Of a DNA stretch of 64,000 bases, positions 1 through 64,000 are shown piece after piece (the stretch's first letter is position 1; every line of letters begins with the position of its first letter). The position numbers and the translations under genes are program-made. The DNA is taken from positions 45,906 to 109,905 of the forward strand of contig CAZVFX010000003.1 of assembly GCA_964626565.1 (NCBI GenBank), given 5' to 3'. Source of the stretch: an uncultured Myxococcales bacterium (GTDB lineage Bacteria > Myxococcota_A > UBA9042 > CAIXZC01). Below the pieces are notes generated by a model. That model saw only the letters and a list, made by a program, of their open reading frames with translations. It was not told the DNA's origin and did not search any database.

Positions 1-255
1 CCTCGAACGAGGACCCGGGCATATACGAAAACCACCAGGCCGCGGCCAGGGGGATGCAGAGTAGCGCGAGCATCACAATCGCAAGGCGCAGGCCGGCCCG
101 CTTCCATCCTCGCCGGCCCTTTGGTAACAGAGCTATTCTCATGGATTCCCTCTCTGTGAGGAGACTATCCCATGTTGGAGCGTCAATCAACCAGGGACAA
201 CGGGCCCAATTGCAATCACGGTGGAAGTGGGTGCCTCCATTCGCGGCGAATACCG

Positions 256-302
256 TTGCAATGACACACCTCTTGCCATACAATCATGGCAGGAGGTGTG
301 TC
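256..302 (+). promoter_or_regulatory. sigma70-like promoter (TTGCAA-17nt-TACAAT) with a perfect 10-bp inverted repeat GACACACCTC(264-273)/GAGGTGTGTC(293-302) bracketing the -10 box and the GGAGG RBS; candidate toxin-antitoxin autoregulatory operator
   Basis: Read directly from sequence: -35 at 256-261, -10 at 279-284 with a 17-nt spacer, RBS GGAGGTG at 292-298 and ATG at 303. The inverted repeat is exact. Confidence 0.55.
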
Positions 303-575
303 ATGGCCGAACGTGCGCTCAGGAATTTCCACCTGCCGTTGCCGGAAGTCTTGTACGAGGAACTGAAGGCGGAGGCGACGAGGCAGAGGAAGCCTGCCAC
401 GGTGGTGGCTCGAACGGCACTCGAAGAGTGGTTCCGGCAGCGGAAGAAGGAACAATTGCACCGGCAAATTGCCGAGTACGCGGCGAAGAACGCGGCGAAG
501 TCGGTGGACTTGGACGAAGACCTCGAGGCTGCGTCCGTCGAGTCCCTCACCGATGAACCGGGGATGGACGAATGA
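303..575 (+). CDS. Ribbon-helix-helix (CopG-like) antitoxin; the true start is internal to the track ORF 54..575
   Basis: MAERALRNFHLPLPEVLYEELKAEATRQRKPATVVARTALEEWF is typical of RHH antitoxins. A strong RBS precedes ATG 303. The stop overlaps the start of the downstream toxin (ATGA). Confidence 0.6.
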   Translation: MAERALRNFHLPLPEVLYEELKAEATRQRKPATVVARTALEEWFRQRKKEQLHRQIAEYAAKNAAKSVDLDEDLEAASVESLTDEPGMDE

Positions 576-919
576 GGCGGGGAGAGGTGTACTGGGCTCT
601 GTTGAAACCCAGGTCGGGAGCCGAGCAGGCTGGCCGCCGCCCGGTGATCGTGGTCTCCCATGACGGCTTCAACGAGACCCCGGCCTGGCGATCGGTAGTC
701 GTGGTTCCGGTTTCGGCGTCCGCGGCGCAAGCGGCCCGAGGGCCGACCGCAGTGCCTCTGCCCGCCGGGGCCGGGGGCCTGAAGAAGGCGAGTGTGGCGG
801 TGTGCCACCAGATAACCACCCTGGACCGGGGCAAACTAGCTGCCCGGCTGGGGACCCTCGACGAAGGCCAGATGGCAGAGGTAGCCGGCGGCATCCTGGC
901 CGCGCTTGATCTCATTTGA
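572..919 (+). CDS. MazF/PemK-family type II toxin (endoribonuclease)
   Basis: GEVYWALLKP...GRRPVIVVSHDGFN...VVVVPVS...VAVCHQITTLDRGKL matches the PemK/MazF fold signature. It is translationally coupled to the upstream antitoxin. Confidence 0.75.
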   Translation: MRRGEVYWALLKPRSGAEQAGRRPVIVVSHDGFNETPAWRSVVVVPVSASAAQAARGPTAVPLPAGAGGLKKASVAVCHQITTLDRGKLAARLGTLDEGQMAEVAGGILAALDLI

Positions 920-981
920 CTCGGCGACTCTAGAATTACCTTAATAGGTCGGGTATACTTCTCGCACACCGATGGTGTGCC

Positions 982-2325
982 ATGGGGGAAATGACGATGC
1001 GCGCGAATCAACTGGTCATAGTGTTGCTGGCCGCTGCTTTCCTATGCTCCTGCGGAGGGGCTGGGCGAAGTTTGTGGGGCGAGGGAGATGCGAAGAACCC
1101 TCCCGCGGTGGACCTGGTGGGAGAGGAAGAGACGATAACCGCCGAAGACGGAGCCTGCCTCCCCTCTTGCGAGAACAAGGAGTGCGGAGACGACGGCTGT
1201 GGCGGGCAGTGTGGCGTTTGCGTCATCTGCGGAGAAGAAGAGCCGGACATGTGCGCCCCGGACGGCATCTGCCCGACTGCATTCTGCTGTCCCGACTGCA
1301 CTGACAAGCAGTGCGGGGACGACGGCTGCGGCGGCGCTTGCGGGGTTTGCGGGCCACCGGCCAGTTGCATCGAGAACCACTGCATCTGCGAGCCGGATTG
1401 TGCGGGGAAGCAGTGCGGGTCGGACAACTGCGGTGGCGAGTGTGGGCAATGCCTGCCCGAACAAGAGTGCACCTTCGACGGCTTCTGCGAGTGGGTCGGG
1501 ATCCCCTGCGATTTCGGCGCGTGCGGCGACTGGGGCGATTCGTACTGCGGCGAGTGCCCGTGCCCTGACTGCGACCCGGATCTGACCGAGTGCATCAACG
1601 GCTACTGCGAGCCGGGGGTCGGCCCGAATCAGATGGACTGTGGCGGGATTTTCGATTGCATGGGCGAGTGCTCCCAAAGCGACCCCGGGTGCCAGCAGCA
1701 GTGCATCTCCGAGGCGCCGCCGGGAGCGCAAACGCGTTACCTGGACGTAGTAGAATGCCTGGACAAGGTCGGCTACTACGACTGCTACTACCTCCCCGAG
1801 GACGAGCAGGACCAGTGCTATTGGGAGACCAGCGACCAATGCCAGGACCAGATTGTGCAGTGCTGGCACGGCGACCTTACATGCCTCGAAATGTACCTGT
1901 GCACCATCGAGTGTGAAGACTGGGACTACGGCTGCCAGAACGACTGCATGGGGGAAGGAAACGTGGACGCCCAGTACCTGTGGGACGACCTCATCGACTG
2001 CCTGGGTGAATCGGGATACTGGGAGTGTGCGGAGTGGGACCAGCAGTGTTACGAGGACACCTGGGAGCCGTGCCAGGCGACGTTCCAGGAGTGCACTCAC
2101 GGGGACAATACGTGCCTGGAGGTGCTGGATTGCATCGAGGGATGCGGCGACGACTACTGCTGGTACGAGTGCTATTTTAACGGCGACATATACGCGCAAG
2201 AGGCGTATTCGGAGTTTCTCACCTGCTACTACATGGTGTGCGGTGAGGGAGGCAACCCGGCCTGTTTTGAGAAGGCGATCGAGGGACTTTGTGCTGAAGA
2301 ATACATGATCTGCTCAGCGCCCTGA
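982..2325 (+). CDS. Secreted cysteine-rich lipoprotein with repeated C-x-(G/D)K-x-CG-DDGCGG-x-CG-x-C modules; the start may be ATG 997
   Basis: The N-terminus MRANQLVIVLLAAAFLCSCGG is signal/lipobox-like. At least four CxxKxCGxDGCGGxCGxC repeats are followed by an acidic Cys/Trp/Tyr-rich C-terminal half. Confidence 0.7.
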   Translation: MGEMTMRANQLVIVLLAAAFLCSCGGAGRSLWGEGDAKNPPAVDLVGEEETITAEDGACLPSCENKECGDDGCGGQCGVCVICGEEEPDMCAPDGICPTAFCCPDCTDKQCGDDGCGGACGVCGPPASCIENHCICEPDCAGKQCGSDNCGGECGQCLPEQECTFDGFCEWVGIPCDFGACGDWGDSYCGECPCPDCDPDLTECINGYCEPGVGPNQMDCGGIFDCMGECSQSDPGCQQQCISEAPPGAQTRYLDVVECLDKVGYYDCYYLPEDEQDQCYWETSDQCQDQIVQCWHGDLTCLEMYLCTIECEDWDYGCQNDCMGEGNVDAQYLWDDLIDCLGESGYWECAEWDQQCYEDTWEPCQATFQECTHGDNTCLEVLDCIEGCGDDYCWYECYFNGDIYAQEAYSEFLTCYYMVCGEGGNPACFEKAIEGLCAEEYMICSAP

Positions 2326-2482
2326 CCCCGGTCGTAGGCCCGAGTATTATCGAGCGCTGCTGAACCATGTGGGGGTCCTTCCATCTCCTCCAGTGAGACA
2401 TTGCCAACTGCGAAAGTGGGTGCGTCGGGGCTGTCAGGATGACAGTTCGGATGGGTGATGATCTGACTGTACAACCACCCCC

Positions 2483-2511
2483 TTGATCGCATAGAATCTT
2501 CTCCGTAGAAA
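2483..2511 (+). promoter_or_regulatory. Candidate sigma70 promoter TTGATC-17-TAGAAA upstream of the giant gene 2524
   Basis: Hexamers and spacing read from sequence; the RBS GGAGG lies 6 nt before ATG 2524. Confidence 0.3.
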
Positions 2512-2523
2512 TCGGAGGCACAC

Positions 2524-5500
2524 ATGCGACATGCGGGCACATATCTTCTCGTGATCACATTCCTCTTTTCCTGCTCCACCGGCGGCCAGGCGATCCTGAC
2601 CGATGCGGGGCAGGATGCCGGAATGCCGGACGTGGCGCCGGAACTGCCCGGCGCCGAGGTGCTGTTTGAGGTGACGCCGGAGCAAGTGGACACCGGCTTT
2701 GAAATCGAGCCGGTTGAAATCGTCGAGGTCGACATGGGCACGCCGCCCGGCGGCGCGGGGTGGCCATGCAGTTCGGCCGACGATTGCAACGAGGGTTTCT
2801 GCATCCAGACCTCAGACGGCATGCAGTGCACCATCTCTTGCATCGAGGAGTGTCCATTTGGTTGGGAGTGCCTGCTCTACACTCCCAGTCTCCCCGACCA
2901 GGTGTATCTCTGTATGCCCACTTTTGTAGATGCGTGTAAGCCGTGCACCAACAACAAGGAGTGCTGGACCGACGGCGTCGATGCGGGACAGGCTTGCGTG
3001 GAGTACGGAGCGGGCGGAAACTTCTGCGGGATCTACTGCGGCGACCCCGACGACCCGGACAACGTCGGGCCGGCGTGCCCGGAAGGGTACGTCTGCGAAT
3101 TGGTTATCGATGTCAGCGGTGCGGATCAACTCCAGTGCGTATTGGCGCAAGGCGAGTGCCAGTGCAAACAGTGGTACGTTGATGAGGGTGCCTGGACCGA
3201 GTGTTTCACCGAAAACGAAATGGGTAAATGCTTCGGTGAAAGGGAGTGCCTGGCTGAAGGACTTTCACTCTGCTCCGCCGCAGTACCATCAGCCGAGATA
3301 TGTAACGGAGAGGACGACGATTGCGACGGGGACGTGGACGAGGAGATTCCGGAGGAATCGTGCCTGGTCATATCCCCGTTTGGAGCGTGTGAAGGTGTAG
3401 AAAAATGCGTCAACGGCGAACTGCTGTGCCAGGGGGAAGAGGCCCACGCCGAGACGTGTGACGGCGAAGACAACGACTGCGACGGAGATGTAGATGAGGG
3501 CTTCGAGGACACGGATGAGGACGGCGTCGCTAACTGCATGACCGACGACAAAGACGGCGACGGCGTGGTGGACGGCATGGACAACTGCGATGCGGCCTTC
3601 AATCCGCTGCAGGAAGACTTCGACCTCGATACCGTAGGCGACGCGTGCGACCCGGATGACGACAACGACCTGTCTGCGGACGTTGACGACTGTTCGCCCA
3701 AAGACCCGGAGGCTTACCCCGGGGCCGACGAACTGTGCGATGGAAAGGACAACAACTGCGATTTCACTACCGACGAGGGTTTTTACGACAACGACTCCGA
3801 CGGGGCGAAGGACTGTGTGGACACCGATGATGACAACGACGGTGCCGCGGATGCCGACGACTGTGCTCCCAACGACCCCCTCTCCTTCCCCGGCGCTGAC
3901 GAATTGTGCGACGGCCAGGACAACGACTGCGACGAGGTGATCGACAACGGCTTCCCCGACCTGGACGACGACGGGATCGCTGACTGCATTGACGACGATA
4001 CTGATGGGGACGGAATTGCCGACAGCGCGGACAATTGTGTTGGTGTGAAAAACGAAGGCCAGGAGGATTTTGACCAGGACGGGATTGGGGACCTGTGTGA
4101 TCCCGACGCGGACGGGGATGCCATACCCGACAGCGCGGACAACTGTGTTGGGGTAAAAAACACGTTGCAGGGGGACGTGGATGGGGACGGCCTGGGCGAT
4201 GAGTGCGACGACGACCTGGACGGCGACGGTTTCGACAATGAAGCAGACAATTGCCCTCTGGTTGCCAACGCGGATCAGGCCGACTCGGACCAGGATGGCG
4301 TCGGCGACGCGTGTGAAGACGACACGGACGGCGACGGTACGCCCGATGGCGAGGACTGTGCGCCGTTGAACCCTGCGGTCCATCCCGGAGCCGAGGAGCT
4401 ATGCGACGGATCGGACAACGATTGTAACTTCCTCATTGATGAGGGATATCCGGACAAGGATGCGGACGGGTGGAAGAACTGCATCGATGAGGACGACGAC
4501 GATGACGGCACGCCTGATGGGTTGGACTGCGCTCCCCTGGATGATGAAATCCATCTGCTGGCGGCTGAAAAATGCAACCTGATCGACGACGATTGCGACG
4601 GCCTGGTGGACGAGGAGTTGGGGTCGACCGCGTGCGGCCTGGGCCTGTGCCAGCACACGATCCAGAACTGCCAGGACGGCGTTTGGACAATCTGCAATCC
4701 TTTCGATGGGGTGGAACCGGAGGAATGCGACGGTCTGGACAACGACTGCGACGGACAGCCCGACGAGGACCTCGGCGTCATTTCATGCGGGCTGGGCCAG
4801 TGCACCCATGCGGTGCCTGCGTGCCTGAACGGGCAGTTGAATGACTGTGACCCCATGGCAGGCGCGGCCGCGGAGAAATGCGACGCTATTGACAACGACT
4901 GCGATGGGCCGATTGACGAGGATTTGGGGAGCACGACCTGCGGTCTGGGCGTTTGCCTCCACAGCGTTCAGAACTGCGTGGGAGGGGCCCCGCAGGCTTG
5001 CGACGAAATGGAAGGTTTTGAGCTGGAGAAATGTGACGGTTTGGACAACGACTGTAACGGCGAAGTAGACGACGGCCTGCCCGACGTCACGTGCGGGCTG
5101 GGAGTGTGTGAGCACGCGGAACCCGGCTGCATCGATGGCGAACTGAATCCGTGTGACCCTTTCTTCGGCGCGTCGACGGAGCTTTGCGACCAGTTGGACA
5201 ACGACTGCGACGGGGATGTGGACGTCGCGTGCGGGCAAGCAGGCACAGGCACGTGCATCGGAGACGTGTGCTGCGACATGCCTTGCGCAGGCACGTGTGT
5301 GAGCTGCCTGCAGCCTGACCTGGAAGGGCTGTGCACCGAATATGCCGACGGAGGCGACCCGGACGACGATTGCGGCGGATACCTGTGCAACGGGGCCGCG
5401 GTGGAGGCGCCCGGCTTCAGCGCCTGTCATGTCGCCTGCACCGAGGAAGAAGCGGAAACGCAGTGCAAGGAGGGTTTCCACTGCGACGACGAGGCCTGCG

Positions 5501-6765
5501 TGCCGGATCTGGATTGGGGCGAAGAGTGCGACGAGAACAGTGATTGCGTCAGCGGCTTCTGCCGCCTGAGTTGGGATGGCGAAGCGATGCGCTGCTCCGA
5601 CAACGACGTTGATTGCGTGGCTGCAACGCTGGAAGACATGTTGAGCCCGCCGGGCTACGTGCAATGCGGGCTGAGCATCTTTGGGGAAGGGTACCGGGTG
5701 TGCACCGACGGGGAGTGGATTCCACTGCCCAGCGAGCCGCCGGTCGCGTGCGGGGCCATGGTATGCAACGAAGGGTGCGGCTACATCACCGAAGAAGACA
5801 ACGCCTGTGTTACCGGCGCGGAACTTGGGGTCAGTGCGGGCTGCGAGTTTGAAGATGGGGTGGGCGAGACCACCTGCGTCGACTGCGGGGAGGTCACCGC
5901 CGTGCTCGGCGGCTGTGCCGAAGGTGTGGACGCGTGCAGCGTGCTATGCGGAGCCGACTGCATCGCGGGAGAGACCAACGACTCCGAGGCAAACGTGTGC
6001 TGGGAGGATGAAAACGGCGACAGTTGGAACCGCATAGATTCGTGTGCCGAAGCGGCCCAGGATTGTTTCTGGGACGATGACGGGCATGAGAACGACACGG
6101 AGAACGCGTCGTGCGGCGACTTCGATTGCCACGATGCCGGCGAGTGTTGGGAGTCTTGCGCCGGCGACGATGCCAAGTGCAACGAAGGAGCGGTGTGCTT
6201 CAACGACGCCTGCATCAGCAATGAAGGCCTGTTCCCCTGGGAACTCTCGGGCAACCATGTGATGCTCACCAAAACCGACGACACTTACTTCAAGAATCCG
6301 GCGTGCAACGGCAACTGGTTCGGCGCGGACGACGCCACCGTACAGGGGATCCCCATGAAGGTGGGGCCACACACCGCGGGCGGGAACATGGCCGGGCTGG
6401 CGCCCAACCAGGTGCTCCCCGCGCCCAACGGCGCCTGGACCATCAACAACGTGCATATCATCTTCCCGGGCGGGCGCTGTAGCGGCCAGCCGTTGCGGGC
6501 GGACTTCACCTACACCGACGACTCCACCAGTCAGACGGGCACCGCATCCATACCCCACGACTGCAGCCACGGCGGCTCCTCGTCCGGCTCCAATTTCTCG
6601 GTCAGCTACCAGGGCGCATACGGCGGCCCGTGCTGCGATGCGTGGTGGTACGGGAAGTTCACCAATCCCGAGCCGGGGAAACAGGTGAAATCGCTGTCGG
6701 TGTACTACTCCGACGGTTGCGGGGGCAGCTACCTGGGGCAGATCTGGGCGGTGACCATCGACTGA
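2524..6765 (+). CDS. Giant (1413 aa) cysteine-rich secreted lipoprotein G1
   Basis: N-terminus MRHAGTYLLVITFLFSCSTG is signal/lipobox-like. The conserved domain (GWPCSSADDCNEGFCIQTSDGMQCTISCIEECPFGW...) is nearly identical to that of ORF 24867..28808. Calcium-binding TSP3 repeats appear about 3530-4400 (DKDGDGVVDGMDNCD...DxDxDGxGDxCDxDDDND). Roughly 50-aa CGLGxC...CDGxDNDCDGxxDE (MopE-like) repeats occur about 4600-5250. The C-terminal 160 aa are of unknown fold. Confidence 0.8.
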   Translation: MRHAGTYLLVITFLFSCSTGGQAILTDAGQDAGMPDVAPELPGAEVLFEVTPEQVDTGFEIEPVEIVEVDMGTPPGGAGWPCSSADDCNEGFCIQTSDGMQCTISCIEECPFGWECLLYTPSLPDQVYLCMPTFVDACKPCTNNKECWTDGVDAGQACVEYGAGGNFCGIYCGDPDDPDNVGPACPEGYVCELVIDVSGADQLQCVLAQGECQCKQWYVDEGAWTECFTENEMGKCFGERECLAEGLSLCSAAVPSAEICNGEDDDCDGDVDEEIPEESCLVISPFGACEGVEKCVNGELLCQGEEAHAETCDGEDNDCDGDVDEGFEDTDEDGVANCMTDDKDGDGVVDGMDNCDAAFNPLQEDFDLDTVGDACDPDDDNDLSADVDDCSPKDPEAYPGADELCDGKDNNCDFTTDEGFYDNDSDGAKDCVDTDDDNDGAADADDCAPNDPLSFPGADELCDGQDNDCDEVIDNGFPDLDDDGIADCIDDDTDGDGIADSADNCVGVKNEGQEDFDQDGIGDLCDPDADGDAIPDSADNCVGVKNTLQGDVDGDGLGDECDDDLDGDGFDNEADNCPLVANADQADSDQDGVGDACEDDTDGDGTPDGEDCAPLNPAVHPGAEELCDGSDNDCNFLIDEGYPDKDADGWKNCIDEDDDDDGTPDGLDCAPLDDEIHLLAAEKCNLIDDDCDGLVDEELGSTACGLGLCQHTIQNCQDGVWTICNPFDGVEPEECDGLDNDCDGQPDEDLGVISCGLGQCTHAVPACLNGQLNDCDPMAGAAAEKCDAIDNDCDGPIDEDLGSTTCGLGVCLHSVQNCVGGAPQACDEMEGFELEKCDGLDNDCNGEVDDGLPDVTCGLGVCEHAEPGCIDGELNPCDPFFGASTELCDQLDNDCDGDVDVACGQAGTGTCIGDVCCDMPCAGTCVSCLQPDLEGLCTEYADGGDPDDDCGGYLCNGAAVEAPGFSACHVACTEEEAETQCKEGFHCDDEACVPDLDWGEECDENSDCVSGFCRLSWDGEAMRCSDNDVDCVAATLEDMLSPPGYVQCGLSIFGEGYRVCTDGEWIPLPSEPPVACGAMVCNEGCGYITEEDNACVTGAELGVSAGCEFEDGVGETTCVDCGEVTAVLGGCAEGVDACSVLCGADCIAGETNDSEANVCWEDENGDSWNRIDSCAEAAQDCFWDDDGHENDTENASCGDFDCHDAGECWESCAGDDAKCNEGAVCFNDACISNEGLFPWELSGNHVMLTKTDDTYFKNPACNGNWFGADDATVQGIPMKVGPHTAGGNMAGLAPNQVLPAPNGAWTINNVHIIFPGGRCSGQPLRADFTYTDDSTSQTGTASIPHDCSHGGSSSGSNFSVSYQGAYGGPCCDAWWYGKFTNPEPGKQVKSLSVYYSDGCGGSYLGQIWAVTID

Positions 6766-6862
6766 CGTCGAAGCAGTGAGCGGTGAGCAACGGCAAACGG
6801 CTGCAATGAAACTTCAGGTGTTCGAGCTTTCAAGTCCTGGCCCACAGCTCACAGCCCAGAGC

Positions 6863-6888
6863 CATCCAGCCGAGCGCTCGGCTGGATG
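6863..6888. promoter_or_regulatory. Perfect 26-nt palindrome CATCCAGCCGAGCGCTCGGCTGGATG immediately upstream of a TTGACT -35-like hexamer (6890-6895); candidate operator/terminator between the giant gene and the HTH-PBP regulator
   Basis: Exact palindrome read from sequence. It lies in the 177-nt intergenic region upstream of ORF 6942. Confidence 0.4.
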
Positions 6889-6941
6889 CTTGACTAGTCT
6901 GTCCAGTCTGGCCATGATCAGTCCCGGGAGGACGAGACCGC

Positions 6942-7817
6942 ATGGCTGAGTACTTTACCACGAAGGAAATCGCGCGGTACCTTCGTATCAACGAGAAGAA
7001 GGTCTATGCGTTGGTGGCAGAGGGAAAGCTGCCCGCGGCGCGGATATCGGGAAAATGGCTGTTCCCAAAGCACGTAATCGATGAGTGGATCGAGAAGAAC
7101 ACCCGCATTCCCGGCCAGGGCCTCATGGGCGCCATTCTGGATGAAATGGTGGTCGTGCAGGGAAGTGACGACTGGCTCTTTTCCAAGGCCGCCCGGAACT
7201 TCCAGGAGCGCAGCGAAGTGCCGGTGGTTTCTTCCCGGGTCGGCAGCCTGGCGGGCATCGCGGCTATCGATCAAGGCAAGGCGCACCTGGCGGGCTGCCA
7301 TGTGAAGAATGAGGCGGTGAAGAAGTCGATCGTGGGCGGCCAGGGGTGTTACCTGGTGAACCTGTTCTCCCGGGAGCAGGCGCTGATCTTCGACCGTGAG
7401 AAACACCCCGACGTGCGCGGCCTGGCGAGCCTGGTGGATCAGGGAATCGCGTTCGCCGGCCGCCAGCCGCTGTCCGGCACCCAGCGGCTCACGGAGCACC
7501 TGCTGGGGGAGGAAGGCGTGGACCCGGCTCACTTGACCGTCGCGGGCGAGTACTCATCCCACCTCGAGTTGGCTCTGGCGATCCGTACCGGCAAGGCCGG
7601 TGCAGGGGTAGGAACGGTCCAGGCTGCACAAATGGCCGGCCTGGATTTTGTGCCTCTGGCCACGGAGGCGTACAAGCTGGCGATCCCGCTGGCTTTTGCA
7701 TCCCATCCACAGATGGTTCGGTTGCTGGACTTTCTACTCTCAGAGTTGAAGGCTGCCGCCGGCGAAAACCCGGCGGGCTATGATCTTGCGTCGTTGGGTA
7801 AGATGGAGACCGTCTAG
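6942..7817 (+). CDS. Transcriptional regulator with an excisionase-type HTH fused to a periplasmic-binding-protein-like domain (probable oxyanion Mo/W-responsive regulator)
   Basis: MAEYFTTKEIARYLRINEKKVYALVAEGKLPAARISGKWLFPKHVIDEW is a HTH_17-like N-terminus. The C-terminal ~200 aa are PBP_like. It sits next to a molybdoenzyme operon. Confidence 0.65.
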   Translation: MAEYFTTKEIARYLRINEKKVYALVAEGKLPAARISGKWLFPKHVIDEWIEKNTRIPGQGLMGAILDEMVVVQGSDDWLFSKAARNFQERSEVPVVSSRVGSLAGIAAIDQGKAHLAGCHVKNEAVKKSIVGGQGCYLVNLFSREQALIFDREKHPDVRGLASLVDQGIAFAGRQPLSGTQRLTEHLLGEEGVDPAHLTVAGEYSSHLELALAIRTGKAGAGVGTVQAAQMAGLDFVPLATEAYKLAIPLAFASHPQMVRLLDFLLSELKAAAGENPAGYDLASLGKMETV

Positions 7818-9001
7818 GAACAGCCCCCGCCCTTTTTGATTTTGCGTTTCACTTTGGGGCGGGGTGCGGAAGGAGCCACCTTGACCGCGGCGCCGGTGAA
7901 GTAGGAGTGGAGCGCCGAAACCAGCGCCTTATCCGTTTCAGCAAGGGCAGCCAGCAACTCACTGGCCGGAGCCTTGTCTACGATCAACGACGCCCAGGCG
8001 TCGTATCCGCCGGATAGCCTGGCCAGCTTGCCGGTGTACCGGTTGAGCCCCTGAGGGAGGGCGCCGGCATCGACTACGCCCTGGTCATAGACCAGCAGGG
8101 TCCTGTCGGAAGGCAGAAGCTCGAGTTCGCCCTCGATATCTGAGTAGCAGAGGGCAAAGGGAAGCCTGTCCTTGCCCTCGCTGCACGCCGGTTCTTCGCG
8201 CAGGTCGACCACGTACAGCGAGCGGGGTTCTTCCACCAGAATACGGGCCGCGTCCAGCACTTTCATCTCGGCTACCGGGACCGGCTCTTCGACGAGCTGT
8301 TCGGGAAGGACCGCGGTTACAACGATGGCTGCGGCGCCGGCGGCAGACAGCCCGGCCAGGAGGCCTGCCGTATTGCGACTCCATGTCGCTTCCTTCTCCT
8401 TCTTCATCATTCGGGAGAAGATGGCCTCGACTTTTTCAGCGCCGAAGAACATGAACGCAGCAGCCACAGCTACGACAGTGGCCAGCAGCGGCAGGCCGAT
8501 ACCCAGCCACTCATGCAGGGTAAATACGCCCAACGCGGACGAGGTGTGGAAATCTGCGATGAGGGGATACATTTCGCCGAAGATGACCGAACCGACGATG
8601 ACGCCGGCTACGGTCAGCAGGCCGTCCCACTTGCCCGACGCCATGGCCACGATGGAGGTGCCGGGGCAGTAGCCCGAGACAATAAACCCCGCACCCAGCA
8701 GCAGCCCGCCGGTGAGGTGGGGCCAGATAAACGTTTCGGGAATGAACAGGCCGCCCATGTTGAGCATCCCCGTCGCGGAGAAAAAGGCCAACCCCACAGC
8801 CGCGGTGACGATGCCGGAGAACATCACTTTGAACACGCGCATGTTGTGCAGATAGAACTGTGCGGCCAGAACGCGGGCGTTGCCGAAACCGTTGCGCTCC
8901 AGGGCAAAGCCGAACAGGAAGCCCACTATGATGGCGGGAACGAAGCTGGCTTCAAAGGGAACTGTCTCGCCGGAGAATATGGGGAACAAAGTCATTGCCA
9001 T
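7814..9001 (-). CDS. YeeE/YedE-family sulfur (thiosulfate/selenium) transporter with a C-terminal rhodanese-like domain; the real start is MAMTLFP (about 9001), and the track N-extension to 9289 is probably spurious
   Basis: Transmembrane YeeE/YedE motifs (GxxxG-rich helices, CPGTSIV) are followed by YVVDLREEPACSEGKDRLPFALCYSD (rhodanese-like). ATG 8999-9001 overlaps the stop of the upstream gene. Confidence 0.65.
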   Translation of the reverse strand: MAMTLFPIFSGETVPFEASFVPAIIVGFLFGFALERNGFGNARVLAAQFYLHNMRVFKVMFSGIVTAAVGLAFFSATGMLNMGGLFIPETFIWPHLTGGLLLGAGFIVSGYCPGTSIVAMASGKWDGLLTVAGVIVGSVIFGEMYPLIADFHTSSALGVFTLHEWLGIGLPLLATVVAVAAAFMFFGAEKVEAIFSRMMKKEKEATWSRNTAGLLAGLSAAGAAAIVVTAVLPEQLVEEPVPVAEMKVLDAARILVEEPRSLYVVDLREEPACSEGKDRLPFALCYSDIEGELELLPSDRTLLVYDQGVVDAGALPQGLNRYTGKLARLSGGYDAWASLIVDKAPASELLAALAETDKALVSALHSYFTGAAVKVAPSAPRPKVKRKIKKGGGCS

Positions 9002-9564
9002 TGCCTCCTTACTACCAGGGCCAGAGCATAGCCTCCGCCGAAAACGGCGAGCATGAAAACCCAGCTTCCCACCGACATCAGTGCGCCGCCCGAAAGCGCC
9101 TGCCCGGAGGTGCAGCCCCGGGCCAGTCGCGCGGCAAAGCCCATGAGCACGCCGCCGGCAAGCGCCATGGCGAGCCGGGTGGGTATGGAGATCCGAGGTC
9201 CTCTGGTCACCCCGGATTTTCGCCGTCCGGCAAGGGTGGACGACACGGCGCCGCCGATAAAGACACCGATGGCCGCGAACACGATCCAACTTTGGAGCGG
9301 GCCGCCGCTATCACCCAGGTAGGTGGCGAAATAGCTGTTGTCCTGCACGTGGCCGGGGGCAACGCGGTTGAGCGCGGAAATGCCGACTCTTGAAGCGGCC
9401 CCGGACGCGCCCAGGCCGTGCCCGAGGAAGAGGAAAGAGCCGAGGAGCACGAGGCCGAGTAGGAACCCGCCAAAGTACGGGTTCCAGAGGGGGCGAGGGC
9501 CGTTCTTGCCGGCGCGGGCTCCTCCATCGCTGTCGGGGTACTGATCTCTTTTCGAGTGCTGCAT
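8992..9564 (-). CDS. YeeE/YedE-family membrane protein (second half-transporter)
   Basis: Contains the FAARLARGCTSGQALSG motif typical of YeeE/YedE/TsuA half-domains and has four TM helices. Confidence 0.7.
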   Translation of the reverse strand: MQHSKRDQYPDSDGGARAGKNGPRPLWNPYFGGFLLGLVLLGSFLFLGHGLGASGAASRVGISALNRVAPGHVQDNSYFATYLGDSGGPLQSWIVFAAIGVFIGGAVSSTLAGRRKSGVTRGPRISIPTRLAMALAGGVLMGFAARLARGCTSGQALSGGALMSVGSWVFMLAVFGGGYALALVVRRQWQ

Positions 9565-9567
9565 GGT

Positions 9568-10569
9568 CTAACCTCCTGCAAGCATGCTGTAGTTGGATGC
9601 CTGGCCCGCGGAGACGATGATCGCGCGCAGGGCCAGCCCTCCGGCGAGGACCAGCAGCGGAGCGAGGATGCTGCGTCTTCCGGCGTGCTTCAGTTCAAAT
9701 ACCTCGAGTACGGTGGGGGCGAGAATCCCAACCAGAACCACGAGGCCGAAGAACGCACCTGCGTAGGGGCCGGCCAGCAACAGCTTTGCGGCCATTCGGT
9801 CGATGGCTGAACCGGTAGCTTTCTCCAGTAGAAACAGGCACAGGACCAACGCCTCGAGCGCCAGCGCGGCAAGGTCCCATTTCAGCAAATCGCGAAAGGT
9901 GCCGGAGTTCACTTTCCAGAGCATCATCAACGCCGCAGCGCCTGATATTCCGGAGAGTAGAAACAGGGGCGCCAGCAGCCCGGTGCTCCACAACGGCCTG
10001 GCGGTAAGAGTCTGGAGCAGTACTCCGGTGTAGGCGCCCAGGGCGATTCCCACTCCTGCAATTGCGAGCAGGACGGCCCTTTGGTGCTCGACGGACCATT
10101 TGCGCACTCCTCGGAGCAGCCGCAGCAGCGGGACCTTCTTCGTGAGGCGGTCGGTCTGCTCATCGGCCAACGACCCAAGAAACCAAAGGCCCAGAAGAGG
10201 GTACGCAAGCATTAGAATCCAGGAACCCCACGACATGGGCGACATGGGCTTGAACGCCAGGTAGAACCGCGGCACGTAAGCCTTGTGTGCGAGGTCCAGG
10301 AACAGAGCCAGCATACCCAGGGACAGCAGGCCGGCGGCGACTGCTGACCCCCACAATGACAGTCGGCGCTCCCACCGCCCGTTGCCGCGCAACTGCTGGA
10401 TCGCGCCGACCACCATGATGCCGGCCACCAGGCCGCCGAGGAACAGGTAGACGGGGATCTCCCAGTTCCAGATGGCCAGCGTCGGATCGATACCGGAGTT
10501 GGTGCGGACCGTGTGTAGCTCGGACGTAGGCCCGGCGCTGACGCTCAGGGTGCTGATGGTGCCAAGCAT
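9568..10569 (-). CDS. NrfD/PsrC-family membrane anchor subunit of a molybdopterin oxidoreductase
   Basis: DPTLAIWNWEIPVYLFLGGLVAG is the NrfD/PsrC signature; about eight TM helices. Confidence 0.8.
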   Translation of the reverse strand: MLGTISTLSVSAGPTSELHTVRTNSGIDPTLAIWNWEIPVYLFLGGLVAGIMVVGAIQQLRGNGRWERRLSLWGSAVAAGLLSLGMLALFLDLAHKAYVPRFYLAFKPMSPMSWGSWILMLAYPLLGLWFLGSLADEQTDRLTKKVPLLRLLRGVRKWSVEHQRAVLLAIAGVGIALGAYTGVLLQTLTARPLWSTGLLAPLFLLSGISGAAALMMLWKVNSGTFRDLLKWDLAALALEALVLCLFLLEKATGSAIDRMAAKLLLAGPYAGAFFGLVVLVGILAPTVLEVFELKHAGRRSILAPLLVLAGGLALRAIIVSAGQASNYSMLAGG

Positions 10570-10580
10570 GATAATCCCTC

Positions 10581-11126
10581 CTACACTAGAAAGAAGAGGT
10601 TGGGGTCCATGCCCGTTTCGGGATGGAGGGTTTTCACTCGTCGCGAGTGCGCCAGTTTGGACACCTCGCTGTCGGGGTCTGCCAGATCACCAAAGGTGAG
10701 GGCCCTGGTCGGACAAGTTTCCACGCAGGCGGGTAAGCCGCCCTTTTCTACCCGGTGGAGGCAGAAGGTGCACTTGTCCACGTACCCCTCGGGATGAACG
10801 AACCGTGAATCGTAGGGGCAGGCGGCCATGCACGCCTTACAGCCGCTGCACTTCCGGTGCGTTACCAGCACAGCCCCGCCGTCGGACTTGTGGCTGGCGC
10901 CGGTGGGGCAGGCCTGTACGCAACCGGGCTTGTCACAGTGATTGCAACGGGTAGAACGAATCTCCAGATTTATGTCCGGAAAATCCCCCTCTGCCTCCTC
11001 GACTATCCAATCCCTGTAGCACCCCAGAGGAACTGCATTTTCAGTCTTGCACGCGATGACGCAGGCGCTGCAACCGACGCAGCGTCTGGTGTCGACGGCC
11101 ATGGCGTATCGCTTTTGCTTTCCCAT
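10581..11126 (-). CDS. 4Fe-4S ferredoxin-type electron-transfer subunit (PsrB/PhsB/DmsB-like)
   Basis: Four CxxCxxCxxxCP clusters: RCVGCSACVIAC, CNHCDKPGCVQACP, CSGCKACMAACP and CTFCLHR...CVETCP. Confidence 0.85.
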   Translation of the reverse strand: MGKQKRYAMAVDTRRCVGCSACVIACKTENAVPLGCYRDWIVEEAEGDFPDINLEIRSTRCNHCDKPGCVQACPTGASHKSDGGAVLVTHRKCSGCKACMAACPYDSRFVHPEGYVDKCTFCLHRVEKGGLPACVETCPTRALTFGDLADPDSEVSKLAHSRRVKTLHPETGMDPNLFFLV

Positions 11127-11129
11127 GAT

Positions 11130-13340
11130 TTATGCCCTCTCCATGCGCACGAAGTTCACGTTCATGCCGGTCCCGCCCATAATCGGGTCCACCTTGAAGC
11201 GGGTAACGAGGTCGCTGTCGCTGGCGCCTTTCCCGTAGGCGTGTTTCAGTTGCTTCTGCTGCGTGCCCCAGCCGTGCACCATGTAGACGCAGTCCCGTCG
11301 GATGCGACGGGTGGCCCGCACTTTGATGGGCCCAGCCCTCGCATCATCCTGGTTCACAACCATTACCCGCTCGCCATTCTCGACGCCCGCCTCCTTGCAG
11401 ACGTCAACATTCACCCACAACTCGTTCTCCGGAAAAGCCTCGCACAACAACTTGTTGTTGACGGTGCGGCCGAACGAGTGAGTAGGCGCCCTTCCGAACA
11501 GCAGGCGGTACATGCCGGGAGGCGGTTCCTCGTGCGGCTCGAACTGAGGCATCGGGTCGAACCCTGCATCTTTCAGTTGTTGGGAAAACAACTCGATCTT
11601 GCCCGAAGGCGTATCAAACGTCAGCTCCAGCCCGTCCTCCTCGAACGCCGGCTCTTCTTTACCACGCAGTACACCGGTCTTTCGCAACTCTTCACAGTCG
11701 TAGCCCGCACTTTTGACTCGATGCATTGCGTACTCGACGCTATCCGCCCACGGGAAGTAGTCATCCAGACCGATACGATGCGCCACCTCCCTGGCGATCC
11801 ACCAGCCCGGACGGGAGTCGTACATGGGCTGGACCACCGGCTGCCGGATGGCCAGGTACGGGACCTTGTAGCTGGGAACGTGGATATCGTCACAGCGTTC
11901 AAGATATGTCGATTCGGGGAGCACCACATCGGACCAGCCGCAGATCTCGGCGGGAAGAACGTCCACCGTGACGATAAAATCCAGCTCCTGGATCGCTTTG
12001 TGCACCCGTGCTGCGTCGGGTAGTGATTTGACCAGGTTGGTGCCGTACACAAACCAGCCCTTGATGTCGTACTCGGCGGTGTCCGGAACACTGGCGTCAC
12101 ACAGACCCTGGGCCAACACTTCGTCGGCCAGGGGATAGCCGGAGCCCTTGGGCATGTCGGCTGGAGGGCTGGCCGGGGGAGAGTATTTTGTGTAGGGGTA
12201 CTTTGGTACATCGAGGCGTGAGGGGTAGTAGAAACCGCCTTTTCTACCCCACGCGCCCAGCAGCGCATTGAGCATCGCCTTGGCGCGTTCACGCTGCGCG
12301 TCGTCACCGTACCAGGTAGTGCGCCGTCCCGGATAGACCACCGATGCGGGCTTGAAACCCGCGATGAAGCGGGCAGTCTCCACGATAAGTTCCGGCCGGA
12401 TGGTGGTGTGGGTGTAGGCCCACTCCGGCGTCTTGTCCGACAGGTGTTTCTTTAGCTCGTCCAGACCCAATGCATGCTTCTCGAGGTAGTTGGCGTCGTA
12501 CAACCCCTCCTTCACGATAACGTGCATCCACGCCAACAGCAGCGCGATGTCGGTGCCGGGCTTAATGGGCAGCCAGTATTTCGCTTTGGAGGCTGCCACC
12601 GAGTGGCGGGGGTCCACCACCACCAGGCCCGCACCATTGCCCAGCGCCTCGGCGAATTCCTGCACCTGGGTGTTGTGCATGTTCTCGCCCAGGTGGGCGC
12701 CGATGAGAGTGATGCAGCGGCTGTTGGCCAGGTCCACACGCTCCGGAGAAGCCACTATGCCGCCGAAAGTAAGGTTGAAGCCCACCTCTCTAGGACCCCG
12801 GCACTGCGCATAAGAGGGCGCCGAGATGTTCGGCGACCCGTAGGACTTCATCAGGTGCTTGAACCAACTCCCGCCATAGCCGTGCAGGAAGAGGGCGAGG
12901 GCCTCGGGACCATGCTCGTCGCGGATCTTCAACATCTTGTCCGCCACCAGATCCAACGCCTCATCCCACTCTGCCTCCCTGAAGACCTGCTCGCCCCGCT
13001 TTGTCGAGGTGCGGATCAACGGCTTCTTCAGCCGGTCCGGATCGTAGAGAAGCCCGGTGCCGCCCGCACCGCGGGGGCACAGGCGCCCCCGTGATAGAGG
13101 ATGATCCGGATTGCCGGTGATTTTGGTCACCTTCCCCTCTTTCACGTGGGCCAGAACTCCGCACTTCCAAAAACAGAGCTCGCAGAAGGTCGGAACCACC
13201 CAGTCTCCTGCCGTTCCCGGGTCATGGATCGGGTCTCCGTCCAGCCCCCACCAACGCGTTACCAGTCCGCTGCCCGCAGCCGCAGCCACGGAGCCGGCCG
13301 TAGCGATCTTGATGAACTGCCGTCTGGTCAATCCGCTCAT
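11130..13340 (-). CDS. Molybdopterin (bis-MGD) oxidoreductase catalytic subunit with a Tat signal; PsrA/PhsA-like polysulfide/thiosulfate-type reductase
   Basis: Twin-arginine motif TRRQFIKIATAGS and an N-terminal CxxCxxxC FeS motif (CELCFWKCG). The 736-aa length suits Psr/Phs/Ttr/Arr-family enzymes; the substrate cannot be assigned from sequence. Confidence 0.8.
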   Translation of the reverse strand: MSGLTRRQFIKIATAGSVAAAAGSGLVTRWWGLDGDPIHDPGTAGDWVVPTFCELCFWKCGVLAHVKEGKVTKITGNPDHPLSRGRLCPRGAGGTGLLYDPDRLKKPLIRTSTKRGEQVFREAEWDEALDLVADKMLKIRDEHGPEALALFLHGYGGSWFKHLMKSYGSPNISAPSYAQCRGPREVGFNLTFGGIVASPERVDLANSRCITLIGAHLGENMHNTQVQEFAEALGNGAGLVVVDPRHSVAASKAKYWLPIKPGTDIALLLAWMHVIVKEGLYDANYLEKHALGLDELKKHLSDKTPEWAYTHTTIRPELIVETARFIAGFKPASVVYPGRRTTWYGDDAQRERAKAMLNALLGAWGRKGGFYYPSRLDVPKYPYTKYSPPASPPADMPKGSGYPLADEVLAQGLCDASVPDTAEYDIKGWFVYGTNLVKSLPDAARVHKAIQELDFIVTVDVLPAEICGWSDVVLPESTYLERCDDIHVPSYKVPYLAIRQPVVQPMYDSRPGWWIAREVAHRIGLDDYFPWADSVEYAMHRVKSAGYDCEELRKTGVLRGKEEPAFEEDGLELTFDTPSGKIELFSQQLKDAGFDPMPQFEPHEEPPPGMYRLLFGRAPTHSFGRTVNNKLLCEAFPENELWVNVDVCKEAGVENGERVMVVNQDDARAGPIKVRATRRIRRDCVYMVHGWGTQQKQLKHAYGKGASDSDLVTRFKVDPIMGGTGMNVNFVRMERA

Positions 13341-13344
13341 GGTT

Positions 13345-13650
13345 CTATCCCTCTTTTTTGCAATCCGTCACGCAAGCGATGAGGTTTCTAAGCCCCTGTT
13401 CCTTGATGGAATAAGTCGCGCGCCCGCCGGTACGGTCAACGTGGACCAGCCCCACCATCCTCAACACCGCAAGGTGCTGGGAAACAAGGCTCTGCCTGAC
13501 GTCGAGTCGCTGACAAAGCTGACTCACGGTCTGCGGGTCCTCGCAAAGTGCAGCGATACTTCTGAGCCGCAACGGGTGAGCGACCGCCTTCAACATCTCG
13601 GCCAACTGCTGAGCCCTTTCGAGGTCTTCAACTATGTTGCTCTTTGCCAT
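13345..13650 (-). CDS. ArsR/SmtB-family transcriptional regulator, first gene of the operon
   Basis: LAEMLKAVAHPLRLRSIAALCEDPQTVSQLCQRLDVRQSLVSQHLAVLRMVGLV is the ArsR HTH signature; a 4-nt gap separates it from psrA. Confidence 0.8.
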   Translation of the reverse strand: MAKSNIVEDLERAQQLAEMLKAVAHPLRLRSIAALCEDPQTVSQLCQRLDVRQSLVSQHLAVLRMVGLVHVDRTGGRATYSIKEQGLRNLIACVTDCKKEG

Positions 13651-13651
13651 A

Positions 13652-13725
13652 ACATCCCCTCATTGCGATATCGCCATATTGCGATGTCGCAAGTAATTTA
13701 TACGCAGGGCGGCAAAGACTGTCAA
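13652..13725 (-). promoter_or_regulatory. Near-consensus sigma70 promoter (TTGACA-17-TATAAA on the minus strand; + coordinates 13720-13725 and 13697-13702) followed by palindromic operator sites GCGATATCGC and TTGCGACATCGCAA before the arsR-family start
   Basis: Read from the reverse complement: cccTTGACAgtctttgccgccctgcgTATAAAttacTTGCGACATCGCAAtatgGCGATATCGCaatgaggggatgttATG. Confidence 0.55.
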
Positions 13726-13735
13726 GGGTTTTTTT

Positions 13736-14725
13736 CTAGGCCAGCATTTCGAACTGTTGAGAAAGCCCGGGAGTCAGGTGTTCCAACGCCGCGGTGCCGT
13801 CGACGGTGAAGGTGAAAGACGAGCCACCCTTGCGGCGGCGGGAGAGCTGGAAATTACCGTTGGATATCATGGAATTGAGGCACGATTTCACGCGGCCGTT
13901 GGGCTGAACGTACTTGAGGCCCGCCACATACTCGGGCTCAGCGTCGAACTCTCCGTTCAGCACCCACTCCCGATTCTGCATCGTGAATTGCCAGTGCCCG
14001 ACTGACACGTCAGCCTTGGCCCTGAGCCAGCATTGAGGCCCTGCAAAGGAAATCTCTTCGCCATCCAGCAGCACCTTGCCCAGGGTCAGGTGCCGGCTGC
14101 CGAGGGAAAGGCTCGCCCCCTCGAAAAAGAATTTTCGACCCGACCCCTCCCCTAGCATGCGAGCCTGTGCCCACGTGTAGGCGGTTGAGTGAAAATGTCC
14201 CCAGTTGTGCCCGACGCTCAGCGGATAATCCGCGAACTGAAACCGCTTTTTGCCAACGGTCAGTTCCCCGGTTGCCAGACCTTCCGGAACCGGGCTCGTC
14301 AGCTTGGTTGTGGGGAGGAGCGGGGTCTTTGAAAAGGAGGGACTGACGATCATGGAGTTCGAGAGGGCGGAGAAACCAAAATCCCACCTGGCCTCACCAC
14401 CGCCGAGAGTGCCGGAAGCGCGGTCCCGGGTCAGAGTGTTGTCCCCCATGAAGATCGCCGCGTCGGCTTCTCCGATGCGCCAGTCTTTATTGCTGAGGAC
14501 CTGTTTCCAAGCCGACACTTTGCGCCCGGTGACGGCATCCCGGTCAAAGAAGATGAACCAGCACTCCGGCAACGGCTCACCACCGCCCCTGCGGATGAGG
14601 AACGTGTACTTGATCCAGGCCGCCCACTTTCCGGAAGGGTCATTCAGTTTGAGGAAGTAAGATTCGACGAGCCCCAGCTTGTATGCCGGGTCGAGAACTG
14701 CCGGAGTCCAGTAGTCAATTGCCAA
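13736..14725 (-). CDS. Hypothetical cytoplasmic protein (329 aa) with a TTG start and no recognisable family
   Basis: Uninterrupted ORF with balanced composition. No signal peptide. I recognise no motifs. Confidence 0.45.
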   Translation of the reverse strand: MAIDYWTPAVLDPAYKLGLVESYFLKLNDPSGKWAAWIKYTFLIRRGGGEPLPECWFIFFDRDAVTGRKVSAWKQVLSNKDWRIGEADAAIFMGDNTLTRDRASGTLGGGEARWDFGFSALSNSMIVSPSFSKTPLLPTTKLTSPVPEGLATGELTVGKKRFQFADYPLSVGHNWGHFHSTAYTWAQARMLGEGSGRKFFFEGASLSLGSRHLTLGKVLLDGEEISFAGPQCWLRAKADVSVGHWQFTMQNREWVLNGEFDAEPEYVAGLKYVQPNGRVKSCLNSMISNGNFQLSRRRKGGSSFTFTVDGTAALEHLTPGLSQQFEMLA

Positions 14726-14793
14726 TTTTCAATTCCCAATTCTCAATGAAAAGTTTCTTACCCTGGACCCTGACCCTGGACCCTGGACCCCTG
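14716..14793. repeat. Two adjacent 7-nt tandem repeat arrays: (CAATTNN)x5 at 14716-14750, spanning the TTG start and 5' leader of ORF 13736..14725, and (CCCTGGA)x5 at 14759-14793
   Basis: Read directly: caattgc caatttt caattcc caattct caatgaa ... ccctgga ccctga ccctgga ccctgga cccctg. Confidence 0.5.
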
Positions 14794-14827
14794 CCGTCGG
14801 CCCCTCGCTCGCTCTCGGGGTAAGGGA

Positions 14828-15937
14828 TCATTTGCACTTGTAAGCCATGAACGTCATGTCGAACTGGCAAGTCTTGTTGAGCAGGTCGCAATCGTCCACG
14901 TAGAGGATGTTGTTACTGCAGAACCACAGTTCGTTCTCTATGCACTCGCCCTTGTCGGTGATCCAGCCACACTCGGCCAGTGCCACGGGATAGCAGGTGC
15001 CGGCTTCGCATTCCCAGCCCAGAGGGCAGGTGCCGCACTCGCCGTAACACCCGTCGTAGCCGCACTGCTTGGGAGTCCCATCATCCCAGGTACACTGGGG
15101 CACGCACCCTTCGGAGCATACGAATTTCTGCGAGGGGCCATCCCACTTACAGTAGTAATCTTCGCCAAAGGATTGGCAAGGCGTTTCGACCAGGATGCCA
15201 TCCAGGCACTCCTGGAGAACGTTGTTCTCGGTGCAGGCGCCGGCTTCCTTGTCGATAGCTCCGCAGGGGTCATCTTCGCACATGCCGGTCAACTCGTTGC
15301 ACAGGAACGCGATGCCGCAATAACCGCAGCTACCGCCGCAACCGTCCGGACCGCACTCCTTTCCCTCGCAGTTGGCGATGATATCGCAGTCCCAATAGCA
15401 CAACCCATCGTCGCCGCAGGTGAAGTTGTCCTCGCAGCCGGGTGGGCAGGTCCCGTAACAACCGTCATCCCCGCATTTCTTGCCTTCGCATTTCGGGACG
15501 CAGACTGATTCGCAGACGCCCAGGACACACTGGTGCTCGTAGTCGCAATAGCCGCAAATGCTGCCACAGCCGTCTTCGCCACACTCCTTGACCGTCCCCG
15601 CGGGGTAGTCCGGGTTTTCACCTTCCTTCAAGGTGCACTGGGCCACACAGCCGTCAGGGCCGAGGTCCTCCGGCCACACGAATTCGTCCTGTAGCTCCTG
15701 AACCTCCAGGTCGGGCAGCTCCGCACCGTCGGGCAGCGGGGCCACCGCGTCTTCTCCCAACTCCGGAGTCACATCCTCGATCAGCTCGAAGACGTGAGAA
15801 GGCACGTCAGGGGGCGCGGGCAGGTCGGGGCCGGTGTCAGGCTTTACCGGTTCGGGCCCGCTGTTGCCGCTGTCGTCGCCACAGGCAGCCAGGAAAAAGG
15901 CAATCATCGTCATTGCCAGAATGAGTGAACATCTCAT
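14828..15937 (-). CDS. Cysteine-rich secreted lipoprotein (369 aa) with CEGKxCGxDGCxGxCG modules
   Basis: Lipoprotein signal MRCSLILAMTMIAFFLAACGDDSG; a Pro/Asp-rich linker; CEGKKCGDDGCYGTC and CEGKECGPDGCGGSCGYCG motifs. The C-terminal about 90 aa are paralogous to the C-terminus of ORF 15962..17146. Confidence 0.75.
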   Translation of the reverse strand: MRCSLILAMTMIAFFLAACGDDSGNSGPEPVKPDTGPDLPAPPDVPSHVFELIEDVTPELGEDAVAPLPDGAELPDLEVQELQDEFVWPEDLGPDGCVAQCTLKEGENPDYPAGTVKECGEDGCGSICGYCDYEHQCVLGVCESVCVPKCEGKKCGDDGCYGTCPPGCEDNFTCGDDGLCYWDCDIIANCEGKECGPDGCGGSCGYCGIAFLCNELTGMCEDDPCGAIDKEAGACTENNVLQECLDGILVETPCQSFGEDYYCKWDGPSQKFVCSEGCVPQCTWDDGTPKQCGYDGCYGECGTCPLGWECEAGTCYPVALAECGWITDKGECIENELWFCSNNILYVDDCDLLNKTCQFDMTFMAYKCK

Positions 15938-15961
15938 GGGGAGAACCTCCGCACAGCTCGG

Positions 15962-17146
15962 CTAGAGTATGCAGTTATACCCTCCGGCTCCGAAATTGGC
16001 GCCGAAGTCCCAATCACACTTGGTGAAACCGTTCTGTACGCAATCATAGCCGTACAAAATCCCTTGCTCGCAGAACCACCTTACGTCTCCGACGCACAAC
16101 CCGACGACGCCGTCGATCCAGGCACACTCTCCACCTTCCGCCGGCTTGCAGATCCCGCTGGCGCATCCCCATCCGGTGGGGCATACACCGCAGCTCCCCC
16201 AGCAGCCGTCGTCGCCGCACTCTTTGGCCGAACCGTCGTTGAACGTGCATTGGGGGTCGCAGTCGGTTTCAGGTACGCATTCGTACTTGCCGGTATCCTG
16301 GTTCCAGCCGCACATGTGGTCTTTAATCGACTTGCAGTTGGTAACTGTCAACTCAAGTTCAATGCATTCGGCGAGGTTGTACTTGTCGTCGCACCTGCCC
16401 TTGTAGTCCACGGTGCCGCACGGGTGCGGCTCGCATAGTCCTTCCTCGCTGCAGATTTCCCCGAACTGGCAGTTTCCACAGGAGTGGCCACAACCGTCGT
16501 CCCCACACTCCTTGCCCCCGCAATCGCCGTCACACGCCTCGCCGTAGCACATGCCATTGGGCGAACACGAGGTCCCGTCCTCGAGGCAGAACCCGCAGTA
16601 CCCTCCACACGCGTCGGGACCACATTCCTTCCACACCACATCGTTATCGACGGTGGTGGTGCACTCTTTCGGGCACACGCTGGCCTCACAAACTCCGTCG
16701 GCGCAGACGTATCCATACGCGCAATACCCGCAGATACCATCACAGCCGTCGGAGCCACACTCCTTGCCGGAGCAGTTCTTCATGCACGGGCCGACATCTT
16801 TGTCGGGCTTGGTGTCGATTTCGGGCTTCACTTCGGGTGCGGACTTGTCTTCGGCAACGTCCGGAATGGAGAAGTCGGCGTCCCCCACATCGGGCACAAT
16901 CACGGTTCCGTCGTCGGTGGTTTCGACATCCGTCGGGGAACCGGGCTTCTCACCGGAGTGGACCTCCTCAGGGCCTATGATGACAGTAAGGGTGTCATCA
17001 TCCTTGACGTCCACCAGAGGCATCTCACCGTCCGAGAAACCGGAAGGCGTCGTGGTCGTATCTGCAGAGCAGGCGGCAAGCCCAGCGGTGACAAGCAGCG
17101 CCATCAGCAGGCAGAATCTGTGGGTCATATCGTCTCTCCTACGCAC
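15962..17146 (-). CDS. Cysteine-rich secreted lipoprotein (394 aa), paralogue of ORF 14828..15937
   Basis: Signal LLMALLVTAGLAACSAD; a Thr/Asp-rich linker; the modules CSGKECGSDGCDGICGYC and CGGKECGDDGCGHSCGNC; a C-terminal domain shared with the downstream paralogue. Confidence 0.75.
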   Translation of the reverse strand: MRRRDDMTHRFCLLMALLVTAGLAACSADTTTTPSGFSDGEMPLVDVKDDDTLTVIIGPEEVHSGEKPGSPTDVETTDDGTVIVPDVGDADFSIPDVAEDKSAPEVKPEIDTKPDKDVGPCMKNCSGKECGSDGCDGICGYCAYGYVCADGVCEASVCPKECTTTVDNDVVWKECGPDACGGYCGFCLEDGTSCSPNGMCYGEACDGDCGGKECGDDGCGHSCGNCQFGEICSEEGLCEPHPCGTVDYKGRCDDKYNLAECIELELTVTNCKSIKDHMCGWNQDTGKYECVPETDCDPQCTFNDGSAKECGDDGCWGSCGVCPTGWGCASGICKPAEGGECAWIDGVVGLCVGDVRWFCEQGILYGYDCVQNGFTKCDWDFGANFGAGGYNCIL

Positions 17147-17295
17147 CGACTTTCAGTAGTATACAGTAGTTGCCGTTGTTGCTCAACAACGCCTTTGGCC
17201 GTAGATATCCCAAGCCAATGAGCAGCTCCGGAGGAGCAAGAGCCAATAGGCCACATCGCTAGCTGTGGGAAACCAGTTGCATCGGCCGTTCCATT

Positions 17296-17370
17296 CCTCC
17301 CCGGGCTTCCGGCCGGGGCTAGTGGCTAGCGTGCCCTGCGGGGCCTGGTTCGGAGGTTGGAGATCGAGAG
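17296..17370 (-). promoter_or_regulatory. Copy 1 of a conserved ~75-nt GC-rich structured intergenic element, about 25 nt after the giant-gene stop and about 170 nt before the next gene start
   Basis: About 85% identical to 23279..23356. It contains a hairpin GCCC-GCA-GGGC (GCCCC-CGT-GGGGC in copy 2, a compensatory change) and a CCCCGG...CCGGGG stem. Confidence 0.5.
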
Positions 17371-17395
17371 GAATGCAGACGGAATTTGATGGCGG

Positions 17396-20300
17396 CTAGT
17401 CAGGTTGGCAGGAGCCGGGGTTGCCCGGTTCGCAGTGAGCGTCGGGATCGCATTGGGAATCGTAGGTACACATGTTGGCGCAAGCGGGGGGCAACTGGTC
17501 CACCTGGCCGTTGCAGTGAACCGCCTTGTAGAGGCCGCAGTCGTCGCTTTCCACCGATTGATCGCAGCCCGCATCGTCGCCGACGATCACAGTGCCGCAA
17601 ACCGACAGCTCGCACGTGGCGTCCTGGCGTTCCCCTTCACACAAGGGGGGAGAGATGCACTCCGACGGGCTGGCGTATTCGGCCGGACAATCCCCGGCGA
17701 CAAAACAGCAGTCCCCCGTCTCACAACAGAAGCCGTTTTGACAGTAGCCGGAAGTGCAATCGCCGTTTTCATCGCAAGTTTTTCCATCAGCGAGGTCAGC
17801 CAGGCAGTGGCCACCATCGCAGTGGGCTAAGGCGGTGCACTCCTCGTCTACCAGGCAGGCGACAGGGCAGGAAGGCGGTTGCTGGTCGCCGTCCCCGGAG
17901 CAGTAGACCGGATCGTAGAAGCCACAATCCAGGGCCGGGGACTGGCCGTCACACGCGGAGTCGTCGGCCACCTCCAGGCTGACGCAAACGTTGGCCTGGC
18001 AGGCCGCTTCGAGCCTGGAACCCTGGCAGGTTTGCGGATCCTGGCAGGTCGCCGATTCCGAGTACTCTCCGGGACAGTGGTTCGCCAACGCGCAGCAATC
18101 TCCCGAGGAGCAGCAGAATCCGTTCTGACAATGGAAGGACTGACAGTCGGAGTCCTCGTCGCAGGCGGCGCCATCACCCAAATCGGCAAGGCAGGCGCCA
18201 TCGCAATGAGCGCTCGCGTCGCACTCGTCGTCACCTAGGCAAACCGTGGGGCAAAGCGGTTGCTCCTGTTGCACACTGCCGTTGCACACCACCGAAAGAA
18301 ACGGCCCGCAGTCATGGGCTTCGGTCCACCAGCCACACCCGGAATCGTCTTCCGCTTCGAGGCTGCCGCATACGAAGTTGTCACAGGTTGCATCCACGCG
18401 GTGCCCCTGGCAGCCGGCCGCGTCGTCACACGCCGGGTACTTCTTGTATTGCCCGGGGCAGCCCGCGGCCGAAAGGCAGCAATCACCGCTATCGCAGCAG
18501 ATTGCGTGGTTACAGTGGCCGGAGTTGCAGTCGGAGTCCTCGTTGCACGACGCTCCGTCCGGAAGGTCGCCGAGGCACACCCCGTCACAATGGGCGCCCG
18601 GGTCACACTCGTCATCCGCCAGGCACTCCAGCGGGCACAACGGGGAGTCCTGGTCTTCTTCCCCCGTGCAGAAAAGGTCAAGGTACGCGCCGCATCCCGC
18701 CGCGTTCACTTGCTGCGTGCACGCGGAGTCATCTGCTACGATATCGGACCCACATACGAAGTCGGCGCACGTCGCGTCCACCCGCTGCCCCTGACAATCT
18801 GCGGGCCACAGGCAACCGGGAAGTGAGGAGTAGTCCGGCGGGCACTCAGCGGCATCGATACAGCAGTCGCCGCTCTGGCAGCAAATACCTGCCGAGCAGT
18901 GTCCGGACGTGCAGTCGGAGTCCTCGTCACACTCCAGGCCGTCGCCGACATCCGGAACGCAGATGTTCTGCCCGGGTCCCGGGTCGCAATGGGCGCCGGG
19001 ATCGCAATGACCGTCGGCCTGGCATTCTTCCGGACAGGCCGGACCGGGCTGCGAAACCTCACCGGTGCAGAGCACGGGCAGAAACAAACCGCAATCGTCT
19101 GCCGTCACATCTTCGGTACAGCCCGAGTCGTCGTCGACGGCCAGTTCCCCGCACTGGTGGTTCGTACAAACCGCATCGACCCGCTGCCCCTGGCACGCGG
19201 CAGGCTCTTCGCACTGAGGCGAGGCGGAGAACTCCGGTGGACAGTTCGAAGCCGTTGCGCAACAGGCGCCTTGCGCACAGCAATAGCCGTTACCGCAGTG
19301 GCCACCGGCGCAGTCGGAATCCTCGTTGCACTCCAGCCCGTCGTCAATGTCCGGCTCACAGACACCGTCGCAATGAGCCTGGTCGTCGCACTCGGAATCC
19401 CACTGGCAGGCCTCGGGGCAACCCGGGGCAGGTTGATACTTGGCGCCGGTGCAATAGACATCGGCAAACAACCCGCAATCCCCGGCCAGCACCAGAGGAC
19501 CGCACGCACTGTCGTCAAGCACCAGGTCAGACACGCAAATGAAGTTGCTGCATCCGCGGTCCTGCCGGGTGCCCTGGCAGCTCTCAGGGGTCACGCACAC
19601 CGGCGGGCTGTCGTACTCCGGCGGACAGTGGTAGTTGAACTGGCAGCAATCGCCAGAGGCACAGCAGAAACCGTTCTGGCAGTGTCCGGAGATGCAATCG
19701 CTCGCCTCGTCGCAGGAAAGACCATCGGTGAGGTCGGGCTTGCAAATGGAATCGCAGTGATAGTCGGGCGCGCACTGCGAGTCCTCACCGCACGTTTGCG
19801 AACATTCGGGCTCCGGTTGTGCCGGCTCGCCGGTGCAATGGAGGTCTGGAAACGGTCCGCAGTCGTTGGCCAGCAGGGCAATATCGCACCCGGAATCGTC
19901 GTCAACGTCGGCGCTGCCGCACCGGCTATCTTCACACACCGCGTCGACCCTGTGTCCCTGGCACGAAGCAACATCGTCGCACACCGCAGCGGCCCAGAAC
20001 TCATCAGGGCAGTCCACGGCCAGTGAGCAGCAGACATCCGAGGCGCAGCAGTAGCCGTTGGCGCAATAGCCGGATTCGCAGTCAGAGGCTTCGTCGCACT
20101 CGGCGCCGTCCTGAGCGTCCGGAAGGCACGTTTCCCCCCCCTCCAGGCCGGCAGGATCGCAATGTGCTCCGGGGTCGCATTCTTCGTCTCCGACGCAGTT
20201 GGTGGGGCACTCAGGCTTCTGCTGGTCCTGGAACGCAGCGCACATGACCGGGAGGAACAGACCACAATCGTCAACCACGTTGAGGATATTGCAAGCGCTG

Positions 20301-23227
20301 TCGTCGTCGAAGGTCACGCTCTCGCAGGTTGCCTGGGTGCACGCGGCGTCAATACGAAACCCCTGACAGGAGCCGGGGTCGGCACATTTGGGAGGTGTGG
20401 AGAAGGAGTCGGGACAGCTCGACGCCTGGTTGCAGCAGACGCCTTCGCTACAGCAGTATCCGTTGTCGCAATGGCCGGAAATGCAGTCGCTGGGCTCGTC
20501 GCACACGGTGCCGTCCACCTGGTCCGCAACACAGGTCTTGGCTCCGGGGCCCACGGGTGGATCGCAGTGAAATCCCGGGGAGCAGATATCGTCGTCGGAG
20601 CAGTTCAGTGGACAGGCCGGTGCGGGCTGATACTCTTGTCCGGAGCAGTAGCTGGGCAAGTAACTCCCGCACTCCAGCGCCAGCACGTCGGGGCCGCATC
20701 CCGTGTCATCCCCGAGGGTCGCGGTTGAGCCGCACTGGAAACCCTCGCAAAACGCGTCGATGCGGATCCCCTGGCAATCGTCCGGGATCACGCAAAGTGG
20801 AGCCGTTGCGTATTCCGCCGGGCAATCCGCGACCTCGACACAACAGTCTCCGGACCCGCAGCAAAAACCGTTCTGGCAATGTCCCGACATGCAGTCACCA
20901 TCCTCATCACAGGAATATCCGTCGGGAAGGTCCGGCTTGCAAACGTGCTGCTCAGCGTCCGCGGAAGGGTCGCAGTGGGCATCCGGGCTGCAGTCGTCGT
21001 CCACATCACACCCTGCAGAGCATGGAGCAGACAACTGAGCCGGCTGACCGGTGCAATATTGCGAAGGATAAGGAGCGCAGTCTTTCGCCAGCATTCCGGC
21101 ACTACATCCGGAGTCATCGTCGATGGGGCCGATAGAACCGCAGATGTACATTTCGCAGGTGGCATCCATGCGATGGCCCTGACAGGAAAAGGACTCCTGG
21201 CACGTGGGCGTAAGAGAGTATTTGTCCGGGCACTGGTCAGCCTTGAGGCAGCAATCGCCGAAAGCACAGCATACCCCTGCGCTGCAATGGTCGGAGAGGC
21301 AGTCGGTGGCCACGTCGCACGGGCCGCCATCATCCTGGCGCGGTTCGCACAGCCCCTCCTTGCAGGTAAACCCCGCTTCACAGTCGCTCTGATCAATGCA
21401 TGAGGCCGGGCACAGGGGCGGAGCCTGAGTCTCGTCACCGTTGCAGAATAGCTCACCATACGGCCCACAATCCACCGCCGGCTCTTCAGCGACACAGGCG
21501 CTGTCGTCGGGTATGCCGGGAAGAGCAGAGCAGCTATTCTCGACACACGCTGCGTCGGTGCGTGTACCCTGGCAGAGTCCGGGCTCGTCGCAGGCGGCTG
21601 GCGACGAGAAAAGCTCGGCGCAATCGTCGTCATCGTCGCAGCACAACCCGTCGAGGCAACAGAGACCTCCCTCACAGTGGGTCGAAAGACAATCGCTGTC
21701 TTCGTCGCAGGAGAAGCCATCTTCGAGGTCCGGCTTGCAAACGTAGTCGCAGTGAAAACCCGGGTCGCAGTCGAGGTCGTCAGCGCAGCCGTTGGAACAG
21801 GCCGGAAGAGCCTGCTTCTCCAGACCGTTGCAGTGAACCGGGGGATAGGCCCCGCACTCGTTGGCGAGGGTCTGTTCGTCGCACCCGGAGTCGTCGGGTT
21901 GGACCGGTCCGGTCTGGCACATGTTGTTGACGCACTGAGCATCCTGCCGGTGCCCCTGACACACTTCCGCATCGTCGCACACCGGCTGGAGCCAATGGTC
22001 ATCCGGGCACAGGGCCGCGTCAAAACAGCAGTCTCCCGCCTGGCAACAGACGTTGTGAGCACAGTGGCCGGAGTTGCATTGAGGGTCGGTGTCGCAAACC
22101 GCACCTTCGGGGAGGGCTGGCACACACTGACCATCCTGGTTACAAAACGAGCCACCTGCGCAGCCGCCGTCGTCTTCGCAATCGGTAAGGCAGGCGCCGA
22201 ACGCGCCGATCTTGTCACAAGCGAACAGCCCGCAAGAAGCGGTGCCGGCTTCGACGCACTGCCCATCAACACACGCCTCGCCGCCAACCATGTAGAACTC
22301 CACCCCCTCCTGAAGGCAGAAAGGAGGGGCACAATTGGAGGCTGCCTCATCCACGAGGCCATCGCAGTCATCGTCCACCCCGTTGCAAACTTCGAGGGAG
22401 GCGACGTTAAACGGCTCACAAGCCCCGATGCCGGTGGCCAGGCAGGGGCGAAACCCGGGGCACGTCCCGAACTCGTTGCTCGTTTCGCAAGGCAGTTCCT
22501 TGCCTTCCTCACCGGGCAGGCAAAGGCAGTTGCCGGAAGGCGGTGCGCACAGACCCTGGATTGCCCCTTCCTGGTGGCAGTCAAGGCCGTTGGCGCAGGC
22601 ACCCTCATCGTCGCACTGGTGCAAGAGCACGTGAGCCCCGTCCAGTTGAGCGCACAAGACATTGTCGAACGGGGGCGGCAGGGCCGGGTCGCAAGGCTCG
22701 CAGAAACCCACCAGAGAGGGCACGCACAAGTCCTCATCGTCGAGGGACCAGCACTGCCAATCCGGGGGACAGACCTCATCGCAGATGGTGGTGCACACCC
22801 CACCGAGGGGGGTAGCGAGGCATTGCCCCGGATCGCAATCTTCGTCGGATTCGCACAGTTCACCAAAGGGGAACTCGACTGCCACTTCCGTCTCGGCCTC
22901 GCCTTCCGCATCGGCTTCGGTTTCCGAAACGTCTCCGGCATCAGCGGAACCGGCTTCGGCGTCGGACAAGTCCGGAGCGATCAGATCGACCTCGCCGGAC
23001 ACATCGTACAACTCCGGCCCGACATCGACCGTCTCCGGGGCAACCGCGCCGTCCGGTTTCAGGTCCGTCGCCAACTCGGATTCGACATCGGCCAAGGCCA
23101 ACTCCCCGCCCGCATCGAGCAGGTCGATTCCGCCGCCGACCGAAGGTGTCGAACAATGGGTGAGAGAGGTGAGGCAGAGAACAAGGCTAATCAATCGCAG
23201 GCGCATGGGCGCTCCTTTCGCGCACAA
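17396..23227 (-). CDS. Giant (about 1940 aa) secreted cysteine-rich protein G2 with about 12 tandem ~105-aa Cys repeats; the probable start is the internal M (MRLRLISLVLCLTSLTHC)
   Basis: It has the conserved N-terminal Cys module (ELCESDEDCDPGQC...) plus a MopE-like motif CNGVDDDCDGLVDEA. About 12 repeats follow, each with DCxSGHCxNGxCC...CQGxRxDAxC...DDSxC...CPxxCxxDxxCDPGAHCD. Confidence 0.8.
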   Translation of the reverse strand: MCAKGAPMRLRLISLVLCLTSLTHCSTPSVGGGIDLLDAGGELALADVESELATDLKPDGAVAPETVDVGPELYDVSGEVDLIAPDLSDAEAGSADAGDVSETEADAEGEAETEVAVEFPFGELCESDEDCDPGQCLATPLGGVCTTICDEVCPPDWQCWSLDDEDLCVPSLVGFCEPCDPALPPPFDNVLCAQLDGAHVLLHQCDDEGACANGLDCHQEGAIQGLCAPPSGNCLCLPGEEGKELPCETSNEFGTCPGFRPCLATGIGACEPFNVASLEVCNGVDDDCDGLVDEAASNCAPPFCLQEGVEFYMVGGEACVDGQCVEAGTASCGLFACDKIGAFGACLTDCEDDGGCAGGSFCNQDGQCVPALPEGAVCDTDPQCNSGHCAHNVCCQAGDCCFDAALCPDDHWLQPVCDDAEVCQGHRQDAQCVNNMCQTGPVQPDDSGCDEQTLANECGAYPPVHCNGLEKQALPACSNGCADDLDCDPGFHCDYVCKPDLEDGFSCDEDSDCLSTHCEGGLCCLDGLCCDDDDDCAELFSSPAACDEPGLCQGTRTDAACVENSCSALPGIPDDSACVAEEPAVDCGPYGELFCNGDETQAPPLCPASCIDQSDCEAGFTCKEGLCEPRQDDGGPCDVATDCLSDHCSAGVCCAFGDCCLKADQCPDKYSLTPTCQESFSCQGHRMDATCEMYICGSIGPIDDDSGCSAGMLAKDCAPYPSQYCTGQPAQLSAPCSAGCDVDDDCSPDAHCDPSADAEQHVCKPDLPDGYSCDEDGDCMSGHCQNGFCCGSGDCCVEVADCPAEYATAPLCVIPDDCQGIRIDAFCEGFQCGSTATLGDDTGCGPDVLALECGSYLPSYCSGQEYQPAPACPLNCSDDDICSPGFHCDPPVGPGAKTCVADQVDGTVCDEPSDCISGHCDNGYCCSEGVCCNQASSCPDSFSTPPKCADPGSCQGFRIDAACTQATCESVTFDDDSACNILNVVDDCGLFLPVMCAAFQDQQKPECPTNCVGDEECDPGAHCDPAGLEGGETCLPDAQDGAECDEASDCESGYCANGYCCASDVCCSLAVDCPDEFWAAAVCDDVASCQGHRVDAVCEDSRCGSADVDDDSGCDIALLANDCGPFPDLHCTGEPAQPEPECSQTCGEDSQCAPDYHCDSICKPDLTDGLSCDEASDCISGHCQNGFCCASGDCCQFNYHCPPEYDSPPVCVTPESCQGTRQDRGCSNFICVSDLVLDDSACGPLVLAGDCGLFADVYCTGAKYQPAPGCPEACQWDSECDDQAHCDGVCEPDIDDGLECNEDSDCAGGHCGNGYCCAQGACCATASNCPPEFSASPQCEEPAACQGQRVDAVCTNHQCGELAVDDDSGCTEDVTADDCGLFLPVLCTGEVSQPGPACPEECQADGHCDPGAHCDPGPGQNICVPDVGDGLECDEDSDCTSGHCSAGICCQSGDCCIDAAECPPDYSSLPGCLWPADCQGQRVDATCADFVCGSDIVADDSACTQQVNAAGCGAYLDLFCTGEEDQDSPLCPLECLADDECDPGAHCDGVCLGDLPDGASCNEDSDCNSGHCNHAICCDSGDCCLSAAGCPGQYKKYPACDDAAGCQGHRVDATCDNFVCGSLEAEDDSGCGWWTEAHDCGPFLSVVCNGSVQQEQPLCPTVCLGDDECDASAHCDGACLADLGDGAACDEDSDCQSFHCQNGFCCSSGDCCALANHCPGEYSESATCQDPQTCQGSRLEAACQANVCVSLEVADDSACDGQSPALDCGFYDPVYCSGDGDQQPPSCPVACLVDEECTALAHCDGGHCLADLADGKTCDENGDCTSGYCQNGFCCETGDCCFVAGDCPAEYASPSECISPPLCEGERQDATCELSVCGTVIVGDDAGCDQSVESDDCGLYKAVHCNGQVDQLPPACANMCTYDSQCDPDAHCEPGNPGSCQPD

Positions 23228-23278
23228 ACCAAACCAGAGAGTATTATCCTATCGGAAGATGCGGAGAGCAAATTAGTC

Positions 23279-23356
23279 CCTCCCCGGGCTAACGGCCGGA
23301 GCTACTGGCTTGCGTGCCCCACGGGGGCCTGATTCGGATTTTGGAGTTCTAGAAGA
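23279..23356 (-). promoter_or_regulatory. Copy 2 of the conserved structured intergenic element, upstream of giant gene G2
   Basis: CCTCCCCGGGCTAACGGCCGGAGCTACTGGCTTGCGTGCCCCACGGGGGCCTGATTCGGATTTTGGAG aligns with copy 1. Confidence 0.5.
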
Positions 23357-24841
23357 TCAGCAGTCAGCCGGGCAGCTCGCCATGGTTTCCGTCGCGCCGC
23401 AGACGCCGTCGCCGCAGGGGCCGCAATCATCCGCACAGTTGGCCGGCGTCTCGGGGCCGTCGCAAATGGCATCGCCGCAGGAAGCTGTGCAGTCCTGGGC
23501 ACAGGATGCGAGGGTCTCGGAGAGAGCACATATCCCGTCCCCGCACGACGCACAATCCAGGGGGCAACTGTTGGCAGTCTCGCCCGGATTGCATGCACCA
23601 TCCCCGCACGGAGGCGTACAGTCAATCGGGCAGGTACCCACGGTTTCCCCTGCGTCACATGCGCCGTTAGCGCAGGTATCCTCACAATCCCAGGGGCATG
23701 CCACGGAGTCTTCCGTCAGGTTACACACGCCGTCGCCACAATCGCCACAATCGGCGGGGCAGGCTGCTGCGTTCTCATCGGCCTGGCAGATGGAATCACC
23801 GCAGAAAGGCATGCAGTCGAGGGGACAGGTGCCGGGTCCATCCTCGTGGACCCCGCATATGCCGTCGCCGCAAGGGCCGCAGTCGTGGGGACACAACGGC
23901 ACCGATTCGGTGAGCTCACATTTGCCGTTTCCGCAGACGCCGGCACAGCCGGGCACCTCCGCGCCGGGCACACAAACACCCACCTCGCAGTGGTCTCCGG
24001 CAGTACACTGATTGCCGTCGTCGCAGGGCACACCATTGAGGGGTTGGTGAACACAACCGCCGAAGGCATCACAAGTGTCGGAGGTGCACGCCTCACCATC
24101 ATCGCAGTCGATGGTGGTCCCGGCAACGCACTGCCCGTTGATACAACTATCGCCGGTAGTGCACGGGTCCCCGTCCTCACATTGGCCTTCCAGAACGGTG
24201 TGCATGCAACCTTCCACCGGGTCACAATAGTCATCTGTGCACCAGTTGTTGTCGTCACAGGTGTTGGCCTGGCCGCCAAGGCACTCCCCCGCTTCGCACT
24301 GCTCGCCCACGGTGCACGGGTCCCCATCCTCGCACAAGTTGGTGTTGGGAGGGTTGATGCACCCTTCATCGGGAGCACAAAGGTCGTCGGTGCAGGGGTT
24401 GTCGTCCGCGCAATCAAGAGGCTCGGTGCCCGGCTTGCAGGCCCCTTGTTCGCAGAAGTCGCCGTTGGTACAGGGGTTGCCGTCGTCGCACTCACCTTCC
24501 GACAGGCTGAACGCACACTCTCCGGAAGGGGTGCAATACCCTTCGGTGCACGGGTTATCATCGCCACAGCCGGTGTCCACGACACACGTGCCGCCACAAC
24601 CGTCGTGGTCGCCGCAGCTCTTATCTTCACAGTCGGGAACACACTCACCCTCGTCGGGTTTCACGTCGGCGCCGCCCGTGTCACTGCCCCCACCGGTGTC
24701 AACCGTAACATCATCACCGGCAACTTCCGTCGCAACTTCCGGTGTGAAGCCGGCGTCGTCATCGCCGCCACCGTCACCTCCGCCGCAGGCAGAAAGGGAA
24801 AGAACGAGTGCTGCGCTCCACCAGATGACTGCTCCTCGCAT
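23357..24841 (-). CDS. Cysteine-rich secreted lipoprotein (494 aa) with CxDGNPCTxDxC repeats followed by CGDGxC...E...CPxDC repeats
   Basis: Signal AALVLSLSACGGGDG; about 8 CDDGNPCT-type repeats and about 8 CGDGICG...CP(L/A)DC repeats. Same architecture as ORF 32835..34469. Confidence 0.75.
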   Translation of the reverse strand: MRGAVIWWSAALVLSLSACGGGDGGGDDDAGFTPEVATEVAGDDVTVDTGGGSDTGGADVKPDEGECVPDCEDKSCGDHDGCGGTCVVDTGCGDDNPCTEGYCTPSGECAFSLSEGECDDGNPCTNGDFCEQGACKPGTEPLDCADDNPCTDDLCAPDEGCINPPNTNLCEDGDPCTVGEQCEAGECLGGQANTCDDNNWCTDDYCDPVEGCMHTVLEGQCEDGDPCTTGDSCINGQCVAGTTIDCDDGEACTSDTCDAFGGCVHQPLNGVPCDDGNQCTAGDHCEVGVCVPGAEVPGCAGVCGNGKCELTESVPLCPHDCGPCGDGICGVHEDGPGTCPLDCMPFCGDSICQADENAAACPADCGDCGDGVCNLTEDSVACPWDCEDTCANGACDAGETVGTCPIDCTPPCGDGACNPGETANSCPLDCASCGDGICALSETLASCAQDCTASCGDAICDGPETPANCADDCGPCGDGVCGATETMASCPADC

Positions 24842-24866
24842 GGCAATCCTCCCGTTTGATCTTTGC

Positions 24867-27800
24867 CTATCTTACAAAAATTTCGAGGTCGTTGAACAGA
24901 ACATATTCAGGGCTCGATTGATCTTCGACGCCCCACCGTAGGATATTGGACTCCGCCACCGGGGTGTTGAAGGTGTAATACTTGGACGTGCCGCCGGAAT
25001 TCCAGTCCCCGCCCCACTGCCCCCCGGTCTTGAGCACCGTTCCGGGAGTGCCGAACATAACATACCCGTTGGAGCCGTTGCCCGTCTTTCCCCAGGAGCC
25101 GGCGTTCCAGTTGTCGTCGTGATGGATGCCGCTTCCGCCGTAACCGCGCCAGCTCCCCCTCACTTCCGAAAAGGTGAACATAGTGTCGATTTCGAAGTAC
25201 ACCAGCTTGTCCCCGCCGCCGTTGTTGCTGCCGATGGCGAAAGAAGGGTTGTCCCCGTCGGTGACCACCGTATAGCCCGGTCCCACGATCACCTTGGCCT
25301 CATGTGGGAAATGCTGATAGCTGTTCACTCCGCCCACGTCCCCGGTGCTGGAAATCAGGGTCCACCCTCCCCCGTTGGTATCCATGTCGCAATAAACCTC
25401 GAAGGGATCGACACCGCCGATGCCGTCCGGATCCAGGGTGTACAACCCGCTCTCAGCGTTGGGGCTCTCGTCCAGGAAGTCTTTGCAGGACGAGATGGTG
25501 CAGCCGTTGTCCGCGATACCGCTGCAATCGTCGTCCAGGCCGTTGTCGCAGATCTCCTCGGCCTCATGGTTAATGTCAGGGTCGGTTGGAGCACAGTCGG
25601 TGATGTCGGGATCGTTGTCGTTGTCGTCATCCGGATCCACGCAGTCGGCCAGTCCGTCGGCGTCGCTGTCCGGGAAACCGTCGTCGATGCCGCCGTTGCA
25701 GTTGTTGTCCAGACCGTCGCATTCCTCAGGCTGCGAACCTTCCATCGGATCACATTCCACCTCCTGCCCTTCTGCACAAAGAGGCGTGGAGTGGAGGCAT
25801 TCTCCAAGGCCGCAGGAGAGCATCCCCAGCCCCTCATCAAGGAGGCCGTCACAGTCGTTGTCAACCCCGTCACATTCCTCTGCCACCGCCCCTTCCTTTG
25901 GATCACACACCTGGGGGACCCCGTCCGCACAGTTCTGGACGATGTGGGTGCATACTCCCTGGCCGCACGAAGTCGACCCGAGTCCGTCATCCTCCAGACC
26001 GTTGCAGTCGTTGTCCAGGCCGTCGCAAATCTCCGGGGCAACGCCCAGGAAGGGGTCGCACACCGCGATCTTTCCATCAACGCAATAATCCTGCTCGTGA
26101 AAACACTCGCCTTTGCCGCACTGCACCGAACCGAGGTCTTCGTCCACCGCGTCATCGCAATCGTTGTCCTGGCCGTCACAGACCTCGGCCGCCGCCCCTT
26201 CCATGGGATTGCACACCTGCGGCACACCGCCCACGCACACCGGCACCGTGTTCTCGCACGCGCCCAGACCGCAGGTAATCTGGCCCAGATTCTCATCCAC
26301 CTGTCCGTCGCAATCGTTGTCGATTCCGTCGCATATTTCTACACCAACACCCTCCTCCGCGTTGCAGTCTTGTGGGATGCCACCGACGCAATTCTGAACG
26401 GTGTGAAGGCAAACGCCGAGCCCGCAGGTGGTGGTGCCCAGGTCTTCATCGACCAGGCCGTCGCAGTCGTTGTCGTTTCCATCACATTTTTCGAGCTCAA
26501 CACCCTCCATCGCCTCGCAGACTTGAGGGATACCACCGACGCAATTGTCAACGGTATGATTGCACACACCCAGGCCGCAGGTGGTGGTGCCCAAATCCTC
26601 ATCCACACTATCATCGCAGTCGTTGTCAAGGCCGTCGCACACTTCCATGGCCGCGGGGTTGATGGTCGCATCGAGGGGAGCGCAGTCCGCGTCGTCGGAA
26701 TGACCGTCGTTGTCGTCATCAAGATCGGTACAGTCTTTGAGCCCATCCAGGTCGCTATCGTTAAAACCCTCGTCGATGAGGCCGTTGCAGTTGTTGTCTA
26801 CGCCGTCGCAAACCTCCTGGGCGCCGGGATTCACGTTGGGGTCGAGCGGAGCGCAGTCTTCTGCGTCGGGGGTGCCGTCGCCGTCCTTGTCCCCCTCACA
26901 CGCATCCCCCACGCCGTCATTGTCGCTATCCTCCTGCCCCGGGTTCTCTACACCAACACAATTGTCCGCGCTGTCTTCCACGCCGTCTCCGTCCAGGTCG
27001 TCGTCGCACGCGTCGCCCAGACCATCCCCGTCGATGTCCGACTGTTGCGTGTTTTTTACGCCAACACAGTTGTCCGCGCTATCGGGTATTGCATCTCCGT
27101 CAGCGTCGGGGTCGCAAGCATCGCCCAGGCCATCCTCATCCAGGTCCTCCTGGCCCGGATTCTCCACGCCAACACAATTATCCGCACTGTCGGCGACGCC
27201 GTCGTCGTCGGCGTCGTCGTCCACGCAGTCAGCCACACCATCTCCATCGATATCCGGGAATCCGTCGTCCACATCCCCGTCACAATCGTTGTCCAGGCCG
27301 TCGCAGATTTCGGCCGCACCAGGGAACACCGACGCATCAGTCGGCGCACAGTCGGCGCCATCAACGACGCCATCGTTGTCGTCATCTTCGTCCACGCAGT
27401 CCTTCCACCCGTCCGCGTCGGTGTCGGTGGACCCTTCATCCACTATGAAGTTGCAGTTGTTGTCCTTGCCGTCGCACAACTCCTCGGCGCCGGGATGGAT
27501 GTCCTGGTCGAAAGGAGCACAGTCCTCCGCATCCGAGGTCTGGTCGTTGTCGTCGTCCAGGTCGCAGACGTCGCCAAAATTGTCCAGGTCATTGTCCTCC
27601 TGCCCCGGGTTGTTCACGCCAACACAGTTATCCGCGCTGTCGACGATGCCATCTCCATCTTTGTCGGTCTCCATGCAGTCAGCGATCCCATCGTCGTCGG
27701 TATCTTCGAAACCCTCGTCGGTGGCGCCGTCGCAATCGTTGTCCTCGCCGTCGCAGCTTTCCGCGTGCGCCTCTTCTCCTTCGCACACCAGTTTGCCCTG

Positions 27801-28682
27801 GTCGCACGCATACTCTCCGGCACAGGTGCCGAACTCGTTGGCCACCAGGCAGGCGTCGCCCCCGGTGTCCTCGTCAATTTCGCCGTCGCAGTCGTCGTCC
27901 TGACCGTTACACTCGTCCACTTCCGGCTCAGGTGCCGAACAAGGGGTCAGGCCATCCGCCATGCACTGGCGGTCGCCGAAACATCTACCCCACTCGTTTT
28001 CCGCGAAACAATCAGTGGCCGCACCTTCATCAATGTACCACTGGTTGCACTCACATTCTCCCTGGGACCGCGTGCACTGAGTCACCGCTCCGCCGGCCAC
28101 ATCTTTGCCATCGCCACAGTAGTAGCCTGCCGGGCAATCTTCGTCATCGTCACAATTGGCGCCACAGAAGTTTCCACCTTCCCCGTAATCTACGCAGGAC
28201 TGCCCGGCGTCGACGCCGTTGGTCCAACATTCGTCGTTCTGCGTACACGGCCGGCACAGGTCAACCATGGTAGGTACGCAAATGAACACCTGGTCCGGCA
28301 TGCTCGGAGGGTGCAGGAAACAACTCCAGTCGAAGGGGCACTCTTCCACGCAGGAGATGGTACACTGCATCCCGTCCGCGGTCTGGATACAGAATCCCGA
28401 GTCGCAGTCAGCCGCTCCCTCGCACGGATACCCCGCCGCGCCTGGCTCAGGCCCGCACGCATCCCCGCACACGTCCGCCAACGCTTCTCCGAAGTCCCAA
28501 CCGTCGGTTTTCGCGTCTTCGTCCAGCGACTCAGGCTCCACCCCGGCGTCGTCGGCCACCTCAGCCGGTGCAAAGCCGTCCCCGGCATCGACACCACCAA
28601 GGTCCTCAGACACCGTAACCGCACCGTCGCCACAAGCCATCGACAAGACAACCGCTGCAAAAAGAACAATCCCTATTCTCAT
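24867..28682 (-). CDS. Giant (about 1270 aa) secreted lipoprotein G3 with TSP3 repeats, MopE-like repeats and a C-terminal fibrinogen-like domain; the start is the internal M (MRIGIVLFAAVVLSMACGDG)
   Basis: The N-terminal module is nearly identical to G1 (GYPCEGAADCDSGFCIQTADGMQCTISCVEECPFDW...). It carries TSP3 DxDxDGxxDxxDNC repeats and six CGLGxC...CDGxDNDCDGxxDE repeats. The C-terminus CKDFLDESPNAESGLYTLDPDGIGGVDPFEVYCDMDTNGGGWTLI matches the fibrinogen C-terminal domain signature. Confidence 0.8.
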   Translation of the reverse strand: MRIGIVLFAAVVLSMACGDGAVTVSEDLGGVDAGDGFAPAEVADDAGVEPESLDEDAKTDGWDFGEALADVCGDACGPEPGAAGYPCEGAADCDSGFCIQTADGMQCTISCVEECPFDWSCFLHPPSMPDQVFICVPTMVDLCRPCTQNDECWTNGVDAGQSCVDYGEGGNFCGANCDDDEDCPAGYYCGDGKDVAGGAVTQCTRSQGECECNQWYIDEGAATDCFAENEWGRCFGDRQCMADGLTPCSAPEPEVDECNGQDDDCDGEIDEDTGGDACLVANEFGTCAGEYACDQGKLVCEGEEAHAESCDGEDNDCDGATDEGFEDTDDDGIADCMETDKDGDGIVDSADNCVGVNNPGQEDNDLDNFGDVCDLDDDNDQTSDAEDCAPFDQDIHPGAEELCDGKDNNCNFIVDEGSTDTDADGWKDCVDEDDDNDGVVDGADCAPTDASVFPGAAEICDGLDNDCDGDVDDGFPDIDGDGVADCVDDDADDDGVADSADNCVGVENPGQEDLDEDGLGDACDPDADGDAIPDSADNCVGVKNTQQSDIDGDGLGDACDDDLDGDGVEDSADNCVGVENPGQEDSDNDGVGDACEGDKDGDGTPDAEDCAPLDPNVNPGAQEVCDGVDNNCNGLIDEGFNDSDLDGLKDCTDLDDDNDGHSDDADCAPLDATINPAAMEVCDGLDNDCDDSVDEDLGTTTCGLGVCNHTVDNCVGGIPQVCEAMEGVELEKCDGNDNDCDGLVDEDLGTTTCGLGVCLHTVQNCVGGIPQDCNAEEGVGVEICDGIDNDCDGQVDENLGQITCGLGACENTVPVCVGGVPQVCNPMEGAAAEVCDGQDNDCDDAVDEDLGSVQCGKGECFHEQDYCVDGKIAVCDPFLGVAPEICDGLDNDCNGLEDDGLGSTSCGQGVCTHIVQNCADGVPQVCDPKEGAVAEECDGVDNDCDGLLDEGLGMLSCGLGECLHSTPLCAEGQEVECDPMEGSQPEECDGLDNNCNGGIDDGFPDSDADGLADCVDPDDDNDNDPDITDCAPTDPDINHEAEEICDNGLDDDCSGIADNGCTISSCKDFLDESPNAESGLYTLDPDGIGGVDPFEVYCDMDTNGGGWTLISSTGDVGGVNSYQHFPHEAKVIVGPGYTVVTDGDNPSFAIGSNNGGGDKLVYFEIDTMFTFSEVRGSWRGYGGSGIHHDDNWNAGSWGKTGNGSNGYVMFGTPGTVLKTGGQWGGDWNSGGTSKYYTFNTPVAESNILRWGVEDQSSPEYVLFNDLEIFVR

Positions 28683-28897
28683 CCTCTCCCCCTGCTTCAC
28701 CCTCGAACGCCAGCATGCGCCACATGTTCGCGCACGCAGCATGCGTTGCCAAATTTTCTGTTGGGCCCGGGGCTCACTGTTTCCGTTGCAATCCGCGTGC
28801 AAGGCCACCTATTCTGGTAGCGTCGCATTTCAGGAAGAGGTTGAGGGAAGACCGAGAAGGAACAGTTGTAGGGCCGCCGGACAAGCAAGGAGTCTCA

Positions 28898-29727
28898 TGA
28901 CCACATCCGACAACCACGAATCTCAGTACATGCACGGAGCAAACGCTGCCGAGCAGGAACGCCTCGAGCAGATGGGGACAATCCTGCCGGGGATCGAGTT
29001 CCTGCCTGAACTGAAACCGGGAATGCGCATTCTCGAAGTTGGCTGCGGAACGGGGAGCCTGGCGCGCCAGGTGGCCCGCAAAGTCACTCCCGGGGGAACG
29101 GTTGTCGGTGTTGACCGGCAGCAGGCGCAACTACACAGGGCCAGGCAACTGGCGGACGGAGAAGGGGTCGAGAACCTGTCCCTTCACCTGCAGGAGGCAA
29201 CAAAGCTGGACTTCCCCGATGGGCAGTTCGACGGTGCGTACTGCCGGTTCGTCGTCGAGCACGTGCCCGATCCTGTGGTCCTGGTCCAAGAAATGATGCG
29301 GGTGGTCAAACCCGGGGGGTGGGTGTGCTGCTTTGAATGGGAGAACGGCTGTTCGGTCATGTATCCGGACTGTCCCGCAGTGCAAACCGTGTGGCAGGCC
29401 GTGTACGATTTTCAACTCGGCCTCGGAGGCGACCCCCATATTGCCCGCAAACTGTACGGCATCCTGAACCGGGCGGGACTGACCGACGTTCAGGCCAGCG
29501 GACGCGCATGGAGCATCACGTCGAAAGACAGGGACAAGCTGCAAGTCTACGTTGGCAGCGCCCGGGAGATCATTCGCCAGACATGCGGCGGACTTCCGTC
29601 GGAGAAACAGGTTTCGCAAGAGTTGCTGCAACAGGCTGACGCCGAATATGAGCAACTGTTGACTCATCCGGAAGCCTTCGCGATGGAAGGCTACGTGTAC
29701 GCCACCGGCACCATCGCGCTCGGCTAA
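28898..29727 (+). CDS. Class I SAM-dependent methyltransferase; the start is internal to the track ORF 28219..29727
   Basis: ILEVGCGTGSLARQVA (motif I) ... DGQFDGAYCRFVVEHVPDP ... VVKPGGWV. Confidence 0.75.
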
Positions 29728-29859
29728 CCATCCGACCCCTGAGCGTCAGCCATGGGCCGCCCCCAACACTCCAGCCAAAGAAATCCGCATAGTATCAATT
29801 CTTATTATGCATTGGGCTTATAGGCCAGAAAGGCCCATTATTCAGGTAGGAGGTGAACG

Positions 29860-30915
29860 ATGAATACCAGAAAGGATGTGCGACTGACCAAACACTCTCA
29901 CTGTGCGGGGTGAGCGGCCAAGTTCGGTCCTACGGACCTCGCTCAGGTTCTGAGCGGCTTGCCTGCAATCACCGACCCCAACGTCCTGGTAGGGACCGCC
30001 ACGGCTGACGACGCGGCGGTGTACCGCGTGTCGGATGATGTGGCGGTGATCGAGACGTTGGATTTCTTCACACCTATCGTCGACGACCCCTACATGTTCG
30101 GCGCCATTGCCGCGGCAAACTCCCTGAGCGATGTGTACGCCATGGGCGGGAAGCCTGTTCTGGCGCTCAACATAGTCGCGTTTCCCAGGGACAGCGCTCA
30201 GACTCCCATATGGGTGCTCAACGAGATACTCAAGGGCGGCTCCGACAAGGCTGCCGAGGCGGGGATAAGTATCGTTGGCGGTCACACCATCGACGATCCC
30301 GGACCAAAGTACGGTTTGTCTGTGACCGGCCTTGTGCATCCCGACCGGATCTGGCGGAACACCGGGGCCAAGCCCGGCGACCGGCTGATTCTCACCAAGC
30401 CTCTTGGCATCGGCATCATCACCACGGCGTTGGGGGCCGGCGCGGCCAGCGAGAAGTGGACGCAGGGCGCAATCGACTACATGGCCGAGCTCAACGGCCC
30501 GGCCGCGGCGGTGGCGGCCGAGGTAGGAGTGCGGGCTTGCACCGATATTACCGGCTTCGGGTTCCTGGGTCATTTGCACGAGATGCTTGGAAGCGAGGGG
30601 CTGGGTGCGAGAGTCTCCGCATCCTCGGTTCCGGTGTTGGAAGGCGCGCACGAGCTGGCACTGGCCGGGCACGTGCCGGGAGGCTCCCGGCGCAACCGGG
30701 AATCGCTCTCGGACCGTGTGTTGTTCCATGGTGCGGTGGCAGAAGAAGACCACCTCGTTCTGAGCGACGCCCAGACTTCGGGCGGACTGCTATTCGCAGT
30801 TGATGAATCAAAGGCCGGCGAGTTGGTTTCAGGGCTTGAGTTGGCCGGGGCCCTCGCAGCCGACGTCGGCGAGTTCTACAAGTCAAAGGCGGCGCTGATT
30901 GAGGTTGTTCCGTAG
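29860..30915 (+). CDS. selD: Selenide, water dikinase (selenophosphate synthetase) with an in-frame TGA (29911-29913) encoding selenocysteine
   Basis: Manual translation gives RBS AGGAGG, then ATG 29860 [45 protein letters not shown], in frame with track ORF 29959..30915. The rest aligns with E. coli SelD (AVY..DFFTPIVDDPY.FG.IAA.NSLSD..AMGGKP, GGHTIDDPGP, TDITGFG). The Sec replaces the catalytic Cys17. Confidence 0.8.
29914..29945 (+). promoter_or_regulatory. Candidate bacterial SECIS-like hairpin (GGUCC-UAC-GGACC) 13 nt downstream of the selD UGA
   Basis: Stem-loop read from sequence. It is short relative to canonical SECIS elements. Confidence 0.35.
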
Positions 30916-30938
30916 TTCTTTCTTCTTTGGGGGAGTAG

Positions 30939-31721
30939 ATGGGCGAGTACGCGCTGGTACTGTTGCTTGGATTTGCCATCAGTCTGGTTTCCGGGCTGCT
31001 GGGAATCGGTGGCGGCATTGTCATGGCGCCGGCCTTGCTCTATCTTCCGCCCTTTCTTGGCGTTGCCGGATACGACATGAAGCAGGTGGCTGGACTCACC
31101 ATCACTCAGGGCCTCGCCGCGTGCGTGTCCGCGGCGCTGCGGCATGACAAACATCGCCAGGTGAATTGGCGGCTCGTAAGGTGGATGGGACCTGCGATAC
31201 TGGTGACCGCGCTGACAGGCTCGGTGGTTTCCAAGTGGACCGCCAGCGCGACCCTACTCCTGGTGTTCGCCGGCCTTGCCGCCGTAGCTGCAGTCCTGAT
31301 GTTCTTTGCAAGTCGCGAGGAGTCCAGGCCGGCGGGCGCTGACCCTAACGCCTTCAGTGTGCCGGTGGCTGTTGCAATTGCGGCGACAGTGGGCGCGCTT
31401 GGAGGCATGGTGGGCCAGGGCGGTTCATTCATCCTGATACCGCTCATACTCGTCTTTCTACGTCTGCCTACCAGAATGGTCATCGGCACTAATCTGGCCC
31501 TTGTGGCCTTCGCCTCCCTCGCCGGATTTGTCGGCAAAATGGCCACCAACCAGATTCTTCTCCTCCCCGCCCTCTTCCTGGTGGCGGGCGCAATCCCCGG
31601 GGCACAACTCGGCAGCGTGCTCAGCCAACAGACCCAGGCCGTTTGGCTGAGGCGGGCGCTCACCCTCGTGATATTCGCGTTGGCGGTTGGAATCGGCGCT
31701 CACGCCATCGGCCAATCGTGA
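30939..31721 (+). CDS. TauE/SafE (DUF81) family anion permease; a putative sulfite/selenium-compound exporter
   Basis: 8-TM protein with the paired GxxxG-rich repeats typical of DUF81 (LLGIGGGIVMAP ... GALGGMVGQGGSFILIP). Confidence 0.7.
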   Translation: MGEYALVLLLGFAISLVSGLLGIGGGIVMAPALLYLPPFLGVAGYDMKQVAGLTITQGLAACVSAALRHDKHRQVNWRLVRWMGPAILVTALTGSVVSKWTASATLLLVFAGLAAVAAVLMFFASREESRPAGADPNAFSVPVAVAIAATVGALGGMVGQGGSFILIPLILVFLRLPTRMVIGTNLALVAFASLAGFVGKMATNQILLLPALFLVAGAIPGAQLGSVLSQQTQAVWLRRALTLVIFALAVGIGAHAIGQS

Positions 31722-31736
31722 ACCGGCTCATCTCCC

Positions 31737-32624
31737 CTACCCGTTCAGCGTCGCCTCCATCAAGCCGATGAACGAACGCATCACCGGTGACAGGTGCTTG
31801 TCAAGGTGTTGCACAAGGTAGATTGGGCGCTTGAGGTTCAGACCCCCCACCCGGATCCTGCCCAACCGCCCACTGGCAATTTCGCCTTCCGCCGCGTGGA
31901 TTGACATCAGGGAAACGCCAACACCCGCCGCGACCAGCGCCTTAATCGCCTCGGAGGAACTCAACTCGATTACGTGGCCAAAATTGCATCCCGCTTCAGC
32001 GAACCAGGCTTCGGCCAGTCTTCGGGTGGCGGAGCCCCGCTCCCGGACAACACATATTTCGTCGGACAGCTCCTCCGGAGCCACCAGCTTGCGCCGGACC
32101 AGCGGATGAGAGGGTTCGGAGATGCAGACTATCTCGTCCATGACCACGGGCCGTGACGCCAGGACGGGACTCTGGGGCACCTCACCAATCAACCCCATGT
32201 CCAACTCGTTGCTGACAATCCCCTGTTCGATCACCCGGGAGTTCGCCACCGTGTAGCTCAACTCGCTATCCGGGTGCTGCCGATGAAAATCCCCTACCAC
32301 TGACGGCAGCAGGCAGCATCCGGGGGTCGCGCTGGCGCCGATCCTCAGACGTCCCTTGCCGGCCTCGGCATATCCGCGCACCATCTCGGCAGCCCTTTCC
32401 ATGGCGCCCAGCAGGCGCTCGGCCTCAGCCGCCAGCGTCTCCCCGGCGCCGGTGAGATGCAGCGCCTTGCCCAGTTGCTCGAAAAGCCGCACTCCCAGCT
32501 CTCGTTCCAACTCACGGATCCGACGGGATGCCGCCGGTTGCGAGATATACAACTCCTCGGCGGCACGGGTGTAGTTACGGTGCTTGCGCACAGCCAGAAA
32601 GGTCTGCAGGTGTACTGGATTCAT
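31737..32624 (-). CDS. LysR-family transcriptional regulator
   Basis: The N-terminal HTH LQTFLAVRKHRNYTRAAEELYISQPAASRRIRELERELGVRLFEQ plus a LysR substrate-binding domain. Confidence 0.85.
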   Translation of the reverse strand: MNPVHLQTFLAVRKHRNYTRAAEELYISQPAASRRIRELERELGVRLFEQLGKALHLTGAGETLAAEAERLLGAMERAAEMVRGYAEAGKGRLRIGASATPGCCLLPSVVGDFHRQHPDSELSYTVANSRVIEQGIVSNELDMGLIGEVPQSPVLASRPVVMDEIVCISEPSHPLVRRKLVAPEELSDEICVVRERGSATRRLAEAWFAEAGCNFGHVIELSSSEAIKALVAAGVGVSLMSIHAAEGEIASGRLGRIRVGGLNLKRPIYLVQHLDKHLSPVMRSFIGLMEATLNG

Positions 32625-32834
32625 TTTTTGCCCTCACCCCAACGACAGCGCATAGTGCCTGCCGGATTCATTCGTTTCCTTTATAGTCACCCTACTCCCT
32701 CATCGTCAAGTCGGAGCGCACCCGGCGAGGAGCCGACGTGGCTGACAGGGGAAACATATTTTCCGACTTGGAAAACAAACCCCGGACGAATAGGATGGAT
32801 GCATGTTGGATGGAGCACCTCAGGAGGGTGAGCT

Positions 32835-34469
32835 TTGAAAGTCCTTGCGACCGCGGCTGCCGTAGCCTGTTTGCTGGCCGGATGCGTATCCAAGCCGGAC
32901 CCCTGGACTCCGTTCAGGGATACCGGAGAGCCTGACCTGACTCGGACGGAAGAGATTGCCGGAGCGGACGTTGGGGCCGAACTGCTCGACGCCGAGACGG
33001 AAGCCACCGCACCCGATCTGTTCGTTCCGGACGAGCAGAAGTTCGAGATCTGTGCGCCTGAGTGCATTTCCGAAAATCCCTGCACCGATGCCTACTGTGA
33101 AGCCGGGGAGTGCGTGCACCAGCCGGTTGATGGCTCATGCGACGACGGCGACCCATGCACCGAAGGAGACACGTGCGAGGCCGGTGAATGCAAACCAGGC
33201 TCCGACCAGTTCGAATGCGACGATTTTAACTCGTGTACGGACAATCTGTGCATCGCCGGAGTTGGGTGCCAGTACGATCCCAACGCCGCGGATTGCGACG
33301 ACGAGGATCCGTGCACCGTCGGTGACAAGTGCGAAGGCGGGGAGTGCAAGGCTGGACCCGACCCGCTGGCCTGCGACGACGGCAACGACTGCACTTTTAA
33401 CTCCTGCGCAGCCGGCGAAGGGTGCAAGTACGAGCCGAAAGATCAGGCCGCGTGCGACGACGGCTTCACCTGCACCAACAAGGACACCTGCCAGGGCAAG
33501 GTGTGCGTCGGCGAGCAGGTATCCTGCAACGACAACAACCCGTGTACGGTAGACACCTGCGACCCCACCGTGGGCTGCGTTTTCGAACCGGCCACCGGGG
33601 CTGAATGCGATGACGGCAACGAGTGCACCAAGCAGGACGCGTGTATCGGCCCTATGTGCATCGGCCCTCAGTTTGCTGATTGGATCCTTGAGTGCAAGGA
33701 GGATGCGTGCGGCAACGGCATCTGCCAGGGCGATAACAGCGCGACCAACTGCCCCACTGACTGTGGCCCTTGCGGCGACGGGGTGTGTGGACACCACGAG
33801 GTGGTGGAAGGAGTTGCCGGCGGCCTTTGTCCCATGGACTGCCTTCCCCCCTGCGGCGACGGAGAATGCGAGGCCGGCGAATTGGAAGGATGCCCCGTTG
33901 ACTGTGGCGGCTGCCCGGACGGCTATTGCGGTCTCTACGAAACGCCGGAATCGTGCCCGGACGACTGCCCCACTGCGTGTGGAGACGGTGTGTGCACCCC
34001 CGGGGAGAGCTTGCTGCTGTGTCCCACCGACTGCAAAACCCCCTGCGGAGACAAGCTTTGCGCCCAGGGCGAGAGCCCCTACAACTGCCCGGTGGACTGC
34101 GGTCTCTGCCCCGACGGCTACTGTGCCGCGGACGAAGACGTAGAATCGTGCCCATGGGATTGCGACAAACCGTGCGGCAACGGGGTCTGCGACGGCGGCG
34201 AAGATTTTGACAGTTGTAAGATTGACTGCGGCTATTGCGGAGACGGAGTGTGCGGCAAGACCGAGAACCACTCCCAGTGCCCGGGCGACTGCCCGGATGG
34301 GTGCGGGGATGGCCTCTGCGTCGAACCTGAGACGCTCGAGAACTGCGTAATCGACTGTGGCGAGATACCCGACTGCGTCGACAAAGACTGCGGCGGCGAC
34401 GGCTTCGGCGGACAGTGCGGCCAGTGTCCGGCGGGCACAGAGTGCAACGCCGAAGGGCAGTGTGTCTAG
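32835..34469 (+). CDS. Cysteine-rich secreted lipoprotein (544 aa), TTG start, with CxDGDPCTxGDxC repeats followed by CPxDCGxCGDGxC repeats
   Basis: Signal MKVLATAAAVACLLAGCVSKPD. Same two-part architecture as ORF 23357..24841. RBS AGGAGGG upstream. Confidence 0.75.
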   Translation: MKVLATAAAVACLLAGCVSKPDPWTPFRDTGEPDLTRTEEIAGADVGAELLDAETEATAPDLFVPDEQKFEICAPECISENPCTDAYCEAGECVHQPVDGSCDDGDPCTEGDTCEAGECKPGSDQFECDDFNSCTDNLCIAGVGCQYDPNAADCDDEDPCTVGDKCEGGECKAGPDPLACDDGNDCTFNSCAAGEGCKYEPKDQAACDDGFTCTNKDTCQGKVCVGEQVSCNDNNPCTVDTCDPTVGCVFEPATGAECDDGNECTKQDACIGPMCIGPQFADWILECKEDACGNGICQGDNSATNCPTDCGPCGDGVCGHHEVVEGVAGGLCPMDCLPPCGDGECEAGELEGCPVDCGGCPDGYCGLYETPESCPDDCPTACGDGVCTPGESLLLCPTDCKTPCGDKLCAQGESPYNCPVDCGLCPDGYCAADEDVESCPWDCDKPCGNGVCDGGEDFDSCKIDCGYCGDGVCGKTENHSQCPGDCPDGCGDGLCVEPETLENCVIDCGEIPDCVDKDCGGDGFGGQCGQCPAGTECNAEGQCV

Positions 34470-34531
34470 CTTCTGCCGGGCCGGGCGAACTCCGTTCCCC
34501 GGTGAACTCAACGGAATCCATAGGGTGTAAC

Positions 34532-37500
34532 ATGCGCGTTCCTCTTCTTCTTCTACCCCTGCTCCTCTTGTGCGGATGTCCTTCCGGCTCTCCCACCGTA
34601 GAACCGGGCGATGACTCCATCGACGCGATTGAGATTCTCGACGCTTCGCGCGCTGACGCCAATCTGCTCGACCGGGCTGTCCCCGAAGACCGGGGCGGGG
34701 GCGACCGCGGGCAGACCGAAGTTGCCGCGTGTGAACCCGGCAACGCCCAGGCCGGCTGTTCCTGCGCCGGCGACGAAGACTGCGCCACCGGCAGTTGCAC
34801 CCTTCACTTCGGTTCAAAGGTATGTGCAGCACCTTGTGCCGCGGGCTGCCCCGAAGGGTGGGAATGCGGAGATGACGACGGAGCCTCAGGCCTCTGCTCC
34901 TCCCTCTTCCCGACGCTGTGCCTGCCGTGCTTTGCCAGCGACCAGTGCGGAGAAAATGACGCACTCTGCGCGCTTCACCCCGACGCCACCGGCGCGTTTT
35001 GCGGGGCAGCCTGCGATGAATTCTCCCCCTGCCCGGCCGGTTGGTCGTGCAAACCAGTGGACACCATCGAGGGCGAAAAAAGCCACCAGTGCATCGTAAA
35101 AGCAGGCACTTGCCTGTGCTCCGATTACGCGGTGGACCAAGGGCTGGAGGCCTACTGCGAAACCAGCAACGAATTGGGCGCGTGCGCGGGCCTTCGTCAG
35201 TGCGTCGACGGAGGTCTGTCCCCTTGCGACGCGCCCGAACCGCAGGACGAGAGTTGCGACGGACTGGACAACGACTGCGACGGCGAGGTGGACGAGGAAA
35301 CCACCTGCGACGACGGGGACGCTTGCACCGAAGACGACTACTGCGACCAGGGAGAGTGCACAGGGCAAGCGGTGGAATGTGACGACGGCGACCTTTGCAC
35401 CACTGACAGTTGCCTCCCCGAATCGGGCTGTTCGTTCGAGCCCAATGAATTGGCTTGCGAGGAAGATGGCGACCCGTGCACCGAAGACGTCTGCGTCGAT
35501 GGAGCATGCTCGCACCCGCCGGGCAACGACGGAATGCCCTGCGACGACCTGGACGACTGCACCACCGGTGATCACTGTTTCGAAGGTGCATGCATTTACG
35601 ACGACTACCTGGACATGTGCAAGCTGGTGTGCTCGGACGGTCTGTGTATCTTCCCCGAGAACCCGGATGATTGCCCTGAAGATTGCGGCCCGTGCGGGGA
35701 CGGGGTGTGCGGTTTCCACGAAAACGGACCCGACGGGGGAACCTGCCCCATGGACTGCCTGACCCCCTGCGGCGACGGGCTGTGTGAGTACGGCGAAAGC
35801 CCCGAATATTGTGTAGTGGACTGCGGCGGCTGCGGCGACGGACTGTGCGGCCTTCATGAGGACGGGGTGGTCTGCCCCAACGACTGTCCGCCCGCCTGCG
35901 GCAACGCAGTTTGCGAGCAGGATGAAACCATTGAGATTTGTACGGTTGACTGCATTCCGCCGTGCGGGGACGGCCTCTGTGTAGATTTTGAAAATCCGTA
36001 CAACTGTCCCACCGACTGCTCACTTTGCGACGACGGCGTCTGCGGCATTTCGGAGGACCAGGAATCGTGTCCGCAGGACTGCATGGTCATTTGCGGAAAC
36101 GGACTGTGCGAAGGTGGGGAAAACCCGGAAGAATGTGCGGTGGATTGCGGCTGGTGCGGAGACGGGGTGTGCGGGTTCGCTGAAACAGGATCCAACTGCC
36201 CCGCAGACTGTTTCGTAGGCTGCGGCGACAACCTGTGCGGCCCCGACGAAGACGGCCTGAGCTGCCCCTTGGACTGCACGGTAGATGCAGACGGGGACGG
36301 CTTCGAGGACCTGGTGGACAACTGTCCCTGGCTGTTCAACCCGGAACAGATAAACAGTGACAACGACGCGTCGGGGGATATGTGCGACCTGGACGACGAC
36401 AACGACGGCGACCTGGACGCGAGTGACTGCGCCCCCCTGGACCCGGAAGTTTCGTACCTGGCTGACGAACAATGCGACGGCGTGGACAACGACTGTGATG
36501 ACGAAGTCGACAACGAGGCCGAATGCGCACCCGGCCTCGAATGCCTGGGCGGCGACTGCATCTGCCCGCCCGACTGCGAGGGCAAAGAGTGCGGACCCGA
36601 CGGATGCGACGGGGAATGCGGCCAGTGCCCGGAAGAGCAGTTCTGCCTGGCCGACGGAAGCTGCCTGTGCGTGCCCGACTGCGTGGGCAAAGGGTGCGGC
36701 GACGACGGCTGCGAAGGTAGCTGCGGAGAGTGCACCGGATTCCAGGAAATATGCTTGGATTTCAGTTGCGTCTGCTCCCCCGACTGCGAAGGGAAGGAGT
36801 GCGGAAGCGACGGTTGCGGCGGTCAATGCGGTCAATGTGATGCAGGCGTGGCATGCGACGAGGGTTTGTGCGTCGCTTGCGTCGATGACGGCTCCGGCGG
36901 CTGCGACGACGGCGAGATCGTTGAATTCCCGGTGAGCGATGAGAGCGGAGCAGACCAGAGAGACCCGGCCGTAGCCACCCTCAGCGGCGGTGGTTTTGTT
37001 GTCTCGTGGACCGATTCGAAAGAGGATGGTCCGGTCGCCGAAGAGATTTACGCCCGTGTTTACGGCCCCTCCGGGCAGCCGTTGGCCCAGTCCTTTCTCG
37101 TGAACAGCGGACAGCAAGGTGGCGGCCAGTTCAACTCCACCGTCACGAGGATCCAGGATGGCACCTTCGCCATTGGCTGGGACGACCTGGGCGCCGGGGC
37201 CCCCGCGGGCATGAGGGCCCGCGGGTTCGAGGCGGATGGCACCCCGGTGGCAGCTTCTTTCGCCGGGACAAATCTACCCGCAGTGCCGCCCGTCTACCCC
37301 GCAGCAGGGGAAGCGTGGGAGAATACGTTTGTGATGGTGTGGCAAAATGAACATCCGGACACACCTCAGCGGTACGTTTACATCCTGCAGTTCGACACCA
37401 TGGGCATACTTTACGACAGCGATGCCCAGGTTTCGCAGACGCCGGTGGGAGCGGACGCCAAGGTCGCACTGTCGTCAAACGGAATTGGCGACGGGGCGAT

Positions 37501-40138
37501 TGTGGCATGGGGCGGTGACAACACACCTGTGCAAAGCGTGACGGTAAACTGGGCTGGTACCTTCGGTGGCGAAATTGAAGTGAGCGCCGAGCCCGGAATT
37601 CCGTCCCTCGCACCCCTCCCCGGCGGCGGCCATATTATCGCGTGGGCGGATGAAGGCGGGACCGTCGCGGTCCGACGCTACAGCATCGCCAATACCCCCC
37701 TCGGGCCAGCGGTCGGGCTGAGCTCGCAGGGGACCGGGGCATCGGTTGCTACGGTTGCGGACGGCACTGTGCTTGTGGCCTGGGCCGAGGAAGGAGATGG
37801 CGGCAGCCAGATCCTTTACAGTATTTTGCCCGCTGACGGAGGGCCGGCGACTGTGCCGGTCGCTCTGAGCAGCGCCGACTCCCTGGACAATTCGGCCACA
37901 GCAACCGCCGCGTTCCAAGACGGCAACCGGTTCGTAGTCGTCTGGGAGAGCAATTTCGGCGGTGACCAGGGTTGGGACATCAGCGCCATGTGCGTGAGCA
38001 AGCTGGGCCACAAAATGCATCTTTGCGACCCATGTGGCGACGGTGTATGCGGCGGGGGAGAAACATGCGAGAGTTGCGAGCAGGACTGCGGTCCCTGTTC
38101 GCCAGGTTGCGGCGACAACACCTGCGGCGCCATCGAATCGCCGTGCAGTTGCCCCGCAGATTGCGGTCTACCCTGTGAGAACGAAGTGTGTGGGGACGAC
38201 GGATGCGGCGGTAGCTGCGGCTTGTGCCCCGGGTGGCAGGATGCCTGCACCGGCGGCCAGTGCATCTGCCAGATCAATTGCGAGGGTAAGGAGTGCGGAG
38301 CTGACGGTTGCGGGGGAGAATGCGGGGACTGCCCGGGGGAACAGATGCACTGCGTCGAGGGCGGCGTGTGCCAGTGTTTCGGGAGCTGCGGCGGCAATGA
38401 GTGCGGAGACGATGGCTGCGGCGAGAGCTGCGGCGAGTGCCCTGATGACAAGGTGTGTCATCCCGACGGTTACTGCGACTGCCCGCCCGACACATCGCAG
38501 TGCGACGACTTGTGCTGCCCGGCAGACGAAATCTGCATCGGGATCAACGAATGCTGCAAGCCCAACTGCACCGACAAGGAGTGCGGCGACGACGGCTGCG
38601 GATCGCTGTGCGGCGAATGCCAGGCCAATCTGGAGTGCGACCAGTTCGGCAAGTGCCGGTGCAACGACTTCAACGTCTTCGACTGGGACGGCTGCAAAGA
38701 TCAACTTCCCGCCGAAGTGCAGGTGAACGACATCACGTCAGGCTGCCAGCGGGAGCCTGCCATCTGCGCCGTGAGCGACGACGATCTGTACGTTGCAGTG
38801 TGGTCGGGCGCCGGCACCCACGACCCCGGGGGAATCTACGGCCGAAGATTCACTGCGGACGGCCTTCCCACAGGGGGACAATTCCACATCGGTGGTGCAA
38901 CTTCGGGAAAGGAGGAGAGATTCCCGGACGTGTCATGCTACCAGGCATCGCAGTTCGTGACAGCCTACCAGCGCGGCTCGCCGGACGACTACGACATCTA
39001 TTTGCAGCGCATGGATATCACCGGAAACGCGGTGGACCAGGAGCAGCAGGTCAACGTCTTTGCCGGGGGCACCCAGGAACTGGCTTCAGTAGCAGTGAGC
39101 GAGTCCGGAGGGTGGGTAGTAGCCTGGCAAAGTTCAGATCCCCAGGGCTCCAACTCTTCGGACGGTTCCGACAACGGCATCTACGCGCGCTTCTACAACG
39201 AAGGCGAGCAGCCCTTTGGCCCGGAGAAGCCGGTGAACGCTTTCACCAACGGTGCACAGGAGGCACCCTCAGCTGCAGCCCTTGCCGACGGGACCTACGT
39301 GATCGCCTGGTCGAGCCAGGGACAGATGGGTGGAGGGCTTCCTTCGGTCATACTTCGGCACTACGACCACGACGGCAGCCCTTCCGGCGGGGAGATTTCC
39401 ATCAACGCCGCGGCCGACTATCTGCAACTGGAACCTGCGGTATCCGCTACCGGCGGCAGCGGATACGTGGTCACCTATGCCGGGCTGATGAACCTGGACC
39501 GCCACCTGTTTGCCCAACGATACAACTTATTCAGTGAGCCGCAGGGATTGGAGTTGCAGTTGAGCCAATACACGGGCGGAGAGCAGGGATACCCGGCTGC
39601 CGCCGGTTTTGATAACGGCGCTTTTGTGGTCGCCTGGCACGGCGAGTGGATGGAAGACACAGAAGGGTTTGACGTTGCGGTGAGAGGCGTAGACCAGAAC
39701 GGCCAGTTCCCCGGCAACCAGATTCACGTCAACACGAAATTGAAAGCCGACCAGCATTTCCCGGACGTCGCGGTCATGGGCGGAGAGGGCTTTGCAACCG
39801 TCTGGGAGAGTGACGGTCAGGACGGCGACGCCTGCGGCGTCTTTCTGCAGACGTTCGGCCCGGAGGGAAATCGACTGTACGGCGGCAATTGCGAGAGCAA
39901 CTGCAACTGGCAGGAGTGCGGCAACGACGGCTGCTGGGGTAGTTGCGGGACGTGCCAGGGCGTACAGGAAATCTGCCTCGATGGAGAATGCGCGTGCCAG
40001 CCCGCCTGCGAAGGCAAGCTGTGCGGCCCCGACGGTTGCGGCGGCGAGTGCGGACAGTGCCTCCCCGACGGATTCGATTGCACCGACGACGTCTGTAACG
40101 CGCAAGGGCAGTGCGAGTACAATCTGCAGGCCCTGTAG
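34532..40138 (+). CDS. Giant (about 1870 aa) secreted lipoprotein G4 with six domain types; the start is the internal M (MRVPLLLLPLLLLCGCPSG)
   Basis: Domain order: the conserved N-terminal Cys module; a MopE-like motif CDGLDNDCDGEVDEE; CGDG/CPxDC repeats; TSP3-like D-rich repeats; C(E/V)GKxCGxDGCxGxCGxC modules; and two blocks of ~50-aa repeats resembling those in ORF 51722..54007. Confidence 0.8.
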   Translation: MRVPLLLLPLLLLCGCPSGSPTVEPGDDSIDAIEILDASRADANLLDRAVPEDRGGGDRGQTEVAACEPGNAQAGCSCAGDEDCATGSCTLHFGSKVCAAPCAAGCPEGWECGDDDGASGLCSSLFPTLCLPCFASDQCGENDALCALHPDATGAFCGAACDEFSPCPAGWSCKPVDTIEGEKSHQCIVKAGTCLCSDYAVDQGLEAYCETSNELGACAGLRQCVDGGLSPCDAPEPQDESCDGLDNDCDGEVDEETTCDDGDACTEDDYCDQGECTGQAVECDDGDLCTTDSCLPESGCSFEPNELACEEDGDPCTEDVCVDGACSHPPGNDGMPCDDLDDCTTGDHCFEGACIYDDYLDMCKLVCSDGLCIFPENPDDCPEDCGPCGDGVCGFHENGPDGGTCPMDCLTPCGDGLCEYGESPEYCVVDCGGCGDGLCGLHEDGVVCPNDCPPACGNAVCEQDETIEICTVDCIPPCGDGLCVDFENPYNCPTDCSLCDDGVCGISEDQESCPQDCMVICGNGLCEGGENPEECAVDCGWCGDGVCGFAETGSNCPADCFVGCGDNLCGPDEDGLSCPLDCTVDADGDGFEDLVDNCPWLFNPEQINSDNDASGDMCDLDDDNDGDLDASDCAPLDPEVSYLADEQCDGVDNDCDDEVDNEAECAPGLECLGGDCICPPDCEGKECGPDGCDGECGQCPEEQFCLADGSCLCVPDCVGKGCGDDGCEGSCGECTGFQEICLDFSCVCSPDCEGKECGSDGCGGQCGQCDAGVACDEGLCVACVDDGSGGCDDGEIVEFPVSDESGADQRDPAVATLSGGGFVVSWTDSKEDGPVAEEIYARVYGPSGQPLAQSFLVNSGQQGGGQFNSTVTRIQDGTFAIGWDDLGAGAPAGMRARGFEADGTPVAASFAGTNLPAVPPVYPAAGEAWENTFVMVWQNEHPDTPQRYVYILQFDTMGILYDSDAQVSQTPVGADAKVALSSNGIGDGAIVAWGGDNTPVQSVTVNWAGTFGGEIEVSAEPGIPSLAPLPGGGHIIAWADEGGTVAVRRYSIANTPLGPAVGLSSQGTGASVATVADGTVLVAWAEEGDGGSQILYSILPADGGPATVPVALSSADSLDNSATATAAFQDGNRFVVVWESNFGGDQGWDISAMCVSKLGHKMHLCDPCGDGVCGGGETCESCEQDCGPCSPGCGDNTCGAIESPCSCPADCGLPCENEVCGDDGCGGSCGLCPGWQDACTGGQCICQINCEGKECGADGCGGECGDCPGEQMHCVEGGVCQCFGSCGGNECGDDGCGESCGECPDDKVCHPDGYCDCPPDTSQCDDLCCPADEICIGINECCKPNCTDKECGDDGCGSLCGECQANLECDQFGKCRCNDFNVFDWDGCKDQLPAEVQVNDITSGCQREPAICAVSDDDLYVAVWSGAGTHDPGGIYGRRFTADGLPTGGQFHIGGATSGKEERFPDVSCYQASQFVTAYQRGSPDDYDIYLQRMDITGNAVDQEQQVNVFAGGTQELASVAVSESGGWVVAWQSSDPQGSNSSDGSDNGIYARFYNEGEQPFGPEKPVNAFTNGAQEAPSAAALADGTYVIAWSSQGQMGGGLPSVILRHYDHDGSPSGGEISINAAADYLQLEPAVSATGGSGYVVTYAGLMNLDRHLFAQRYNLFSEPQGLELQLSQYTGGEQGYPAAAGFDNGAFVVAWHGEWMEDTEGFDVAVRGVDQNGQFPGNQIHVNTKLKADQHFPDVAVMGGEGFATVWESDGQDGDACGVFLQTFGPEGNRLYGGNCESNCNWQECGNDGCWGSCGTCQGVQEICLDGECACQPACEGKLCGPDGCGGECGQCLPDGFDCTDDVCNAQGQCEYNLQAL

Positions 40139-40141
40139 TGC

Positions 40142-40684
40142 ATGATTCCGGAAAAGGGATGCATCGGCCACGGGAAAACCTCGGCCGACAACGGTTGCCA
40201 CACCTGCGACTCCATCAACGACCCCAACGGCTGGTCCAACAAACCCGATGGCACCAGTTGCAGCGATTTCAACCCGTGCACCAACAACGACAAGTGCGAA
40301 GAAGGGGGCACCTGCACAGGCGCCGCCATCCCCGGCGCGGACTTCATCGACATGCTGAACGGGCTCACCTACGACTGCGAGAAACAACTCGAATGGCAAA
40401 AGACCCCTGGCCCGCAGCAGTACAACTGGCAGGGCGCTGAAGACTACTGCGGCACGCTTGAATTCCACGGCACGGGGTGGGGACTGCCAACTGAGAAGGA
40501 GCTCACAGGAACGTGCGGCGCCGACGCCTACTTCAACGACCTTTCCGGGCTCTACCACACCAAAACCCTGGCGGTGAATCCTCCCAACATGGTGGTTGTG
40601 AACTTCCCCAACTGCTCAGTCGATGAACAGAGTCCAGCAGCGTCGGCTAAGGTGCGATGCAAGAGACCGGCTGGGAGTCAGTAG
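40142..40684 (+). CDS. DUF1566 (Lcl C-terminal domain)-containing protein, in frame with G4 and separated from it only by TAG + TGC; it has no signal peptide of its own
   Basis: LEWQKTPGPQQYNWQGAEDYCGTLEFHGTGWGLPTEKEL is the DUF1566 signature. An N-terminal CxDxNPCTxNDKC repeat continues the G4 repeat type. Both ORFs are in the same reading frame. Confidence 0.6.
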   Translation: MIPEKGCIGHGKTSADNGCHTCDSINDPNGWSNKPDGTSCSDFNPCTNNDKCEEGGTCTGAAIPGADFIDMLNGLTYDCEKQLEWQKTPGPQQYNWQGAEDYCGTLEFHGTGWGLPTEKELTGTCGADAYFNDLSGLYHTKTLAVNPPNMVVVNFPNCSVDEQSPAASAKVRCKRPAGSQ

Positions 40685-40693
40685 GGGGGGGGG
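40684..40693. repeat. G10 homopolymeric tract in the 13-nt gap between convergent genes
   Basis: gtaGGGGGGGGGGatta read from sequence. Confidence 0.6.
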
Positions 40694-40697
40694 ATTA

Positions 40698-41753
40698 CTA
40701 CAGGCTGCAAGTCATGTACATCGCCCAGTTCTTGCCAGGGAAACCTTCGCCCTGGGGCCATGCGGTTTCGCTCTGATAGACGGGTACACACGCATTCTCC
40801 ACCTGGGCCATGGTAACCTGAGCCACGGTAATCTGGGCGTTGTTCGACGGCACAAAGATGACGCCGACATAGTCGCCGCAACCGGGTACGAAGCCCTCTC
40901 CATTGGCCTGGGCGTCAGCGATGATCTCGTTGGCCCTGGCCTGGCTCCAGCTTCCCAGCCCGGACGTGAGCACCACATCGTCGATGAGGGTCCAGATGGC
41001 CCGCTGTACGTCGCCGTAGGTGTACACACCACCAGATGCGGATGGCTGTCCCGGGTACGACTGATTAAGAATGTAGTTCAGCAGGTCGAGATTCTCCGGA
41101 TGCTCAACCAGGCCCTCGGGGAGAGGCTCATAGCTGGAGAACACTTGTGCGCTGTACCACGTGCCGGGATAGATCACCCGGTCGGTGTCGATGCAATAGT
41201 CGTCGTAGATTCCGTCCAGAACCGAGCCGCCGGCGACGGTCAGGTCGAAGTAGCTGGGCTCACCATACGCGGTGCCGGCGTGGGCAACCTTCATGGATAC
41301 CGAGTCGGGCAGACCGGCTGCAAAGCCCTCAAGGTTGGAGTCGTAACCGACGATGGTGGAAACAACGCCATGTGCCGCGAGGAGCAACTCTTCGCCGTTG
41401 TAGTCTTCCAGCGGAATCGCAAGATTGATTTCCGAGGCGTACTCCTCCACGCTTTCGTGGTGTTCGAACTGGCCGGGAATGGGATTCCCCTTCTTCTGAG
41501 GAATGTCCGCAAGTTCATATCCGTATTCGAAGCGCGCTGCGGAGATACACCAGTCGCCGTCAATCACGTAGTCCACGTACATGTACTCCCCATCGCTGAA
41601 CGCGTAAATCTCTCCAACGTCAATCGCCGATTCGGCGTTACCTCCTCCGGCAATGAGGTCCGCGCTGCATACCTCCTGAGCGGTGGCCGGGTTCGCGGCG
41701 AAAAGTGACAAGACGATAACGAACATTGCGGAAGTTTGTGTCAGTTTCTTCAT
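40698..41753 (-). CDS. Secreted hypothetical protein (about 350 aa); the start is the internal M (MKKLTQTSAMFVIVLSLFAANPATAQE)
   Basis: Sec signal peptide with AxA cleavage site. The mature protein is acidic and Tyr/Gly-rich; I recognise no family. Confidence 0.55.
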   Translation of the reverse strand: MKKLTQTSAMFVIVLSLFAANPATAQEVCSADLIAGGGNAESAIDVGEIYAFSDGEYMYVDYVIDGDWCISAARFEYGYELADIPQKKGNPIPGQFEHHESVEEYASEINLAIPLEDYNGEELLLAAHGVVSTIVGYDSNLEGFAAGLPDSVSMKVAHAGTAYGEPSYFDLTVAGGSVLDGIYDDYCIDTDRVIYPGTWYSAQVFSSYEPLPEGLVEHPENLDLLNYILNQSYPGQPSASGGVYTYGDVQRAIWTLIDDVVLTSGLGSWSQARANEIIADAQANGEGFVPGCGDYVGVIFVPSNNAQITVAQVTMAQVENACVPVYQSETAWPQGEGFPGKNWAMYMTCSL

Positions 41754-41893
41754 GGCAATTCTCCATTGGTAGTTGCTGCGTTCTATCTGTTTGGCAGCGT
41801 TGTCGATTTTCAAGAAACTCGGCCATTTGTCGGTGGTTCCGGCGGTTCCTTACAGTCTTTTCTTGTGTGCTGAAATTCGCGTGGCCGAGGTCG

Positions 41894-42817
41894 TCAGCCT
41901 TCCATTTCCTCGACGATCCGACCCAGGCTGTTGGCGAATGTGATGCGGACCTTCTTGTAGTCTTCGAGGATGTAGTCGAACAGCGGTCTTCGGTGGGGAG
42001 AAACCTTGTAGTCCCGGTCGGGGAAGACCGGGCCGAAATGCTCCTGGCCCGCGAATTTTTTGAAGCCGAAAGGCTTGAGGCGCAGTGCGGAGATTATGCC
42101 GTAAACTCTAATCAGGTGCTTGAACGCGTGGGTAATCTCCACCTGACTTTCATACGCAGCAAACGCGGCCTCTTTGAGTTGCAGTTCCTCCGGGGTCAGA
42201 AAGAAGCGGTGGGCCTCTCCCTTATGCCACGGCGCAAAGCGAAGCGGCACCAGAAAGAATATCTCGTACGCGGGCAGTTCGTAGAAGGGGATCTTTACCC
42301 CCCCTGCAATGGAGAGCTGCCTCACTACACGAGCAGTTATGTAGTGAGACAGGTCGTGCTCCACGTGCCCGCCCTGCCAGGCCAGGGCCCACACCACGTC
42401 GGCCTTCTCGATCCTGGGCCTGATCGCTTCCTCAACGGACCCGACCAGGTGTCGGATCCGATTGCGCAAAGGAAGCGTCAACGCCCGGTCGGCAGGAACG
42501 CGCGCCAGGTCGATGAGTAGCTGGTAGATGTCGAGTTCCGAGTGCCCCATGAAGGTGAGCTGAGGGAGCTGGTAGCCTAGAATCGACATCGCGGCCACGC
42601 ACTCGTGATACCTCAGACGGGCGTACTCCTGCGGATCCATGCCCGCGTGGGGCGCGAGGCCGTCACCGTTGGTCATCCACGCCACCTCGGCGCGCTCGTG
42701 GAGCCGGGCCAGCATGCCCGCGTACGGCAAGTCGTCGTCCTGGTGGGCGAAGATAAAGGCGTGCCGGTTGCCCGCGGCAAACAACTCTTCGGGATAAGGC
42801 ACAAATCCAGGACTCAT
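41894..42817 (-). CDS. PIG-L/LmbE-family N-acetylglucosaminyl deacetylase; the start is the internal M (MSPGFVPYPEE)
   Basis: FIFAHQDDDL matches the PIG-L AHxDDE zinc-binding motif. The ATG overlaps the stop of the upstream DegT gene (ATGA). Confidence 0.65.
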   Translation of the reverse strand: MSPGFVPYPEELFAAGNRHAFIFAHQDDDLPYAGMLARLHERAEVAWMTNGDGLAPHAGMDPQEYARLRYHECVAAMSILGYQLPQLTFMGHSELDIYQLLIDLARVPADRALTLPLRNRIRHLVGSVEEAIRPRIEKADVVWALAWQGGHVEHDLSHYITARVVRQLSIAGGVKIPFYELPAYEIFFLVPLRFAPWHKGEAHRFFLTPEELQLKEAAFAAYESQVEITHAFKHLIRVYGIISALRLKPFGFKKFAGQEHFGPVFPDRDYKVSPHRRPLFDYILEDYKKVRITFANSLGRIVEEMEG

Positions 42818-44070
42818 GCAAGCTCCCCAATATGTTCCTTCACTTTGGCCACCGCTTCGAGGATGTCGTCGGTGTCTCCCGCCTCGCCCAGCAGATAGGG
42901 GTAGTGCAGCCAGCACCCTTCATCCAGGGCAAATTTTTCGCCCACCGGGAAGCTGAACTGAGCCAGAGTGTCGGCTGCTCTAATCCCGTCTCCGTACCGC
43001 TCCCGCAGCATGGGGAATTCATCAGTCGTCGCATTCATCAACGGATTGTGCGGCAGGGGCGGATAGAAAATGCCGTCCATTTCGATCCCTTCCGCGGTGA
43101 GCGCTTCCAGGAACCCGTCGCGGTGGACGCCCTCGAACTGAGCGGCATCATAGTTGAGGATAAACTGGTAGACGCCCCGCCTGGTCTCCCTGGGGTCTAC
43201 CGGGACCGGGGTCAAACCACCGATTGCGGCCAGCCCTTCGGTCAGCCGTGTCGCATTACGATTCTTGATTTGCAGCAACTCGTCGGCCCGGGCCAGTTGG
43301 GCCAGCATCACGCCGCACTGCATTTCCGTCATTCTAGCGTTGTAGCCCAGGAGCCAGCCGTCGAACGAATCGTAGCCTTCTTCCTTCCTTCCGCAGTTGA
43401 CCAGGGAGTGGACTTTTTCCGCGTACAAGTCGTCGTTGGTGGTAATGAGCCCGCCCTCTCCCGAAGTAAGAATCTTGGAGGTCTGAAAGCTGAAGGAACC
43501 GAAATGACCCCAGCTCCCTACCCCCTTGTCCCGCCACTGGCTGCCGTGGGCGTGGGCACAGTCCTCGAGGAGTATCAGGTCGTACTTCTCGGCAATCTGA
43601 GTCAACCTGTCAAGGTCTGCTATACTGGACCCGAGGTGCACCGGGACTATGGCCCTGGTACGATCGGTTACAGCCGCTTCCACCAGGTCGGGGTCGATAC
43701 AGTAGTTATCGGGAGAAACGTCCACAAAAACCGGCACCGCATTGATGTATACCGCACACGCCGCAGTAGCGATCCAGGTGGTACAGGGAACGATCACTTC
43801 ATCGCCGGCCTTCACGCCTGCGGCGCGCAAGGCTATCTCCAACGAAATTGAGCCGTTGGTGCAGCAGATTCCGTAACGTGCGTCCTGGTACGCGGCGAAG
43901 CTACGGCCCAACTCGGCGGCCCGCGGCTGGGGTTCCGGAAAGCCGCCCCAGTCGCTGTTTTCCACCGCATCGATAACAGCGTTTCGTTCGTCGTCGCTTC
44001 GCACCGGCCAGCGGGGCCAGCTTTTGCCTCCTCGCACCGGGACGCCGCCATTGATCGCCAGTTTCGACAT
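42814..44070 (-). CDS. DegT/DnrJ/EryC1/StrS-family PLP-dependent (amino)sugar aminotransferase
   Basis: AVENSDWGGFPEP...GICCTNGSISLEIAL...DEVIVPCTTWIATA...FSFQTSKILTSGEGG places the PLP lysine in the SFQTSK context typical of DegT. Confidence 0.8.
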   Translation of the reverse strand: MSKLAINGGVPVRGGKSWPRWPVRSDDERNAVIDAVENSDWGGFPEPQPRAAELGRSFAAYQDARYGICCTNGSISLEIALRAAGVKAGDEVIVPCTTWIATAACAVYINAVPVFVDVSPDNYCIDPDLVEAAVTDRTRAIVPVHLGSSIADLDRLTQIAEKYDLILLEDCAHAHGSQWRDKGVGSWGHFGSFSFQTSKILTSGEGGLITTNDDLYAEKVHSLVNCGRKEEGYDSFDGWLLGYNARMTEMQCGVMLAQLARADELLQIKNRNATRLTEGLAAIGGLTPVPVDPRETRRGVYQFILNYDAAQFEGVHRDGFLEALTAEGIEMDGIFYPPLPHNPLMNATTDEFPMLRERYGDGIRAADTLAQFSFPVGEKFALDEGCWLHYPYLLGEAGDTDDILEAVAKVKEHIGELA

Positions 44071-44080
44071 GAGCTTCCTC

Positions 44081-45337
44081 CTAGATGAGATCTCGTTTGA
44101 TCAACGCCTCCAGCACCCCGGCCGCCTTGCCGACCGAGGGTACGAGAGGATTCGCCTGAAGTGCCAGAAATGCCTTGTCGCGATCCCGGTTCACCGCGGC
44201 CTTGATAGCCAGCCGCTCGTACGCCTTTACCTGGGAGATGAGCCCCATGATGGAGGCTTCCACTTCGCCGATATGCAGCGGTTCGACGCCCGCGCTGGAG
44301 AGCATGGACGGAATCTCGACACAGGCATCCCCGGGCAGCCCTTCGATCGCGCTGTGGTTCAGCGTGTTGACTATGAGTTTGGCAGGTTTGGGACGGCTGA
44401 GCGCCTCCATCACCTCCACGGCAACCCGGGAATACCAGGCGCCGCCCCGTTCGGTGAGCAGCGCCGGTTTGAGCGAGTTCGCGGGGTCTGCGTAGTACTC
44501 AAGCAGATTCTCCTCAATCTCCATCACTTCCTCGGCCCGGGTCCGCTCCTTCTCAAGGAGTTTCTCCATCATCTGGTCCGGCGCATAGAAGTAACGCACA
44601 TAGGACGATGGAATCATGCCGAGTGCCGCGAGGAATCCAGCGGGGTACTCGAGCTCCGGGATGTTCTTGGGGCCGTAGGCCGATTCCAGACTCTCGATGA
44701 GATAGGGCAGCACGTCCTTCTCGTCGATGATAATCTTCCTTGCCCACCCCAGGTGGTTCAGCCCCACCCAGTCCATATCCACCAGGTCCGGTTCGGTACG
44801 CATGTGCCTGGCGACGTCCATCTGGAACTCCTTGGGGACGTTGCACAAACCAACGCAGCGGGTGGTGGCGAATCGGCATATAGCCTCGGTAACTATGCCT
44901 GCGGGGTTGGTGAAATTTATAAGCCACGCCTTGGGGTTTACGTCCCGGACCTTACGGGCCATGTCGAGAATTACGGGGATGGTCCGAAGCGCCTTGGCAA
45001 AGCCGCCCACCCCGGTGGTCTCCTGCCCGATGAGCCCCCGGTCGAGCCCCATCAGAATATCCTCGTGCCTCGCCTCCTGGCCGCCGACGCGGATCTGAAA
45101 CACGACAAACTGGGCGCCATCCACGGCCGCCTCGAAGCTGTCGGCAGCCTCCACAATCAGGTCGGAATTGAGCCCACGGGACATGCGCCCGGAAAAACCG
45201 GCCACAGTTTCCAGCCGCTCCCGGTCGATGTCGAAAAGGGAAGCGGTGCTGACACCGCCGTTGACCTGCCACAGGGCAAGCCCCTCAATAAGTTCCGGGG
45301 TGTAGCTGCTGCCACCACCGATAATCGCCACTTTCAT
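44081..45337 (-). CDS. Glycoside hydrolase family 4 (NAD+/Mn2+-dependent 6-phospho-glycosidase-like) enzyme
   Basis: MKVAIIGGGSSYTPELIEGL, INFTNPAG and GLCNVP align closely with CelF/GH4. Confidence 0.8.
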   Translation of the reverse strand: MKVAIIGGGSSYTPELIEGLALWQVNGGVSTASLFDIDRERLETVAGFSGRMSRGLNSDLIVEAADSFEAAVDGAQFVVFQIRVGGQEARHEDILMGLDRGLIGQETTGVGGFAKALRTIPVILDMARKVRDVNPKAWLINFTNPAGIVTEAICRFATTRCVGLCNVPKEFQMDVARHMRTEPDLVDMDWVGLNHLGWARKIIIDEKDVLPYLIESLESAYGPKNIPELEYPAGFLAALGMIPSSYVRYFYAPDQMMEKLLEKERTRAEEVMEIEENLLEYYADPANSLKPALLTERGGAWYSRVAVEVMEALSRPKPAKLIVNTLNHSAIEGLPGDACVEIPSMLSSAGVEPLHIGEVEASIMGLISQVKAYERLAIKAAVNRDRDKAFLALQANPLVPSVGKAAGVLEALIKRDLI

Positions 45338-46353
45338 AACGCGAACTCCTCTCGTACCACCAGATGCATTCCCGAATAATCGGCTTCGACCCCCATTTCA
45401 CACGCCAGATCCATGGCGTAAAGAACTCCTCCGGCGACAGGCCTTAGGGCCAGCGCCACCGGGAACACCCGGGGAAACTCGTTCTTCACGTCGGAAAGCA
45501 GCGAGTCGGTCACATGTCCGGTGGCGCCCTTCTGCAGAACGCTGCCGCCCATCACCAGCGGAAACGACTCATCAGCCGAGAAGAGCTGCCTCGCTACCGC
45601 CCCCACCGACAGCCCCAGTTCAGTTCCCGCCCACTCAAGGATGGAGATGGATACCTCATCGCCGCCCGCCGCGGCTTCGAACACCAGCGGCGCCAGCATC
45701 CCGGGGTTGAAGCTGTCGATGTACTTGCCGTGCCCTTTCGCCCGATTGTCAGCCAGAAAATAGTCGACAATGTCGTCCAGCCGTTCCAACTTCAGACGGG
45801 TCATGAGCAGATCAACCAGGGCAGTCTCCGGACCACGCCCATCTTGAGAGCGGAAGGTGCGTCGCAAGGCCTGGACTCCGATGTCGGAAGCGCTGCCCAA
45901 ATCGCCGAATTCCGGACCGTGGCCGCCGACGCGGAACCGCTCGCCGCGGCTGTTGGCGCCCATGGCATTACACCCCGTACCCGAAACCACACCTACGCCC
46001 ACACCGTCGTCGGTGCCGGCCCGCAAGGCCAGGTAGGCGTCGTTGACCAGGTCCAGCGGTACGCCGGGCATCAACTCCTCGAACGCACCCCGAATAACAA
46101 CGTCGTCCTTGGGCCGGTCGAGGCCTGCGATCCCCAGGCCGGCAGCGGCCACATCTTCCCGGGGAGCCCCCAGTCCGTCGAGCGCGGCCTCGATAAGCCG
46201 GCCCCACTCGTCCCGGGCCCGCTTGATACCACACCCCTGGTAGTTGGTGCCGCCCCCGGTGACTGAGCAGCAACGCCCGTCCGCAAGGGACACTGCGGCA
46301 CACTCAGTCTTAGTGCCGCCCCCATCCACCCCGATGACTATGCTTTGGCCCAT
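45334..46353 (-). CDS. BadF/BadG/BcrA/BcrD-type ATPase (N-acetylglucosamine kinase-like sugar kinase)
   Basis: VIGVDGGGTKTECAAV is an ASKHA phosphate-1 motif. The 339-aa length and architecture fit NagK/MurK-like kinases. Confidence 0.7.
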   Translation of the reverse strand: MGQSIVIGVDGGGTKTECAAVSLADGRCCSVTGGGTNYQGCGIKRARDEWGRLIEAALDGLGAPREDVAAAGLGIAGLDRPKDDVVIRGAFEELMPGVPLDLVNDAYLALRAGTDDGVGVGVVSGTGCNAMGANSRGERFRVGGHGPEFGDLGSASDIGVQALRRTFRSQDGRGPETALVDLLMTRLKLERLDDIVDYFLADNRAKGHGKYIDSFNPGMLAPLVFEAAAGGDEVSISILEWAGTELGLSVGAVARQLFSADESFPLVMGGSVLQKGATGHVTDSLLSDVKNEFPRVFPVALALRPVAGGVLYAMDLACEMGVEADYSGMHLVVREEFAL

Positions 46354-46359
46354 GAGCGC

Positions 46360-47100
46360 CTATTCCAACTCCTTGAGCTTCTTCTTTGCGTATTGCCTGG
46401 CATCTTCAGTCTCCCAATCCATGTCTTTGGGAGATTTGGAATCGTTGATGCACTTCATATAGGTTGCCTTTGCCTTCTCCTTCTTCCCAACCGCGGCGTA
46501 CCCCTGGGCCAACTCGAGAAGCATGTCGGGATCGTGGGGGTTGAGCTTGCCGCCCTTCTCCAGCAGTTCGAGGCCCTTGGCGCTATCCCCCCAGGAAATG
46601 AGACCGGGGAGATCCCGGTACAGTGCGCCGAGCATCATGTACGCTTCGAACCGCTTCGGCTCGTCGGAAATCATCTCTTCCAGGAATTTCTTGATGTTCT
46701 TCGATTCCTTGAGCGCGGATTGCCACCCTTCTCCCGCCTTTGACTTGAACAGAGTCATGGCCCACATGAGGCGGCCGTCGTAGTCTTTGGGATTCTTGTC
46801 CAGCACCCGCTGCGCACACTCGACGCCACGCTCCGCCGCCTTCTGCTGCTTTTTCCCTTCCAGCCGATGGGCGTAGAAATAGGCGGTGCGGCCGCAGAAA
46901 ATCTGGATCTTCTTTTCGTCCGGATATTTGGCAGCCAGCTCAGCCGAGATTCGCGCGGCTTCGCCGTGCTGCGCGAGGTTAGCCCTCAACTTGTAAATCC
47001 GGTAGAGCCCGTCCCACTCCTCTTTGGTGACCTTCTTCTCGGCGAAGGCGAGGGCGGGCAGGAGAAGACATGAGATAACAACCGCCAGTGACCTGACCAT
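46360..47100 (-). CDS. Secreted helical-repeat (TPR-like) protein of unknown family; the start is the internal M (MVRSLAVVISCLLLPALAFA)
   Basis: Signal peptide; strong RBS AGGAGG. Conserved block FEAYMMLGALYRDLPGLISWGD...WETEDARQYAKKKLKEL shared with the next gene. Confidence 0.6.
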   Translation of the reverse strand: MVRSLAVVISCLLLPALAFAEKKVTKEEWDGLYRIYKLRANLAQHGEAARISAELAAKYPDEKKIQIFCGRTAYFYAHRLEGKKQQKAAERGVECAQRVLDKNPKDYDGRLMWAMTLFKSKAGEGWQSALKESKNIKKFLEEMISDEPKRFEAYMMLGALYRDLPGLISWGDSAKGLELLEKGGKLNPHDPDMLLELAQGYAAVGKKEKAKATYMKCINDSKSPKDMDWETEDARQYAKKKLKELE

Positions 47101-47154
47101 CAACAAACCTCCTTTCGCTGCCGGACGTAATGTAGCCAAGACAGGGTGCTTAAG

Positions 47155-47838
47155 TCAAAGCTTCTTGAGCATCTTCAGTGCGTATGCACGCGCATCTTCA
47201 GTTTCCCACTCACGGTTGGGAGGAGGGGTGCTTTCGTCGATCACCTTCCGGTACGCGACCCGCGCATCGGCCTTCCTGCGCACCTTGGCGTAAGCCGCGG
47301 CCAGTTCCAGGAGGACTTCCGGATCCCGGGGTGCGAGGCTGGCGGCTTTCTCCAGCATCTTCACCCCTTTCTTCTTGTCGCCCCAGGAGATCAGGGGCGG
47401 CAATTCACGGTAGAGCACCCCTTTCATCATGTACGCCTCAAAACGGTCCGGCTCATCCGCTATCAAATCGTCGATGTACCCTCTGATCTTCCTAGCTTCC
47501 CGCAGCGCCGCAGGGATCCCTTCGGCCATGCGCGCCTGAAACTGGTTGAGCACCCACCAGTACCGGGCATCGTAGTCGTGGGGGTCCATGCGCATGATCC
47601 GGCCGGCTGCGGCCACCCCCTGAGATGCTACCTCTCGCTTCCGGCCGTGGTCCTTGAGACGATGGGCGCAGTAGTATTGCGTAATCGCGCAGAACAACTG
47701 AACCTCCCGGTCTTCCGGGTAGGTGGCCGCCAGGCCCGCAGCACCTGCGGCAGCCGCCCGGTGCATCTCCAGATTGTCGCGTTTGGCGTAGATCTCCATC
47801 AACTCCTGCCACTCATGCTCCGACACCTTGCGGGTCAT
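47155..47838 (-). CDS. Cytoplasmic paralogue of ORF 46360..47100; the start is the internal ATG (MTRKVSEHEW) with RBS AGGAGGAG
   Basis: About 45% identity to the neighbour across FEAYMMKGVLYRELPPLISWGD...WETEDARAYALKMLKKL. No signal peptide. Confidence 0.55.
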   Translation of the reverse strand: MTRKVSEHEWQELMEIYAKRDNLEMHRAAAAGAAGLAATYPEDREVQLFCAITQYYCAHRLKDHGRKREVASQGVAAAGRIMRMDPHDYDARYWWVLNQFQARMAEGIPAALREARKIRGYIDDLIADEPDRFEAYMMKGVLYRELPPLISWGDKKKGVKMLEKAASLAPRDPEVLLELAAAYAKVRRKADARVAYRKVIDESTPPPNREWETEDARAYALKMLKKL

Positions 47839-47886
47839 GGGCTCCTCCTGGTTTGCCGCACCGAGATTAGCGCACCAGGTGTGCTG

Positions 47887-47913
47887 TTGCAAGATGGTGG
47901 TTTCTGGTATAGT
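47887..47913 (+). promoter_or_regulatory. Candidate sigma70 promoter TTGCAA-15-TATAGT upstream of giant gene G5
   Basis: Hexamers read from sequence; the spacer is slightly short. Confidence 0.3.
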
Positions 47914-47949
47914 GGTCAAAGCACTCAAGCAACGCGGAGGTGCGCGGTT

Positions 47950-50900
47950 ATGCGCCAGTTGATCGCAGTCATTTTTACGCTTCTCGCCGGGGCCGCATGT
48001 GCCGGATCGGGTGGGGTAGCGCTCCTCAACGACCAGGGCGGCGGTGACCTCGACGCGGCAGTCATGCCGGATGCCGGACTACCCGACCGGGGAGGGCCGG
48101 CGGACGTTCCGTTCGATCCGGGCGGCCCCGAGGACAGCAAGCAGGAATTCGTCTCCTGCATGGCAGGCACCGGGTGTTTCGGTGAACCGTGCGACGACGG
48201 CGGGGACTGCCTGTCCGGATTTTGCGTAGATCACATGGGCAACCAGGTGTGCTCTGAAGCGTGCGTGGAGGAGTGCCCCGCAGGCTGGTCGTGCCAGCAG
48301 GTTTCGGGGCTGGGCCCTGACCTGACTTTCGTTTGCGTTTCCGATTTCCGGGTGCTCTGCCGACCTTGCACCGACAACGACGACTGCGCCAGCACCTCGG
48401 GGCAGGAGGACCTGTGCGTCACATACGGCGCTTCCGGACGTTTCTGCGGCGCAGCCTGCGGTGAAGAGAAACAGTGCCCGGAAGGGTACAACTGTGAGGA
48501 CGTAGGGGCCGCAGGAGAATCGCTGTTCCAATGTGTCGCCGACGCGGAAGAGTGCGAGTGTTCAGACCTGGCGGTGGAACTGGCGGAGCACACGGTTTGC
48601 GAGGTGTCCAACGACTTCGGAACCTGCGAAGGTATCAGGAAGTGCACCTCCGGCGGCCTCACCGCGTGCGACGCGGACGAACCTGCGGCTGAGCAGTGCA
48701 ACGGTTCAGACGACAATTGCGATGGCGAAACCGACGAGGCAACGTGCGACGACGACAACGATTGCACCGAGGACCTGTGCGAAGGCGTCGATGGGTGTGC
48801 TTTCGAACCGCTGGAAGGAACCACCTGCGACGACCTCAACCCCTGCACCGTCACCGACCACTGCGTGAGCGGCGATTGCGTGGGGACAGCAGTGCAGTGC
48901 GACGACGGCAACCCCTGCACCGATGACCTGTGCGACGGTCAGTCGGGATGTATTTTTGAGGCCAACAGCGATATCTGTGATGACGGGGACCCCTGCACCA
49001 TTGGAGACCTGTGCGTGGAAGGAGAATGCCAGGGCACCGCGGTGGAGTGCGACTGCGTGGCCGATACCGATTGTGCAGCCTTTGAAGATGGCGACCTCTG
49101 CAACGGGACACTCTATTGCGACAAGTCGGGAGTGCAATTCAAGTGCGCCGTCGCCCCGGACACGATTGTCGTCTGCCCGCCGCCCGCAGGACCCGACGCA
49201 GCCTGTCTGCAAGCATCGTGCGCGCCGGTCACCGGCGCCTGTTCACTGACCCCGGCCAACGAAGGGCAAGTGTGCAGCGACGGCGACCAGTGCACCTATG
49301 GTGAAAGCTGCTTCCAGGGGACCTGCAGTGGGGGCGCCGAGCTGAACTGCAATGACGCGAACCAGTGCACCGCGGACTCCTGCAACCCCGACTCGGGCTG
49401 CCAGCACTCGCCGGTGAACGGAGGGTGCAACGACGGCGATTCGTGCACCGGCCCGGACGCCTGTTTTGACGGGCAGTGCGCGGCCGGTCCGCCCCTTAAT
49501 TGCGATGACAACAACCAGTGCACCGCGGACAATTGCGACTCCGCGCTCGGGTGCACCCATCTATACCTGGATCAGGGGTGCGACGACGGCAACCAGTGCA
49601 CCATGGGCGACCATTGCGAAGGAGGCCTGTGCCTGCCTTCCTCCATGCTCGGATGCGACGACGGCAACCCGTGCACGGATGATTCGTGCAACTCCCAAAC
49701 CGGCTGCCTTCACACCCACAACAACGCAGCCTGCAGCGACGGCAACCAGTGCTCCTCCAACGACTACTGCCAGGACGGAACGTGCCAGCCCGGCGAAGAG
49801 TTGGATTGTGAAGACAACAACCAGTGCACAGAGGACGTATGCAACCCACTCCTCGGATGCCTGCACACCAACAACGCCGGCGTTTGCGACGACGTGGACC
49901 CGTGCACGCTCCAGGACAAATGCTCCGGCGGGGTGTGCGTCGGCACGACGCCGAAGGACTGCAACGACGACAACCCGTGTACGGATGACAAATGCATCCC
50001 CATGGCCGGCTGCTCCTACGACAACAACGACAACCCGTGTGATGACGGAAACTCCTGCACGACGGGAGACAAATGTGCGGCGGGAAGCTGCCAGCCCGGG
50101 GAACCTTCCTCCTGTGAAGACGGCAACGTCTGCACCGACGATGCTTGCGTCCAGGGGCAGGGCTGTGTTCACGAACCCAACGACGCCGGGTGCGACGACC
50201 TCAACGAGTGCACCACCGGAGATACTTGCAAGCAAGGTCAGTGCAGCGGCACCGGGTCGCTGGAATGCGACGACGGCAAGCCGTGCACCAAGGACATTTG
50301 CCTCCCCGGCGGCGGCTGCCTTCATGAGGACGCTGAAGCCCCGTGCTCGGACGGAGACCCGTGCACCGTGGGCGACGTGTGCGAGGCGGGAGAATGCGTG
50401 TCCGGTCCCGCACCCGACTGCGACGACGGCAACCCCTGCACCGACGACTCGTGCGGAGCCGACGGGGCCTGCGACCACGCCCCCAACCAGGCTGCTTGCG
50501 ACGATGGAAATCCTTGCACAATTGGTGACCACTGCGACGACGGCTGGTGCGCACCGGAAGGGCCGCTGGATTGCAACGACGACAACCTGTGCACCACCGA
50601 TAACTGCGACCCGTTGCAGGGATGCATCTACACGTTGAACTCCAACCCCTGTAATGACAACGACGCTTGCACCATAAACGACCTGTGCGGAGCGGGAAGC
50701 TGCGGCGGGGGCGGTTCATTGAACTGTGAGGACGCCAATCCGTGCACCGTAGACAGTTGCGACCCCGCGGCCGGCTGCATCCACTTGTGGGCCGACGCTC
50801 CGTGCGACGATTTCAACCCCTGCACCGAAGGGGATCATTGCGACGAGGGAGTGTGCAAGCCGGGTTCGACGGTAGGATGCGATGACCAGGATGTCTGCAC

Positions 50901-51708
50901 AGACGATTCGTGCGACGTGCAGGCCGGGTGCGTGCACACCCACAACCAGGCGCCGTGCAACGACCTCAATGAATGCACCACCGGCGACGTTTGCGCCGCC
51001 GGTGTGTGCGCCGGACCCGATGGCCTCAACTGTGACGACGGCAAAATCTGCACCGACGATTCGTGCGTTCCCGATAGCGGCTGCGTGCACCTGAACAACT
51101 CCGCTCCGTGTAGCGACAACAACAGTTGCACTGAAGACGATAGCTGCTCGGGGGGAAGCTGCCAGCCGGGAAGCCTGATCAACTGCAACGACGGAGACGA
51201 GTGCACAACCGACAGTTGCGACCCGGTCCAGGGCTGCATTCACTCCAACAACAACAACTGCTGCTCTCCCAGCGGCAATCGTGTTGCTTTCAACTCCATT
51301 TCGCAAGACTCCGCAGGCGGCTGCTGGAACGGCAACCCCTGTGGCACCGACTCCTACTCGTGGAACGGCAACGGCCAGGCGTTTTCGGGCTTTGGCCAGT
51401 CCATTACGTGCAGCGGCGCGAGCGGCTGCGTTGCACAGGTAGGAATCACCACATACTCCGGCGGCAATTCGGTATGCCAGGGCAAATGGGACGTGTACTG
51501 CAACAACGAAAAGCAGTGCACCATCACGACTCTCGGCACAAGCTGCGCGGGGAGCGCCATGGGCAACGGTTGCAAGTGTAATTTCCCCAAAGCCAAGAGC
51601 TGCTCGTCCATCAAGCTGGTATCGGTCCAGGATGGCGACGGAACGGGGAGTTGCTGCGGAGGCTCACCTCAACCCGATTCGATGATCACTGCAGTAAGCG
51701 CCTGGTAG
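47950..51708 (+). CDS. Giant (about 1250 aa) secreted lipoprotein G5 with more than 25 tandem CDDGNPCTxDxC repeats; the start is the internal M (MRQLIAVIFTLLAGAACAGSG)
   Basis: Conserved N-terminal Cys module (GEPCDDGGDCLSGFCVDHMGNQVCSEACVEECPAGW...) plus a MopE-like CNGSDDNCDGETDEA. A long array of ~38-aa repeats follows (CxDGNxCTxDxCxxxxGCxHxxNxAxCxDGxxCTxGDxCxxGxCxxG). The Cys/Gly/Ser-rich C-terminal ~150 aa are unknown. Confidence 0.8.
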   Translation: MRQLIAVIFTLLAGAACAGSGGVALLNDQGGGDLDAAVMPDAGLPDRGGPADVPFDPGGPEDSKQEFVSCMAGTGCFGEPCDDGGDCLSGFCVDHMGNQVCSEACVEECPAGWSCQQVSGLGPDLTFVCVSDFRVLCRPCTDNDDCASTSGQEDLCVTYGASGRFCGAACGEEKQCPEGYNCEDVGAAGESLFQCVADAEECECSDLAVELAEHTVCEVSNDFGTCEGIRKCTSGGLTACDADEPAAEQCNGSDDNCDGETDEATCDDDNDCTEDLCEGVDGCAFEPLEGTTCDDLNPCTVTDHCVSGDCVGTAVQCDDGNPCTDDLCDGQSGCIFEANSDICDDGDPCTIGDLCVEGECQGTAVECDCVADTDCAAFEDGDLCNGTLYCDKSGVQFKCAVAPDTIVVCPPPAGPDAACLQASCAPVTGACSLTPANEGQVCSDGDQCTYGESCFQGTCSGGAELNCNDANQCTADSCNPDSGCQHSPVNGGCNDGDSCTGPDACFDGQCAAGPPLNCDDNNQCTADNCDSALGCTHLYLDQGCDDGNQCTMGDHCEGGLCLPSSMLGCDDGNPCTDDSCNSQTGCLHTHNNAACSDGNQCSSNDYCQDGTCQPGEELDCEDNNQCTEDVCNPLLGCLHTNNAGVCDDVDPCTLQDKCSGGVCVGTTPKDCNDDNPCTDDKCIPMAGCSYDNNDNPCDDGNSCTTGDKCAAGSCQPGEPSSCEDGNVCTDDACVQGQGCVHEPNDAGCDDLNECTTGDTCKQGQCSGTGSLECDDGKPCTKDICLPGGGCLHEDAEAPCSDGDPCTVGDVCEAGECVSGPAPDCDDGNPCTDDSCGADGACDHAPNQAACDDGNPCTIGDHCDDGWCAPEGPLDCNDDNLCTTDNCDPLQGCIYTLNSNPCNDNDACTINDLCGAGSCGGGGSLNCEDANPCTVDSCDPAAGCIHLWADAPCDDFNPCTEGDHCDEGVCKPGSTVGCDDQDVCTDDSCDVQAGCVHTHNQAPCNDLNECTTGDVCAAGVCAGPDGLNCDDGKICTDDSCVPDSGCVHLNNSAPCSDNNSCTEDDSCSGGSCQPGSLINCNDGDECTTDSCDPVQGCIHSNNNNCCSPSGNRVAFNSISQDSAGGCWNGNPCGTDSYSWNGNGQAFSGFGQSITCSGASGCVAQVGITTYSGGNSVCQGKWDVYCNNEKQCTITTLGTSCAGSAMGNGCKCNFPKAKSCSSIKLVSVQDGDGTGSCCGGSPQPDSMITAVSAW

Positions 51709-51721
51709 GGAGGCGAAACCG

Positions 51722-54007
51722 ATGATGACTCGAGCTTGTCTGGCCGTTTTTCTACTGCTTCCGCTGTCAGCCTGCACCGGCAGCGGCACCGACGACTGCG
51801 TCGAGATTTGCGATGGCAAATGCGGCGCGTATGAAGGGTGCGACTGCGAAGGCTGCGGGGATGGCTTTGCATGCGAAGACAACGTGTGCATGGAGGCGTG
51901 CATCCCGGTTTGCGACGGCTTCGAATGTGGGGACGACGGTTGCGGCGGAAGCTGCGGCTCCTGCCCGCTCGCAGCGCCCGCGTGCAACGCGGGCTCGTGC
52001 TGCACGCCTGACTGCGCGGACGCGGAGTGCGGAGACGACGGTTGCGGCGGCGTGTGTGGAGTGTGTTCCGAGGATTTGCCGGAGTGCGTTGAAGGCCTTT
52101 GCTCCGCGGTCTGCGTCCCAGATTGCGAAGACAAAGAGTGCGGGGATGACGGTTGCGGCAACAGTTGCGGCGACTGCCCCACCGCCGCACCGGTATGTAA
52201 CGAAGGCCTTTGCGAACCTGATTGTGTCGGTAATTGCGAGGGCCTCGAATGTGGGGACGACGGCTGCGGTAAAAGCTGCGGCGGCTGTCCGGACAATCAC
52301 GTGTGCCTGGCCGAAGGGGTCTGCCTGTGCCAGCCCGATTGTGCCGGAAAATGCGGCGAAGACGGGTGCGGGGGCGAGTGCGGCGAATGCCCCGGGCTGC
52401 AGGAAGATTGTGTCGACGGCTTGTGCGTCTGCCAGCCCGCTTGCGACAGCAAGAACTGTGGACCTGACGGTTGCGGCGAAAGCTGCGGTGAGTGCCCCGA
52501 AAATCACGACTGCCTGGCCGACGGCACCTGCCTGTGCGTCCCCGACTGCTCCGGTTCCGATTGCGGCAGCGACGGCTGCGGCGGCTCTTGCGGCAGTTGC
52601 GGCTGTGGAGAGTACTGCATCGACGGCTTATGCGTCTTCACCGCGTGCGACGGCAAGGAATGCGGGCCGGATACGTGCGGGGGAAACTGCGGCGTCTGTC
52701 CGCCCGGCGCCGCGTGCGTCCAGGGCCTCTGCCCGCCGGAAGGAACCGGGTGCGAGGATTTCAATGAGACGCCCTGGGACGGCTGTACGGACGGGCAGGT
52801 CACGGAGTTCCAGGCCAACGAGTATACCCAAGGGGATCAGAAAGCGCCTGACATCGCCATGCTGGCCGACGGTCGGTTCCTGGTCGTCTGGCAAAGCGCG
52901 CTGCAGGACGGCAACAGCGAGGGTGTATTTGCCCGCTTCTTCTTCCCGGGCCTCGAGCCCGACGCCGGCGACTTCCAGGTGAACAGCGAAAGCTACGGAA
53001 CCCAGAAAGACCCCCGGGCTGCCGCAGTGGGAGAAGACCGATTCGTAGTGGTGTGGGTCAGCTCGGGCCAGGACGGATTCATGGATGGGGTCTTCGGCCA
53101 GTTGTTCGACCTGGACGGGTTCCCCGATGGCGACGAGTTCCAGGTGAACACTTATACAACCGCCAGTCAGATTGCCCCCGCGGTGGCCGGATTTCCCGGC
53201 GGCTTTGTGGTTGTCTGGGAGAGCCCCGGGCAGGACGGGTCCGATACCGGAATCATGGGCCAGCGCTTCGCACCCGATGGCGAGAAGTGGGGCACCGAAT
53301 TTCAGGTGAATACCTACTTCCTGGTCGCGCAGAAGGCGCCCGCAATAGACACCTTTGACGACGGCAGGTTTGTGGTGGCATGGAGCAGTTGGTCCCAGGA
53401 CGGCTCCGATTGGGGGGTCTTCGGCCAGCGCTTCATGGCGAACGGCGACATGGAAGGGCAGGAGTTTCAGGTGAATACCCACACCGGGGAGCACCAGTAC
53501 GCGGCCAGCGTTGCCGTGACTGGAGACTCCACTTTCGCCATGTCGTGGCAGAGCCTGGACCAGGACGGCTCCGACTACGGGATCTACGGACAGCGCTTCA
53601 ACCTGTCCGTGGGCAAGTCAGGCTCGGAATTCAAGCTCAATGAGCATATCGACCAGGTGCAGGAGGCCCCGTCCCTGGCCGCGGCTCCCACCGGGGACTT
53701 TGCCGCCGCGTGGCAAAGCTGCGCCACCCCCGGCGCGGTGGACCCGCCTCAGGACGGCGACGGCTGCGGAATCGTCGCCCGCCGGTACCAGGCGAACGGC
53801 TCTGCTGTGGGCCAGGAGTTCGTGGTCAACGTCTCCCCCACCGGGGAACAGACGGGTGCAGCCACCGCGATGTCTGCGGCCGGCGATTTTGCCGTTACCT
53901 GGGCAAGCTGCCCGCCCCCGACCCAGCCCAACTCGGCCCAGGATGGAAGCGGATGCGGCATTTTCGTGCAGCGTATCAATCCCGATGGAGAGCGTCTCTA
54001 TCGCTAG
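51722..54007 (+). CDS. Secreted lipoprotein (761 aa): nine CxGxxCGxDGCGGxCGxC modules followed by eight ~50-aa beta-propeller-like repeats (EFQVNTYT..Q..P.VA...GGFVVVW.S..QDGS..GVFGQRF)
   Basis: Signal MMTRACLAVFLLLPLSACTG. RBS GGAGG 8 nt upstream, 13 nt after the G5 stop (operon). Repeats read directly from the translation. Confidence 0.8.
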   Translation: MMTRACLAVFLLLPLSACTGSGTDDCVEICDGKCGAYEGCDCEGCGDGFACEDNVCMEACIPVCDGFECGDDGCGGSCGSCPLAAPACNAGSCCTPDCADAECGDDGCGGVCGVCSEDLPECVEGLCSAVCVPDCEDKECGDDGCGNSCGDCPTAAPVCNEGLCEPDCVGNCEGLECGDDGCGKSCGGCPDNHVCLAEGVCLCQPDCAGKCGEDGCGGECGECPGLQEDCVDGLCVCQPACDSKNCGPDGCGESCGECPENHDCLADGTCLCVPDCSGSDCGSDGCGGSCGSCGCGEYCIDGLCVFTACDGKECGPDTCGGNCGVCPPGAACVQGLCPPEGTGCEDFNETPWDGCTDGQVTEFQANEYTQGDQKAPDIAMLADGRFLVVWQSALQDGNSEGVFARFFFPGLEPDAGDFQVNSESYGTQKDPRAAAVGEDRFVVVWVSSGQDGFMDGVFGQLFDLDGFPDGDEFQVNTYTTASQIAPAVAGFPGGFVVVWESPGQDGSDTGIMGQRFAPDGEKWGTEFQVNTYFLVAQKAPAIDTFDDGRFVVAWSSWSQDGSDWGVFGQRFMANGDMEGQEFQVNTHTGEHQYAASVAVTGDSTFAMSWQSLDQDGSDYGIYGQRFNLSVGKSGSEFKLNEHIDQVQEAPSLAAAPTGDFAAAWQSCATPGAVDPPQDGDGCGIVARRYQANGSAVGQEFVVNVSPTGEQTGAATAMSAAGDFAVTWASCPPPTQPNSAQDGSGCGIFVQRINPDGERLYR

Positions 54008-54094
54008 CAAAACAGGGGCGCGAACGCCCGCCCGCATTAAAAAAAGACAGCAGTTCTCAACACGAAGGAATCACTGATTATACGGGCTTTTCGC

Positions 54095-54123
54095 TTGACT
54101 CCCCAAGGCCCCTGAGGTATATC
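54095..54123 (+). promoter_or_regulatory. Candidate sigma70 promoter TTGACT-17-TATATC upstream of the Memo-like gene
   Basis: Hexamers and 17-nt spacer read from sequence. Confidence 0.4.
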
Positions 54124-54159
54124 CCGCTCGACTGAATGAAGGTTACTACGGGGGTCTAA

Positions 54160-55017
54160 ATGGACCTTGTCAAAAGCACATTTGCCGGCTCATGGTATCC
54201 GGGAACGAAAAAAAAGATCGAAAACAAGATAGGTGAATTCAAGGAGAACGTCGGCCGCCCACAGAAGTTGAAGAAACCTCCGGTGGCGGGCATCGTTCCC
54301 CATGCCGGCTGGATGTATTCCGGCCGGATTGCCTACGAAGTTCTGGACAACCTCGCGCCTCGCAATCCCGACCTGGTCGTGCTGTTCGGCGGCCACGTTC
54401 ACCAGTATCAGCGTTCACTCATCTTCGCCGGAGACGGCTTCGAGACTCCGCTAGGGCCCGTCATGTGCCACAAGGAGATGGTTCAGGGGCTGTCCGGAGC
54501 GTTCAGGTTCCGACCGGTGGAGACTTCGGCCTGGGAACCGGACAACACCGTTGAAGTTCAGTTGCCCCTGGTAAAGCACCTGTTCCCCGAAGCCAAGGTA
54601 GTTATTCTGCATCTGCCCCCCCGGGACATCATTCTGGACATCGTGGACCTGATCATGGAGTTCGTCAGACGTTACGACACCAAGCCGGTCTTTGTGGGCT
54701 CCACAGACCTGACGCACTACGGGCCCCGGTACGGCATGACCTCCTACGGAGTGGGTGAGAAATCCCACCGCTGGGCCAAGGGTGATAACGACGCCGCGTT
54801 TATCAGCAAGCTGGTCAGCCTCGACCCTCAAGGCTGCCTGGAGGAAGGGCTGAGCAACTACAATGCGTGCTGCCCCGGCGCGGCGGCCGCGGCGGTAACA
54901 GCGGCCCGGCTCATGGGTTCCGAATACGGCGAACTGCTGACCCATGCGACGAGTTATGAGATTGTACCCGTGGGCGAACCGGTGGATTTCGTCGGCTACT
55001 GCTCAGTTGTATTCTAA
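54160..55017 (+). CDS. Memo-like protein (AmmeMemoRadiSam system protein B family)
   Basis: The AGSWYP ... AGIVPHAGWMYSG ... VVLFGGHVH motifs match Memo1/MEMO family conserved His/Cys sites. Confidence 0.7.
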   Translation: MDLVKSTFAGSWYPGTKKKIENKIGEFKENVGRPQKLKKPPVAGIVPHAGWMYSGRIAYEVLDNLAPRNPDLVVLFGGHVHQYQRSLIFAGDGFETPLGPVMCHKEMVQGLSGAFRFRPVETSAWEPDNTVEVQLPLVKHLFPEAKVVILHLPPRDIILDIVDLIMEFVRRYDTKPVFVGSTDLTHYGPRYGMTSYGVGEKSHRWAKGDNDAAFISKLVSLDPQGCLEEGLSNYNACCPGAAAAAVTAARLMGSEYGELLTHATSYEIVPVGEPVDFVGYCSVVF

Positions 55018-55040
55018 ATCAAGCTTACTGTCGGGTAAAA

Positions 55041-56057
55041 ATGGCAGGTGATGGTTGCATAGCCATGGTGCTGGCGGCCGGCTTCGGCAGCCGGTTGGAA
55101 CCTTTCAGCAGTAAATACCCCAAACCGCTGCTCCCTTTCTTCGACGTTCCTCTCATCGACTACACGCTGTTCAAGTTGGCCCGCTCAGGCATCAAGACCA
55201 TAGTCGTCAATCTTCACCATCGGGCCGAGGTCCTCCAGCCACACTTGGACGCCGCGGCCCAGCGGCTGAACACCGAGTTCGGCGTCACCCTGCACCTCTC
55301 CTTCGAGGAGGAAATCCTGGGCACCGGTGGAGGGCTGGCCCGGGCGAAAAAGTTCTACGACGGCAGCTCGCTGTTGGTGGTGAACTCCGATATCTTCTTT
55401 GATTTCCACCTTCCCGACCTGCTCTCCTATCATCGTCAAACCGGCGCCTCGGCAACCGCCTTGCTCCACGACGGCAGCGGACTGGAGCACCTGCGCAGCA
55501 CTTTGACCGATGACCGGGGCCGCATCATCTCCATCGGGAAGGCCGACCCGCAAAACGCGTCCAAGGGCGTCTTTGCCGGGGTATATCTGCTGGAGCCGGA
55601 GGTATATCGCCTGCTGCCGAATCGAAAGTGCTCGGTCATCGACGCAGGTTTCCGGCCGGCCATGCGGTCAGGACTGCCGGTTCAAGGATGCCGTCGCTTT
55701 TTCAACTGGCAGGATCTGGGCACGTGGCGCGGCCTGTCTTCGGCTGTGTTTGCGGTGCTGAACACGGGCAGCCTGTCGGCTTTGGCTGAGGGCCCGTATC
55801 GAGAGGTGCTGCAACTGTCTCCCGGGCGGTTCATCTTCGAGAGCGGCGAAGCCGGGATCACACCCCCGGCGTACATCGGCCCCGGAGTCCAAATCCCGGA
55901 GCAGTCGGCCGCCGGCCCCACGGTCGCGGTTTGCTCCGGAAGCCGCGTCCAGCCGGGCGCCACACTGTCTGGTTCCCTGTTGCTTCCGGGAAGCGTCGCT
56001 GAAGGGCGAATTGCGGACTCCATCCTGTGGGAAGGGTGGTCCACTCTTCTTACTTAA
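55041..56057 (+). CDS. Sugar-phosphate nucleotidyltransferase (NTP_transferase N-domain plus C-terminal left-handed beta-helix)
   Basis: MVLAAGFGSRLEPFSSKYPKPLLP is the nucleotidyltransferase G-loop/PKP motif. The 338-aa length is like GlmU/GMPP/MurU-type enzymes. Confidence 0.7.
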   Translation: MAGDGCIAMVLAAGFGSRLEPFSSKYPKPLLPFFDVPLIDYTLFKLARSGIKTIVVNLHHRAEVLQPHLDAAAQRLNTEFGVTLHLSFEEEILGTGGGLARAKKFYDGSSLLVVNSDIFFDFHLPDLLSYHRQTGASATALLHDGSGLEHLRSTLTDDRGRIISIGKADPQNASKGVFAGVYLLEPEVYRLLPNRKCSVIDAGFRPAMRSGLPVQGCRRFFNWQDLGTWRGLSSAVFAVLNTGSLSALAEGPYREVLQLSPGRFIFESGEAGITPPAYIGPGVQIPEQSAAGPTVAVCSGSRVQPGATLSGSLLLPGSVAEGRIADSILWEGWSTLLT

Positions 56058-56157
56058 AGTCTACATTGGTTTGTTGTTGAACGTCATCTCGAAACACGCT
56101 ACATTAGCCGATAAGTAACCTTGATAAGTTTGGGGACGTTTCTCAAAAGGAACCGCA

Positions 56158-59100
56158 ATGAGTAGAAAAAAACAACTGTTCGACAAGCTCAAAGATGCAC
56201 CCACCGATCGCTCCGCGTTGGACAACCTGGTGGGGTTCTTTGCCCGTCGTGGTGAGTTCCAGGAGTTGTACGAAGGGCTACAGGAGATGGTCGAAGGATT
56301 CAGCGACCATGCGACTGTGGAGGCTTTTCGCAAGTTGCTTGTGGACATCACCCGGCGGCACCTGGACTCCACCACCGATACGGTGCTGGCGGCAAACTTG
56401 AAGCTGAGACTCGCCAGCCTGCTTTTCGAGCAGATGGGAGAAACCCGTGATGCGTTGATCCTGGTCACGGAGGCGTTCGAGCAGATACCGTCTGATGAAG
56501 TGGCCCAGCGGGCGCTGGACATGCTCAAGAAGATGAAGATGCCGCTGTTTGAGGTCCAGCTTCTTCGCCAGAAGGCGTTGAGCGAAGACGGCACCGACAA
56601 GAAGGCGGACACGTTACTCCAGTTGGGCCATTCGGCCCTCAATTGCGACAAGGTACACGAAGCCCGCAAGGCCTTCGAGGAGCTGTCTCTTTACTCCGAG
56701 GCATGGGCCGAAAAAGGGCAGGAAGGCCTCAAGCTCGTAGATAACGCAGAAAAGGAACTGGCCGAAGGAATCGCAGAGCTGGAGAAGGCCATCCCGGAGG
56801 CCACCGATGTGGAGCGGCCGCTCCTGAAACAAAAATTGGGCCGGCTGTACGTCTCCCGGGGAGAATTTGACGAGGGGATCGCACTGCTGGAAGAGGTTGT
56901 GGACCACGAGTCTTCGGACGAAGGAATCATCGAGTTGGTCTCTGCCTACAAGGAAAGCGAGCACTGGCAACGGCTCATCAACCTTTGCGACCAGTTTGCC
57001 GACCAGGTCAAGTCTAAGGAGGTCCGCAAAGAGCTCTACAAGGAGCGGGTACGGGTGTTCGTACAGCGATTCGAGGATCGCGACAGCGGATTCGCCGCGA
57101 TGGAAGAGCTCTATTCGCGGTTCCCGGGCGTCTCAGACGTAGTGGAGTTCTGCGCTCAGACATACTCGACCTACGAAGACTACGAAGGGCTCGCCGAATT
57201 GCTGGGACGCGCCCGCCGCGACACCAAGAACCGCGACCAGGAACGGCGCTACCTGGAATGGGAAGCGTCGATTCGGTGGCACAAGCTGGATCAGCTTGAC
57301 GACGCCGAGAAGTTGTACCGGCGCATCAAGTCCATCGACCCGCGCAACGAAGCTGCACTCCTGTTCTACGAGAAGTTCTGCCTTGATAAGGGCGATTTCC
57401 GGAAGCTCTATTCAACCCTGTCTACACGGCAGAGCCTGGTGCCGGACCGCCAGAAGGTTGCCATACTCAAGAACATGGCGGAGATAGCTCGGGACCATCT
57501 CAGTTCCCCGGACCGGGCCATCGACTCGCTGAAGAAGGTCCTCGTCCTGCTGCCCGAGGACGAAGCCGCATTCACCGACCTGGCGACCCTGCTTGAAGAG
57601 ACCAAGCGTTGGCACGCAGTTATCGAACTGTACACCTCCCGAGCCGAACGGCTGCCGGAGGAAGAGGCCGACGAAAAACTGGAGTTGCTGCGCAAGACTC
57701 TGGACATCTATTCGTCCAAAGACAAGCTGCCTGTTCCGGAGATGGTGGTCACCGTCTACCGCAAGATCCTGCAAATCGACCCCCAGAACCGAGAGGCTCT
57801 GGACGCCCTGGGCGACTACTATCAGAGCAATCGCCGCTGGAGCGAGCTTACCGACGTGCTGGAGAAGAAAGCCGCACTGGAAGACGACAGCACCCGCAAG
57901 ATGGAGTTGCACCGGGAGATTGCCGAAATCCTCATTGAATACCAGCACCAGGAAGGCGCAGCCATACCGCACCTGGAACAGGTCGTAGAACTGGCGCCCA
58001 AAGACAGCCAGGCTATGGGCCTGCTGGCTCGAGCCTACCGCAGTCGGGGTGAATTCGAAAAGTTCTTCGAAATCGGCCAGCAGCAGTTGACCATGGTGAA
58101 GGGGAAGGAACGCACGGAACTCCTCGAGGAACTATCCACCATTGCCTTGGAGAGGCTCCAGGCCGACGAGGACGCTGCCAACCTGCTGGAGCAGTTGGTC
58201 GCATCGGCCCCAAAACATCCGTGGGCATTCAGAAGACTTAGCCAGCTATATACCAAGCTGGAGCGATTCGACGAGCTCGCTGAGCTTCTCGGCCGCGGCG
58301 TCGAGAAGGCGAGCACTGCAAACCAGAAGCGGGAGATGCGGGAGAAGCTGGGGCAACTGCTGGCCGAAAGGCTCGGCAGGTTCGACGAAGCCCGCAGCAT
58401 CTTCCTGGAACTGTTGGACGAGAACCCGACCAACCGGCAGGCAAAGCAGTCCCTTCACCGATTGCTGGCCCAAGCGGGCGAGTTTGCCGAACTGGAAGAC
58501 ATGTTCACCCAGGACAACAACCTTCCCGGCCTGGTCCGCTTCCTCGACGAATATCGTCACAAGGAAACCGACCTGGAGCGAGTGAAGTCCGCGGGTCTCG
58601 AGATGGTGCGTATTTCGGACCATTTGCTCAACGACAAACCTCGGGCCAGGCAGCTCCTCGAAACGCTTCTGGAGCAGTTGCCGGATGATGCCGAGGTTGC
58701 TCGGACCCTGTTGGGCTACTATCCGAAAAAACGGGCGGACATGGACGTCGCCCGGGCCCTGGGCGTCATCGCAGACAACACCGACGGCTCGGAAGCAAGA
58801 GAGGCGGCATTCAAGTTGTCCGACGTACTGGAGCGCATCGGCGAATTCGAGGCGAGCTACACCAGAACTCTCGGCCTCTTTCTCGAGGACGTTCGGGGCG
58901 GGGATCTGGATCTCCTCGAATCTCTTATCGACCGTGCGGAAAAGGCCGACACTCTGGAAGATTTCTCGTCGGTGGTCGTTGAACTGCTGGACGAAGATCT
59001 GGAGAGTGCGATTCGAGTTGAACTGGCTATCCAGGTTGCCGACGTGCACAAGTCCCGGCTGAAGGATCAGGGCCGGGCCCGGGAACTGTTGCAATCGCAG

Positions 59101-62100
59101 TTGGAGCGCGAGCCCAGCTCTGTGGAGTTGCTGAAGCAGTTGGAGAAGATCTACACCGGGGCGGGCAACTGGGACGAGCTGGAAGGTGCGGTCAGAGCGC
59201 TGGCCGACCTCGCCATGGACGTAGACGACAAGAAGGAGGAGTTGTACAAACTCGCACGCCTCTACGAAGAGATCACCACCGACCAGGAAAAGGCGGTCGC
59301 AGTGTACGAGGAAATCCGGGAGACCGACCCCGGCGACTCCGAGGCCTATGCCGGACTCAAGCGGATGCTGGAGGAGTTGGAGCAGTGGGAAGAGATGGCC
59401 GGAGTGCTGGAAGATGAGTTGCAATTCGCGGACGACGAGCAGGCGCGGGAGAACCTCCTGCAACTGGCGAGCCTGTACGATGACCAGCTTGCAAACGCGG
59501 ACACCGCGGCCTCGTTCTGGCAGCAGGTAGTCGAACGGTGGCCTGATGACGGCGACGCCTGGGGCGAACTCGAACGTTACTTCAAGGAAGACGAAGCTCT
59601 GGAGCTGGTGGTGCCGCTGCTGGAGGCCCGATACGAAGGGGCCGAGGCGTGGGCCGAACTGGTGGATGTGCTGTCCAAGAAATCCCAGGTCTCCGATGAC
59701 GAAATGGAGAGGTTCGACACCCTGGGCCGGTGCGCCGAGATTCTGGGGGAGAAGTTGTCCAATCCCGGAGAGGCCTTCGGGTTCCTCACCCATATGGTCA
59801 CCATCAATCCTTCCGAGCCCGACCTGCTCGGACGTCTTGAAGCCACTGGCCGTGAAGGCGAAAAGCTCAACGAGCTGTTCGACATCTACAAGGGGTTGTT
59901 GGCAATCGGAGAGAGCGAGTTTTCGGCTTCGGAGCCCTTTGATGAAGGGCTGGAGATGGATGCCGCGCTGTCCCTGGCCGGACTGGCCCGTGAGTTGGAT
60001 GACAACGAAGTTGCAGTCGACGCACTCATGCGTGCCCGCGCTCACGCGCCGTCCGACCTGGCAATCTTCCAGCAACTGGAGGAACTGCTGGAGCAGCAAG
60101 AACGCCACGAAGAGCTGTTCGAGTTGCTGGTCGAGAAGAAAGATGCCGTCTGGGAGGAAGACGACAAGAAGGAACTGTACGTCCGGGTGGCAGATCTCCT
60201 CACCGCAAAACTGGACCGCGAAGAGGAATCTATCGAGTGGATAGAATTGCTGCAGGCCGCGGACGAAGCTGACCTCGAGGTCGCCGAGCGCCTCGAAGGC
60301 CTGTACCTCAAGTATGAGAAGTGGGACGAAGTCGCGTCCCTGTTGCGCTCCAAGCTGGCCCGCCTTGATGGGGACGAACGCCGCGGGGTCGCGTATCAAC
60401 TCGCAATCGTGTACCGGGACAACCTGGCTGACCTGGAGTCCGCGTACGAGATCCTGTCGGAAATCGTTGCTCAGGACGACTCCGACGAGATGTGCATCGA
60501 GGCGCTGTCGTTCATGCTGAAGATGAGCGAGGCCGAGGGCTACGACAGCGTGGCCCTGAAGGTAGTATCGGTGCTCGAGCCTATCGCCACCCAAGGGGAA
60601 AACTGGCAACTCCTGGCAGATGTGCTCGAAGTGAGGGCCGCCATGGCTCCCGAGCCCATCGACGCGGCAATGGCCTGGCATAATCTGGGGAGTCTGTACC
60701 GGGACCGGCTGGATGACGCGGGCCGGGCTTTCGACGCGATGGCCCGGGGAGTGGAGCAAGCGCCGGGTATCGACGAACTGCTGGCCGACCTGCTGTCCGA
60801 GGCCGAGGCCCAGGACCGGACCGGAGAAGCCATCGATGCCATCGAGAAGGGCATGGGCGGTATAGACGCGGCTGACGATGTCGCGCCACTGGCTGCGCTG
60901 GCTGCAACAGTGCGGAAGCACACCGACGACCTGGACAAGGCTGCGTTAGCCTACGAACGGCTCATCGAGCTGGCCCCCGAGAACCTCGACAACTACTGGG
61001 CTCTGGACGAAATCTACGAGCAATCGGAAAACACCGAGGGGCGGATCCGCGTGCTGGGTGACGTCGCAGACCGCCTGGAGGGCAAAGAGCAGGCGGACGC
61101 GTGCGTGACGCTGGCCGAGTTGCAGGTGGGCCGACAGGAGCGGGAGGACGCGGTGTTCTCCCTCAACCGGGCACTCACCAACCCCGACCTTCTCGACGAG
61201 AATCGCCGGGCCCTGGCGTTCCACCTCCTGGTAGACGCACTGGAGACCGAAGAGAACTGGTTCGACCTTTCGCAGGCGCTCATGGCGCAACTTCAGTTCG
61301 TGGATGACGCCGACGAGAAAAAGGCACTTCTCTTCCGCGCCGCCGGGCTGGAGGAAGAACAGCTCGGCAACCCGGAACGCGCGATCGAGCACTACTACTC
61401 CATAGTTGATGCCGACCCCACCGAGAACATGGCTACCGAGGCGCTGTATCGGCTCCTTGAGGCCACTTCCAGATTCGAGCAGTTGGAGCAACTCCTGGCC
61501 GGACAGGCGGAACTCACCGACAGTTTCGAAGGCAAGAAGGAGCTGCTGCTCCGGTTGGCCCGGGTGCGCTTGTTCGAATTGAGCAACCCTGACAGCGCGG
61601 TGGACGCCCTCGGTCGAATGGCGGATGAAGACGGTATCGGAGAGCCCGAGGTGGAACTGCTGGAGCAGGTGCTGGAGAGCTTCCCGGACAGCGGATTCCG
61701 CGCCTCCCAGTTGCTGGAGCAGGCTTACGAACGGAATACTGAGCACGAAAAACTGGCGGAGATCTACCGGGTACAAATCGACCGGTATGCCGAAGAGGTG
61801 GACCGGGTAGAACGATACCGGGATCTGGCCAGCCTTTACGAGGCGCACTTCTCCGATGTGGACACTGCGTTCCTGTACATCAGCCAGGCGTTCAAGCTTG
61901 AGCCCACGTCTGAGGCGATTCACGAACAGTTGGTGCAATACGCCCGGGAGCGAGGCAGCTTCGACGAGCTGTTTGATATCTACCTCGACGTACTGGTGCA
62001 GTTGGAAGAGGCCGAAAGCCGTAACAACCTGCGCTCCAAGATGGTGGGCATCTACCACGACGAGCTGAAGGACCTGGAGCACGCCGAGGTGATCTACCGG

Positions 62101-64000
62101 GACATGTTGGATGATGACCCGGGCCACGCCTATGCCATCGAGAAGTTGCAGGAGTTGTACCGTGAAACTGAAGCATGGGATAAGTTGGTGGACGTGCTGC
62201 GCACCAGCGCGGAGTCAACCCGTTCCGATAAGGCTCGGGTCGCAACGCTCTACGAAATCGCCGCAATCTACCGTGAAAGCACCGGAGACCTGGCTGAGGC
62301 GATGGACACCTACGAGCAGATCCTCGCCGCCGACCGTGGCCAGTGGGACGCCTATCGCGGCATTGAAAGCATCTATTTTGAAAAAGGGGACGTGCAAGGT
62401 GTGATCTCCTGCCTCAGGCGGGAAATCGACGCCCGGGAGGAACCGGAAGAACGACGCGAGGTTCAGCTTCGCCTGGCCGCAATTCAGTTCACGGAACTGC
62501 AGGAGTACGACCCGGCGGTGGAAGAGATTGCCAACATCCTGGTCGAGGAACCCGAAGACGAAGGGGCCCTGGAGCTGTTGCGTGAAATCGTTGACCAGTG
62601 GGAAGAGCCGTCGGAGCCGGCCATCGACTTGCTGGTCTCCGCTCACACCGGCAAGGAAGAGTGGGACGCCCTGGTCGGGCTTTACCAGGCCCTCGCAGGC
62701 AGAGCCCAGGGGCAAGAGGAAAAACGGGAGTGGTTGTCCCGCATCTACGACGTTCGTACGACGTACCAGTCGGACGCCACTGGGGCTTACGCCGCGTGCA
62801 AGATCATGGTCGCACTGGACCCCGCCGACGGCGAACGGCTCAATCTCCTGGTGCAACACGCAGTGGAAATCGACGATATCAAGGACCTGGTCTCGTTCCT
62901 GGGTTCGACGCTGGAGGACGACCGGGTTGCGGGAACCGATCTGGAACCCGATCTTCGCTTCCTTCTCGGCAGCGTGCTGCAAGGCCATGCCGACGACAAC
63001 CAGGGAGCTGCTGATCAGTTCGAGAAGGTGGCCGAAAGCGAACACCCGACCCTGGCTCCCGATGCACGGCGTCTGCTGAGGACCCTGTATCCGGAGTTGG
63101 AATCCTGGGACCAGTATGTCGCATTGTTGGAGACACTTAGCACCGAAGCCCCCGACCCCATGGAGCGCAAGCAACTCCTGCTGGAAGCGGGCGGAGTGGC
63201 GGCCGACACCCTCAAAGATGATGACAAGGCGTTGGAACTGTTCGCCACCCTTGCTGACGAGTTCCCCGACGATACCGAATGTCTCGACCCCTATGAGCAG
63301 ATTCTCACTCGCCTCAAGCAGGTGGAAGACTTGGAGGCCCTGCTACGTCAGCGGGTGGACATGACCGCCGATGAAGGAGAGCGGGCCGCAGTGCGGTTGC
63401 GCCTGGGTAGCCTGGTGCTCGCACAGGACGACCGCACCTCGGAAGGGGTGGACGAATTGCTCATGGCGCTGCAGGAGACTCGAGAACTGCCGGTGCTGTG
63501 GACCATTCTCGAGAGCCTCATGGGCTCAGACGACAGCCCGGAGGAAGACCGCACTCGTATCGCCCGGGCACTTCTGGACGCCTACCCGGATGACACCGAG
63601 GCAGCCAAGGTGTCGGCCGCACTGGAGACCCAGTTGAGCCTCGAGGAAGACGAAGATGAGTCCAACCGCCTCCACTTGCAACTGGCCGAACTCCACGAAG
63701 GGGGAGAGGATGCGGAAAAGGCGTTCTTCCACTACTCCCAATCGCTAAAGCTGTATCCCGGCGCCGGCAAGGTCGAAAAGAAGCTTCGGAAACTGGCCAA
63801 GGGTGCCTCCCTGCACGCTGAACACCGGGATCTCCTGGTGGACCTGGTAGGCCTTGTGGACGACGAAACGCTGCAAGCTCGATACCTGTTGGAAGCTGCC
63901 GGGCTCGAGCGAGGCGAACTGGCCTCCGCAGATAGCGCTGCGGCTCTCTACGAAAAGGTGCTCGAACTCGACCCCGCGAACAAGGAGTCTCTCGGCGAAC
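56158..64000 (+). CDS. Giant (>2610 aa, 3' partial; runs off the window) acidic helical-repeat (TPR-like) protein; absent from the ORF track, presumably because no stop lies within the window
   Basis: Manual translation from ATG 56158 (RBS AAAGGA) in frame 1 is open to the window end. The product is Leu/Glu/Asp/Ala-rich with recurring ~34-40-aa units (…A..LY….G.W.E….). No + strand ORFs are listed in this frame across 56158-64000, and the listed minus-strand ORFs here are low-complexity antisense artefacts. Confidence 0.7.
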   Translation, partial: MSRKKQLFDKLKDAPTDRSALDNLVGFFARRGEFQELYEGLQEMVEGFSDHATVEAFRKLLVDITRRHLDSTTDTVLAANLKLRLASLLFEQMGETRDALILVTEAFEQIPSDEVAQRALDMLKKMKMPLFEVQLLRQKALSEDGTDKKADTLLQLGHSALNCDKVHEARKAFEELSLYSEAWAEKGQEGLKLVDNAEKELAEGIAELEKAIPEATDVERPLLKQKLGRLYVSRGEFDEGIALLEEVVDHESSDEGIIELVSAYKESEHWQRLINLCDQFADQVKSKEVRKELYKERVRVFVQRFEDRDSGFAAMEELYSRFPGVSDVVEFCAQTYSTYEDYEGLAELLGRARRDTKNRDQERRYLEWEASIRWHKLDQLDDAEKLYRRIKSIDPRNEAALLFYEKFCLDKGDFRKLYSTLSTRQSLVPDRQKVAILKNMAEIARDHLSSPDRAIDSLKKVLVLLPEDEAAFTDLATLLEETKRWHAVIELYTSRAERLPEEEADEKLELLRKTLDIYSSKDKLPVPEMVVTVYRKILQIDPQNREALDALGDYYQSNRRWSELTDVLEKKAALEDDSTRKMELHREIAEILIEYQHQEGAAIPHLEQVVELAPKDSQAMGLLARAYRSRGEFEKFFEIGQQQLTMVKGKERTELLEELSTIALERLQADEDAANLLEQLVASAPKHPWAFRRLSQLYTKLERFDELAELLGRGVEKASTANQKREMREKLGQLLAERLGRFDEARSIFLELLDENPTNRQAKQSLHRLLAQAGEFAELEDMFTQDNNLPGLVRFLDEYRHKETDLERVKSAGLEMVRISDHLLNDKPRARQLLETLLEQLPDDAEVARTLLGYYPKKRADMDVARALGVIADNTDGSEAREAAFKLSDVLERIGEFEASYTRTLGLFLEDVRGGDLDLLESLIDRAEKADTLEDFSSVVVELLDEDLESAIRVELAIQVADVHKSRLKDQGRARELLQSQLEREPSSVELLKQLEKIYTGAGNWDELEGAVRALADLAMDVDDKKEELYKLARLYEEITTDQEKAVAVYEEIRETDPGDSEAYAGLKRMLEELEQWEEMAGVLEDELQFADDEQARENLLQLASLYDDQLANADTAASFWQQVVERWPDDGDAWGELERYFKEDEALELVVPLLEARYEGAEAWAELVDVLSKKSQVSDDEMERFDTLGRCAEILGEKLSNPGEAFGFLTHMVTINPSEPDLLGRLEATGREGEKLNELFDIYKGLLAIGESEFSASEPFDEGLEMDAALSLAGLARELDDNEVAVDALMRARAHAPSDLAIFQQLEELLEQQERHEELFELLVEKKDAVWEEDDKKELYVRVADLLTAKLDREEESIEWIELLQAADEADLEVAERLEGLYLKYEKWDEVASLLRSKLARLDGDERRGVAYQLAIVYRDNLADLESAYEILSEIVAQDDSDEMCIEALSFMLKMSEAEGYDSVALKVVSVLEPIATQGENWQLLADVLEVRAAMAPEPIDAAMAWHNLGSLYRDRLDDAGRAFDAMARGVEQAPGIDELLADLLSEAEAQDRTGEAIDAIEKGMGGIDAADDVAPLAALAATVRKHTDDLDKAALAYERLIELAPENLDNYWALDEIYEQSENTEGRIRVLGDVADRLEGKEQADACVTLAELQVGRQEREDAVFSLNRALTNPDLLDENRRALAFHLLVDALETEENWFDLSQALMAQLQFVDDADEKKALLFRAAGLEEEQLGNPERAIEHYYSIVDADPTENMATEALYRLLEATSRFEQLEQLLAGQAELTDSFEGKKELLLRLARVRLFELSNPDSAVDALGRMADEDGIGEPEVELLEQVLESFPDSGFRASQLLEQAYERNTEHEKLAEIYRVQIDRYAEEVDRVERYRDLASLYEAHFSDVDTAFLYISQAFKLEPTSEAIHEQLVQYARERGSFDELFDIYLDVLVQLEEAESRNNLRSKMVGIYHDELKDLEHAEVIYRDMLDDDPGHAYAIEKLQELYRETEAWDKLVDVLRTSAESTRSDKARVATLYEIAAIYRESTGDLAEAMDTYEQILAADRGQWDAYRGIESIYFEKGDVQGVISCLRREIDAREEPEERREVQLRLAAIQFTELQEYDPAVEEIANILVEEPEDEGALELLREIVDQWEEPSEPAIDLLVSAHTGKEEWDALVGLYQALAGRAQGQEEKREWLSRIYDVRTTYQSDATGAYAACKIMVALDPADGERLNLLVQHAVEIDDIKDLVSFLGSTLEDDRVAGTDLEPDLRFLLGSVLQGHADDNQGAADQFEKVAESEHPTLAPDARRLLRTLYPELESWDQYVALLETLSTEAPDPMERKQLLLEAGGVAADTLKDDDKALELFATLADEFPDDTECLDPYEQILTRLKQVEDLEALLRQRVDMTADEGERAAVRLRLGSLVLAQDDRTSEGVDELLMALQETRELPVLWTILESLMGSDDSPEEDRTRIARALLDAYPDDTEAAKVSAALETQLSLEEDEDESNRLHLQLAELHEGGEDAEKAFFHYSQSLKLYPGAGKVEKKLRKLAKGASLHAEHRDLLVDLVGLVDDETLQARYLLEAAGLERGELASADSAAALYEKVLELDPANKESLGE

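Follow-up and report, generated by a model that had tools for sequence, protein, structure and literature searches.

In Myxococcus xanthus, TraA combines a variable domain, a cysteine-rich repeat stalk, and a sorting tag (PMC13184517). Myxobacteria also have the SitA proteins, polymorphic lipoprotein toxins in which the N-terminal part is conserved and the C-terminal part varies, encoded in several copies per genome (PMC13184517). The DNA stretch analysed here, referred to as the window, comprises 64,000 nucleotides from an uncultured Myxococcota population. Between positions 982 and 54007, eleven neighbouring ORFs encode very Cys-rich, lipid-anchored secreted proteins. All eleven are present where an initial annotation had placed them, with two starts refined: we prefer 17396–23206 (ATG) for the second giant and 15962–17128 for one small gene. 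Cysteine accounts for 7.9–15.2% of residues in these ORFs versus 1.76% across the 27 other ORFs of the window, of which only a ferredoxin and an Lcl_C ORF are also Cys-rich. The concentration is unusual for this window, as had been proposed; in the lineage, however, clustering recurs, and the family is large. Ten of the eleven N-termini fit the lipobox rule, the exception being G17396 with an atypical LTHC. The last 90 residues of the cluster proteins contain neither a C-terminal membrane anchor nor a sorting tag. A Pfam search left most of the protein mass without any family match. The five giants are as follows.

2524–6765, forward strand: giant lipoprotein G2524, 1413 aa; full-length homologue P0131, 53% identity
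17396–23206, reverse strand: giant G17396, 1936 aa, 14.2% Cys
24867–28682, reverse strand: giant lipoprotein G24867, 1271 aa
34532–40138, forward strand: giant mosaic lipoprotein G34532, 1868 aa
47950–51708, forward strand: giant lipoprotein G47950, 1252 aa, 13.8% Cys; full-length homologue in L014, 49% identity

All five giants open with the same module of ~190 residues (N-module), which has 25–28 Cys per copy and is closed in every case by the motif C[ND]GxD[DN][DN]CDGxxDE. The all-versus-all comparison aligned the five copies significantly (composition-corrected pairwise BLASTP E values of 8e-16 to 2e-49), and 24 Cys are invariant in the alignment. The module matched no Pfam or NCBIfam model, and the PDB returned neither a sequence nor a fold match. 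AlphaFold2 nonetheless gave a confident model of the G24867 copy (pLDDT 91.5, pTM 0.81), which is rich in β-hairpins. Judged by sequence, the N-module is an undescribed domain. Its copies are located as follows.

2749–3348, forward strand: N-module of G2524, aa 76–275, from the alignment
22340–22873, reverse strand: N-module of G17396, aa 112–289, the most divergent copy
27864–28442, reverse strand: N-module of G24867, aa 81–273, the AlphaFold2 query
34745–35299, forward strand: N-module of G34532, aa 72–256, from the alignment
48172–48744, forward strand: N-module of G47950, aa 75–265, from the alignment

Downstream of the module the giants diverge as first described, and the cluster has the makeup of a modular secreted, lipid-anchored Cys-rich family with a constant N-terminal module and differing C-terminal arrays. 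In G2524, the lipobox, a 58-aa acidic linker, and the N-module are followed by TSP3 and 51-aa MopE repeats, a Cys-rich middle part, and a 190-aa C-terminal domain, the latter two of no known family. G24867 has a similar repeat region, with TSP3 and 12 MopE motifs after the N-module, and ends in a fibrinogen-like GGGWT head. The two giants are 58% identical across 912 aa. TSP_3 scores 66 bits in G2524 and 65 bits in G24867 (cutoff 25), and the MopE motif (PF11617), present in 10–12 copies, scores 61 and 116 bits, well above threshold. The MopE-like motif had been assigned to all five giants; the sequence motif is indeed in each, but Pfam MopE exceeds its threshold only in these two. G17396 has the atypical signal, a 111-aa acidic linker, the N-module, and ~11 tandem Cys-rich repeats. 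The period of these repeats is 128–136 aa rather than the 105 aa first given, and the only Pfam hit was DUF7107, below threshold. In G47950, the N-module is followed by ~28 Dicty_CTDC-type half-units (191 bits, 1.6e-57) and a 150-aa C-terminal domain of no known family; the repeat, initially put at 38 aa, is a unit of 25/26 aa (51-aa double unit). G34532 is a mosaic in which the N-module precedes a CTDC-like segment, CGDGxC units, a TSP3/MopE stretch, CGxDGCGGxCGxC units, and two propeller-like regions, with no Pfam match. It looks like a joining of the module with S32835-like and S51722-like segments. The eukaryote-matrix-like parts noted earlier are present in the arrays as TSP3, the fibrinogen-like head, and Dicty_CTDC. 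TSP_3, MopE, Dicty_CTDC, and GGGWT_bact are domains with adhesive or Ca2+-binding precedent.

The C-terminal head of G24867 was inspected individually.

24870–25511, reverse strand: fibrinogen-related/intelectin-like C-terminal head of G24867, aa ~1058–1271, from Pfam, NCBIfam, and PDB matches

The head scores 74.3 bits with NCBIfam GGGWT_bact and 30.3 bits with Pfam Fibrinogen_C, the latter covering profile positions 5–51 of 221. Its best PDB sequence matches are intelectin-1 (3e-7), tachylectin-5A, fibrinogen, and ficolins. The likeness to known FReDs extends only over the initial ~50–55 of ~215 residues, and the rest is Gly/Trp-rich and hypervariable among relatives. The AlphaFold2 model of the head failed, with a pLDDT of 47 and poor quality past residue 55. 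Of the C-terminal domains that can be recognised in relatives, the GGGWT head, with its hypervariable middle region, is the most frequent.

The other six members are smaller, and sequence comparison confirmed that they share sub-modules with the giants.

982–2325, forward strand: small Cys-rich lipoprotein A982, 447 aa, 14.7% Cys, 198 nt 5' of G2524
14828–15937, reverse strand: small Cys-rich lipoprotein S14828, 369 aa
15962–17128, reverse strand: small Cys-rich lipoprotein S15962, 388 aa
23357–24841, reverse strand: small Cys-rich lipoprotein S23357, 494 aa, with Dicty_CTDC-type and CGDGxC...CPxDC units
32835–34469, forward strand: small Cys-rich lipoprotein S32835, 544 aa, TTG start, 62 nt 5' of G34532
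51722–54007, forward strand: Cys-rich lipoprotein S51722, 761 aa, beginning 13 nt past G47950

A982, which matched nothing in Pfam or NCBIfam, contains three CGxDGCGGxCGxC units and a Cys-rich C-terminal half of no known family. S14828 and S15962 are paralogues (39% identity across 352 aa), and the latter has ~20 full-length orthologues in other metagenomes at 45–58% identity, of which the named ones are all hypothetical proteins. S23357 shares 48% identity with S32835 and also with aa 259–560 of G34532. S32835 is built of Dicty_CTDC-type and CGDGxC units; one gene caller favoured an antisense ORF at this locus, but we favour the forward strand because of the homology to S23357. S51722 has eight CGxDGCGGxCGxC units and propeller-like repeats homologous to aa 1207–1783 of G34532. 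Five of the Cys-rich genes form a co-directional run on the reverse strand from 28682 down to 14828, with G24867 being the first. G34532 is adjoined by a thioester-domain protein and by a twelfth Cys-rich ORF that had been overlooked.

40142–40684, forward strand: Lcl_C (DUF1566) ORF, 180 aa, 6.7% Cys, without signal peptide

This ORF is in frame with G34532, from which it is separated only by a TAG and one more codon, and is possibly a C-terminal domain severed from that giant.

At E<=1e-30, 1,631 representatives of 50%-identity clusters match the module. By homology, the module is not rare, but defines a family of this bacterial group that is large and uncharacterised. About 110 of the 150 best relatives have the full module at residues ~65–300, and all ~60 genome loci of relatives belong to MAGs of uncultured Myxococcota or 'Deltaproteobacteria'. 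The relatives share the lipobox, acidic linker, and module layout. A strict lipobox test was passed by 80 of 105, and most of the 12 inspected among the 25 failures still have a signal peptide with a Cys behind it. At position +2, G or S predominates, and the linker, with a median length of 60 aa, has a high content of D, G, A, and P. MopE was found in 42, TSP_3 in 15, and Fibrinogen_C in 5 of 44 relatives; several database relatives carry the name 'MopE-related'. In relatives, module profile positions ~50–194 form tandem repeats that alternate with 51-aa MopE units, as would be expected of a rod-building unit. Relatives often occur in clusters of two to three genes or beside other Cys-rich genes. 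Full-length homologues in other MAGs preserve the architectures of G2524, G24867, and G47950. The best DNA identity between paralogues in the window is 67%, and these paralogues are, by their divergence, old. Variants from other samples are 99.9–100% identical, save for a copy-number difference of one 51-aa repeat. The idea of rapid shuffling is not supported, given the low paralogue identity, the near-identical variants, and the recurrence of the three architectures.

We favour, with a probability of about 0.5, the reading that the eleven proteins are surface-anchored adhesin or lectin stalk lipoproteins stabilised by disulfides and Ca2+. They would be placed in the outer membrane or at the cell surface, although a periplasm-facing position would look no different in the sequence. 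A giant would begin with its N-terminal lipid anchor, followed by an acidic disordered linker of ~55–110 residues and a disulfide-knotted base module of ~190 residues, the presumed first copy of the Cys-rich unit repeated many times in some relatives. A long rod of small repeats (MopE-type CDGxDNDCDG, TSP3, Dicty_CTDC, CGDGxC, and CGxDGCGGxCGxC), stabilised by disulfides and probably also by Ca2+, would then serve as a rigid stalk holding a binding head off the cell. The distal C-terminal domain would vary by paralogue, being a fibrinogen/intelectin-like lectin head or a propeller-like or uncharacterised globular domain. As the stalks would display distinct heads, we propose that each paralogue binds a different ligand, with glycans, particles, prey, and sibling cells as candidates. 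The small neighbouring lipoproteins, made of the same bricks, may belong to this surface layer too, either as shorter members or as partners. The sequence data establish the architecture, the paralogy, the domain identities, and the conservation across many MAGs, whereas exposure at the surface, stabilisation by disulfides and Ca2+, and the adhesive or lectin function are inferred.

The adhesin reading is closest to one in which the proteins are self-directed and build an extracellular matrix or hold kin cells together in a myxobacterium that is multicellular or aggregates, by analogy with the M. xanthus surface proteins TraA and MtsC and with Dictyostelium CTDC matrix proteins. This alternative, which departs from the adhesin reading only in the ligand, is possible but rather unlikely. 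The Dicty_CTDC repeats, the many paralogues in co-directional, co-expressed-looking runs, the partial match of the TSP3 region to the cohesion protein MtsC, and the TraA precedent of a Cys-rich repeat stalk under a variable domain (PMC13184517) are consistent with it, while the population variants lack variable-domain polymorphism, the MtsC score is far under the cutoff, and a MYXO-CTERM tag is missing. Quite improbable is a role in extracellular metal handling, in which Cu, Ca, or other metals would be bound or buffered by the many MopE-type motifs, the acidic TSP3 repeats, and the cysteines, which number in the hundreds. Linkers and TSP3 repeats alike are strongly acidic, and PF11617, found in nearly all of the 44 relatives, is annotated as a 'putative metal-binding motif'. 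A PsrABC-like operon and Sulf_transp genes are interspersed among the lipoprotein genes, and metal handling could be tied to these molybdopterin/polysulfide-reductase-like and sulfur-transport functions; however, these neighbours are not conserved alongside the family in other MAGs. Methylococcus MopE binds copper, but at a site that is not part of the repeated motif. The invariant Cys positions and the confident compact model argue for structural disulfides rather than free thiol ligands, and Ca2+ binding by TSP3-/LDLa-like acidic motifs is structural, which fits the stalk.

Least probable, and already disfavoured, is the initial analogy with polymorphic toxins or effectors. The lipoprotein signal, the C-termini that vary behind a constant N-terminus, the precedent of SitA in Myxococcota (PMC13184517), and a PemK toxin gene directly upstream of the cluster fit such a system, and a C-terminal Endonuclease_1 domain in 1 of 44 relatives suggests that some members may deliver enzymes instead of binding ligands. 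Pfam and NCBIfam nevertheless revealed no toxin domain in any of the eleven proteins, even when the C-terminal pieces were searched at E<=1, and the variable parts are chiefly repeats, not compact enzymatic domains. What lies downstream of cluster members is not small immunity-like ORFs but housekeeping genes or genes for further Cys-rich lipoproteins with a signal. Secretion or exchange machinery is absent nearby, and the ~60 related loci have no conserved partner or secretion-system gene. With architectures kept across MAGs and nearly identical alleles across samples, the proteins are unlike arms-race cassettes.

Compared with known systems, the cluster proteins resemble TraA and MYXO-CTERM proteins in being myxobacterial and in having a Cys-rich repeat stalk for a variable recognition domain, with a putative surface location here. 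Different from TraA, their polarity is reversed, with an N-terminal lipid anchor and a distal C-terminal head; they have no MYXO-CTERM tag, PA14-like variable domain, or TraB-like partner, and their repeats belong to different sequence families. MtsC (NCBIfam NF047638) matches the TSP3/MopE repeat region of G2524 and G24867 with 109 and 115 bits, far below the 350-bit equivalog cutoff and confined to that region; the window proteins lack MYXO-CTERM, are three times longer, and differ at the N-terminus. The CxGxDxDCDGxxDE motif that closes the module and recurs in G2524 and G24867 is shared with MopE/PF11617 proteins, but PF11617 is a 30-residue motif rather than a family of proteins whose role is known, and the 190-residue module upstream of it lies outside all Pfam and NCBIfam models. 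G24867 has the A-subdomain and YCDM..GGGWT signature of ficolins, intelectins, tachylectin-5A, and the GGGWT domain (NF040941), although with ~50 of 215 head residues aligned its ligand-binding residues are not assignable. TSP3 (acidic, Ca2+-binding-type) and CTDC repeats, well above Pfam thresholds, recall thrombospondin/COMP and Dictyostelium CTDC proteins; the likeness is limited to small repeats, here in a bacterial lipoprotein context, and no other thrombospondin or Dictyostelium domains were found in the cluster proteins. With SitA they share the lipoprotein nature and the division into conserved N-terminal and variable C-terminal parts, but they are far larger and repeat-dominated, and have no toxin domain, adjacent immunity gene, or allele diversity. 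We regard the cluster as a typical example of a large uncharacterised family of the myxobacterial group, rather than a toxin system.

The eleven Cys-rich ORFs listed in the initial annotation are all present in the window. Five encode giants (G) and six encode small proteins (A or S), all predicted lipoproteins named by window coordinate. With starts trimmed to the codon preceding the signal peptide, they are:

982-2325, plus strand: A982, small Cys-rich ORF
2524-6765, plus strand: G2524, giant ORF
14828-15937, minus strand: S14828, small Cys-rich ORF
15962-17128, minus strand: S15962, small Cys-rich ORF
17396-23206, minus strand: G17396, giant ORF
23357-24841, minus strand: S23357, small Cys-rich ORF
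24867-28682, minus strand: G24867, giant ORF
32835-34469, plus strand: S32835, small Cys-rich ORF
34532-40138, plus strand: G34532, giant ORF
47950-51708, plus strand: G47950, giant ORF
51722-54007, plus strand: S51722, Cys-rich ORF

Cysteine accounts for 7.9-15.2% of residues in the eleven proteins, versus 1.76% pooled over 27 other ORFs of the window (GC ~62%). The clustering of Cys-rich genes is real and well above chance. SPII lipoproteins are recognized by an N-terminal signal peptide that closes with a lipobox and its invariant Cys; ten of the eleven proteins match the PS51257-like or L-x-[GAS]-C rule within their first 24 residues. The exception is G17396, which reads LTHC with an atypical His at -1. 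No C-terminal hydrophobic sorting tag was found in the last 90 residues of any of the eleven. The genes form co-directional groups. The first is A982 followed by G2524, the second, on the minus strand, runs through G24867, S23357, G17396, S15962, and S14828 with gaps of 25, 150, 267, and 24 nt, and the third comprises S32835 followed by G34532, and G47950 followed by S51722. Each of the five giants has a small Cys-rich neighbor. About 30 kb of the 53-kb stretch is devoted to one class of disulfide-rich lipoproteins with a putative surface location, and the 10 kb to the left of the window contains no further family member. G34532 is encoded identically on a 156-kb JGI metagenome contig (3300007510|Ga0105013_1000068), which is 100% identical to the window over the 25.6-kb stretch compared, and the ENA scaffold SUTE22-1_SAMN10231914_METAG-scaffold_718 is 99.996% identical to the window.

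The neighboring genes are ordinary chromosomal genes. They encode a PsrABC-like molybdopterin oxidoreductase, sulfur-transport proteins, LysR, TauE, selD, a methyltransferase, the sugar-related GH4, DegT, and PIG-L, Memo, and a nucleotidyl transferase. The PsrABC-like operon (9568-13340, minus strand) consists of the molybdopterin oxidoreductase, a 4Fe-4S subunit, and an NrfD membrane subunit. It is followed by two Sulf_transp genes (7814-9564, minus strand) lying between the lipoprotein groups, and together they suggest sulfur or polysulfide respiration in this myxobacterium. The selD-like gene (AIRS/AIRS_C; 29860-30915, plus strand) truly starts at ATG 29860, the ORF list having only 29959-30915, and contains an in-frame TGA (29911-29913) within SHCAG-U-AAKFGP. 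This site is the Sec/Cys residue position of selenophosphate synthetase, and the organism probably decodes selenocysteine. No SECIS element was detected at the Rfam gathering threshold; the window as a whole gave no Rfam or tRNA hits. Directly upstream of A982, just beyond the left edge of the window, lies a PemK-family toxin gene (9322-9938 of locus L073) preceded by a 90-aa ORF, probably the antitoxin. At the right end, an open frame starting at ~56158 (MSRKKQLF...; within 56128-64000, plus strand) runs off the window. It encodes more than 2,600 aa, helical or TPR-like with 0.4% Cys, and is missing from the ORF list owing to its truncation at the window end; the long minus-strand ORFs 58246-60921, 60946-62127, and 62215-63174 are its antisense shadows.

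Two intergenic copies of a 78-nt element (17296-17372 and 23279-23356, minus-strand sense) share 82% identity and a 27-nt core for which 0 chance matches are expected. One precedes S15962 by ~180 nt and the other precedes G17396 by ~90 nt, and they may be a shared promoter or 5'-UTR element of these genes; no significant RNA fold (z -0.1, +1.0) or Rfam match was found. G34532 adjoins two ORFs. The first (40136-40684, plus strand) encodes an Lcl_C (DUF1566) protein of 180 aa with 6.7% Cys and no signal peptide. It is in frame with G34532, with nothing between them but TAG and a single codon (ctg TAG tgc ATG), and two independent assemblies agree exactly on the sequence. The ORF looks like a domain severed from the C-terminus by a nonsense codon, or a read-through/coupling arrangement. 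Selenocysteine read-through was rejected because the in-frame stop is TAG, not TGA. The second (40698-41813, minus strand), adjoining both G34532 and the Lcl_C ORF, encodes a secreted TED (thioester) protein of 371 aa (E 7e-5; 23.6 bits versus a 22-bit cutoff). Thioester domains are known from covalent adhesins of Gram-positive bacteria.

We then compared the N-termini of the giants. All-against-all BLASTP with composition correction linked them pairwise with E values of 8e-16 to 2e-49; the first 912 residues of G2524 and G24867 have 58% identity, beyond which the two diverge. The five-way alignment delimits a module of ~190 residues with 24 invariant Cys and 25-28 Cys per copy, which ends in C[ND]GxD[DN][DN]CDGxxDE in all five. 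The shared Cys-rich N-terminal module with a CxGxDxDCDGxxDE motif had therefore been described correctly from the outset, bar small corrections. We defined the N-module family (profile A3) by a lipobox, an acidic linker of 35-110 aa, and a ~190-aa module at residues ~65-300 with ~25 conserved Cys and a CxGxDxDCDGxxDE end, an arrangement found in 5/5 giants. The module has no match in Pfam, even at E<=1, and no counterpart in NCBIfam, and a sequence-profile search of the PDB, which bears also on a copper site of the Methylococcus MopE type, was empty. Based on a 42-sequence alignment, AlphaFold2 yielded a confident model (mean pLDDT 91.5, pTM 0.81), in which a run of beta-hairpins is accompanied by two short helices. 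The best Foldseek match of this model in the PDB had an E value of 0.2 and a TM below 0.2. With neither a fold nor a sequence-profile match in the PDB, the module is therefore an undescribed domain, either a new fold or small knottin-/Dickkopf-like disulfide units joined in a fixed assembly.

The module profile was searched against 1.84 billion cluster representatives (50%-identity clusters), giving 8,243 matches at E<=1e-3 and 1,631 at E<=1e-30, and many weaker matches cover the MopE motif alone. The whole module (positions 2-192) occurs in ~110 of the best 150 representatives, invariably at residues ~65-300, in proteins of 440-4,400 aa. A genome scan, with one genome per GTDB species, located it at at least ~60 loci. 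Among the matches listed, all loci are MAGs labeled Myxococcota, Myxococcales, Deltaproteobacteria, or similar, and the closest module (LaPlata_bin-3248) has 56% identity; several MAGs have two or more module loci. The layout is common to at least ~55 MAG loci, where the ORFs round the matches have a lipobox-Cys signal, a linker, the module, and 600-3,100 more residues. A strict lipobox test was passed by 80/105 representatives, and most of the 12 inspected among the 25 failures have a signal followed by Cys. In relatives, the linker spans a median of 60 aa with abundant D, G, A, and P, and +2 is mostly occupied by G or S. Pfam annotation of 44 relatives revealed MopE in 42, TSP_3 in 15, Fibrinogen_C in 5, DUF2341 in 2, and Endonuclease_1, COLFI, DUF4159, and DUF4215 in 1 each. 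S15962 has ~20 full-length orthologues (45-58% identity), every named one of which is hypothetical, and its repeat is also fused to IPT/TIG, Lcl_C, FGE-sulfatase, and other extracellular domains. The cluster is part of a large, unannotated family, restricted to Myxococcota among the matches listed. We found no paper on the N-module family or the source samples, and the cluster proteins are nameless in every source record matched. In other MAGs, at least seven loci have 2-3 module genes per 20 kb, and 17/64 family genes have an adjacent Cys-rich gene, several of CGxDGCGGxCGxC type. Clustering is thus a lineage trait and no peculiarity of the window.

In P0033 and similar relatives, the stretch at profile positions ~50-194 is present 11-12 times, in alternation with 51-aa MopE units, and the first ~50 residues alone are confined to the N-terminal copy. 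The module is not a strictly N-terminal domain; its tandem part points to a rod-building unit whose first copy is best conserved. Outside the window, P0033, P0032, and other relatives reach 3,200-4,400 aa, with 8-12 copies of the ~140-aa C-terminal part of the module in the same alternation.

Beyond the module, the proteins are built of repeats and distal heads. The Pfam gathering thresholds are 25 bits for TSP_3 (PF02412) and 27 bits each for the MopE motif (PF11617) and Dicty_CTDC (PF00526). G2524 scores 66.1 bits for TSP_3 (4 stretches) and 61 bits for MopE, and G24867 scores 64.7 bits (4 stretches) and 115.9 bits, respectively. Dicty_CTDC reaches 191 bits in G47950 (12 stretches), 68.5 bits in S23357, and 44.7 bits in S32835. 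G17396, G34532, A982, S14828, S15962, and S51722 have no Pfam or NCBIfam domain above threshold; the MopE motif of G17396, G34532, and G47950 is visible by eye and in the alignment, below the PF11617 threshold. Omp28_seleno (NCBIfam) was dismissed, as its scores of 16.5-58.1 bits compare with a curated cutoff of 200 bits and its best stretches are each only ~40 residues of Asp-rich or repeat-rich sequence. Two repeat lengths of the initial annotation needed revision: the G17396 repeat is ~128-136 aa (~11 copies) rather than 105 aa, and in G47950 the motif occurs 28 times as a unit of 25/26 aa (51 aa for a double unit) rather than 38 aa. Its view that small proteins and giants share sub-modules agrees with motif counts, the small proteins reusing the CGxDGCGGxCGxC, CGDGxC...CPxDC, and CTDC-type units. 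G34532 reads as a combination of the module with an S32835/S23357-like segment (48% identity) and an S51722-like segment (32%, 646 aa).

The C-terminal 215 residues of G24867 open with a fibrinogen-related A-subdomain and a YCDM..GGGWT signature. Fibrinogen_C (PF00147) scores 30.3 bits at profile positions 5-51 of 221 only, and GGGWT_bact (NF040941) scores 74.3 bits over its full 46-residue model. By sequence, the closest PDB entries are intelectin-1 (3e-7), tachylectin-5A, fibrinogen beta, and ficolins, and the alignments span residues 5-65 of the query only; A, B, and P subdomains together make up a full FReD fold. AF2 modeled this head poorly (pLDDT 47 overall). A GGGWT-type head ends ~15 relatives (such as P0055, P0077, P0079, P0084, P0102, P0117, P0121, P0138, and P0149, and loci L021, L045, and L048) and is the commonest recognizable C-terminal domain of the family. 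Conservation in this head is confined to roughly the first 55 residues and a terminal (F/W)VR; the 100-180 residues in between are hypervariable and cannot be aligned from one relative to another, suggesting that binding surfaces have diversified. Apart from orthologues, no relatives are recognizable for the C-terminal domains of G2524 and G47950. Pfam at E<=1 gave nothing credible for these two domains, the C-terminal domains of A982 and S14828, the G17396 repeat, or the propeller-like regions, and neither the G2524 C-terminus nor the propeller region of S51722 had a sequence match in the PDB.

The family had been viewed as modular and rapidly shuffling, analogous to polymorphic toxins or adhesins. 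Its modularity is borne out, domain shuffling being clear in its history, and the speed is not. By self-BLASTN, the best paralogue DNA match within the window is 67% over 2.3 kb and none exceeds 82%, with no recent duplication or gene conversion. Protein variants from other samples are 99.9-100% identical to those of the window, except a G24867 allele (P0192, on a 29,987-bp ENA contig) that lacks one 51-aa MopE-type repeat (a CGLGxC...CDGxDNDCDG unit; window 26300-26620, aa ~690-790) and matches at 100% elsewhere. For the remaining genes of this contig identity is 99.8-100%, and the missing repeat reflects either real copy-number variation or a collapsed assembly. In a more distant population, housekeeping proteins have 89-93% identity and the G2524 C-terminus 84%, evolving only slightly faster. 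Full-length homologues of the G2524, G24867, and G47950 architectures exist in other MAGs (coverage 0.97-1.0, 49-53% identity); the G17396 repeat array and the G34532 mosaic were found nowhere else in the sample of relatives. The domain shuffling is old.

The anatomy suggests how these proteins could work. A lipid anchor at the N-terminus would be followed by an acidic disordered tether, the conserved disulfide-rich module as a base, long arrays of small Cys-rich and Asp-rich repeats of Ca2+-binding type, and a variable distal domain at the C-terminal end. The parts called ECM-like in the initial annotation are there, namely TSP3, the fibrinogen-like head, and Dicty_CTDC. This anatomy, with its recognizable parts (TSP3, FReD/intelectin-like head, Dicty_CTDC, and the neighboring Lcl_C and thioester-domain proteins), fits cell-surface adhesin or lectin stalk proteins best, and we infer surface exposure, disulfide and Ca2+ stabilization, and ligand binding. 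Rival readings are a metal-handling role and a self-cohesion or matrix role. Toxin delivery, which a constant N-terminus with variable C-termini had brought to mind, is least supported. Pfam/NCBIfam scans of all eleven whole proteins and of C-terminal pieces contained no toxin family, the downstream genes are Cys-rich lipoproteins or housekeeping genes with no small immunity gene, and no secretion-system gene was found near the cluster. When all ORFs of ~70 loci were clustered, no conserved partner gene (transporter, sortase, immunity) emerged, and only the family itself and its antisense shadow ORFs recurred. Nothing in the window analysis points to a toxin, mobile, or defense function.

An extension of the adhesin or lectin stalk reading is that uncultured aquatic Myxococcota could possess a lineage-specific system for surface display in which the module, a new fold, serves both as the universal membrane-proximal base and as a rod unit that can be repeated. 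Hypervariable heads, fibrinogen/intelectin-like or of other kinds, would make the clustered paralogues a diversified lectin-like recognition repertoire for capturing prey or particles, and each giant/small pair would be a two-component complex. We put this combined reading at roughly 15%, an unlikely one as a whole. If true, bacteria would have an equivalent of the matrix recognition that FReD and thrombospondin proteins provide in animals. Lakes, oceans, and sediments commonly harbor uncultured Myxococcota, whose way of life (predation, aggregation, particle attachment) is, to our knowledge, largely obscure. Defining the module would annotate many "hypothetical" giant proteins at once, and the lipid anchor with the constant base offers a handle for asking what the cells bind.

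Compared with the SitA, CDI, and Rhs toxin systems, the cluster lacks a recognizable C-terminal toxin domain, an adjacent immunity gene, and allele or cassette diversity (99.9-100% identity). The closest characterized analogues in the phylum are TraA and MtsC, and the cluster proteins belong to neither family. TraA is described as having cysteine-rich repeats that bear a variable domain, and a MYXO-CTERM tag (PMC13184517). Such tags combine a Cys-containing tripeptide at the C-terminus with a transmembrane segment and a basic tail. The cluster proteins have the opposite polarity and no such tag in the last 90 residues of 11/11 proteins. Against the MtsC equivalog NF047638, scores were 109 and 115 bits versus the required >=350 bits, again without the tag. 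The cluster is a modular adhesin-like family, and as such no new kind of system; it belongs to the already-known type of modular Cys-rich surface proteins. The domain that defines it is undescribed, with no structural neighbor in the PDB.

Follow-up and report, generated by a model that had tools for sequence, protein, structure and literature searches.

Within the 64-kb window (the whole stretch of DNA that was analysed), a hairpin-bearing sequence recurs three times, and we tentatively favor the reading that it is a small, lineage-specific extragenic palindromic repeat of the REP/REPIN type, probably acting as a hairpin at the 3′ end of transcripts from upstream. The three copies all lie within 6.2 kb, in two of the 12 spacers of at least 50 nt found between window positions 284 and 56669, namely 17129–17395 and 23207–23356, and thus all of them are intergenic:

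17296–17372, minus strand: copy A (covariance-model score 109.7 bits)
23279–23356, minus strand: copy B, a singlet (110.5 bits)
17202–17270, plus strand: copy C′, a degenerate inverted copy, about 60% identical, absent from the preliminary description

The likeness of A and B, with both on the minus strand, had been reported from a first reading of the DNA and is confirmed here, although the figure given then (85% over about 75 nt) becomes 64 identical columns of 78 (82%), with a single 1-nt gap. Their local alignment scores 97, against a mean of 17.5 for shuffled sequences, a score reached by none of 2000 shuffles, and a 26-nt degenerate pattern finds only A and B in the window, even with three mismatches allowed (0.00 sites expected). 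Past the unit, homology is not significant toward the downstream genes (p = 0.13) and is marginal into the upstream coding ends (p = 0.045), both of which are Cys-rich coding sequence. The homology between A and B is therefore that of a discrete repeated unit with non-homologous flanks. The preliminary description had presented it as conservation standing out against divergent flanking genes, but those flanks are simply not homologous, so that we are dealing with a repeated unit and not with a conserved island. The unit measures about 78 nt and comprises two hairpins, here called H1 and H3, together with a 30-nt unstructured 5′ part.

The genes around the copies, g2, g1 and g0, are all Cys-rich (15, 14 and 12% Cys, respectively), as had been stated, and their nearest named homologs belong to deltaproteobacterial/Myxococcota-like MAGs. 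Copy B begins at the very next base after the stop codon of g2 (23357–23359), while copy A begins 23 nt past that of g1 (17396–17398). The giant gene g1 (5.8 kb) shares 51% identity, from end to end, with a 2164-aa protein of the related locus L117, and it forms with g0 a conserved pair, with orthologous loci at 50–58% protein identity; for g2 no close homologs were found, the best matches being repeat-driven at about 45% identity. At its right end, the window stops inside a further gene, which is more than 2600 codons long and continues beyond it.

Copy C′ came to light with a structure-aware model, but a sequence-only local alignment with the core of B also scores 28 (p = 0.006, 2000 dinucleotide shuffles). 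Its segment 17225–17270 is the best non-self covariance-model match in the 64-kb window (11.1 bits), with an E-value of 0.66 over the whole window and of 0.003 locally. It stands tail to tail with A across a spacer of 25 nt, and the H3 hairpins of the two (A on the minus strand, C′ on the plus strand) are inverted and 29 nt apart. Judged by sequence, C′ looks like a decayed copy, and A and C′ look like an inverted doublet next to the singlet B. No long joint hairpin of A and C′ forms, and the doublet folds no better than shuffles, either as RNA or as DNA.

Both hairpins proposed in the preliminary description are found in A and B, and counterparts of each occur in C′:

23316–23328, minus strand: H1 of copy B, GCCCC-CGU-GGGGC, 5 bp (−9.3 kcal/mol), part of the minimum-free-energy fold of B
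17333–17344, minus strand: H1 of copy A, GCCC-CGCA-GGGC, 4 bp (−6.8 kcal/mol)
17225–17237, plus strand: H1 of copy C′, GCUCC-GGA-GGAGC, 5 bp
23282–23305, minus strand: GTAG followed by H3 of copy B, CUCCGG C C-GUUA-G C CCGGGG (−10.1 kcal/mol)
17299–17322, minus strand: CTAG followed by H3 of copy A, CCCCGG C C-GGAA-G C CCGGGG (−13.1 kcal/mol)
17246–17269, plus strand: ATAG followed by H3 of copy C′, CCACA U C-GCUA-G C UGUGG

H3 consists of a 6-bp stem plus a C-G closing pair and is kept in all three copies. Its loop is always GNNA (GGAA in A, GUUA in B, GCUA in C′), with C-G as its closing pair and a pyrimidine-C mismatch next to it, C·C in A and B and U·C in C′. In the tetranucleotide before it, TAG is invariant and only the first base changes (G in B, C in A, A in C′). 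Between A and B, the H1 difference that had been described as a compensatory change is really a 1-nt insertion with substitutions that add one pair in B, and not covariation. Changes on both sides of a pair do appear in C′: one pair of H1 differs from that of B in this way (C-G to U-A), and three pairs of H3 differ from those of A and B, all still paired. These four double changes were equalled by 3 of 500 shuffles, and 94% of the stem cells are paired across the three copies, against only 36–51% in slid controls, although both pair counts are biased because C′ was first detected by a structure-aware model.

The term structured, used for the element in the preliminary description, rests on the conserved hairpins and the patterns of substitution, and folding energy gives it no support: neither A nor B folds better than dinucleotide shuffles (z of −0.64 and +1.18 on the minus strand, and of −1.02 and −0.52 on the plus strand). 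These energies are what one would expect if the element were a functionless remnant of local duplication or gene conversion, with hairpins that are a by-product of GC-rich sequence, and the small number of copies, all of them local, the decay of C′ and the lack of the element in relatives agree with such an origin. However, the differences between A and B fall in loops or are wobble-compatible, the four double changes in C′ preserve pairing, and the flanks share no homology, so that a simple segmental duplication fails to explain the sharp boundaries. We consider this explanation distinctly unlikely.

Other symmetries are less evenly shared by the copies. Copy A has an 8-bp terminal inverted repeat (CATTCCTC/GAGGAATG), of which copy B keeps six of the eight pairs, C9-G79 included, a pair that belongs both to this stem and to H3; two of these pairs are wobbles and one is altered on both sides. 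Copy A also holds a perfect palindrome, GCTAG-CCA-CTAGC. Such a palindrome, together with the −35-like hexamer that follows the end of copy B after 7 nt, might suggest a DNA operator through which a nearby LysR or HTH protein, or some other regulator, would co-regulate g1 and g0. In B, however, the palindrome is broken (3 of 5 pairs), copy A lies about 110 nt from the g0 promoter, and a conserved unit of 80 nt with covarying stems would be atypical of an operator, all of which makes this the most improbable of the possibilities we weighed.

REPs are defined by a 5′ GT(A/G)G head followed by a palindrome, an extragenic location and frequent inverted doublets (PMC3686654), and in style the present element comes near to those of Stenotrophomonas, for example GGTAGTGCCGGCCGCTGGCCGGCA (PMC3686654). 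Its copies are extragenic, soon after stop codons, and restricted to this lineage; H3 supplies in all three a GC-rich, imperfect palindrome of 20 nt directly behind a TAG-containing tetranucleotide, which in copy B is GTAG; and there is one inverted doublet with a short spacer as well as a singlet. In contrast, the unit, at about 78 nt, exceeds a classical REP in length and includes a second hairpin, H1; the canonical GTAG head is present in one copy of three, the other heads being CTAG and ATAG; and the doublet partner C′ is only about 60% identical to A and forms no long hairpin with it. REP/REPIN families also have tens to hundreds of copies per genome and are mobilized by a single-copy RAYT (a Y1 transposase) that is flanked by REPs and whose gene could lie anywhere in the genome. 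Here, three copies are known from 71.5 kb of genome, the annotated parts of the window contain neither a RAYT nor any other transposase, and no target-site duplication is seen in the sequence flanking the element.

Further copies were looked for in several ways. Within the window, a pattern allowing three mismatches, nhmmer with --max and an unfiltered covariance model return A, B and C′ only. The remainder of the genome sequence that was read (71.5 kb in all), including 7.5 kb of the source contig to the left of the window, contains no further copy. The covariance-model search that had been recommended added the degenerate C′ in the window but no copy in related loci, where neither nhmmer (L117 to L124) nor the covariance model (the same loci plus L177, about 125 kb) found anything beyond chance. 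Exact sub-pattern scans of larger collections gave 107 loci among GTDB genome contigs, all matching the pattern alone, zero and then 52 chance loci among JGI metagenome contigs, and zero loci among viral contigs in each of three scans, with no copy in any of them. These collection scans need exact sub-patterns, and the metagenome scans missed the window's own JGI source contig, so that they say nothing on this genome. Another kind of observation does hint at further copies elsewhere: the contigs of four Logan assemblies (k = 31) are all interrupted at 23311, within copy B, and a fifth contig begins at 23335, which fits an exact 35-mer, TGGCTTGCGTGCCCCACGGGGGCCTGATTCGGATT (23306–23340), common to another locus. 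No strain SNPs that would account for the break occur within the element.

Comparison with the orthologous loci indicates when the element may have arrived. It is absent from L117, L119, L122 and L124. In L117 and L119, the spacer ahead of g0 is 82–85 nt long and lacks the element, whereas here it is 267 nt, and the 171 nt of A, C′ and the spacer between them (17202–17372) account for nearly all of the excess. Two promoter-like sites, both outside the repeat, complete the picture:

17158–17186, minus strand: sigma-70-like promoter of g0, TTGAGC-17-TATACT, 9 of 12 matches
23243–23271, minus strand: weak promoter-like site ahead of g1, TTGCTC-17-GATAAT, recognized by eye and below the scan threshold

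The g0 promoter is conserved in three further lineages (TTGACC...TATACT in L117, TTGTCA...TATACT in L119 and TTGAGC...TATACT in L122) and lies downstream of copy A, about 110 nt from it to the −35 hexamer, while copy B is followed after 7 nt by the −35-like hexamer of the weak g1 site. Since the spacers of relatives lack the element and this conserved promoter is downstream of A, the element is best described as a lineage-specific insertion and not as a 5′-UTR leader.

A cis-regulatory 5′-UTR RNA had been one of the three identities first proposed, and these comparisons give it no support. Such an RNA would lie between the transcription start and the regulated start codon, at a conserved position, and would be conserved in orthologs or belong to an Rfam family, and the element shows neither property. 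It is true that A and B, the two strong copies, precede genes for Cys-rich lipoproteins on the gene-sense strand, that the U·G wobble in H3 of B pairs solely on that (minus) strand, and that the hairpin loop sequence is conserved, as would suit a leader or intercistronic RNA controlling g1 and g0 through, for instance, attenuation, antitermination or processing. Nevertheless, the downstream ATG lies 72 nt from B but 167 nt from A, C′ is inverted, and Rfam has no match to the whole window at gathering scores, so that, with the conserved promoter downstream of A and the empty orthologous loci, control by a leader RNA seems highly improbable. Searching both spacers against Rfam at E-values of up to 10 gave chance-level matches only (E of at least 0.18, at most 16 bits), such as Acido-Lenti-1 (12.8 bits, where the gathering score is 37) and CRISPR-DR9 (14 bits); all of these fell in copy A, and B had none. 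A search for tRNA and tmRNA was likewise empty. A previously undescribed, protein-bound RNA module, in which the covarying stem, the C-GNNA-G loop and the NTAG tetranucleotide would serve to process, stabilize or anti-terminate the messages of giant Cys-rich surface proteins, and in which the inverted copy would be a duplication accident, is likewise very unlikely in our estimation.

The second proposed identity, a terminator-promoter cassette, was half right at most: the hairpins do sit at gene 3′ ends, but no U-tract follows them, and the conserved unit does not include the promoter-like hexamers. In this respect, the element resembles intrinsic (Rho-independent) terminators, which are also GC-rich sense-strand stem-loops downstream of stop codons, with a U-rich tract starting 0–2 nt behind the hairpin, and differs from them in its two separate hairpins within a 78-nt unit, its inverted copy nearby and its tails, AGGAAUGG in copy A and AGGGACUAAUUUGC in copy B, neither of which is U-rich; no terminator-like site was found in 16900–17600 or 23000–23600. 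One can still imagine a non-mobile terminator or insulator module that was locally duplicated and selected for ending the transcripts of long Cys-rich genes before the next promoter. The copies are known solely from the two spacers flanking g1, with a stop codon on one side and a promoter-like site on the other, their hairpins are conserved, and GC-rich hairpins without a U-tract occur at other gene ends in the window (6864–6887 and 54016–54029). This proposal is nonetheless rather doubtful, given the missing U-tract behind either hairpin and the empty terminator scan, the relatives that do without any such module in the same spacer, the inverted decayed copy beside A, which would be superfluous for a terminator, and the Logan contig breaks, which suggest copies elsewhere.

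Several other classes were considered and set aside. An integron attC site would have R″/R′ core sites (RYYYAAC ... GTTRRRY), a long imperfect palindrome and an array beside an intI gene. Here, inspection reveals no GTTRRRY core, the sequence folds no better than shuffles on either strand, the supposed cassette would have to be a 5.8-kb gene that has a conserved ortholog, and the annotation includes no integrase. A MITE would have terminal inverted repeats common to its copies as well as target-site duplications, but copy B retains just part of the repeat seen in A, and no flanking duplication is seen. Inspection also disposes of a sigma-54 promoter (GGGCACGC-N-AGCC), in which GG and GC would be 3 nt too close on either strand, while the resemblance to an ECF-type promoter (GAAC-N16/17-CGC) is loose, and the 1-nt indel and non-periodic mismatches argue against a coding or peptide origin. 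ERIC/IRU, Correia, RUP and BOX elements are about 70–150 nt long, intergenic and co-transcribed, contain internal hairpins, can end or stabilize transcripts, and are each restricted to one lineage. Our element is similar in length, position, internal hairpins and lineage restriction, but it lacks convincing shared terminal inverted repeats and target-site duplications, and it has no known sequence similarity to them.

Among the three identities first proposed, a REP-like element thus remains the best fit, because the unit is discrete and extragenic, is absent from the spacers of relatives, occurs in both orientations, and contains GC-rich palindromes, with a GTAG head in one copy. The U·G wobble in H3 of B, which pairs on the gene-sense strand alone, and the GC-rich hairpins without a U-tract at other gene ends in the window also count in favor of this fit. 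Under the REP-like reading, a non-autonomous element would have been duplicated or transposed into place once this lineage had diverged from the relatives known so far. On the minus strand, the messages of g2 and g1 would carry it at their 3′ ends, and because of this position its hairpins probably act as transcript-end or stabilizer structures, a role known for REP sequences in enterobacteria. They would in this way separate g2 and g1 from the g1 and g0 promoters just downstream.

The element opens no new mechanism, and it looks like an ordinary hairpin repeat rather than a new regulatory RNA. In practice, it can serve to mark transcript boundaries near very long adhesin-like genes and to seed a genome-wide search for repeats and RAYTs. 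To our knowledge, REP-type repeats are little described in deltaproteobacterial/Myxococcota-like bacteria. If the REP-like reading is right, it would flag repeat-induced assembly breaks in the population, and a family of palindromic extragenic repeats would be added to an uncultured lineage of this kind.

The window has a G+C content of 61.6%, and its contig, which comes from an uncultured bacterium, is present in several metagenome assemblies; for instance, ENA scaffold_718 (80.9 kb) and JGI Ga0105013_1000068 (156 kb) show 100% identity to the window across the overlap. The closest named homologs of its genes belong to Deltaproteobacteria/Myxococcota MAGs. The element lies in the spacers on either side of g1, the giant member of a run of consecutive Cys-rich genes:

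24867-28808, minus strand: g3, with MopE, TSP3 and fibrinogen-C repeats
23357-24841, minus strand: g2, 494 aa, 15% Cys, with Dicty_CTDC repeats
g2-g1 spacer: 150 nt
17396-23206, minus strand: g1, 1936 aa, 14% Cys
g1-g0 spacer: 267 nt
15962-17128, minus strand: g0, 388 aa, 12% Cys, with a lipoprotein-like N-terminus

Very large secreted Cys-rich repeat proteins are unusually dense in this DNA (982-6765, 15962-28808, 32835-40684, 47146-54007 and 56128-64000), carrying MopE, TSP3, Dicty_CTDC, fibrinogen-C and Lcl_C domains; they jointly span well over half of the window, and one such open frame of more than 2600 codons runs off the right window end. Adjoining the cluster, at 7814-13650 (minus strand), is a polysulfide- or thiosulfate-reductase-like molybdopterin oxidoreductase/4Fe-4S/NrfD operon with two Sulf_transp genes and an HTH_20 regulator, and this set is likewise linked to the g0 homolog of L124, a related locus. 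An imperfect heptamer microsatellite, (GGGTCCA)n, occupies 14760-14790 (minus strand) in the spacer between a 369-aa gene and a tocopherol-cyclase-like gene, and L183, a contig from the Logan metagenome assemblies, ends within it at 14761.

The two look-alike copies, A (17296-17372) and B (23279-23356), both on the minus strand, were found where the preliminary description had placed them, soon after the upstream stop: B begins at the base right after the g2 stop and A 23 nt past that of g1. Their identity is indeed high, although it comes to 82% (64 identical positions in an alignment of 78 columns, including a single 1-nt gap) rather than about 85% over about 75 nt. The local alignment score of 97 compares with a mean of 17.5 for shuffled sequences, and a 26-nt degenerate pattern matches at A and B only, with 0.00 matches expected. 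This homology ends at the unit edges: toward the downstream genes, extension gives p 0.13, and into the ends of the two upstream coding sequences, both of them Cys-rich, p 0.045.

Each copy contains both of the hairpins described earlier, namely H1 (GCCC-CGCA-GGGC in A, GCCCC-CGU-GGGGC in B; -6.8 and -9.3 kcal/mol) and H3 (CCCCGG/CUCCGG, C, C-GNNA-G, C, CCGGGG; -13.1 in A and -10.1 kcal/mol in B), while on neither strand do the whole elements A and B fold better than dinucleotide-shuffled sequences. The change in H1 that had been taken as compensatory is really an insertion plus substitutions that make the stem one pair longer, and is not covariation. Differences between A and B within the hairpins fall in loops or are wobble-compatible; for example, B has U in place of C at one H3 position, which makes U.G on the minus strand and C.A on the plus strand.

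A third copy is also present. An unfiltered run over the whole window of a covariance model built on the two copies and both hairpins, the kind of search proposed earlier, returned A, B and one weak match at 17225-17270 (plus strand; 11.1 bits, E 0.66), the best non-self match in the 64 kb, 25 nt from copy A. On sequence alone this decayed copy, C', is confirmed: core positions 5-76 of B align to 17202-17270, on the plus strand of the remaining spacer around A, with p 0.006 (2000 dinucleotide shuffles). C' has about 60% identity, lies inverted and tail to tail with A, and retains both hairpins with other stem sequences (H1 GCUCC-GGA-GGAGC; H3 CCACA, U, C-GCUA-G, C, UGUGG). With the three copies aligned, 94% of stem cells are paired, falling to 36-51% with slid partners, and four pairs show two-sided changes, equalled by 3 of 500 shuffles, although these counts are biased toward structure because the model that first detected C' takes structure into account. 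The H3 register of C' is the same in the ungapped sequence-only alignment. H3 keeps a constant GNNA loop, a C-G closing pair and an adjacent pyrimidine-C mismatch (C.C in A and B, U.C in C'), and is preceded by GTAG in B, CTAG in A and ATAG in C'. The element is thus slightly richer than first noted, with three copies rather than two.

Homologs of g0 show 44-64% identity, and comparison of the g0 locus across four lineages (L117, L119, L122 and L124) revealed no element by nhmmer or covariance model. In L117, the gene upstream of g0 is a g1 ortholog (51% identity over its full length) behind a spacer of 82 nt; the spacer is 85 nt in L119 and 254 nt in L122, where the gene upstream is unrelated. 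Almost all of the extra length of the g1-g0 spacer relative to these loci corresponds to A, 25 nt and C' (171 nt), which, together with the absence from relatives, indicates a lineage-specific insertion in a conserved gene pair. A promoter-like site, TTGnnn-17-(G)TATACT, is conserved some 35 nt ahead of the g0 start codon in four lineages, between which the g0 proteins share only 50-58% identity:

Window 17158-17186, minus strand: g0 promoter-like site
L117 7700-7735: g0 promoter-like site
L119 9935-9965: g0 promoter-like site
L122 9955-9985: g0 promoter-like site

A GTATACT -10-like motif also lies ahead of the Cys-rich gene at 982 (about 955-965). Given the conserved position of the g0 promoter, copy A lies upstream of it and outside the g0 leader. 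A leader RNA, one of three identities considered previously, or an intercistronic regulatory RNA is therefore unlikely, the more so as the distance to the start codon varies, one copy is inverted and orthologous loci lack the element. Ahead of g1, inspection by eye shows a weak TTGCTC-17-GATAAT site, 7 nt beyond the end of copy B. A DNA operator is an unlikely reading. The attC, MITE, sigma-54 and coding explanations were checked and rejected.

No further copies were found in the window or in 7.5 kb past its left end. When GTDB species genomes, JGI metagenomes and viral contigs were scanned for exact patterns, all matches were chance ones that did not extend past the pattern itself; these scans are weak, since they require exact sub-patterns and those of metagenomes missed the window's own JGI contig, a failed positive control. 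In Logan (k=31), four contigs from four runs all end at 23311, inside copy B, and a contig from one of these runs begins at 23335, an overlap of 25 nt. A de Bruijn graph breaks in this way at an exact 35-nt repeat, and the pattern fits, as an indirect hint of more copies, an exact 35-mer (23306-23340) shared with another, unseen locus in those metagenomes; copy A differs from B within it. Within the element, the assembled strain variants show no SNP. Nearly all differences between the window and an assembly of a different sample (L002/L182) lie at 26363-26521 in the g3 repeat array, where about 25-30 mismatches are clustered along with two 1-nt indels. This suggests that repeat units have been shuffled between strains; in this comparison the elements themselves do not vary.

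By definition, REPs have a GT(A/G)G head followed by a palindrome, lie between genes and often form inverted doublets (PMC3686654). Among the identities proposed earlier, a REP/REPIN-like extragenic palindromic repeat fits best, because the element is a discrete extragenic unit just after stop codons, has GC-rich palindromes with covarying stems and a GTAG-type head in its best copy, occurs as one singlet and one inverted doublet, and is absent from relatives. REP membership is tentative, however, since two of its heads are off-consensus, its unit is longer than that of a classical REP, its doublet partner is decayed and the annotated parts of the window contain no transposase. Most probably the element is a small palindromic repeat of an ordinary intergenic kind, confined to this lineage. 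It is also plausible that local duplication produced a non-mobile terminator or insulator module, or left a neutral remnant.

Strong GC-rich hairpins without U-tracts also occur 3′ of the stops of two other Cys-rich genes, ATCCAGCCGAGCGCTCGGCTGGAT (6864-6887, plus strand) and GGGCGCGAACGCCC (54016-54029, plus strand). Neither spacer contains a canonical U-tract terminator, which counts against the terminator-promoter cassette suggested at the outset. The g2 and g1 messages both have the element at their end, and its hairpins therefore probably have a transcript-end or stabilizing role, in which they would end or stabilize these transcripts before the next promoter. In this organism, gene ends may usually be signalled by a GC-rich hairpin without a U-tract.

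Follow-up and report, generated by a model that had tools for sequence, protein, structure and literature searches.

A tandem array of twelve 20-cysteine repeats in a predicted surface protein of an uncultured Myxococcota-like bacterium

Introduction

EGF, TSR, granulin, and LDL-receptor class A domains are small multi-disulfide modules that occur in tandem, where they serve as stiff stalks outside the cell or as multivalent binders. Such disulfide-rich module arrays of eukaryotes are often acidic and bind Ca2+. In bacteria, look-alikes of the protein described here include giant MopE-related (PF11617) lipoproteins from Myxococcota MAGs, which come from the same lineage and likewise combine a lipobox, an acidic linker, and a long Cys-rich extracellular region. 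A further class of Cys-rich repeats, the CysRReps, was described by Daugavet et al. (2026; bioRxiv 10.64898/2026.06.07.730663) and is defined by the spacing C-x6-9-C-x5-7-C-x8-11-C-x7-8-CC.

Here we analyze the repeat array of gene G2, which lies in a 64-kb window (the whole stretch of DNA that was analyzed). The G2 repeat resembles the CysRReps in general character, as these are also Cys-rich repeats of secreted, mostly prokaryote-derived proteins with unclear function (10.64898/2026.06.07.730663). However, a regular-expression search for the CysRRep spacing gave zero matches in G2. Searches of the literature on the repeat, on DUF7107, and on bacterial Dickkopf-like domains returned nothing relevant beyond this unrelated preprint.

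Overall architecture of G2

The coordinates of G2 and its parts are collected in Table 1. The ATG at 23206 is the gene start in the public record, the mechanical ORF extends farther upstream, and the residue numbering of the repeat units ends at 1943, in unit 12. An identical product of the same length is on public record, on a Logan contig and on an ENA metagenome scaffold of 80.9 kb, and it is family member P0219 in our collection (NCBI/Logan/ENA). The community of origin is filed as ENA ERZ23498639 (run SRR8062321).

Table 1. Features of G2 and its upstream neighbor, with positions in the 64-kb window
Feature	Position	Strand	Residues	Description
Gene G2	17396..23206	minus	1936 aa	ATG start; stop codon 17396-17398; from ORF list and translation
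Mechanical ORF of G2	17396..23227	minus		reaches up to TTG at 23227
Signal peptide	23153..23206	minus		ends in lipobox-like Cys (MRLRLISLVLCLTSLTHC, followed by S); read from sequence; probable lipoprotein anchor
Acidic linker	22868..23152	minus	95 aa	no Cys; 28% D+E (computed composition)
N-terminal Cys-rich head	22118..22867	minus	250 aa	34 Cys
MopE-like motif in head	22340-22387			CNGVDDDCDGLVDE
Repeat array	17399..22117	minus	aa 371 to last residue	12 units
Unit 1	21731..22117	minus	aa 371-499	20 Cys; 111 bits, independent HMM
Unit 2	21341..21730	minus	aa 500-629	20 Cys; 106 bits, independent HMM
Unit 3	20933..21340	minus	aa 630-765	20 Cys; long final loop; 104 bits, independent HMM
Unit 4	20525..20932	minus	aa 766-901	20 Cys; 119 bits, independent HMM
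Unit 5	20120..20524	minus	aa 902-1036	20 Cys; 114 bits, independent HMM
Unit 6	19736..20119	minus	aa 1037-1164	20 Cys; 118 bits; first half of modeled di-unit
Unit 7	19352..19735	minus	aa 1165-1292	20 Cys; 125 bits; modeled singly
Unit 8	18953..19351	minus	aa 1293-1425	20 Cys; 121 bits, independent HMM
Unit 9	18569..18952	minus	aa 1426-1553	20 Cys; 120 bits, independent HMM
Unit 10	18185..18568	minus	aa 1554-1681	20 Cys; 123 bits, independent HMM
Unit 11	17798..18184	minus	aa 1682-1810	20 Cys; 123 bits, independent HMM
Unit 12	17399..17797	minus	aa 1811-1943	20 Cys; 114 bits; last part of protein
Example junction double knot	18875..19036	minus	aa 1398-1451	10 Cys; C-knot of unit 8 and N-knot of unit 9
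Upstream neighbor of G2	23357-24841			Dicty_CTDC (PF00526) match

The translation contains 277 Cys residues (14.3%) and is extremely acidic, with 375 acidic versus 37 basic residues and a net charge of -338. Individual units carry charges of -17 to -29, and the mean across the family is -15 per unit.

G2 has an export signal, a hydrophobic N terminus ending in LTSLTHC, in which the lipobox L-T-H-C is, by inspection, non-canonical at position -1. All 13 close homologues inspected also have a hydrophobic N terminus ending in Cys (e.g., LALAAC, LLAAC, LLASC, and STVHC), several of them with a canonical L-A-A/S-C lipobox. Among the family proteins with a complete N terminus, a rough home-made heuristic recognized a lipobox-like sequence in 84 of 124 (68%) and an N-terminal hydrophobic stretch in 85%. 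Judged by inspection and by this heuristic, G2 is probably a lipid-anchored lipoprotein, and the family members appear to be mostly lipoprotein-like.

Behind the signal peptide lie the acidic linker and the Cys-rich head, which an extra four-Cys knot closes directly before unit 1. Pfam and NCBIfam scans found no enzymatic domain in G2, no recognizable ligand-binding domain was found at its distal (C-terminal) end, and scans for promoters and terminators flanking the gene gave nothing beyond shuffled expectation. We lean slightly toward reading G2 as a structural, non-enzymatic cell-surface protein that is exported and probably anchored by a lipid at its N terminus.

A 12-unit array with an invariant cysteine pattern

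The array consists of 12 tandem units of 128 to 136 aa with exactly 20 Cys in every unit, spaced C-x5-C-x4-C-x4-CC-x4-CC-x5-C-x9-C-x5-C-x8-C-x4-C-x10/11-C-x8-C-x7-C-x10-C-x3-C-x5-C-x5-C-x3..10-C, and only two of the gaps between Cys vary in length. To score the units we used an independent HMM whose training set comprised 363 units from distant members of the family and left out G2 with its 90% cluster as well as P0001 to P0014, the close orthologues. This HMM found exactly 12 domains in G2, at 104 to 125 bits each, and the best domain score in 200 composition-preserving shuffles of G2 was 2.5 bits. The array is thus real and well past chance. None of the other ORFs in the window carries the repeat.

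The initial annotation had described about 12 tandem Cys-dense repeats of ~105 aa with about 14 conserved Cys each, placed at positions 17396-21940. Its copy number and the array itself were borne out and its consensus motif was right apart from the Cys count, but the units are longer than it proposed and contain 20 Cys (its own consensus string holds 19), and the upstream limit has to be moved, as the array begins 177 nt upstream of 21940, at 22117.

Because the window is 60 to 64% GC and contains many long overlapping spurious ORFs on both strands, we had to consider that the repeat might be an artefact of composition or assembly, or that the ORF might be spurious. The identical protein recorded from independent assemblies, the 14 near-full-length homologues of G2 (41 to 54% identity), the 415 representative clusters of the family, and unit scores far above those of the shuffles together refute this explanation, whose likelihood we regard as negligible.

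Age of the array

The units of G2 are only moderately similar, as the initial annotation had observed, with pairwise identities averaging 47% (39 to 56%) at the protein level and 54% (maximum, 61%) at the nucleotide level. The longest exact word common to them is 18 nt, and Tandem Repeats Finder saw no array in the G2 DNA. In a comparison with the orthologue P0001, which is 54% identical to G2 overall, the top match in G2 was the unit at the same position for 11 of the 12 units of P0001, with diagonal identities of 53 to 66% versus about 45% off the diagonal. Since these 11 units pair by position, the array was already present in order before G2 and P0001 split. The low nucleotide identity, the lack of long common words, and this positional pairing support the proposal, already made from the letters of the DNA, that the array is old and not a recent duplication.

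The repeat family

A search for the repeat in other proteins recovered a family of 415 representative proteins or clusters among 1.84 billion at E ≤ 1e-3, of which 155 reach E ≤ 1e-30. Almost all members of the family come from MAGs of uncultured Deltaproteobacteria/Myxococcota. A GTDB genome scan with whole G2 gave one locus (L001, 26% identity), which was rejected as a repeat-bearing locus because the repeat is absent there.

The Cys pattern is kept throughout the family, with exactly 20 Cys in 528 of 546 full-length units from 174 proteins. Core Cys are retained in >98.5% of units, and losses go by module in even sets, as Cys 17 to 20, which make up the C-terminal knot, were lost together in 19 units. 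Where a single Cys is missing, the alignment has mostly slipped at the last, variable loop. An analysis of co-loss aimed at individual disulfide pairs showed co-loss at the module level only. Other conserved positions are His at 18 and 121 of the unit (75% and 71% of family units, respectively) and Asp74-Asp75, which is nearly invariant.

Relatives carry 2 to 16 copies of the repeat and pair it with P_proprotein, LTD, MopE, Dicty_CTDC, dockerin/cohesin, disintegrin, fn3, LamG, Fibrinogen_C, and Ig domains, all of which are extracellular binding or structural modules. The company of disintegrin, LamG, Fibrinogen_C, and cohesin/dockerin would suit a multivalent receptor in which each unit binds its own protein or glycan partner, in the manner of LDL-receptor class A or EGF arrays, for example in prey or kin recognition by a predatory or social Myxococcota-like bacterium. 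The variable loops between fixed Cys point the same way, as does the identity that each unit keeps across orthologues, which suggests that units are not interchangeable. However, common descent alone predicts such positional identity, no partner, conserved operon, or known binding motif was found, and the range of copy numbers fits a length-tunable spacer better than a set of fixed binding sites. We consider a receptor of this kind unlikely.

Searches for a known family or fold

In Pfam-A scans, neither whole G2 nor any single unit had a match that reached threshold. No NCBIfam family (TIGRFAMs included) matched G2 at E ≤ 1, PF11617 (Cu-binding_MopE) had no match in G2 at E ≤ 1, and Dicty_CTDC (PF00526) matched neither the protein nor its units. 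Hmmsearch of PDB sequences with two unit profiles, A1 (12 units) and A2 (88 units), returned zero matches at E ≤ 10.

AlphaFold2 modeled unit 7 alone with a pLDDT of 98.3 and a pTM of 0.80 and the di-unit starting with unit 6 with a pLDDT of 97.9 and a pTM of 0.73. For a two-module chain of elongated shape the latter pTM is high, and, as an indirect proxy of rigidity, it is consistent with a fixed geometry between units. Foldseek searches, which the initial annotation had named as a check on a single repeat, found no match for the single-unit model in PDB (best E, 2.1; TM ≤ 0.22) or in BFVD (best E, 2.7), nor for the two-unit model in PDB (best E, 1.3).

The repeat is thus an uncatalogued domain family with no match among solved structures, in agreement with the earlier failure to place it in a named family. 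The searches produced no high-confidence match to a well-described domain, and the one family that comes near, DUF7107, is itself of unknown function.

Each period combines a junction knot with a core

Each period is a composite of a ~47-aa double four-Cys knot, which lies across the unit junction, and a ~80-aa beta-rich core with 10 to 12 Cys. The core is of a previously uncatalogued type, with no counterpart found in Pfam, NCBIfam, or PDB. The double knot makes up ~36% of the period and consists of the C-terminal knot of unit n and the N-terminal knot of unit n+1, which are homologous to each other (hhalign probability, 86%; E, 5e-6). Equivalent junctions lie behind every unit, 11 of them in G2.

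The knot segment aligns to positions 1-47 of the 48-position profile of DUF7107 (PF23416), a Cys-rich family that no paper in the literature searched mentions. In G2 its gathering score of 24.6 bits was not reached, as isolated junctions scored ≤18.0 bits and the sole whole-protein Pfam match was DUF7107 at 18.1 bits (E, 0.0034), best on aa 350-396, where the extra head knot is followed by the N-knot of unit 1. In the relatives P0017, P0026, and P0089, DUF7107 matches rose above the gathering score exactly on unit junctions: at aa 1133-1178 of P0017 (27.9 bits), straddling the unit 7/8 junction; at aa 794-840 of P0026 (26.0 bits), starting inside the last C-knot; and at aa 678-723 of P0089, across a junction, with 68 bits for the whole protein over 5 stretches. 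The 48 aa of DUF7107 nevertheless cover only the knot part of the period, and the core has no counterpart in it. This orphan family thereby gains a structural context, as a connector between cores in a supra-repeat.

The junctions also resemble Dickkopf_N (PF04706), i.e., the CRD1 of Dkk, which has 10 Cys like the double knot. The unit 8/9 junction (Table 1) scored best, at 24.0 bits (E, 5e-5) over profile positions 1-50 of 51 (16.1 bits for DUF7107), and the remaining junctions scored 10 to 21 bits, so that the gathering score of 25 was missed. Six of 10 G2 junctions were listed at E ≤ 10, four of those at E ≤ 0.03, and no match appeared when whole units or whole G2 were scanned. P0089 has an above-threshold Dickkopf_N match outside its array, in a double knot that stands alone. 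Against PDB sequences, a junction profile met Dkk1 chains at E values of 4.6 to 9.7 only, besides insignificant matches to a spider knottin (E, 0.13) and scytovirin (E, 0.22), and Foldseek, which is weak on small irregular knots, returned no Dkk chain from PDB for the two-unit model with its intact junction. The likeness may stem from a generic C-x5-C-x5-C-x3-C knot and not from common ancestry with animal Wnt antagonists.

Gene neighborhood and the chemistry of the cysteines

Eight further Cys-rich proteins with 16 to 25% D+E are encoded in the window. Cytoplasmic enzymes encoded there are of ordinary composition, and a halophile explanation of the acidity was rejected on that ground. Homologues of a DegT gene in the neighborhood (53 to 56% identity) bear the MAG labels Myxococcales, Myxococcota, or Deltaproteobacteria. 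The two Cys-rich genes downstream of G2 recur beside P0006 but not beside P0001 or P0007, and a search for a conserved operon around orthologues showed neighborhoods unlike that of G2 at P0001, P0007, and P0009. The neighborhood is thus only partly conserved and therefore provides no functional anchor for G2.

A psrABC-like molybdopterin oxidoreductase/4Fe-4S/NrfD cluster and a sulfur-transport gene lie 4 to 9 kb downstream of G2. With a polysulfide-reductase-like cluster 4 kb away, the host may live anaerobically in sulfidic conditions, and extracellular disulfides would then be less obviously stable. In such a sulfur-respiring anaerobe, the Cys of G2 could instead be ligands of metals or metal sulfides, making the protein an extracellular or periplasmic high-capacity store of Cu, Zn, Fe, or metal-sulfur clusters to which Asp/Glu and conserved His would add ligands. 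The Cys content, the extreme acidity, the conserved His, and the Asp pair of the unit fit this proposal, as does the MopE "putative metal-binding motif" (PF11617), which is present in two G2 neighbors and in many repeat-carrying proteins. However, that label is itself no more than putative, and G2 gives no scoring match to the motif; the psr adjacency was not kept at the three orthologue loci inspected. The Cys pattern itself also argues against metal ligation, since the count is strictly even per unit and per separable sub-module, the CC doublets and C-x3..5-C ladders are typical of disulfide knots and not CxxC/CxC pairs, and the knots resemble the disulfide-rich Dickkopf_N and DUF7107. That AlphaFold2 models the unit at pLDDT 98 without a cofactor is a weak argument in the same direction, as zinc sites can also be modeled confidently. 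We consider metal storage quite improbable and infer that the 240 repeat Cys are oxidized and paired in disulfides.

A proposed surface rod

We propose that G2 is a rigid, polyanionic, disulfide-stapled surface rod with an adhesive or matrix role, to which we assign a probability of roughly 0.55. Behind the lipid anchor, a flexible acidic linker and the Cys-rich head would lead into twelve ~130-aa modules, with ten disulfides most likely locking each one and the double four-Cys knots (DUF7107/Dickkopf_N-like) serving as joints between neighboring units. Because these knots bridge consecutive cores, a stiff beads-on-a-rod fiber is predicted rather than a floppy chain, and its excess of acidic over basic residues would make the rod a polyanion. 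In its most likely role, the rod would stand off the envelope within a coat of the similar acidic Cys-rich proteins encoded around G2, where it would act in cation-bridged adhesion to surfaces, minerals, or other cells or in matrix formation.

More speculatively, the ~80-aa core with its bridging knots could be a new disulfide-rich fold that is polymerized in cis into such rods and, together with the hyper-acidic Cys-rich proteins that take up about half of the window, builds a cation-crosslinked, matrix-like coat from eukaryote-style modules (Dkk-like knots, TSP3, fibrinogen-C, disintegrin, and LamG); alternatively, in a sulfur-respiring anaerobe, the 240 repeat Cys could act as thiolate ligands in a scaffold of metal or metal sulfide outside the cell. 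We regard this joint reading as a long shot.

With its 130-aa period, 20 invariant Cys, about 415 clusters, and confident model, the G2 repeat has clear limits and is a candidate new domain family. It hints at a large unexplored repertoire of hyper-acidic, Cys-dense surface proteins in uncultured Myxococcota-like bacteria. The modules of these proteins are of types more familiar from the extracellular matrix of animals, and the repertoire bears on how such bacteria, many of them predators or social species, build their surfaces and make contact with cells or minerals. The repeat matters for cataloguing and for structural biology, and it represents neither a new mechanism nor a new system.

Comparison with known systems

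Despite the shared overall design, the 30-aa MopE motif is unrelated to the 130-aa G2 repeat in length and Cys pattern. The head of G2 has a look-alike CNGVDDDCDG motif. The G2 module also differs from those of the EGF, TSR, granulin, and LDL-receptor class A arrays in being much larger (130 aa, 20 Cys) and bacterial, with no sequence or structure match to them found. The resemblance to these eukaryotic arrays, a comparison drawn from general knowledge, would be one of working and not of family.

Tandem cysteine-rich units in G2

The repeat is contained entirely in G2, a single long minus-strand ORF whose start in the public record is the ATG at 23206, giving a protein of 1936 aa. An 80.9-kb ENA metagenome scaffold and a Logan contig carry an identical protein, as does the NCBI/Logan/ENA sequence P0219. 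Cysteine makes up 14.3% of the translation (277 residues). With unit boundaries anchored on the motif C..G.C....CC, which occurs 12 times at intervals of 128 to 136 residues, G2 resolves into 12 units (aa 371-1943, nt 17399..22117) with exactly 20 Cys in each, spaced as C-x5-C-x4-C-x4-CC-x4-CC-x5-C-x9-C-x5-C-x8-C-x4-C-x10/11-C-x8-C-x7-C-x10-C-x3-C-x5-C-x5-C-x3..10-C, i.e., with only two gaps of variable length. The initial annotation had the number of units (12) and the consensus motif right but underestimated the unit length (~105 aa), the Cys count (~14 per unit), and the upstream boundary of the array (21940). An HMM of 363 units from distant relatives, which left out G2, its 90% cluster, and the close orthologues P0001 to P0014, recovered exactly 12 domains in G2 at 104 to 125 bits each, and the top domain score among 200 composition-preserving shuffles of G2 was 2.5 bits. 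A six-frame scan of the window found the repeat in no other ORF. An artifactual reading of the repeat is excluded.

The annotation had also placed the repeat in no named domain family, and Pfam, NCBIfam, PDB-sequence, and single-unit Foldseek searches all bear this out at their thresholds. For whole G2, the sole Pfam-A entry was DUF7107 at 18.1 bits, under the cutoff of 24.6, and NCBIfam returned no entry. Single units scanned one by one at E ≤ 10 gave nothing meaningful, and two profiles, A1 from the 12 units and A2 from 88 diverse ones, had 0 matches among PDB sequences at E ≤ 10.

Features of G2 and its surroundings in the window
Feature	Position	Strand	Size	Remarks
G2 ORF	17396..23227	-		contains the whole repeat finding
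G2 linker	directly after signal peptide		95 aa	Cys-free, acidic
G2 head	after linker		250 aa	34 Cys; holds MopE-look-alike motif
Dicty_CTDC protein	23357-24841	-	494 aa	upstream of G2; Pfam; Cys-rich, acidic
MopE + TSP3 + Fibrinogen_C protein	24867-28808	-	1313 aa	upstream of G2; Pfam; Cys-rich, acidic
Cys-rich lipoprotein-like protein	15962-17146	-	394 aa	immediately downstream of G2; no Pfam match; acidic
Cys-rich lipoprotein-like protein	14828-15937	-	369 aa	downstream of G2; no Pfam match; acidic
Tocopherol-cyclase-like gene (weak)				farther downstream of G2
Molybdopterin oxidoreductase	11130-13340	-		psrABC-like cluster
4Fe-4S protein	10581-11126	-		psrABC-like cluster
NrfD-type membrane subunit	9568-10569	-		psrABC-like cluster
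Sulf_transp membrane protein	7814-9289	-		adjoins psrABC-like cluster
Cys-rich, acidic protein	2524-6765	+
Cys-rich, acidic protein	34415-40138	+	1907 aa	18% D+E, 10% Cys; no Pfam match at E ≤ 1e-5
Cys-rich, acidic protein	47146-51708	+
Cys-rich, acidic protein	51722-54007	+
DegT gene	42814-44070

Composite build and predicted structure of the unit

Homologous motifs of ~20 aa, C-x2-D-x2-C-x2-G/A-H-C-x2-G-x-C, hold the four Cys at the start of a unit (C8, C14, C19, and C24) and the four at its end (C110, C116, C122, and C126) (hhalign probability, 86%; E, 5e-6). Across every unit boundary, the two knots sit side by side. When ten isolated G2 junction segments of 57 aa each were scanned against Pfam, seven returned DUF7107 (top, 18.0 bits, profile positions 1-47 of 48) and six returned Dickkopf_N (top, 24.0 bits against a cutoff of 25; E, 5e-5; positions 1-50 of 51). 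The DUF7107 link is formal in relatives, since above-threshold matches fall exactly on unit junctions: at aa 1133-1178 of P0017 (27.9 bits; one unit ends at 1152 and the next begins at 1155), across the junction at aa 678-723 of P0089 (protein total, 68 bits), and at aa 794-840 of P0026 (26.0 bits), where the match begins in the last C-terminal knot. Cys 17 to 20 were lost jointly in 19 units and Cys 1 to 4 in 2, Cys 1 to 6 also tended to go together in the pairwise co-loss table, and the ten core Cys (7 to 16) were kept in >98.5% of 659 aligned units. These loss statistics agree with a modular build. The period is best described as having two parts: a connector, formed by the ~47-aa DUF7107-like double knot, and a beta-rich core of ~80 aa that had no match in any library searched.

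AlphaFold2 modeled G2 unit 7 from the 88-sequence alignment (A2) with a mean pLDDT of 98.3, a pTM of 0.80, and all residues above 90; the model has beta strands at 43-49, 54-63, 66-73, and 83-85, with irregular Cys-rich segments on either side. A construct of units 6 and 7 (alignment A6) reached a pLDDT of 97.9 and a pTM of 0.73; for an elongated chain of two modules this pTM is high, which suggests a defined geometry between units. Foldseek found no match for the unit 7 model in PDB (best E, 2.1; TM ≤ 0.22) or BFVD (best E, 2.7), nor for the two-unit model in PDB (best E, 1.3). Because Foldseek has poor sensitivity on small irregular disulfide knots, their lack of a match is less firm than that of the beta-rich core.

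Repeat family and age of the array

A word-indexed search with whole G2 returned 79 proteins, including 14 near-full-length homologues at 41 to 54% identity; metagenomes or MAGs were the source of all, and those with a name were labeled "hypothetical protein" or "MopE-related" and came from Deltaproteobacteria or Myxococcota. When 1.84 billion representatives were searched exhaustively with a profile, E thresholds of 1e-3, 1e-10, and 1e-30 gave 415, 331, and 155 members, respectively, with 1 to 16 matched stretches per protein. Exactly 20 Cys were present in 528 of the 546 full-length units (from 174 proteins). Some short members cover profile positions 2-107 alone and thus are without the C-terminal knot. 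Companion Pfam domains in 17 long members were all extracellular binding or structural modules: P_proprotein (7), LTD (5), MopE (3), Dicty_CTDC (2), dockerin (2), and, one each, cohesin, disintegrin, fn3, Laminin_G_3, Fibrinogen_C, Ig-like domains, DUF7107, and Dickkopf_N. The labeled sources were MAGs of Deltaproteobacteria and Myxococcota, apart from a single protein (P0124; NCBI MFH1642724.1; 4759 aa, 6 matched stretches) whose MAG is labeled "Nanoarchaeota archaeon," a label that could reflect a binning error or transfer outside Bacteria. The sole locus from a scan of the GTDB genome collection (L001, contig CAKZKQ010000658.1; 26% identity) is without the repeat, and its match to G2 is therefore compositional Cys-rich similarity. 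None of the searches turned up the repeat in a named or cultured genome.

G2 units share on average 47% amino acid identity (range, 39 to 56%) and 54% nucleotide identity (maximum, 61%). At the nucleotide level, neighboring units are no more alike than distant ones, the longest exact word common to units is 18 nt, and Tandem Repeats Finder saw no DNA-level tandem array in G2. The orthologue P0001 has 14 units and is 54% identical to G2 overall, and for 11 of the 12 G2 units the closest P0001 unit is the one at the same position; the array in its present order is therefore older than the split between the two, as its initial description as an old array had proposed. P0006 and P0007 show this positional signal more faintly, and the 41%-identical P0012 does not show it.

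N terminus, charge, and genomic neighborhood

The G2 N terminus, MRLRLISLVLCLTSLTHC|S, reads as a signal peptide with a terminal Cys. The same arrangement occurs in 13 of 13 inspected close homologues, several with canonical lipoboxes (LALAAC, LLAAC, and LLASC). Of 124 family proteins whose N terminus is complete, a rough heuristic classed 84 as lipobox-like and found a hydrophobic N-terminal stretch in 106. The MopE-look-alike motif of the head had no Pfam score, and the protein terminates right after its 12 units. G2 carries 375 D+E against 37 K+R (net charge, -338), with -17 to -29 per unit; the repeat-family mean is -15.

Both Cys-rich genes downstream of G2 encode a repeated ECGxDGCGGxCGxC motif and are kept in order after P0006 (locus L006; 52% and 57% identity); neither was found beside P0001 or P0007, and the P0009 locus is also unlike the window. 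No conserved operon pointing to a G2 function emerged from these four loci, and promoter and terminator scans around G2 were at background level. A 622-aa protein beside P0007 is annotated TMEM260_N (GT-C glycosyltransferase-like); another protein of this length, with no Pfam entry on record, lies by P0006 (L006 10442-12310), and the window has no equivalent 622-aa protein beside G2. The named homologues of the DegT gene, 53 to 56% identical, are from Myxococcales, Myxococcota, and Deltaproteobacteria MAGs and one Candidatus Lernaella. With moderate confidence, this places the host in a deep, uncultured lineage resembling Myxococcota.

Besides G2, the window encodes eight Cys-rich (8 to 15% Cys), hyper-acidic (16 to 25% D+E, 1 to 6% K+R) proteins; together with G2 they comprise ~10,100 aa, or ~47% of the window. 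Cytoplasmic enzymes of the window have ordinary composition. Some of the eight have Pfam matches (TSP3+MopE, MopE+TSP3+Fibrinogen_C, and Dicty_CTDC); the 1907-aa and 761-aa proteins have none. The 1907-aa ORF, which the G2 repeat HMM did not match, may be another uncatalogued Cys-rich repeat protein in the size class of G2.

Proposed role of G2

We favor, with a probability of about 0.55, G2 being an exported, probably lipid-anchored structural protein that is not an enzyme. Ten predicted disulfides would staple each of the 12 modules, knot connectors would link these into a stiff polyanionic rod, and the rod would contribute to a coat that also contains other acidic, Cys-rich proteins like it. 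A role as a multivalent receptor, which overlaps this structural reading, appears unlikely. The main rival, in which the Cys are ligands of metal or metal sulfide, is rather improbable given the strictly even Cys counts in each sub-module, the CC/ladder spacing, and knots akin to disulfide-rich families. It keeps some probability because the disulfides are predicted and the host may be an anaerobe that respires sulfur, a lifestyle suggested by its psrABC-like (polysulfide/thiosulfate-reductase-like) cluster.

The repeat brings no new biological mechanism. Neither the ~80-aa core nor the 130-aa supra-repeat is catalogued, and neither has a solved-structure match despite a near-perfect-confidence model; the repeat is well placed to become a new Pfam family and is a promising target for structure determination. 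Giant bacterial surface proteins with Cys-rich tandem modules are already a known kind, and the connector knot of G2 is a recognizable relative of an existing DUF.
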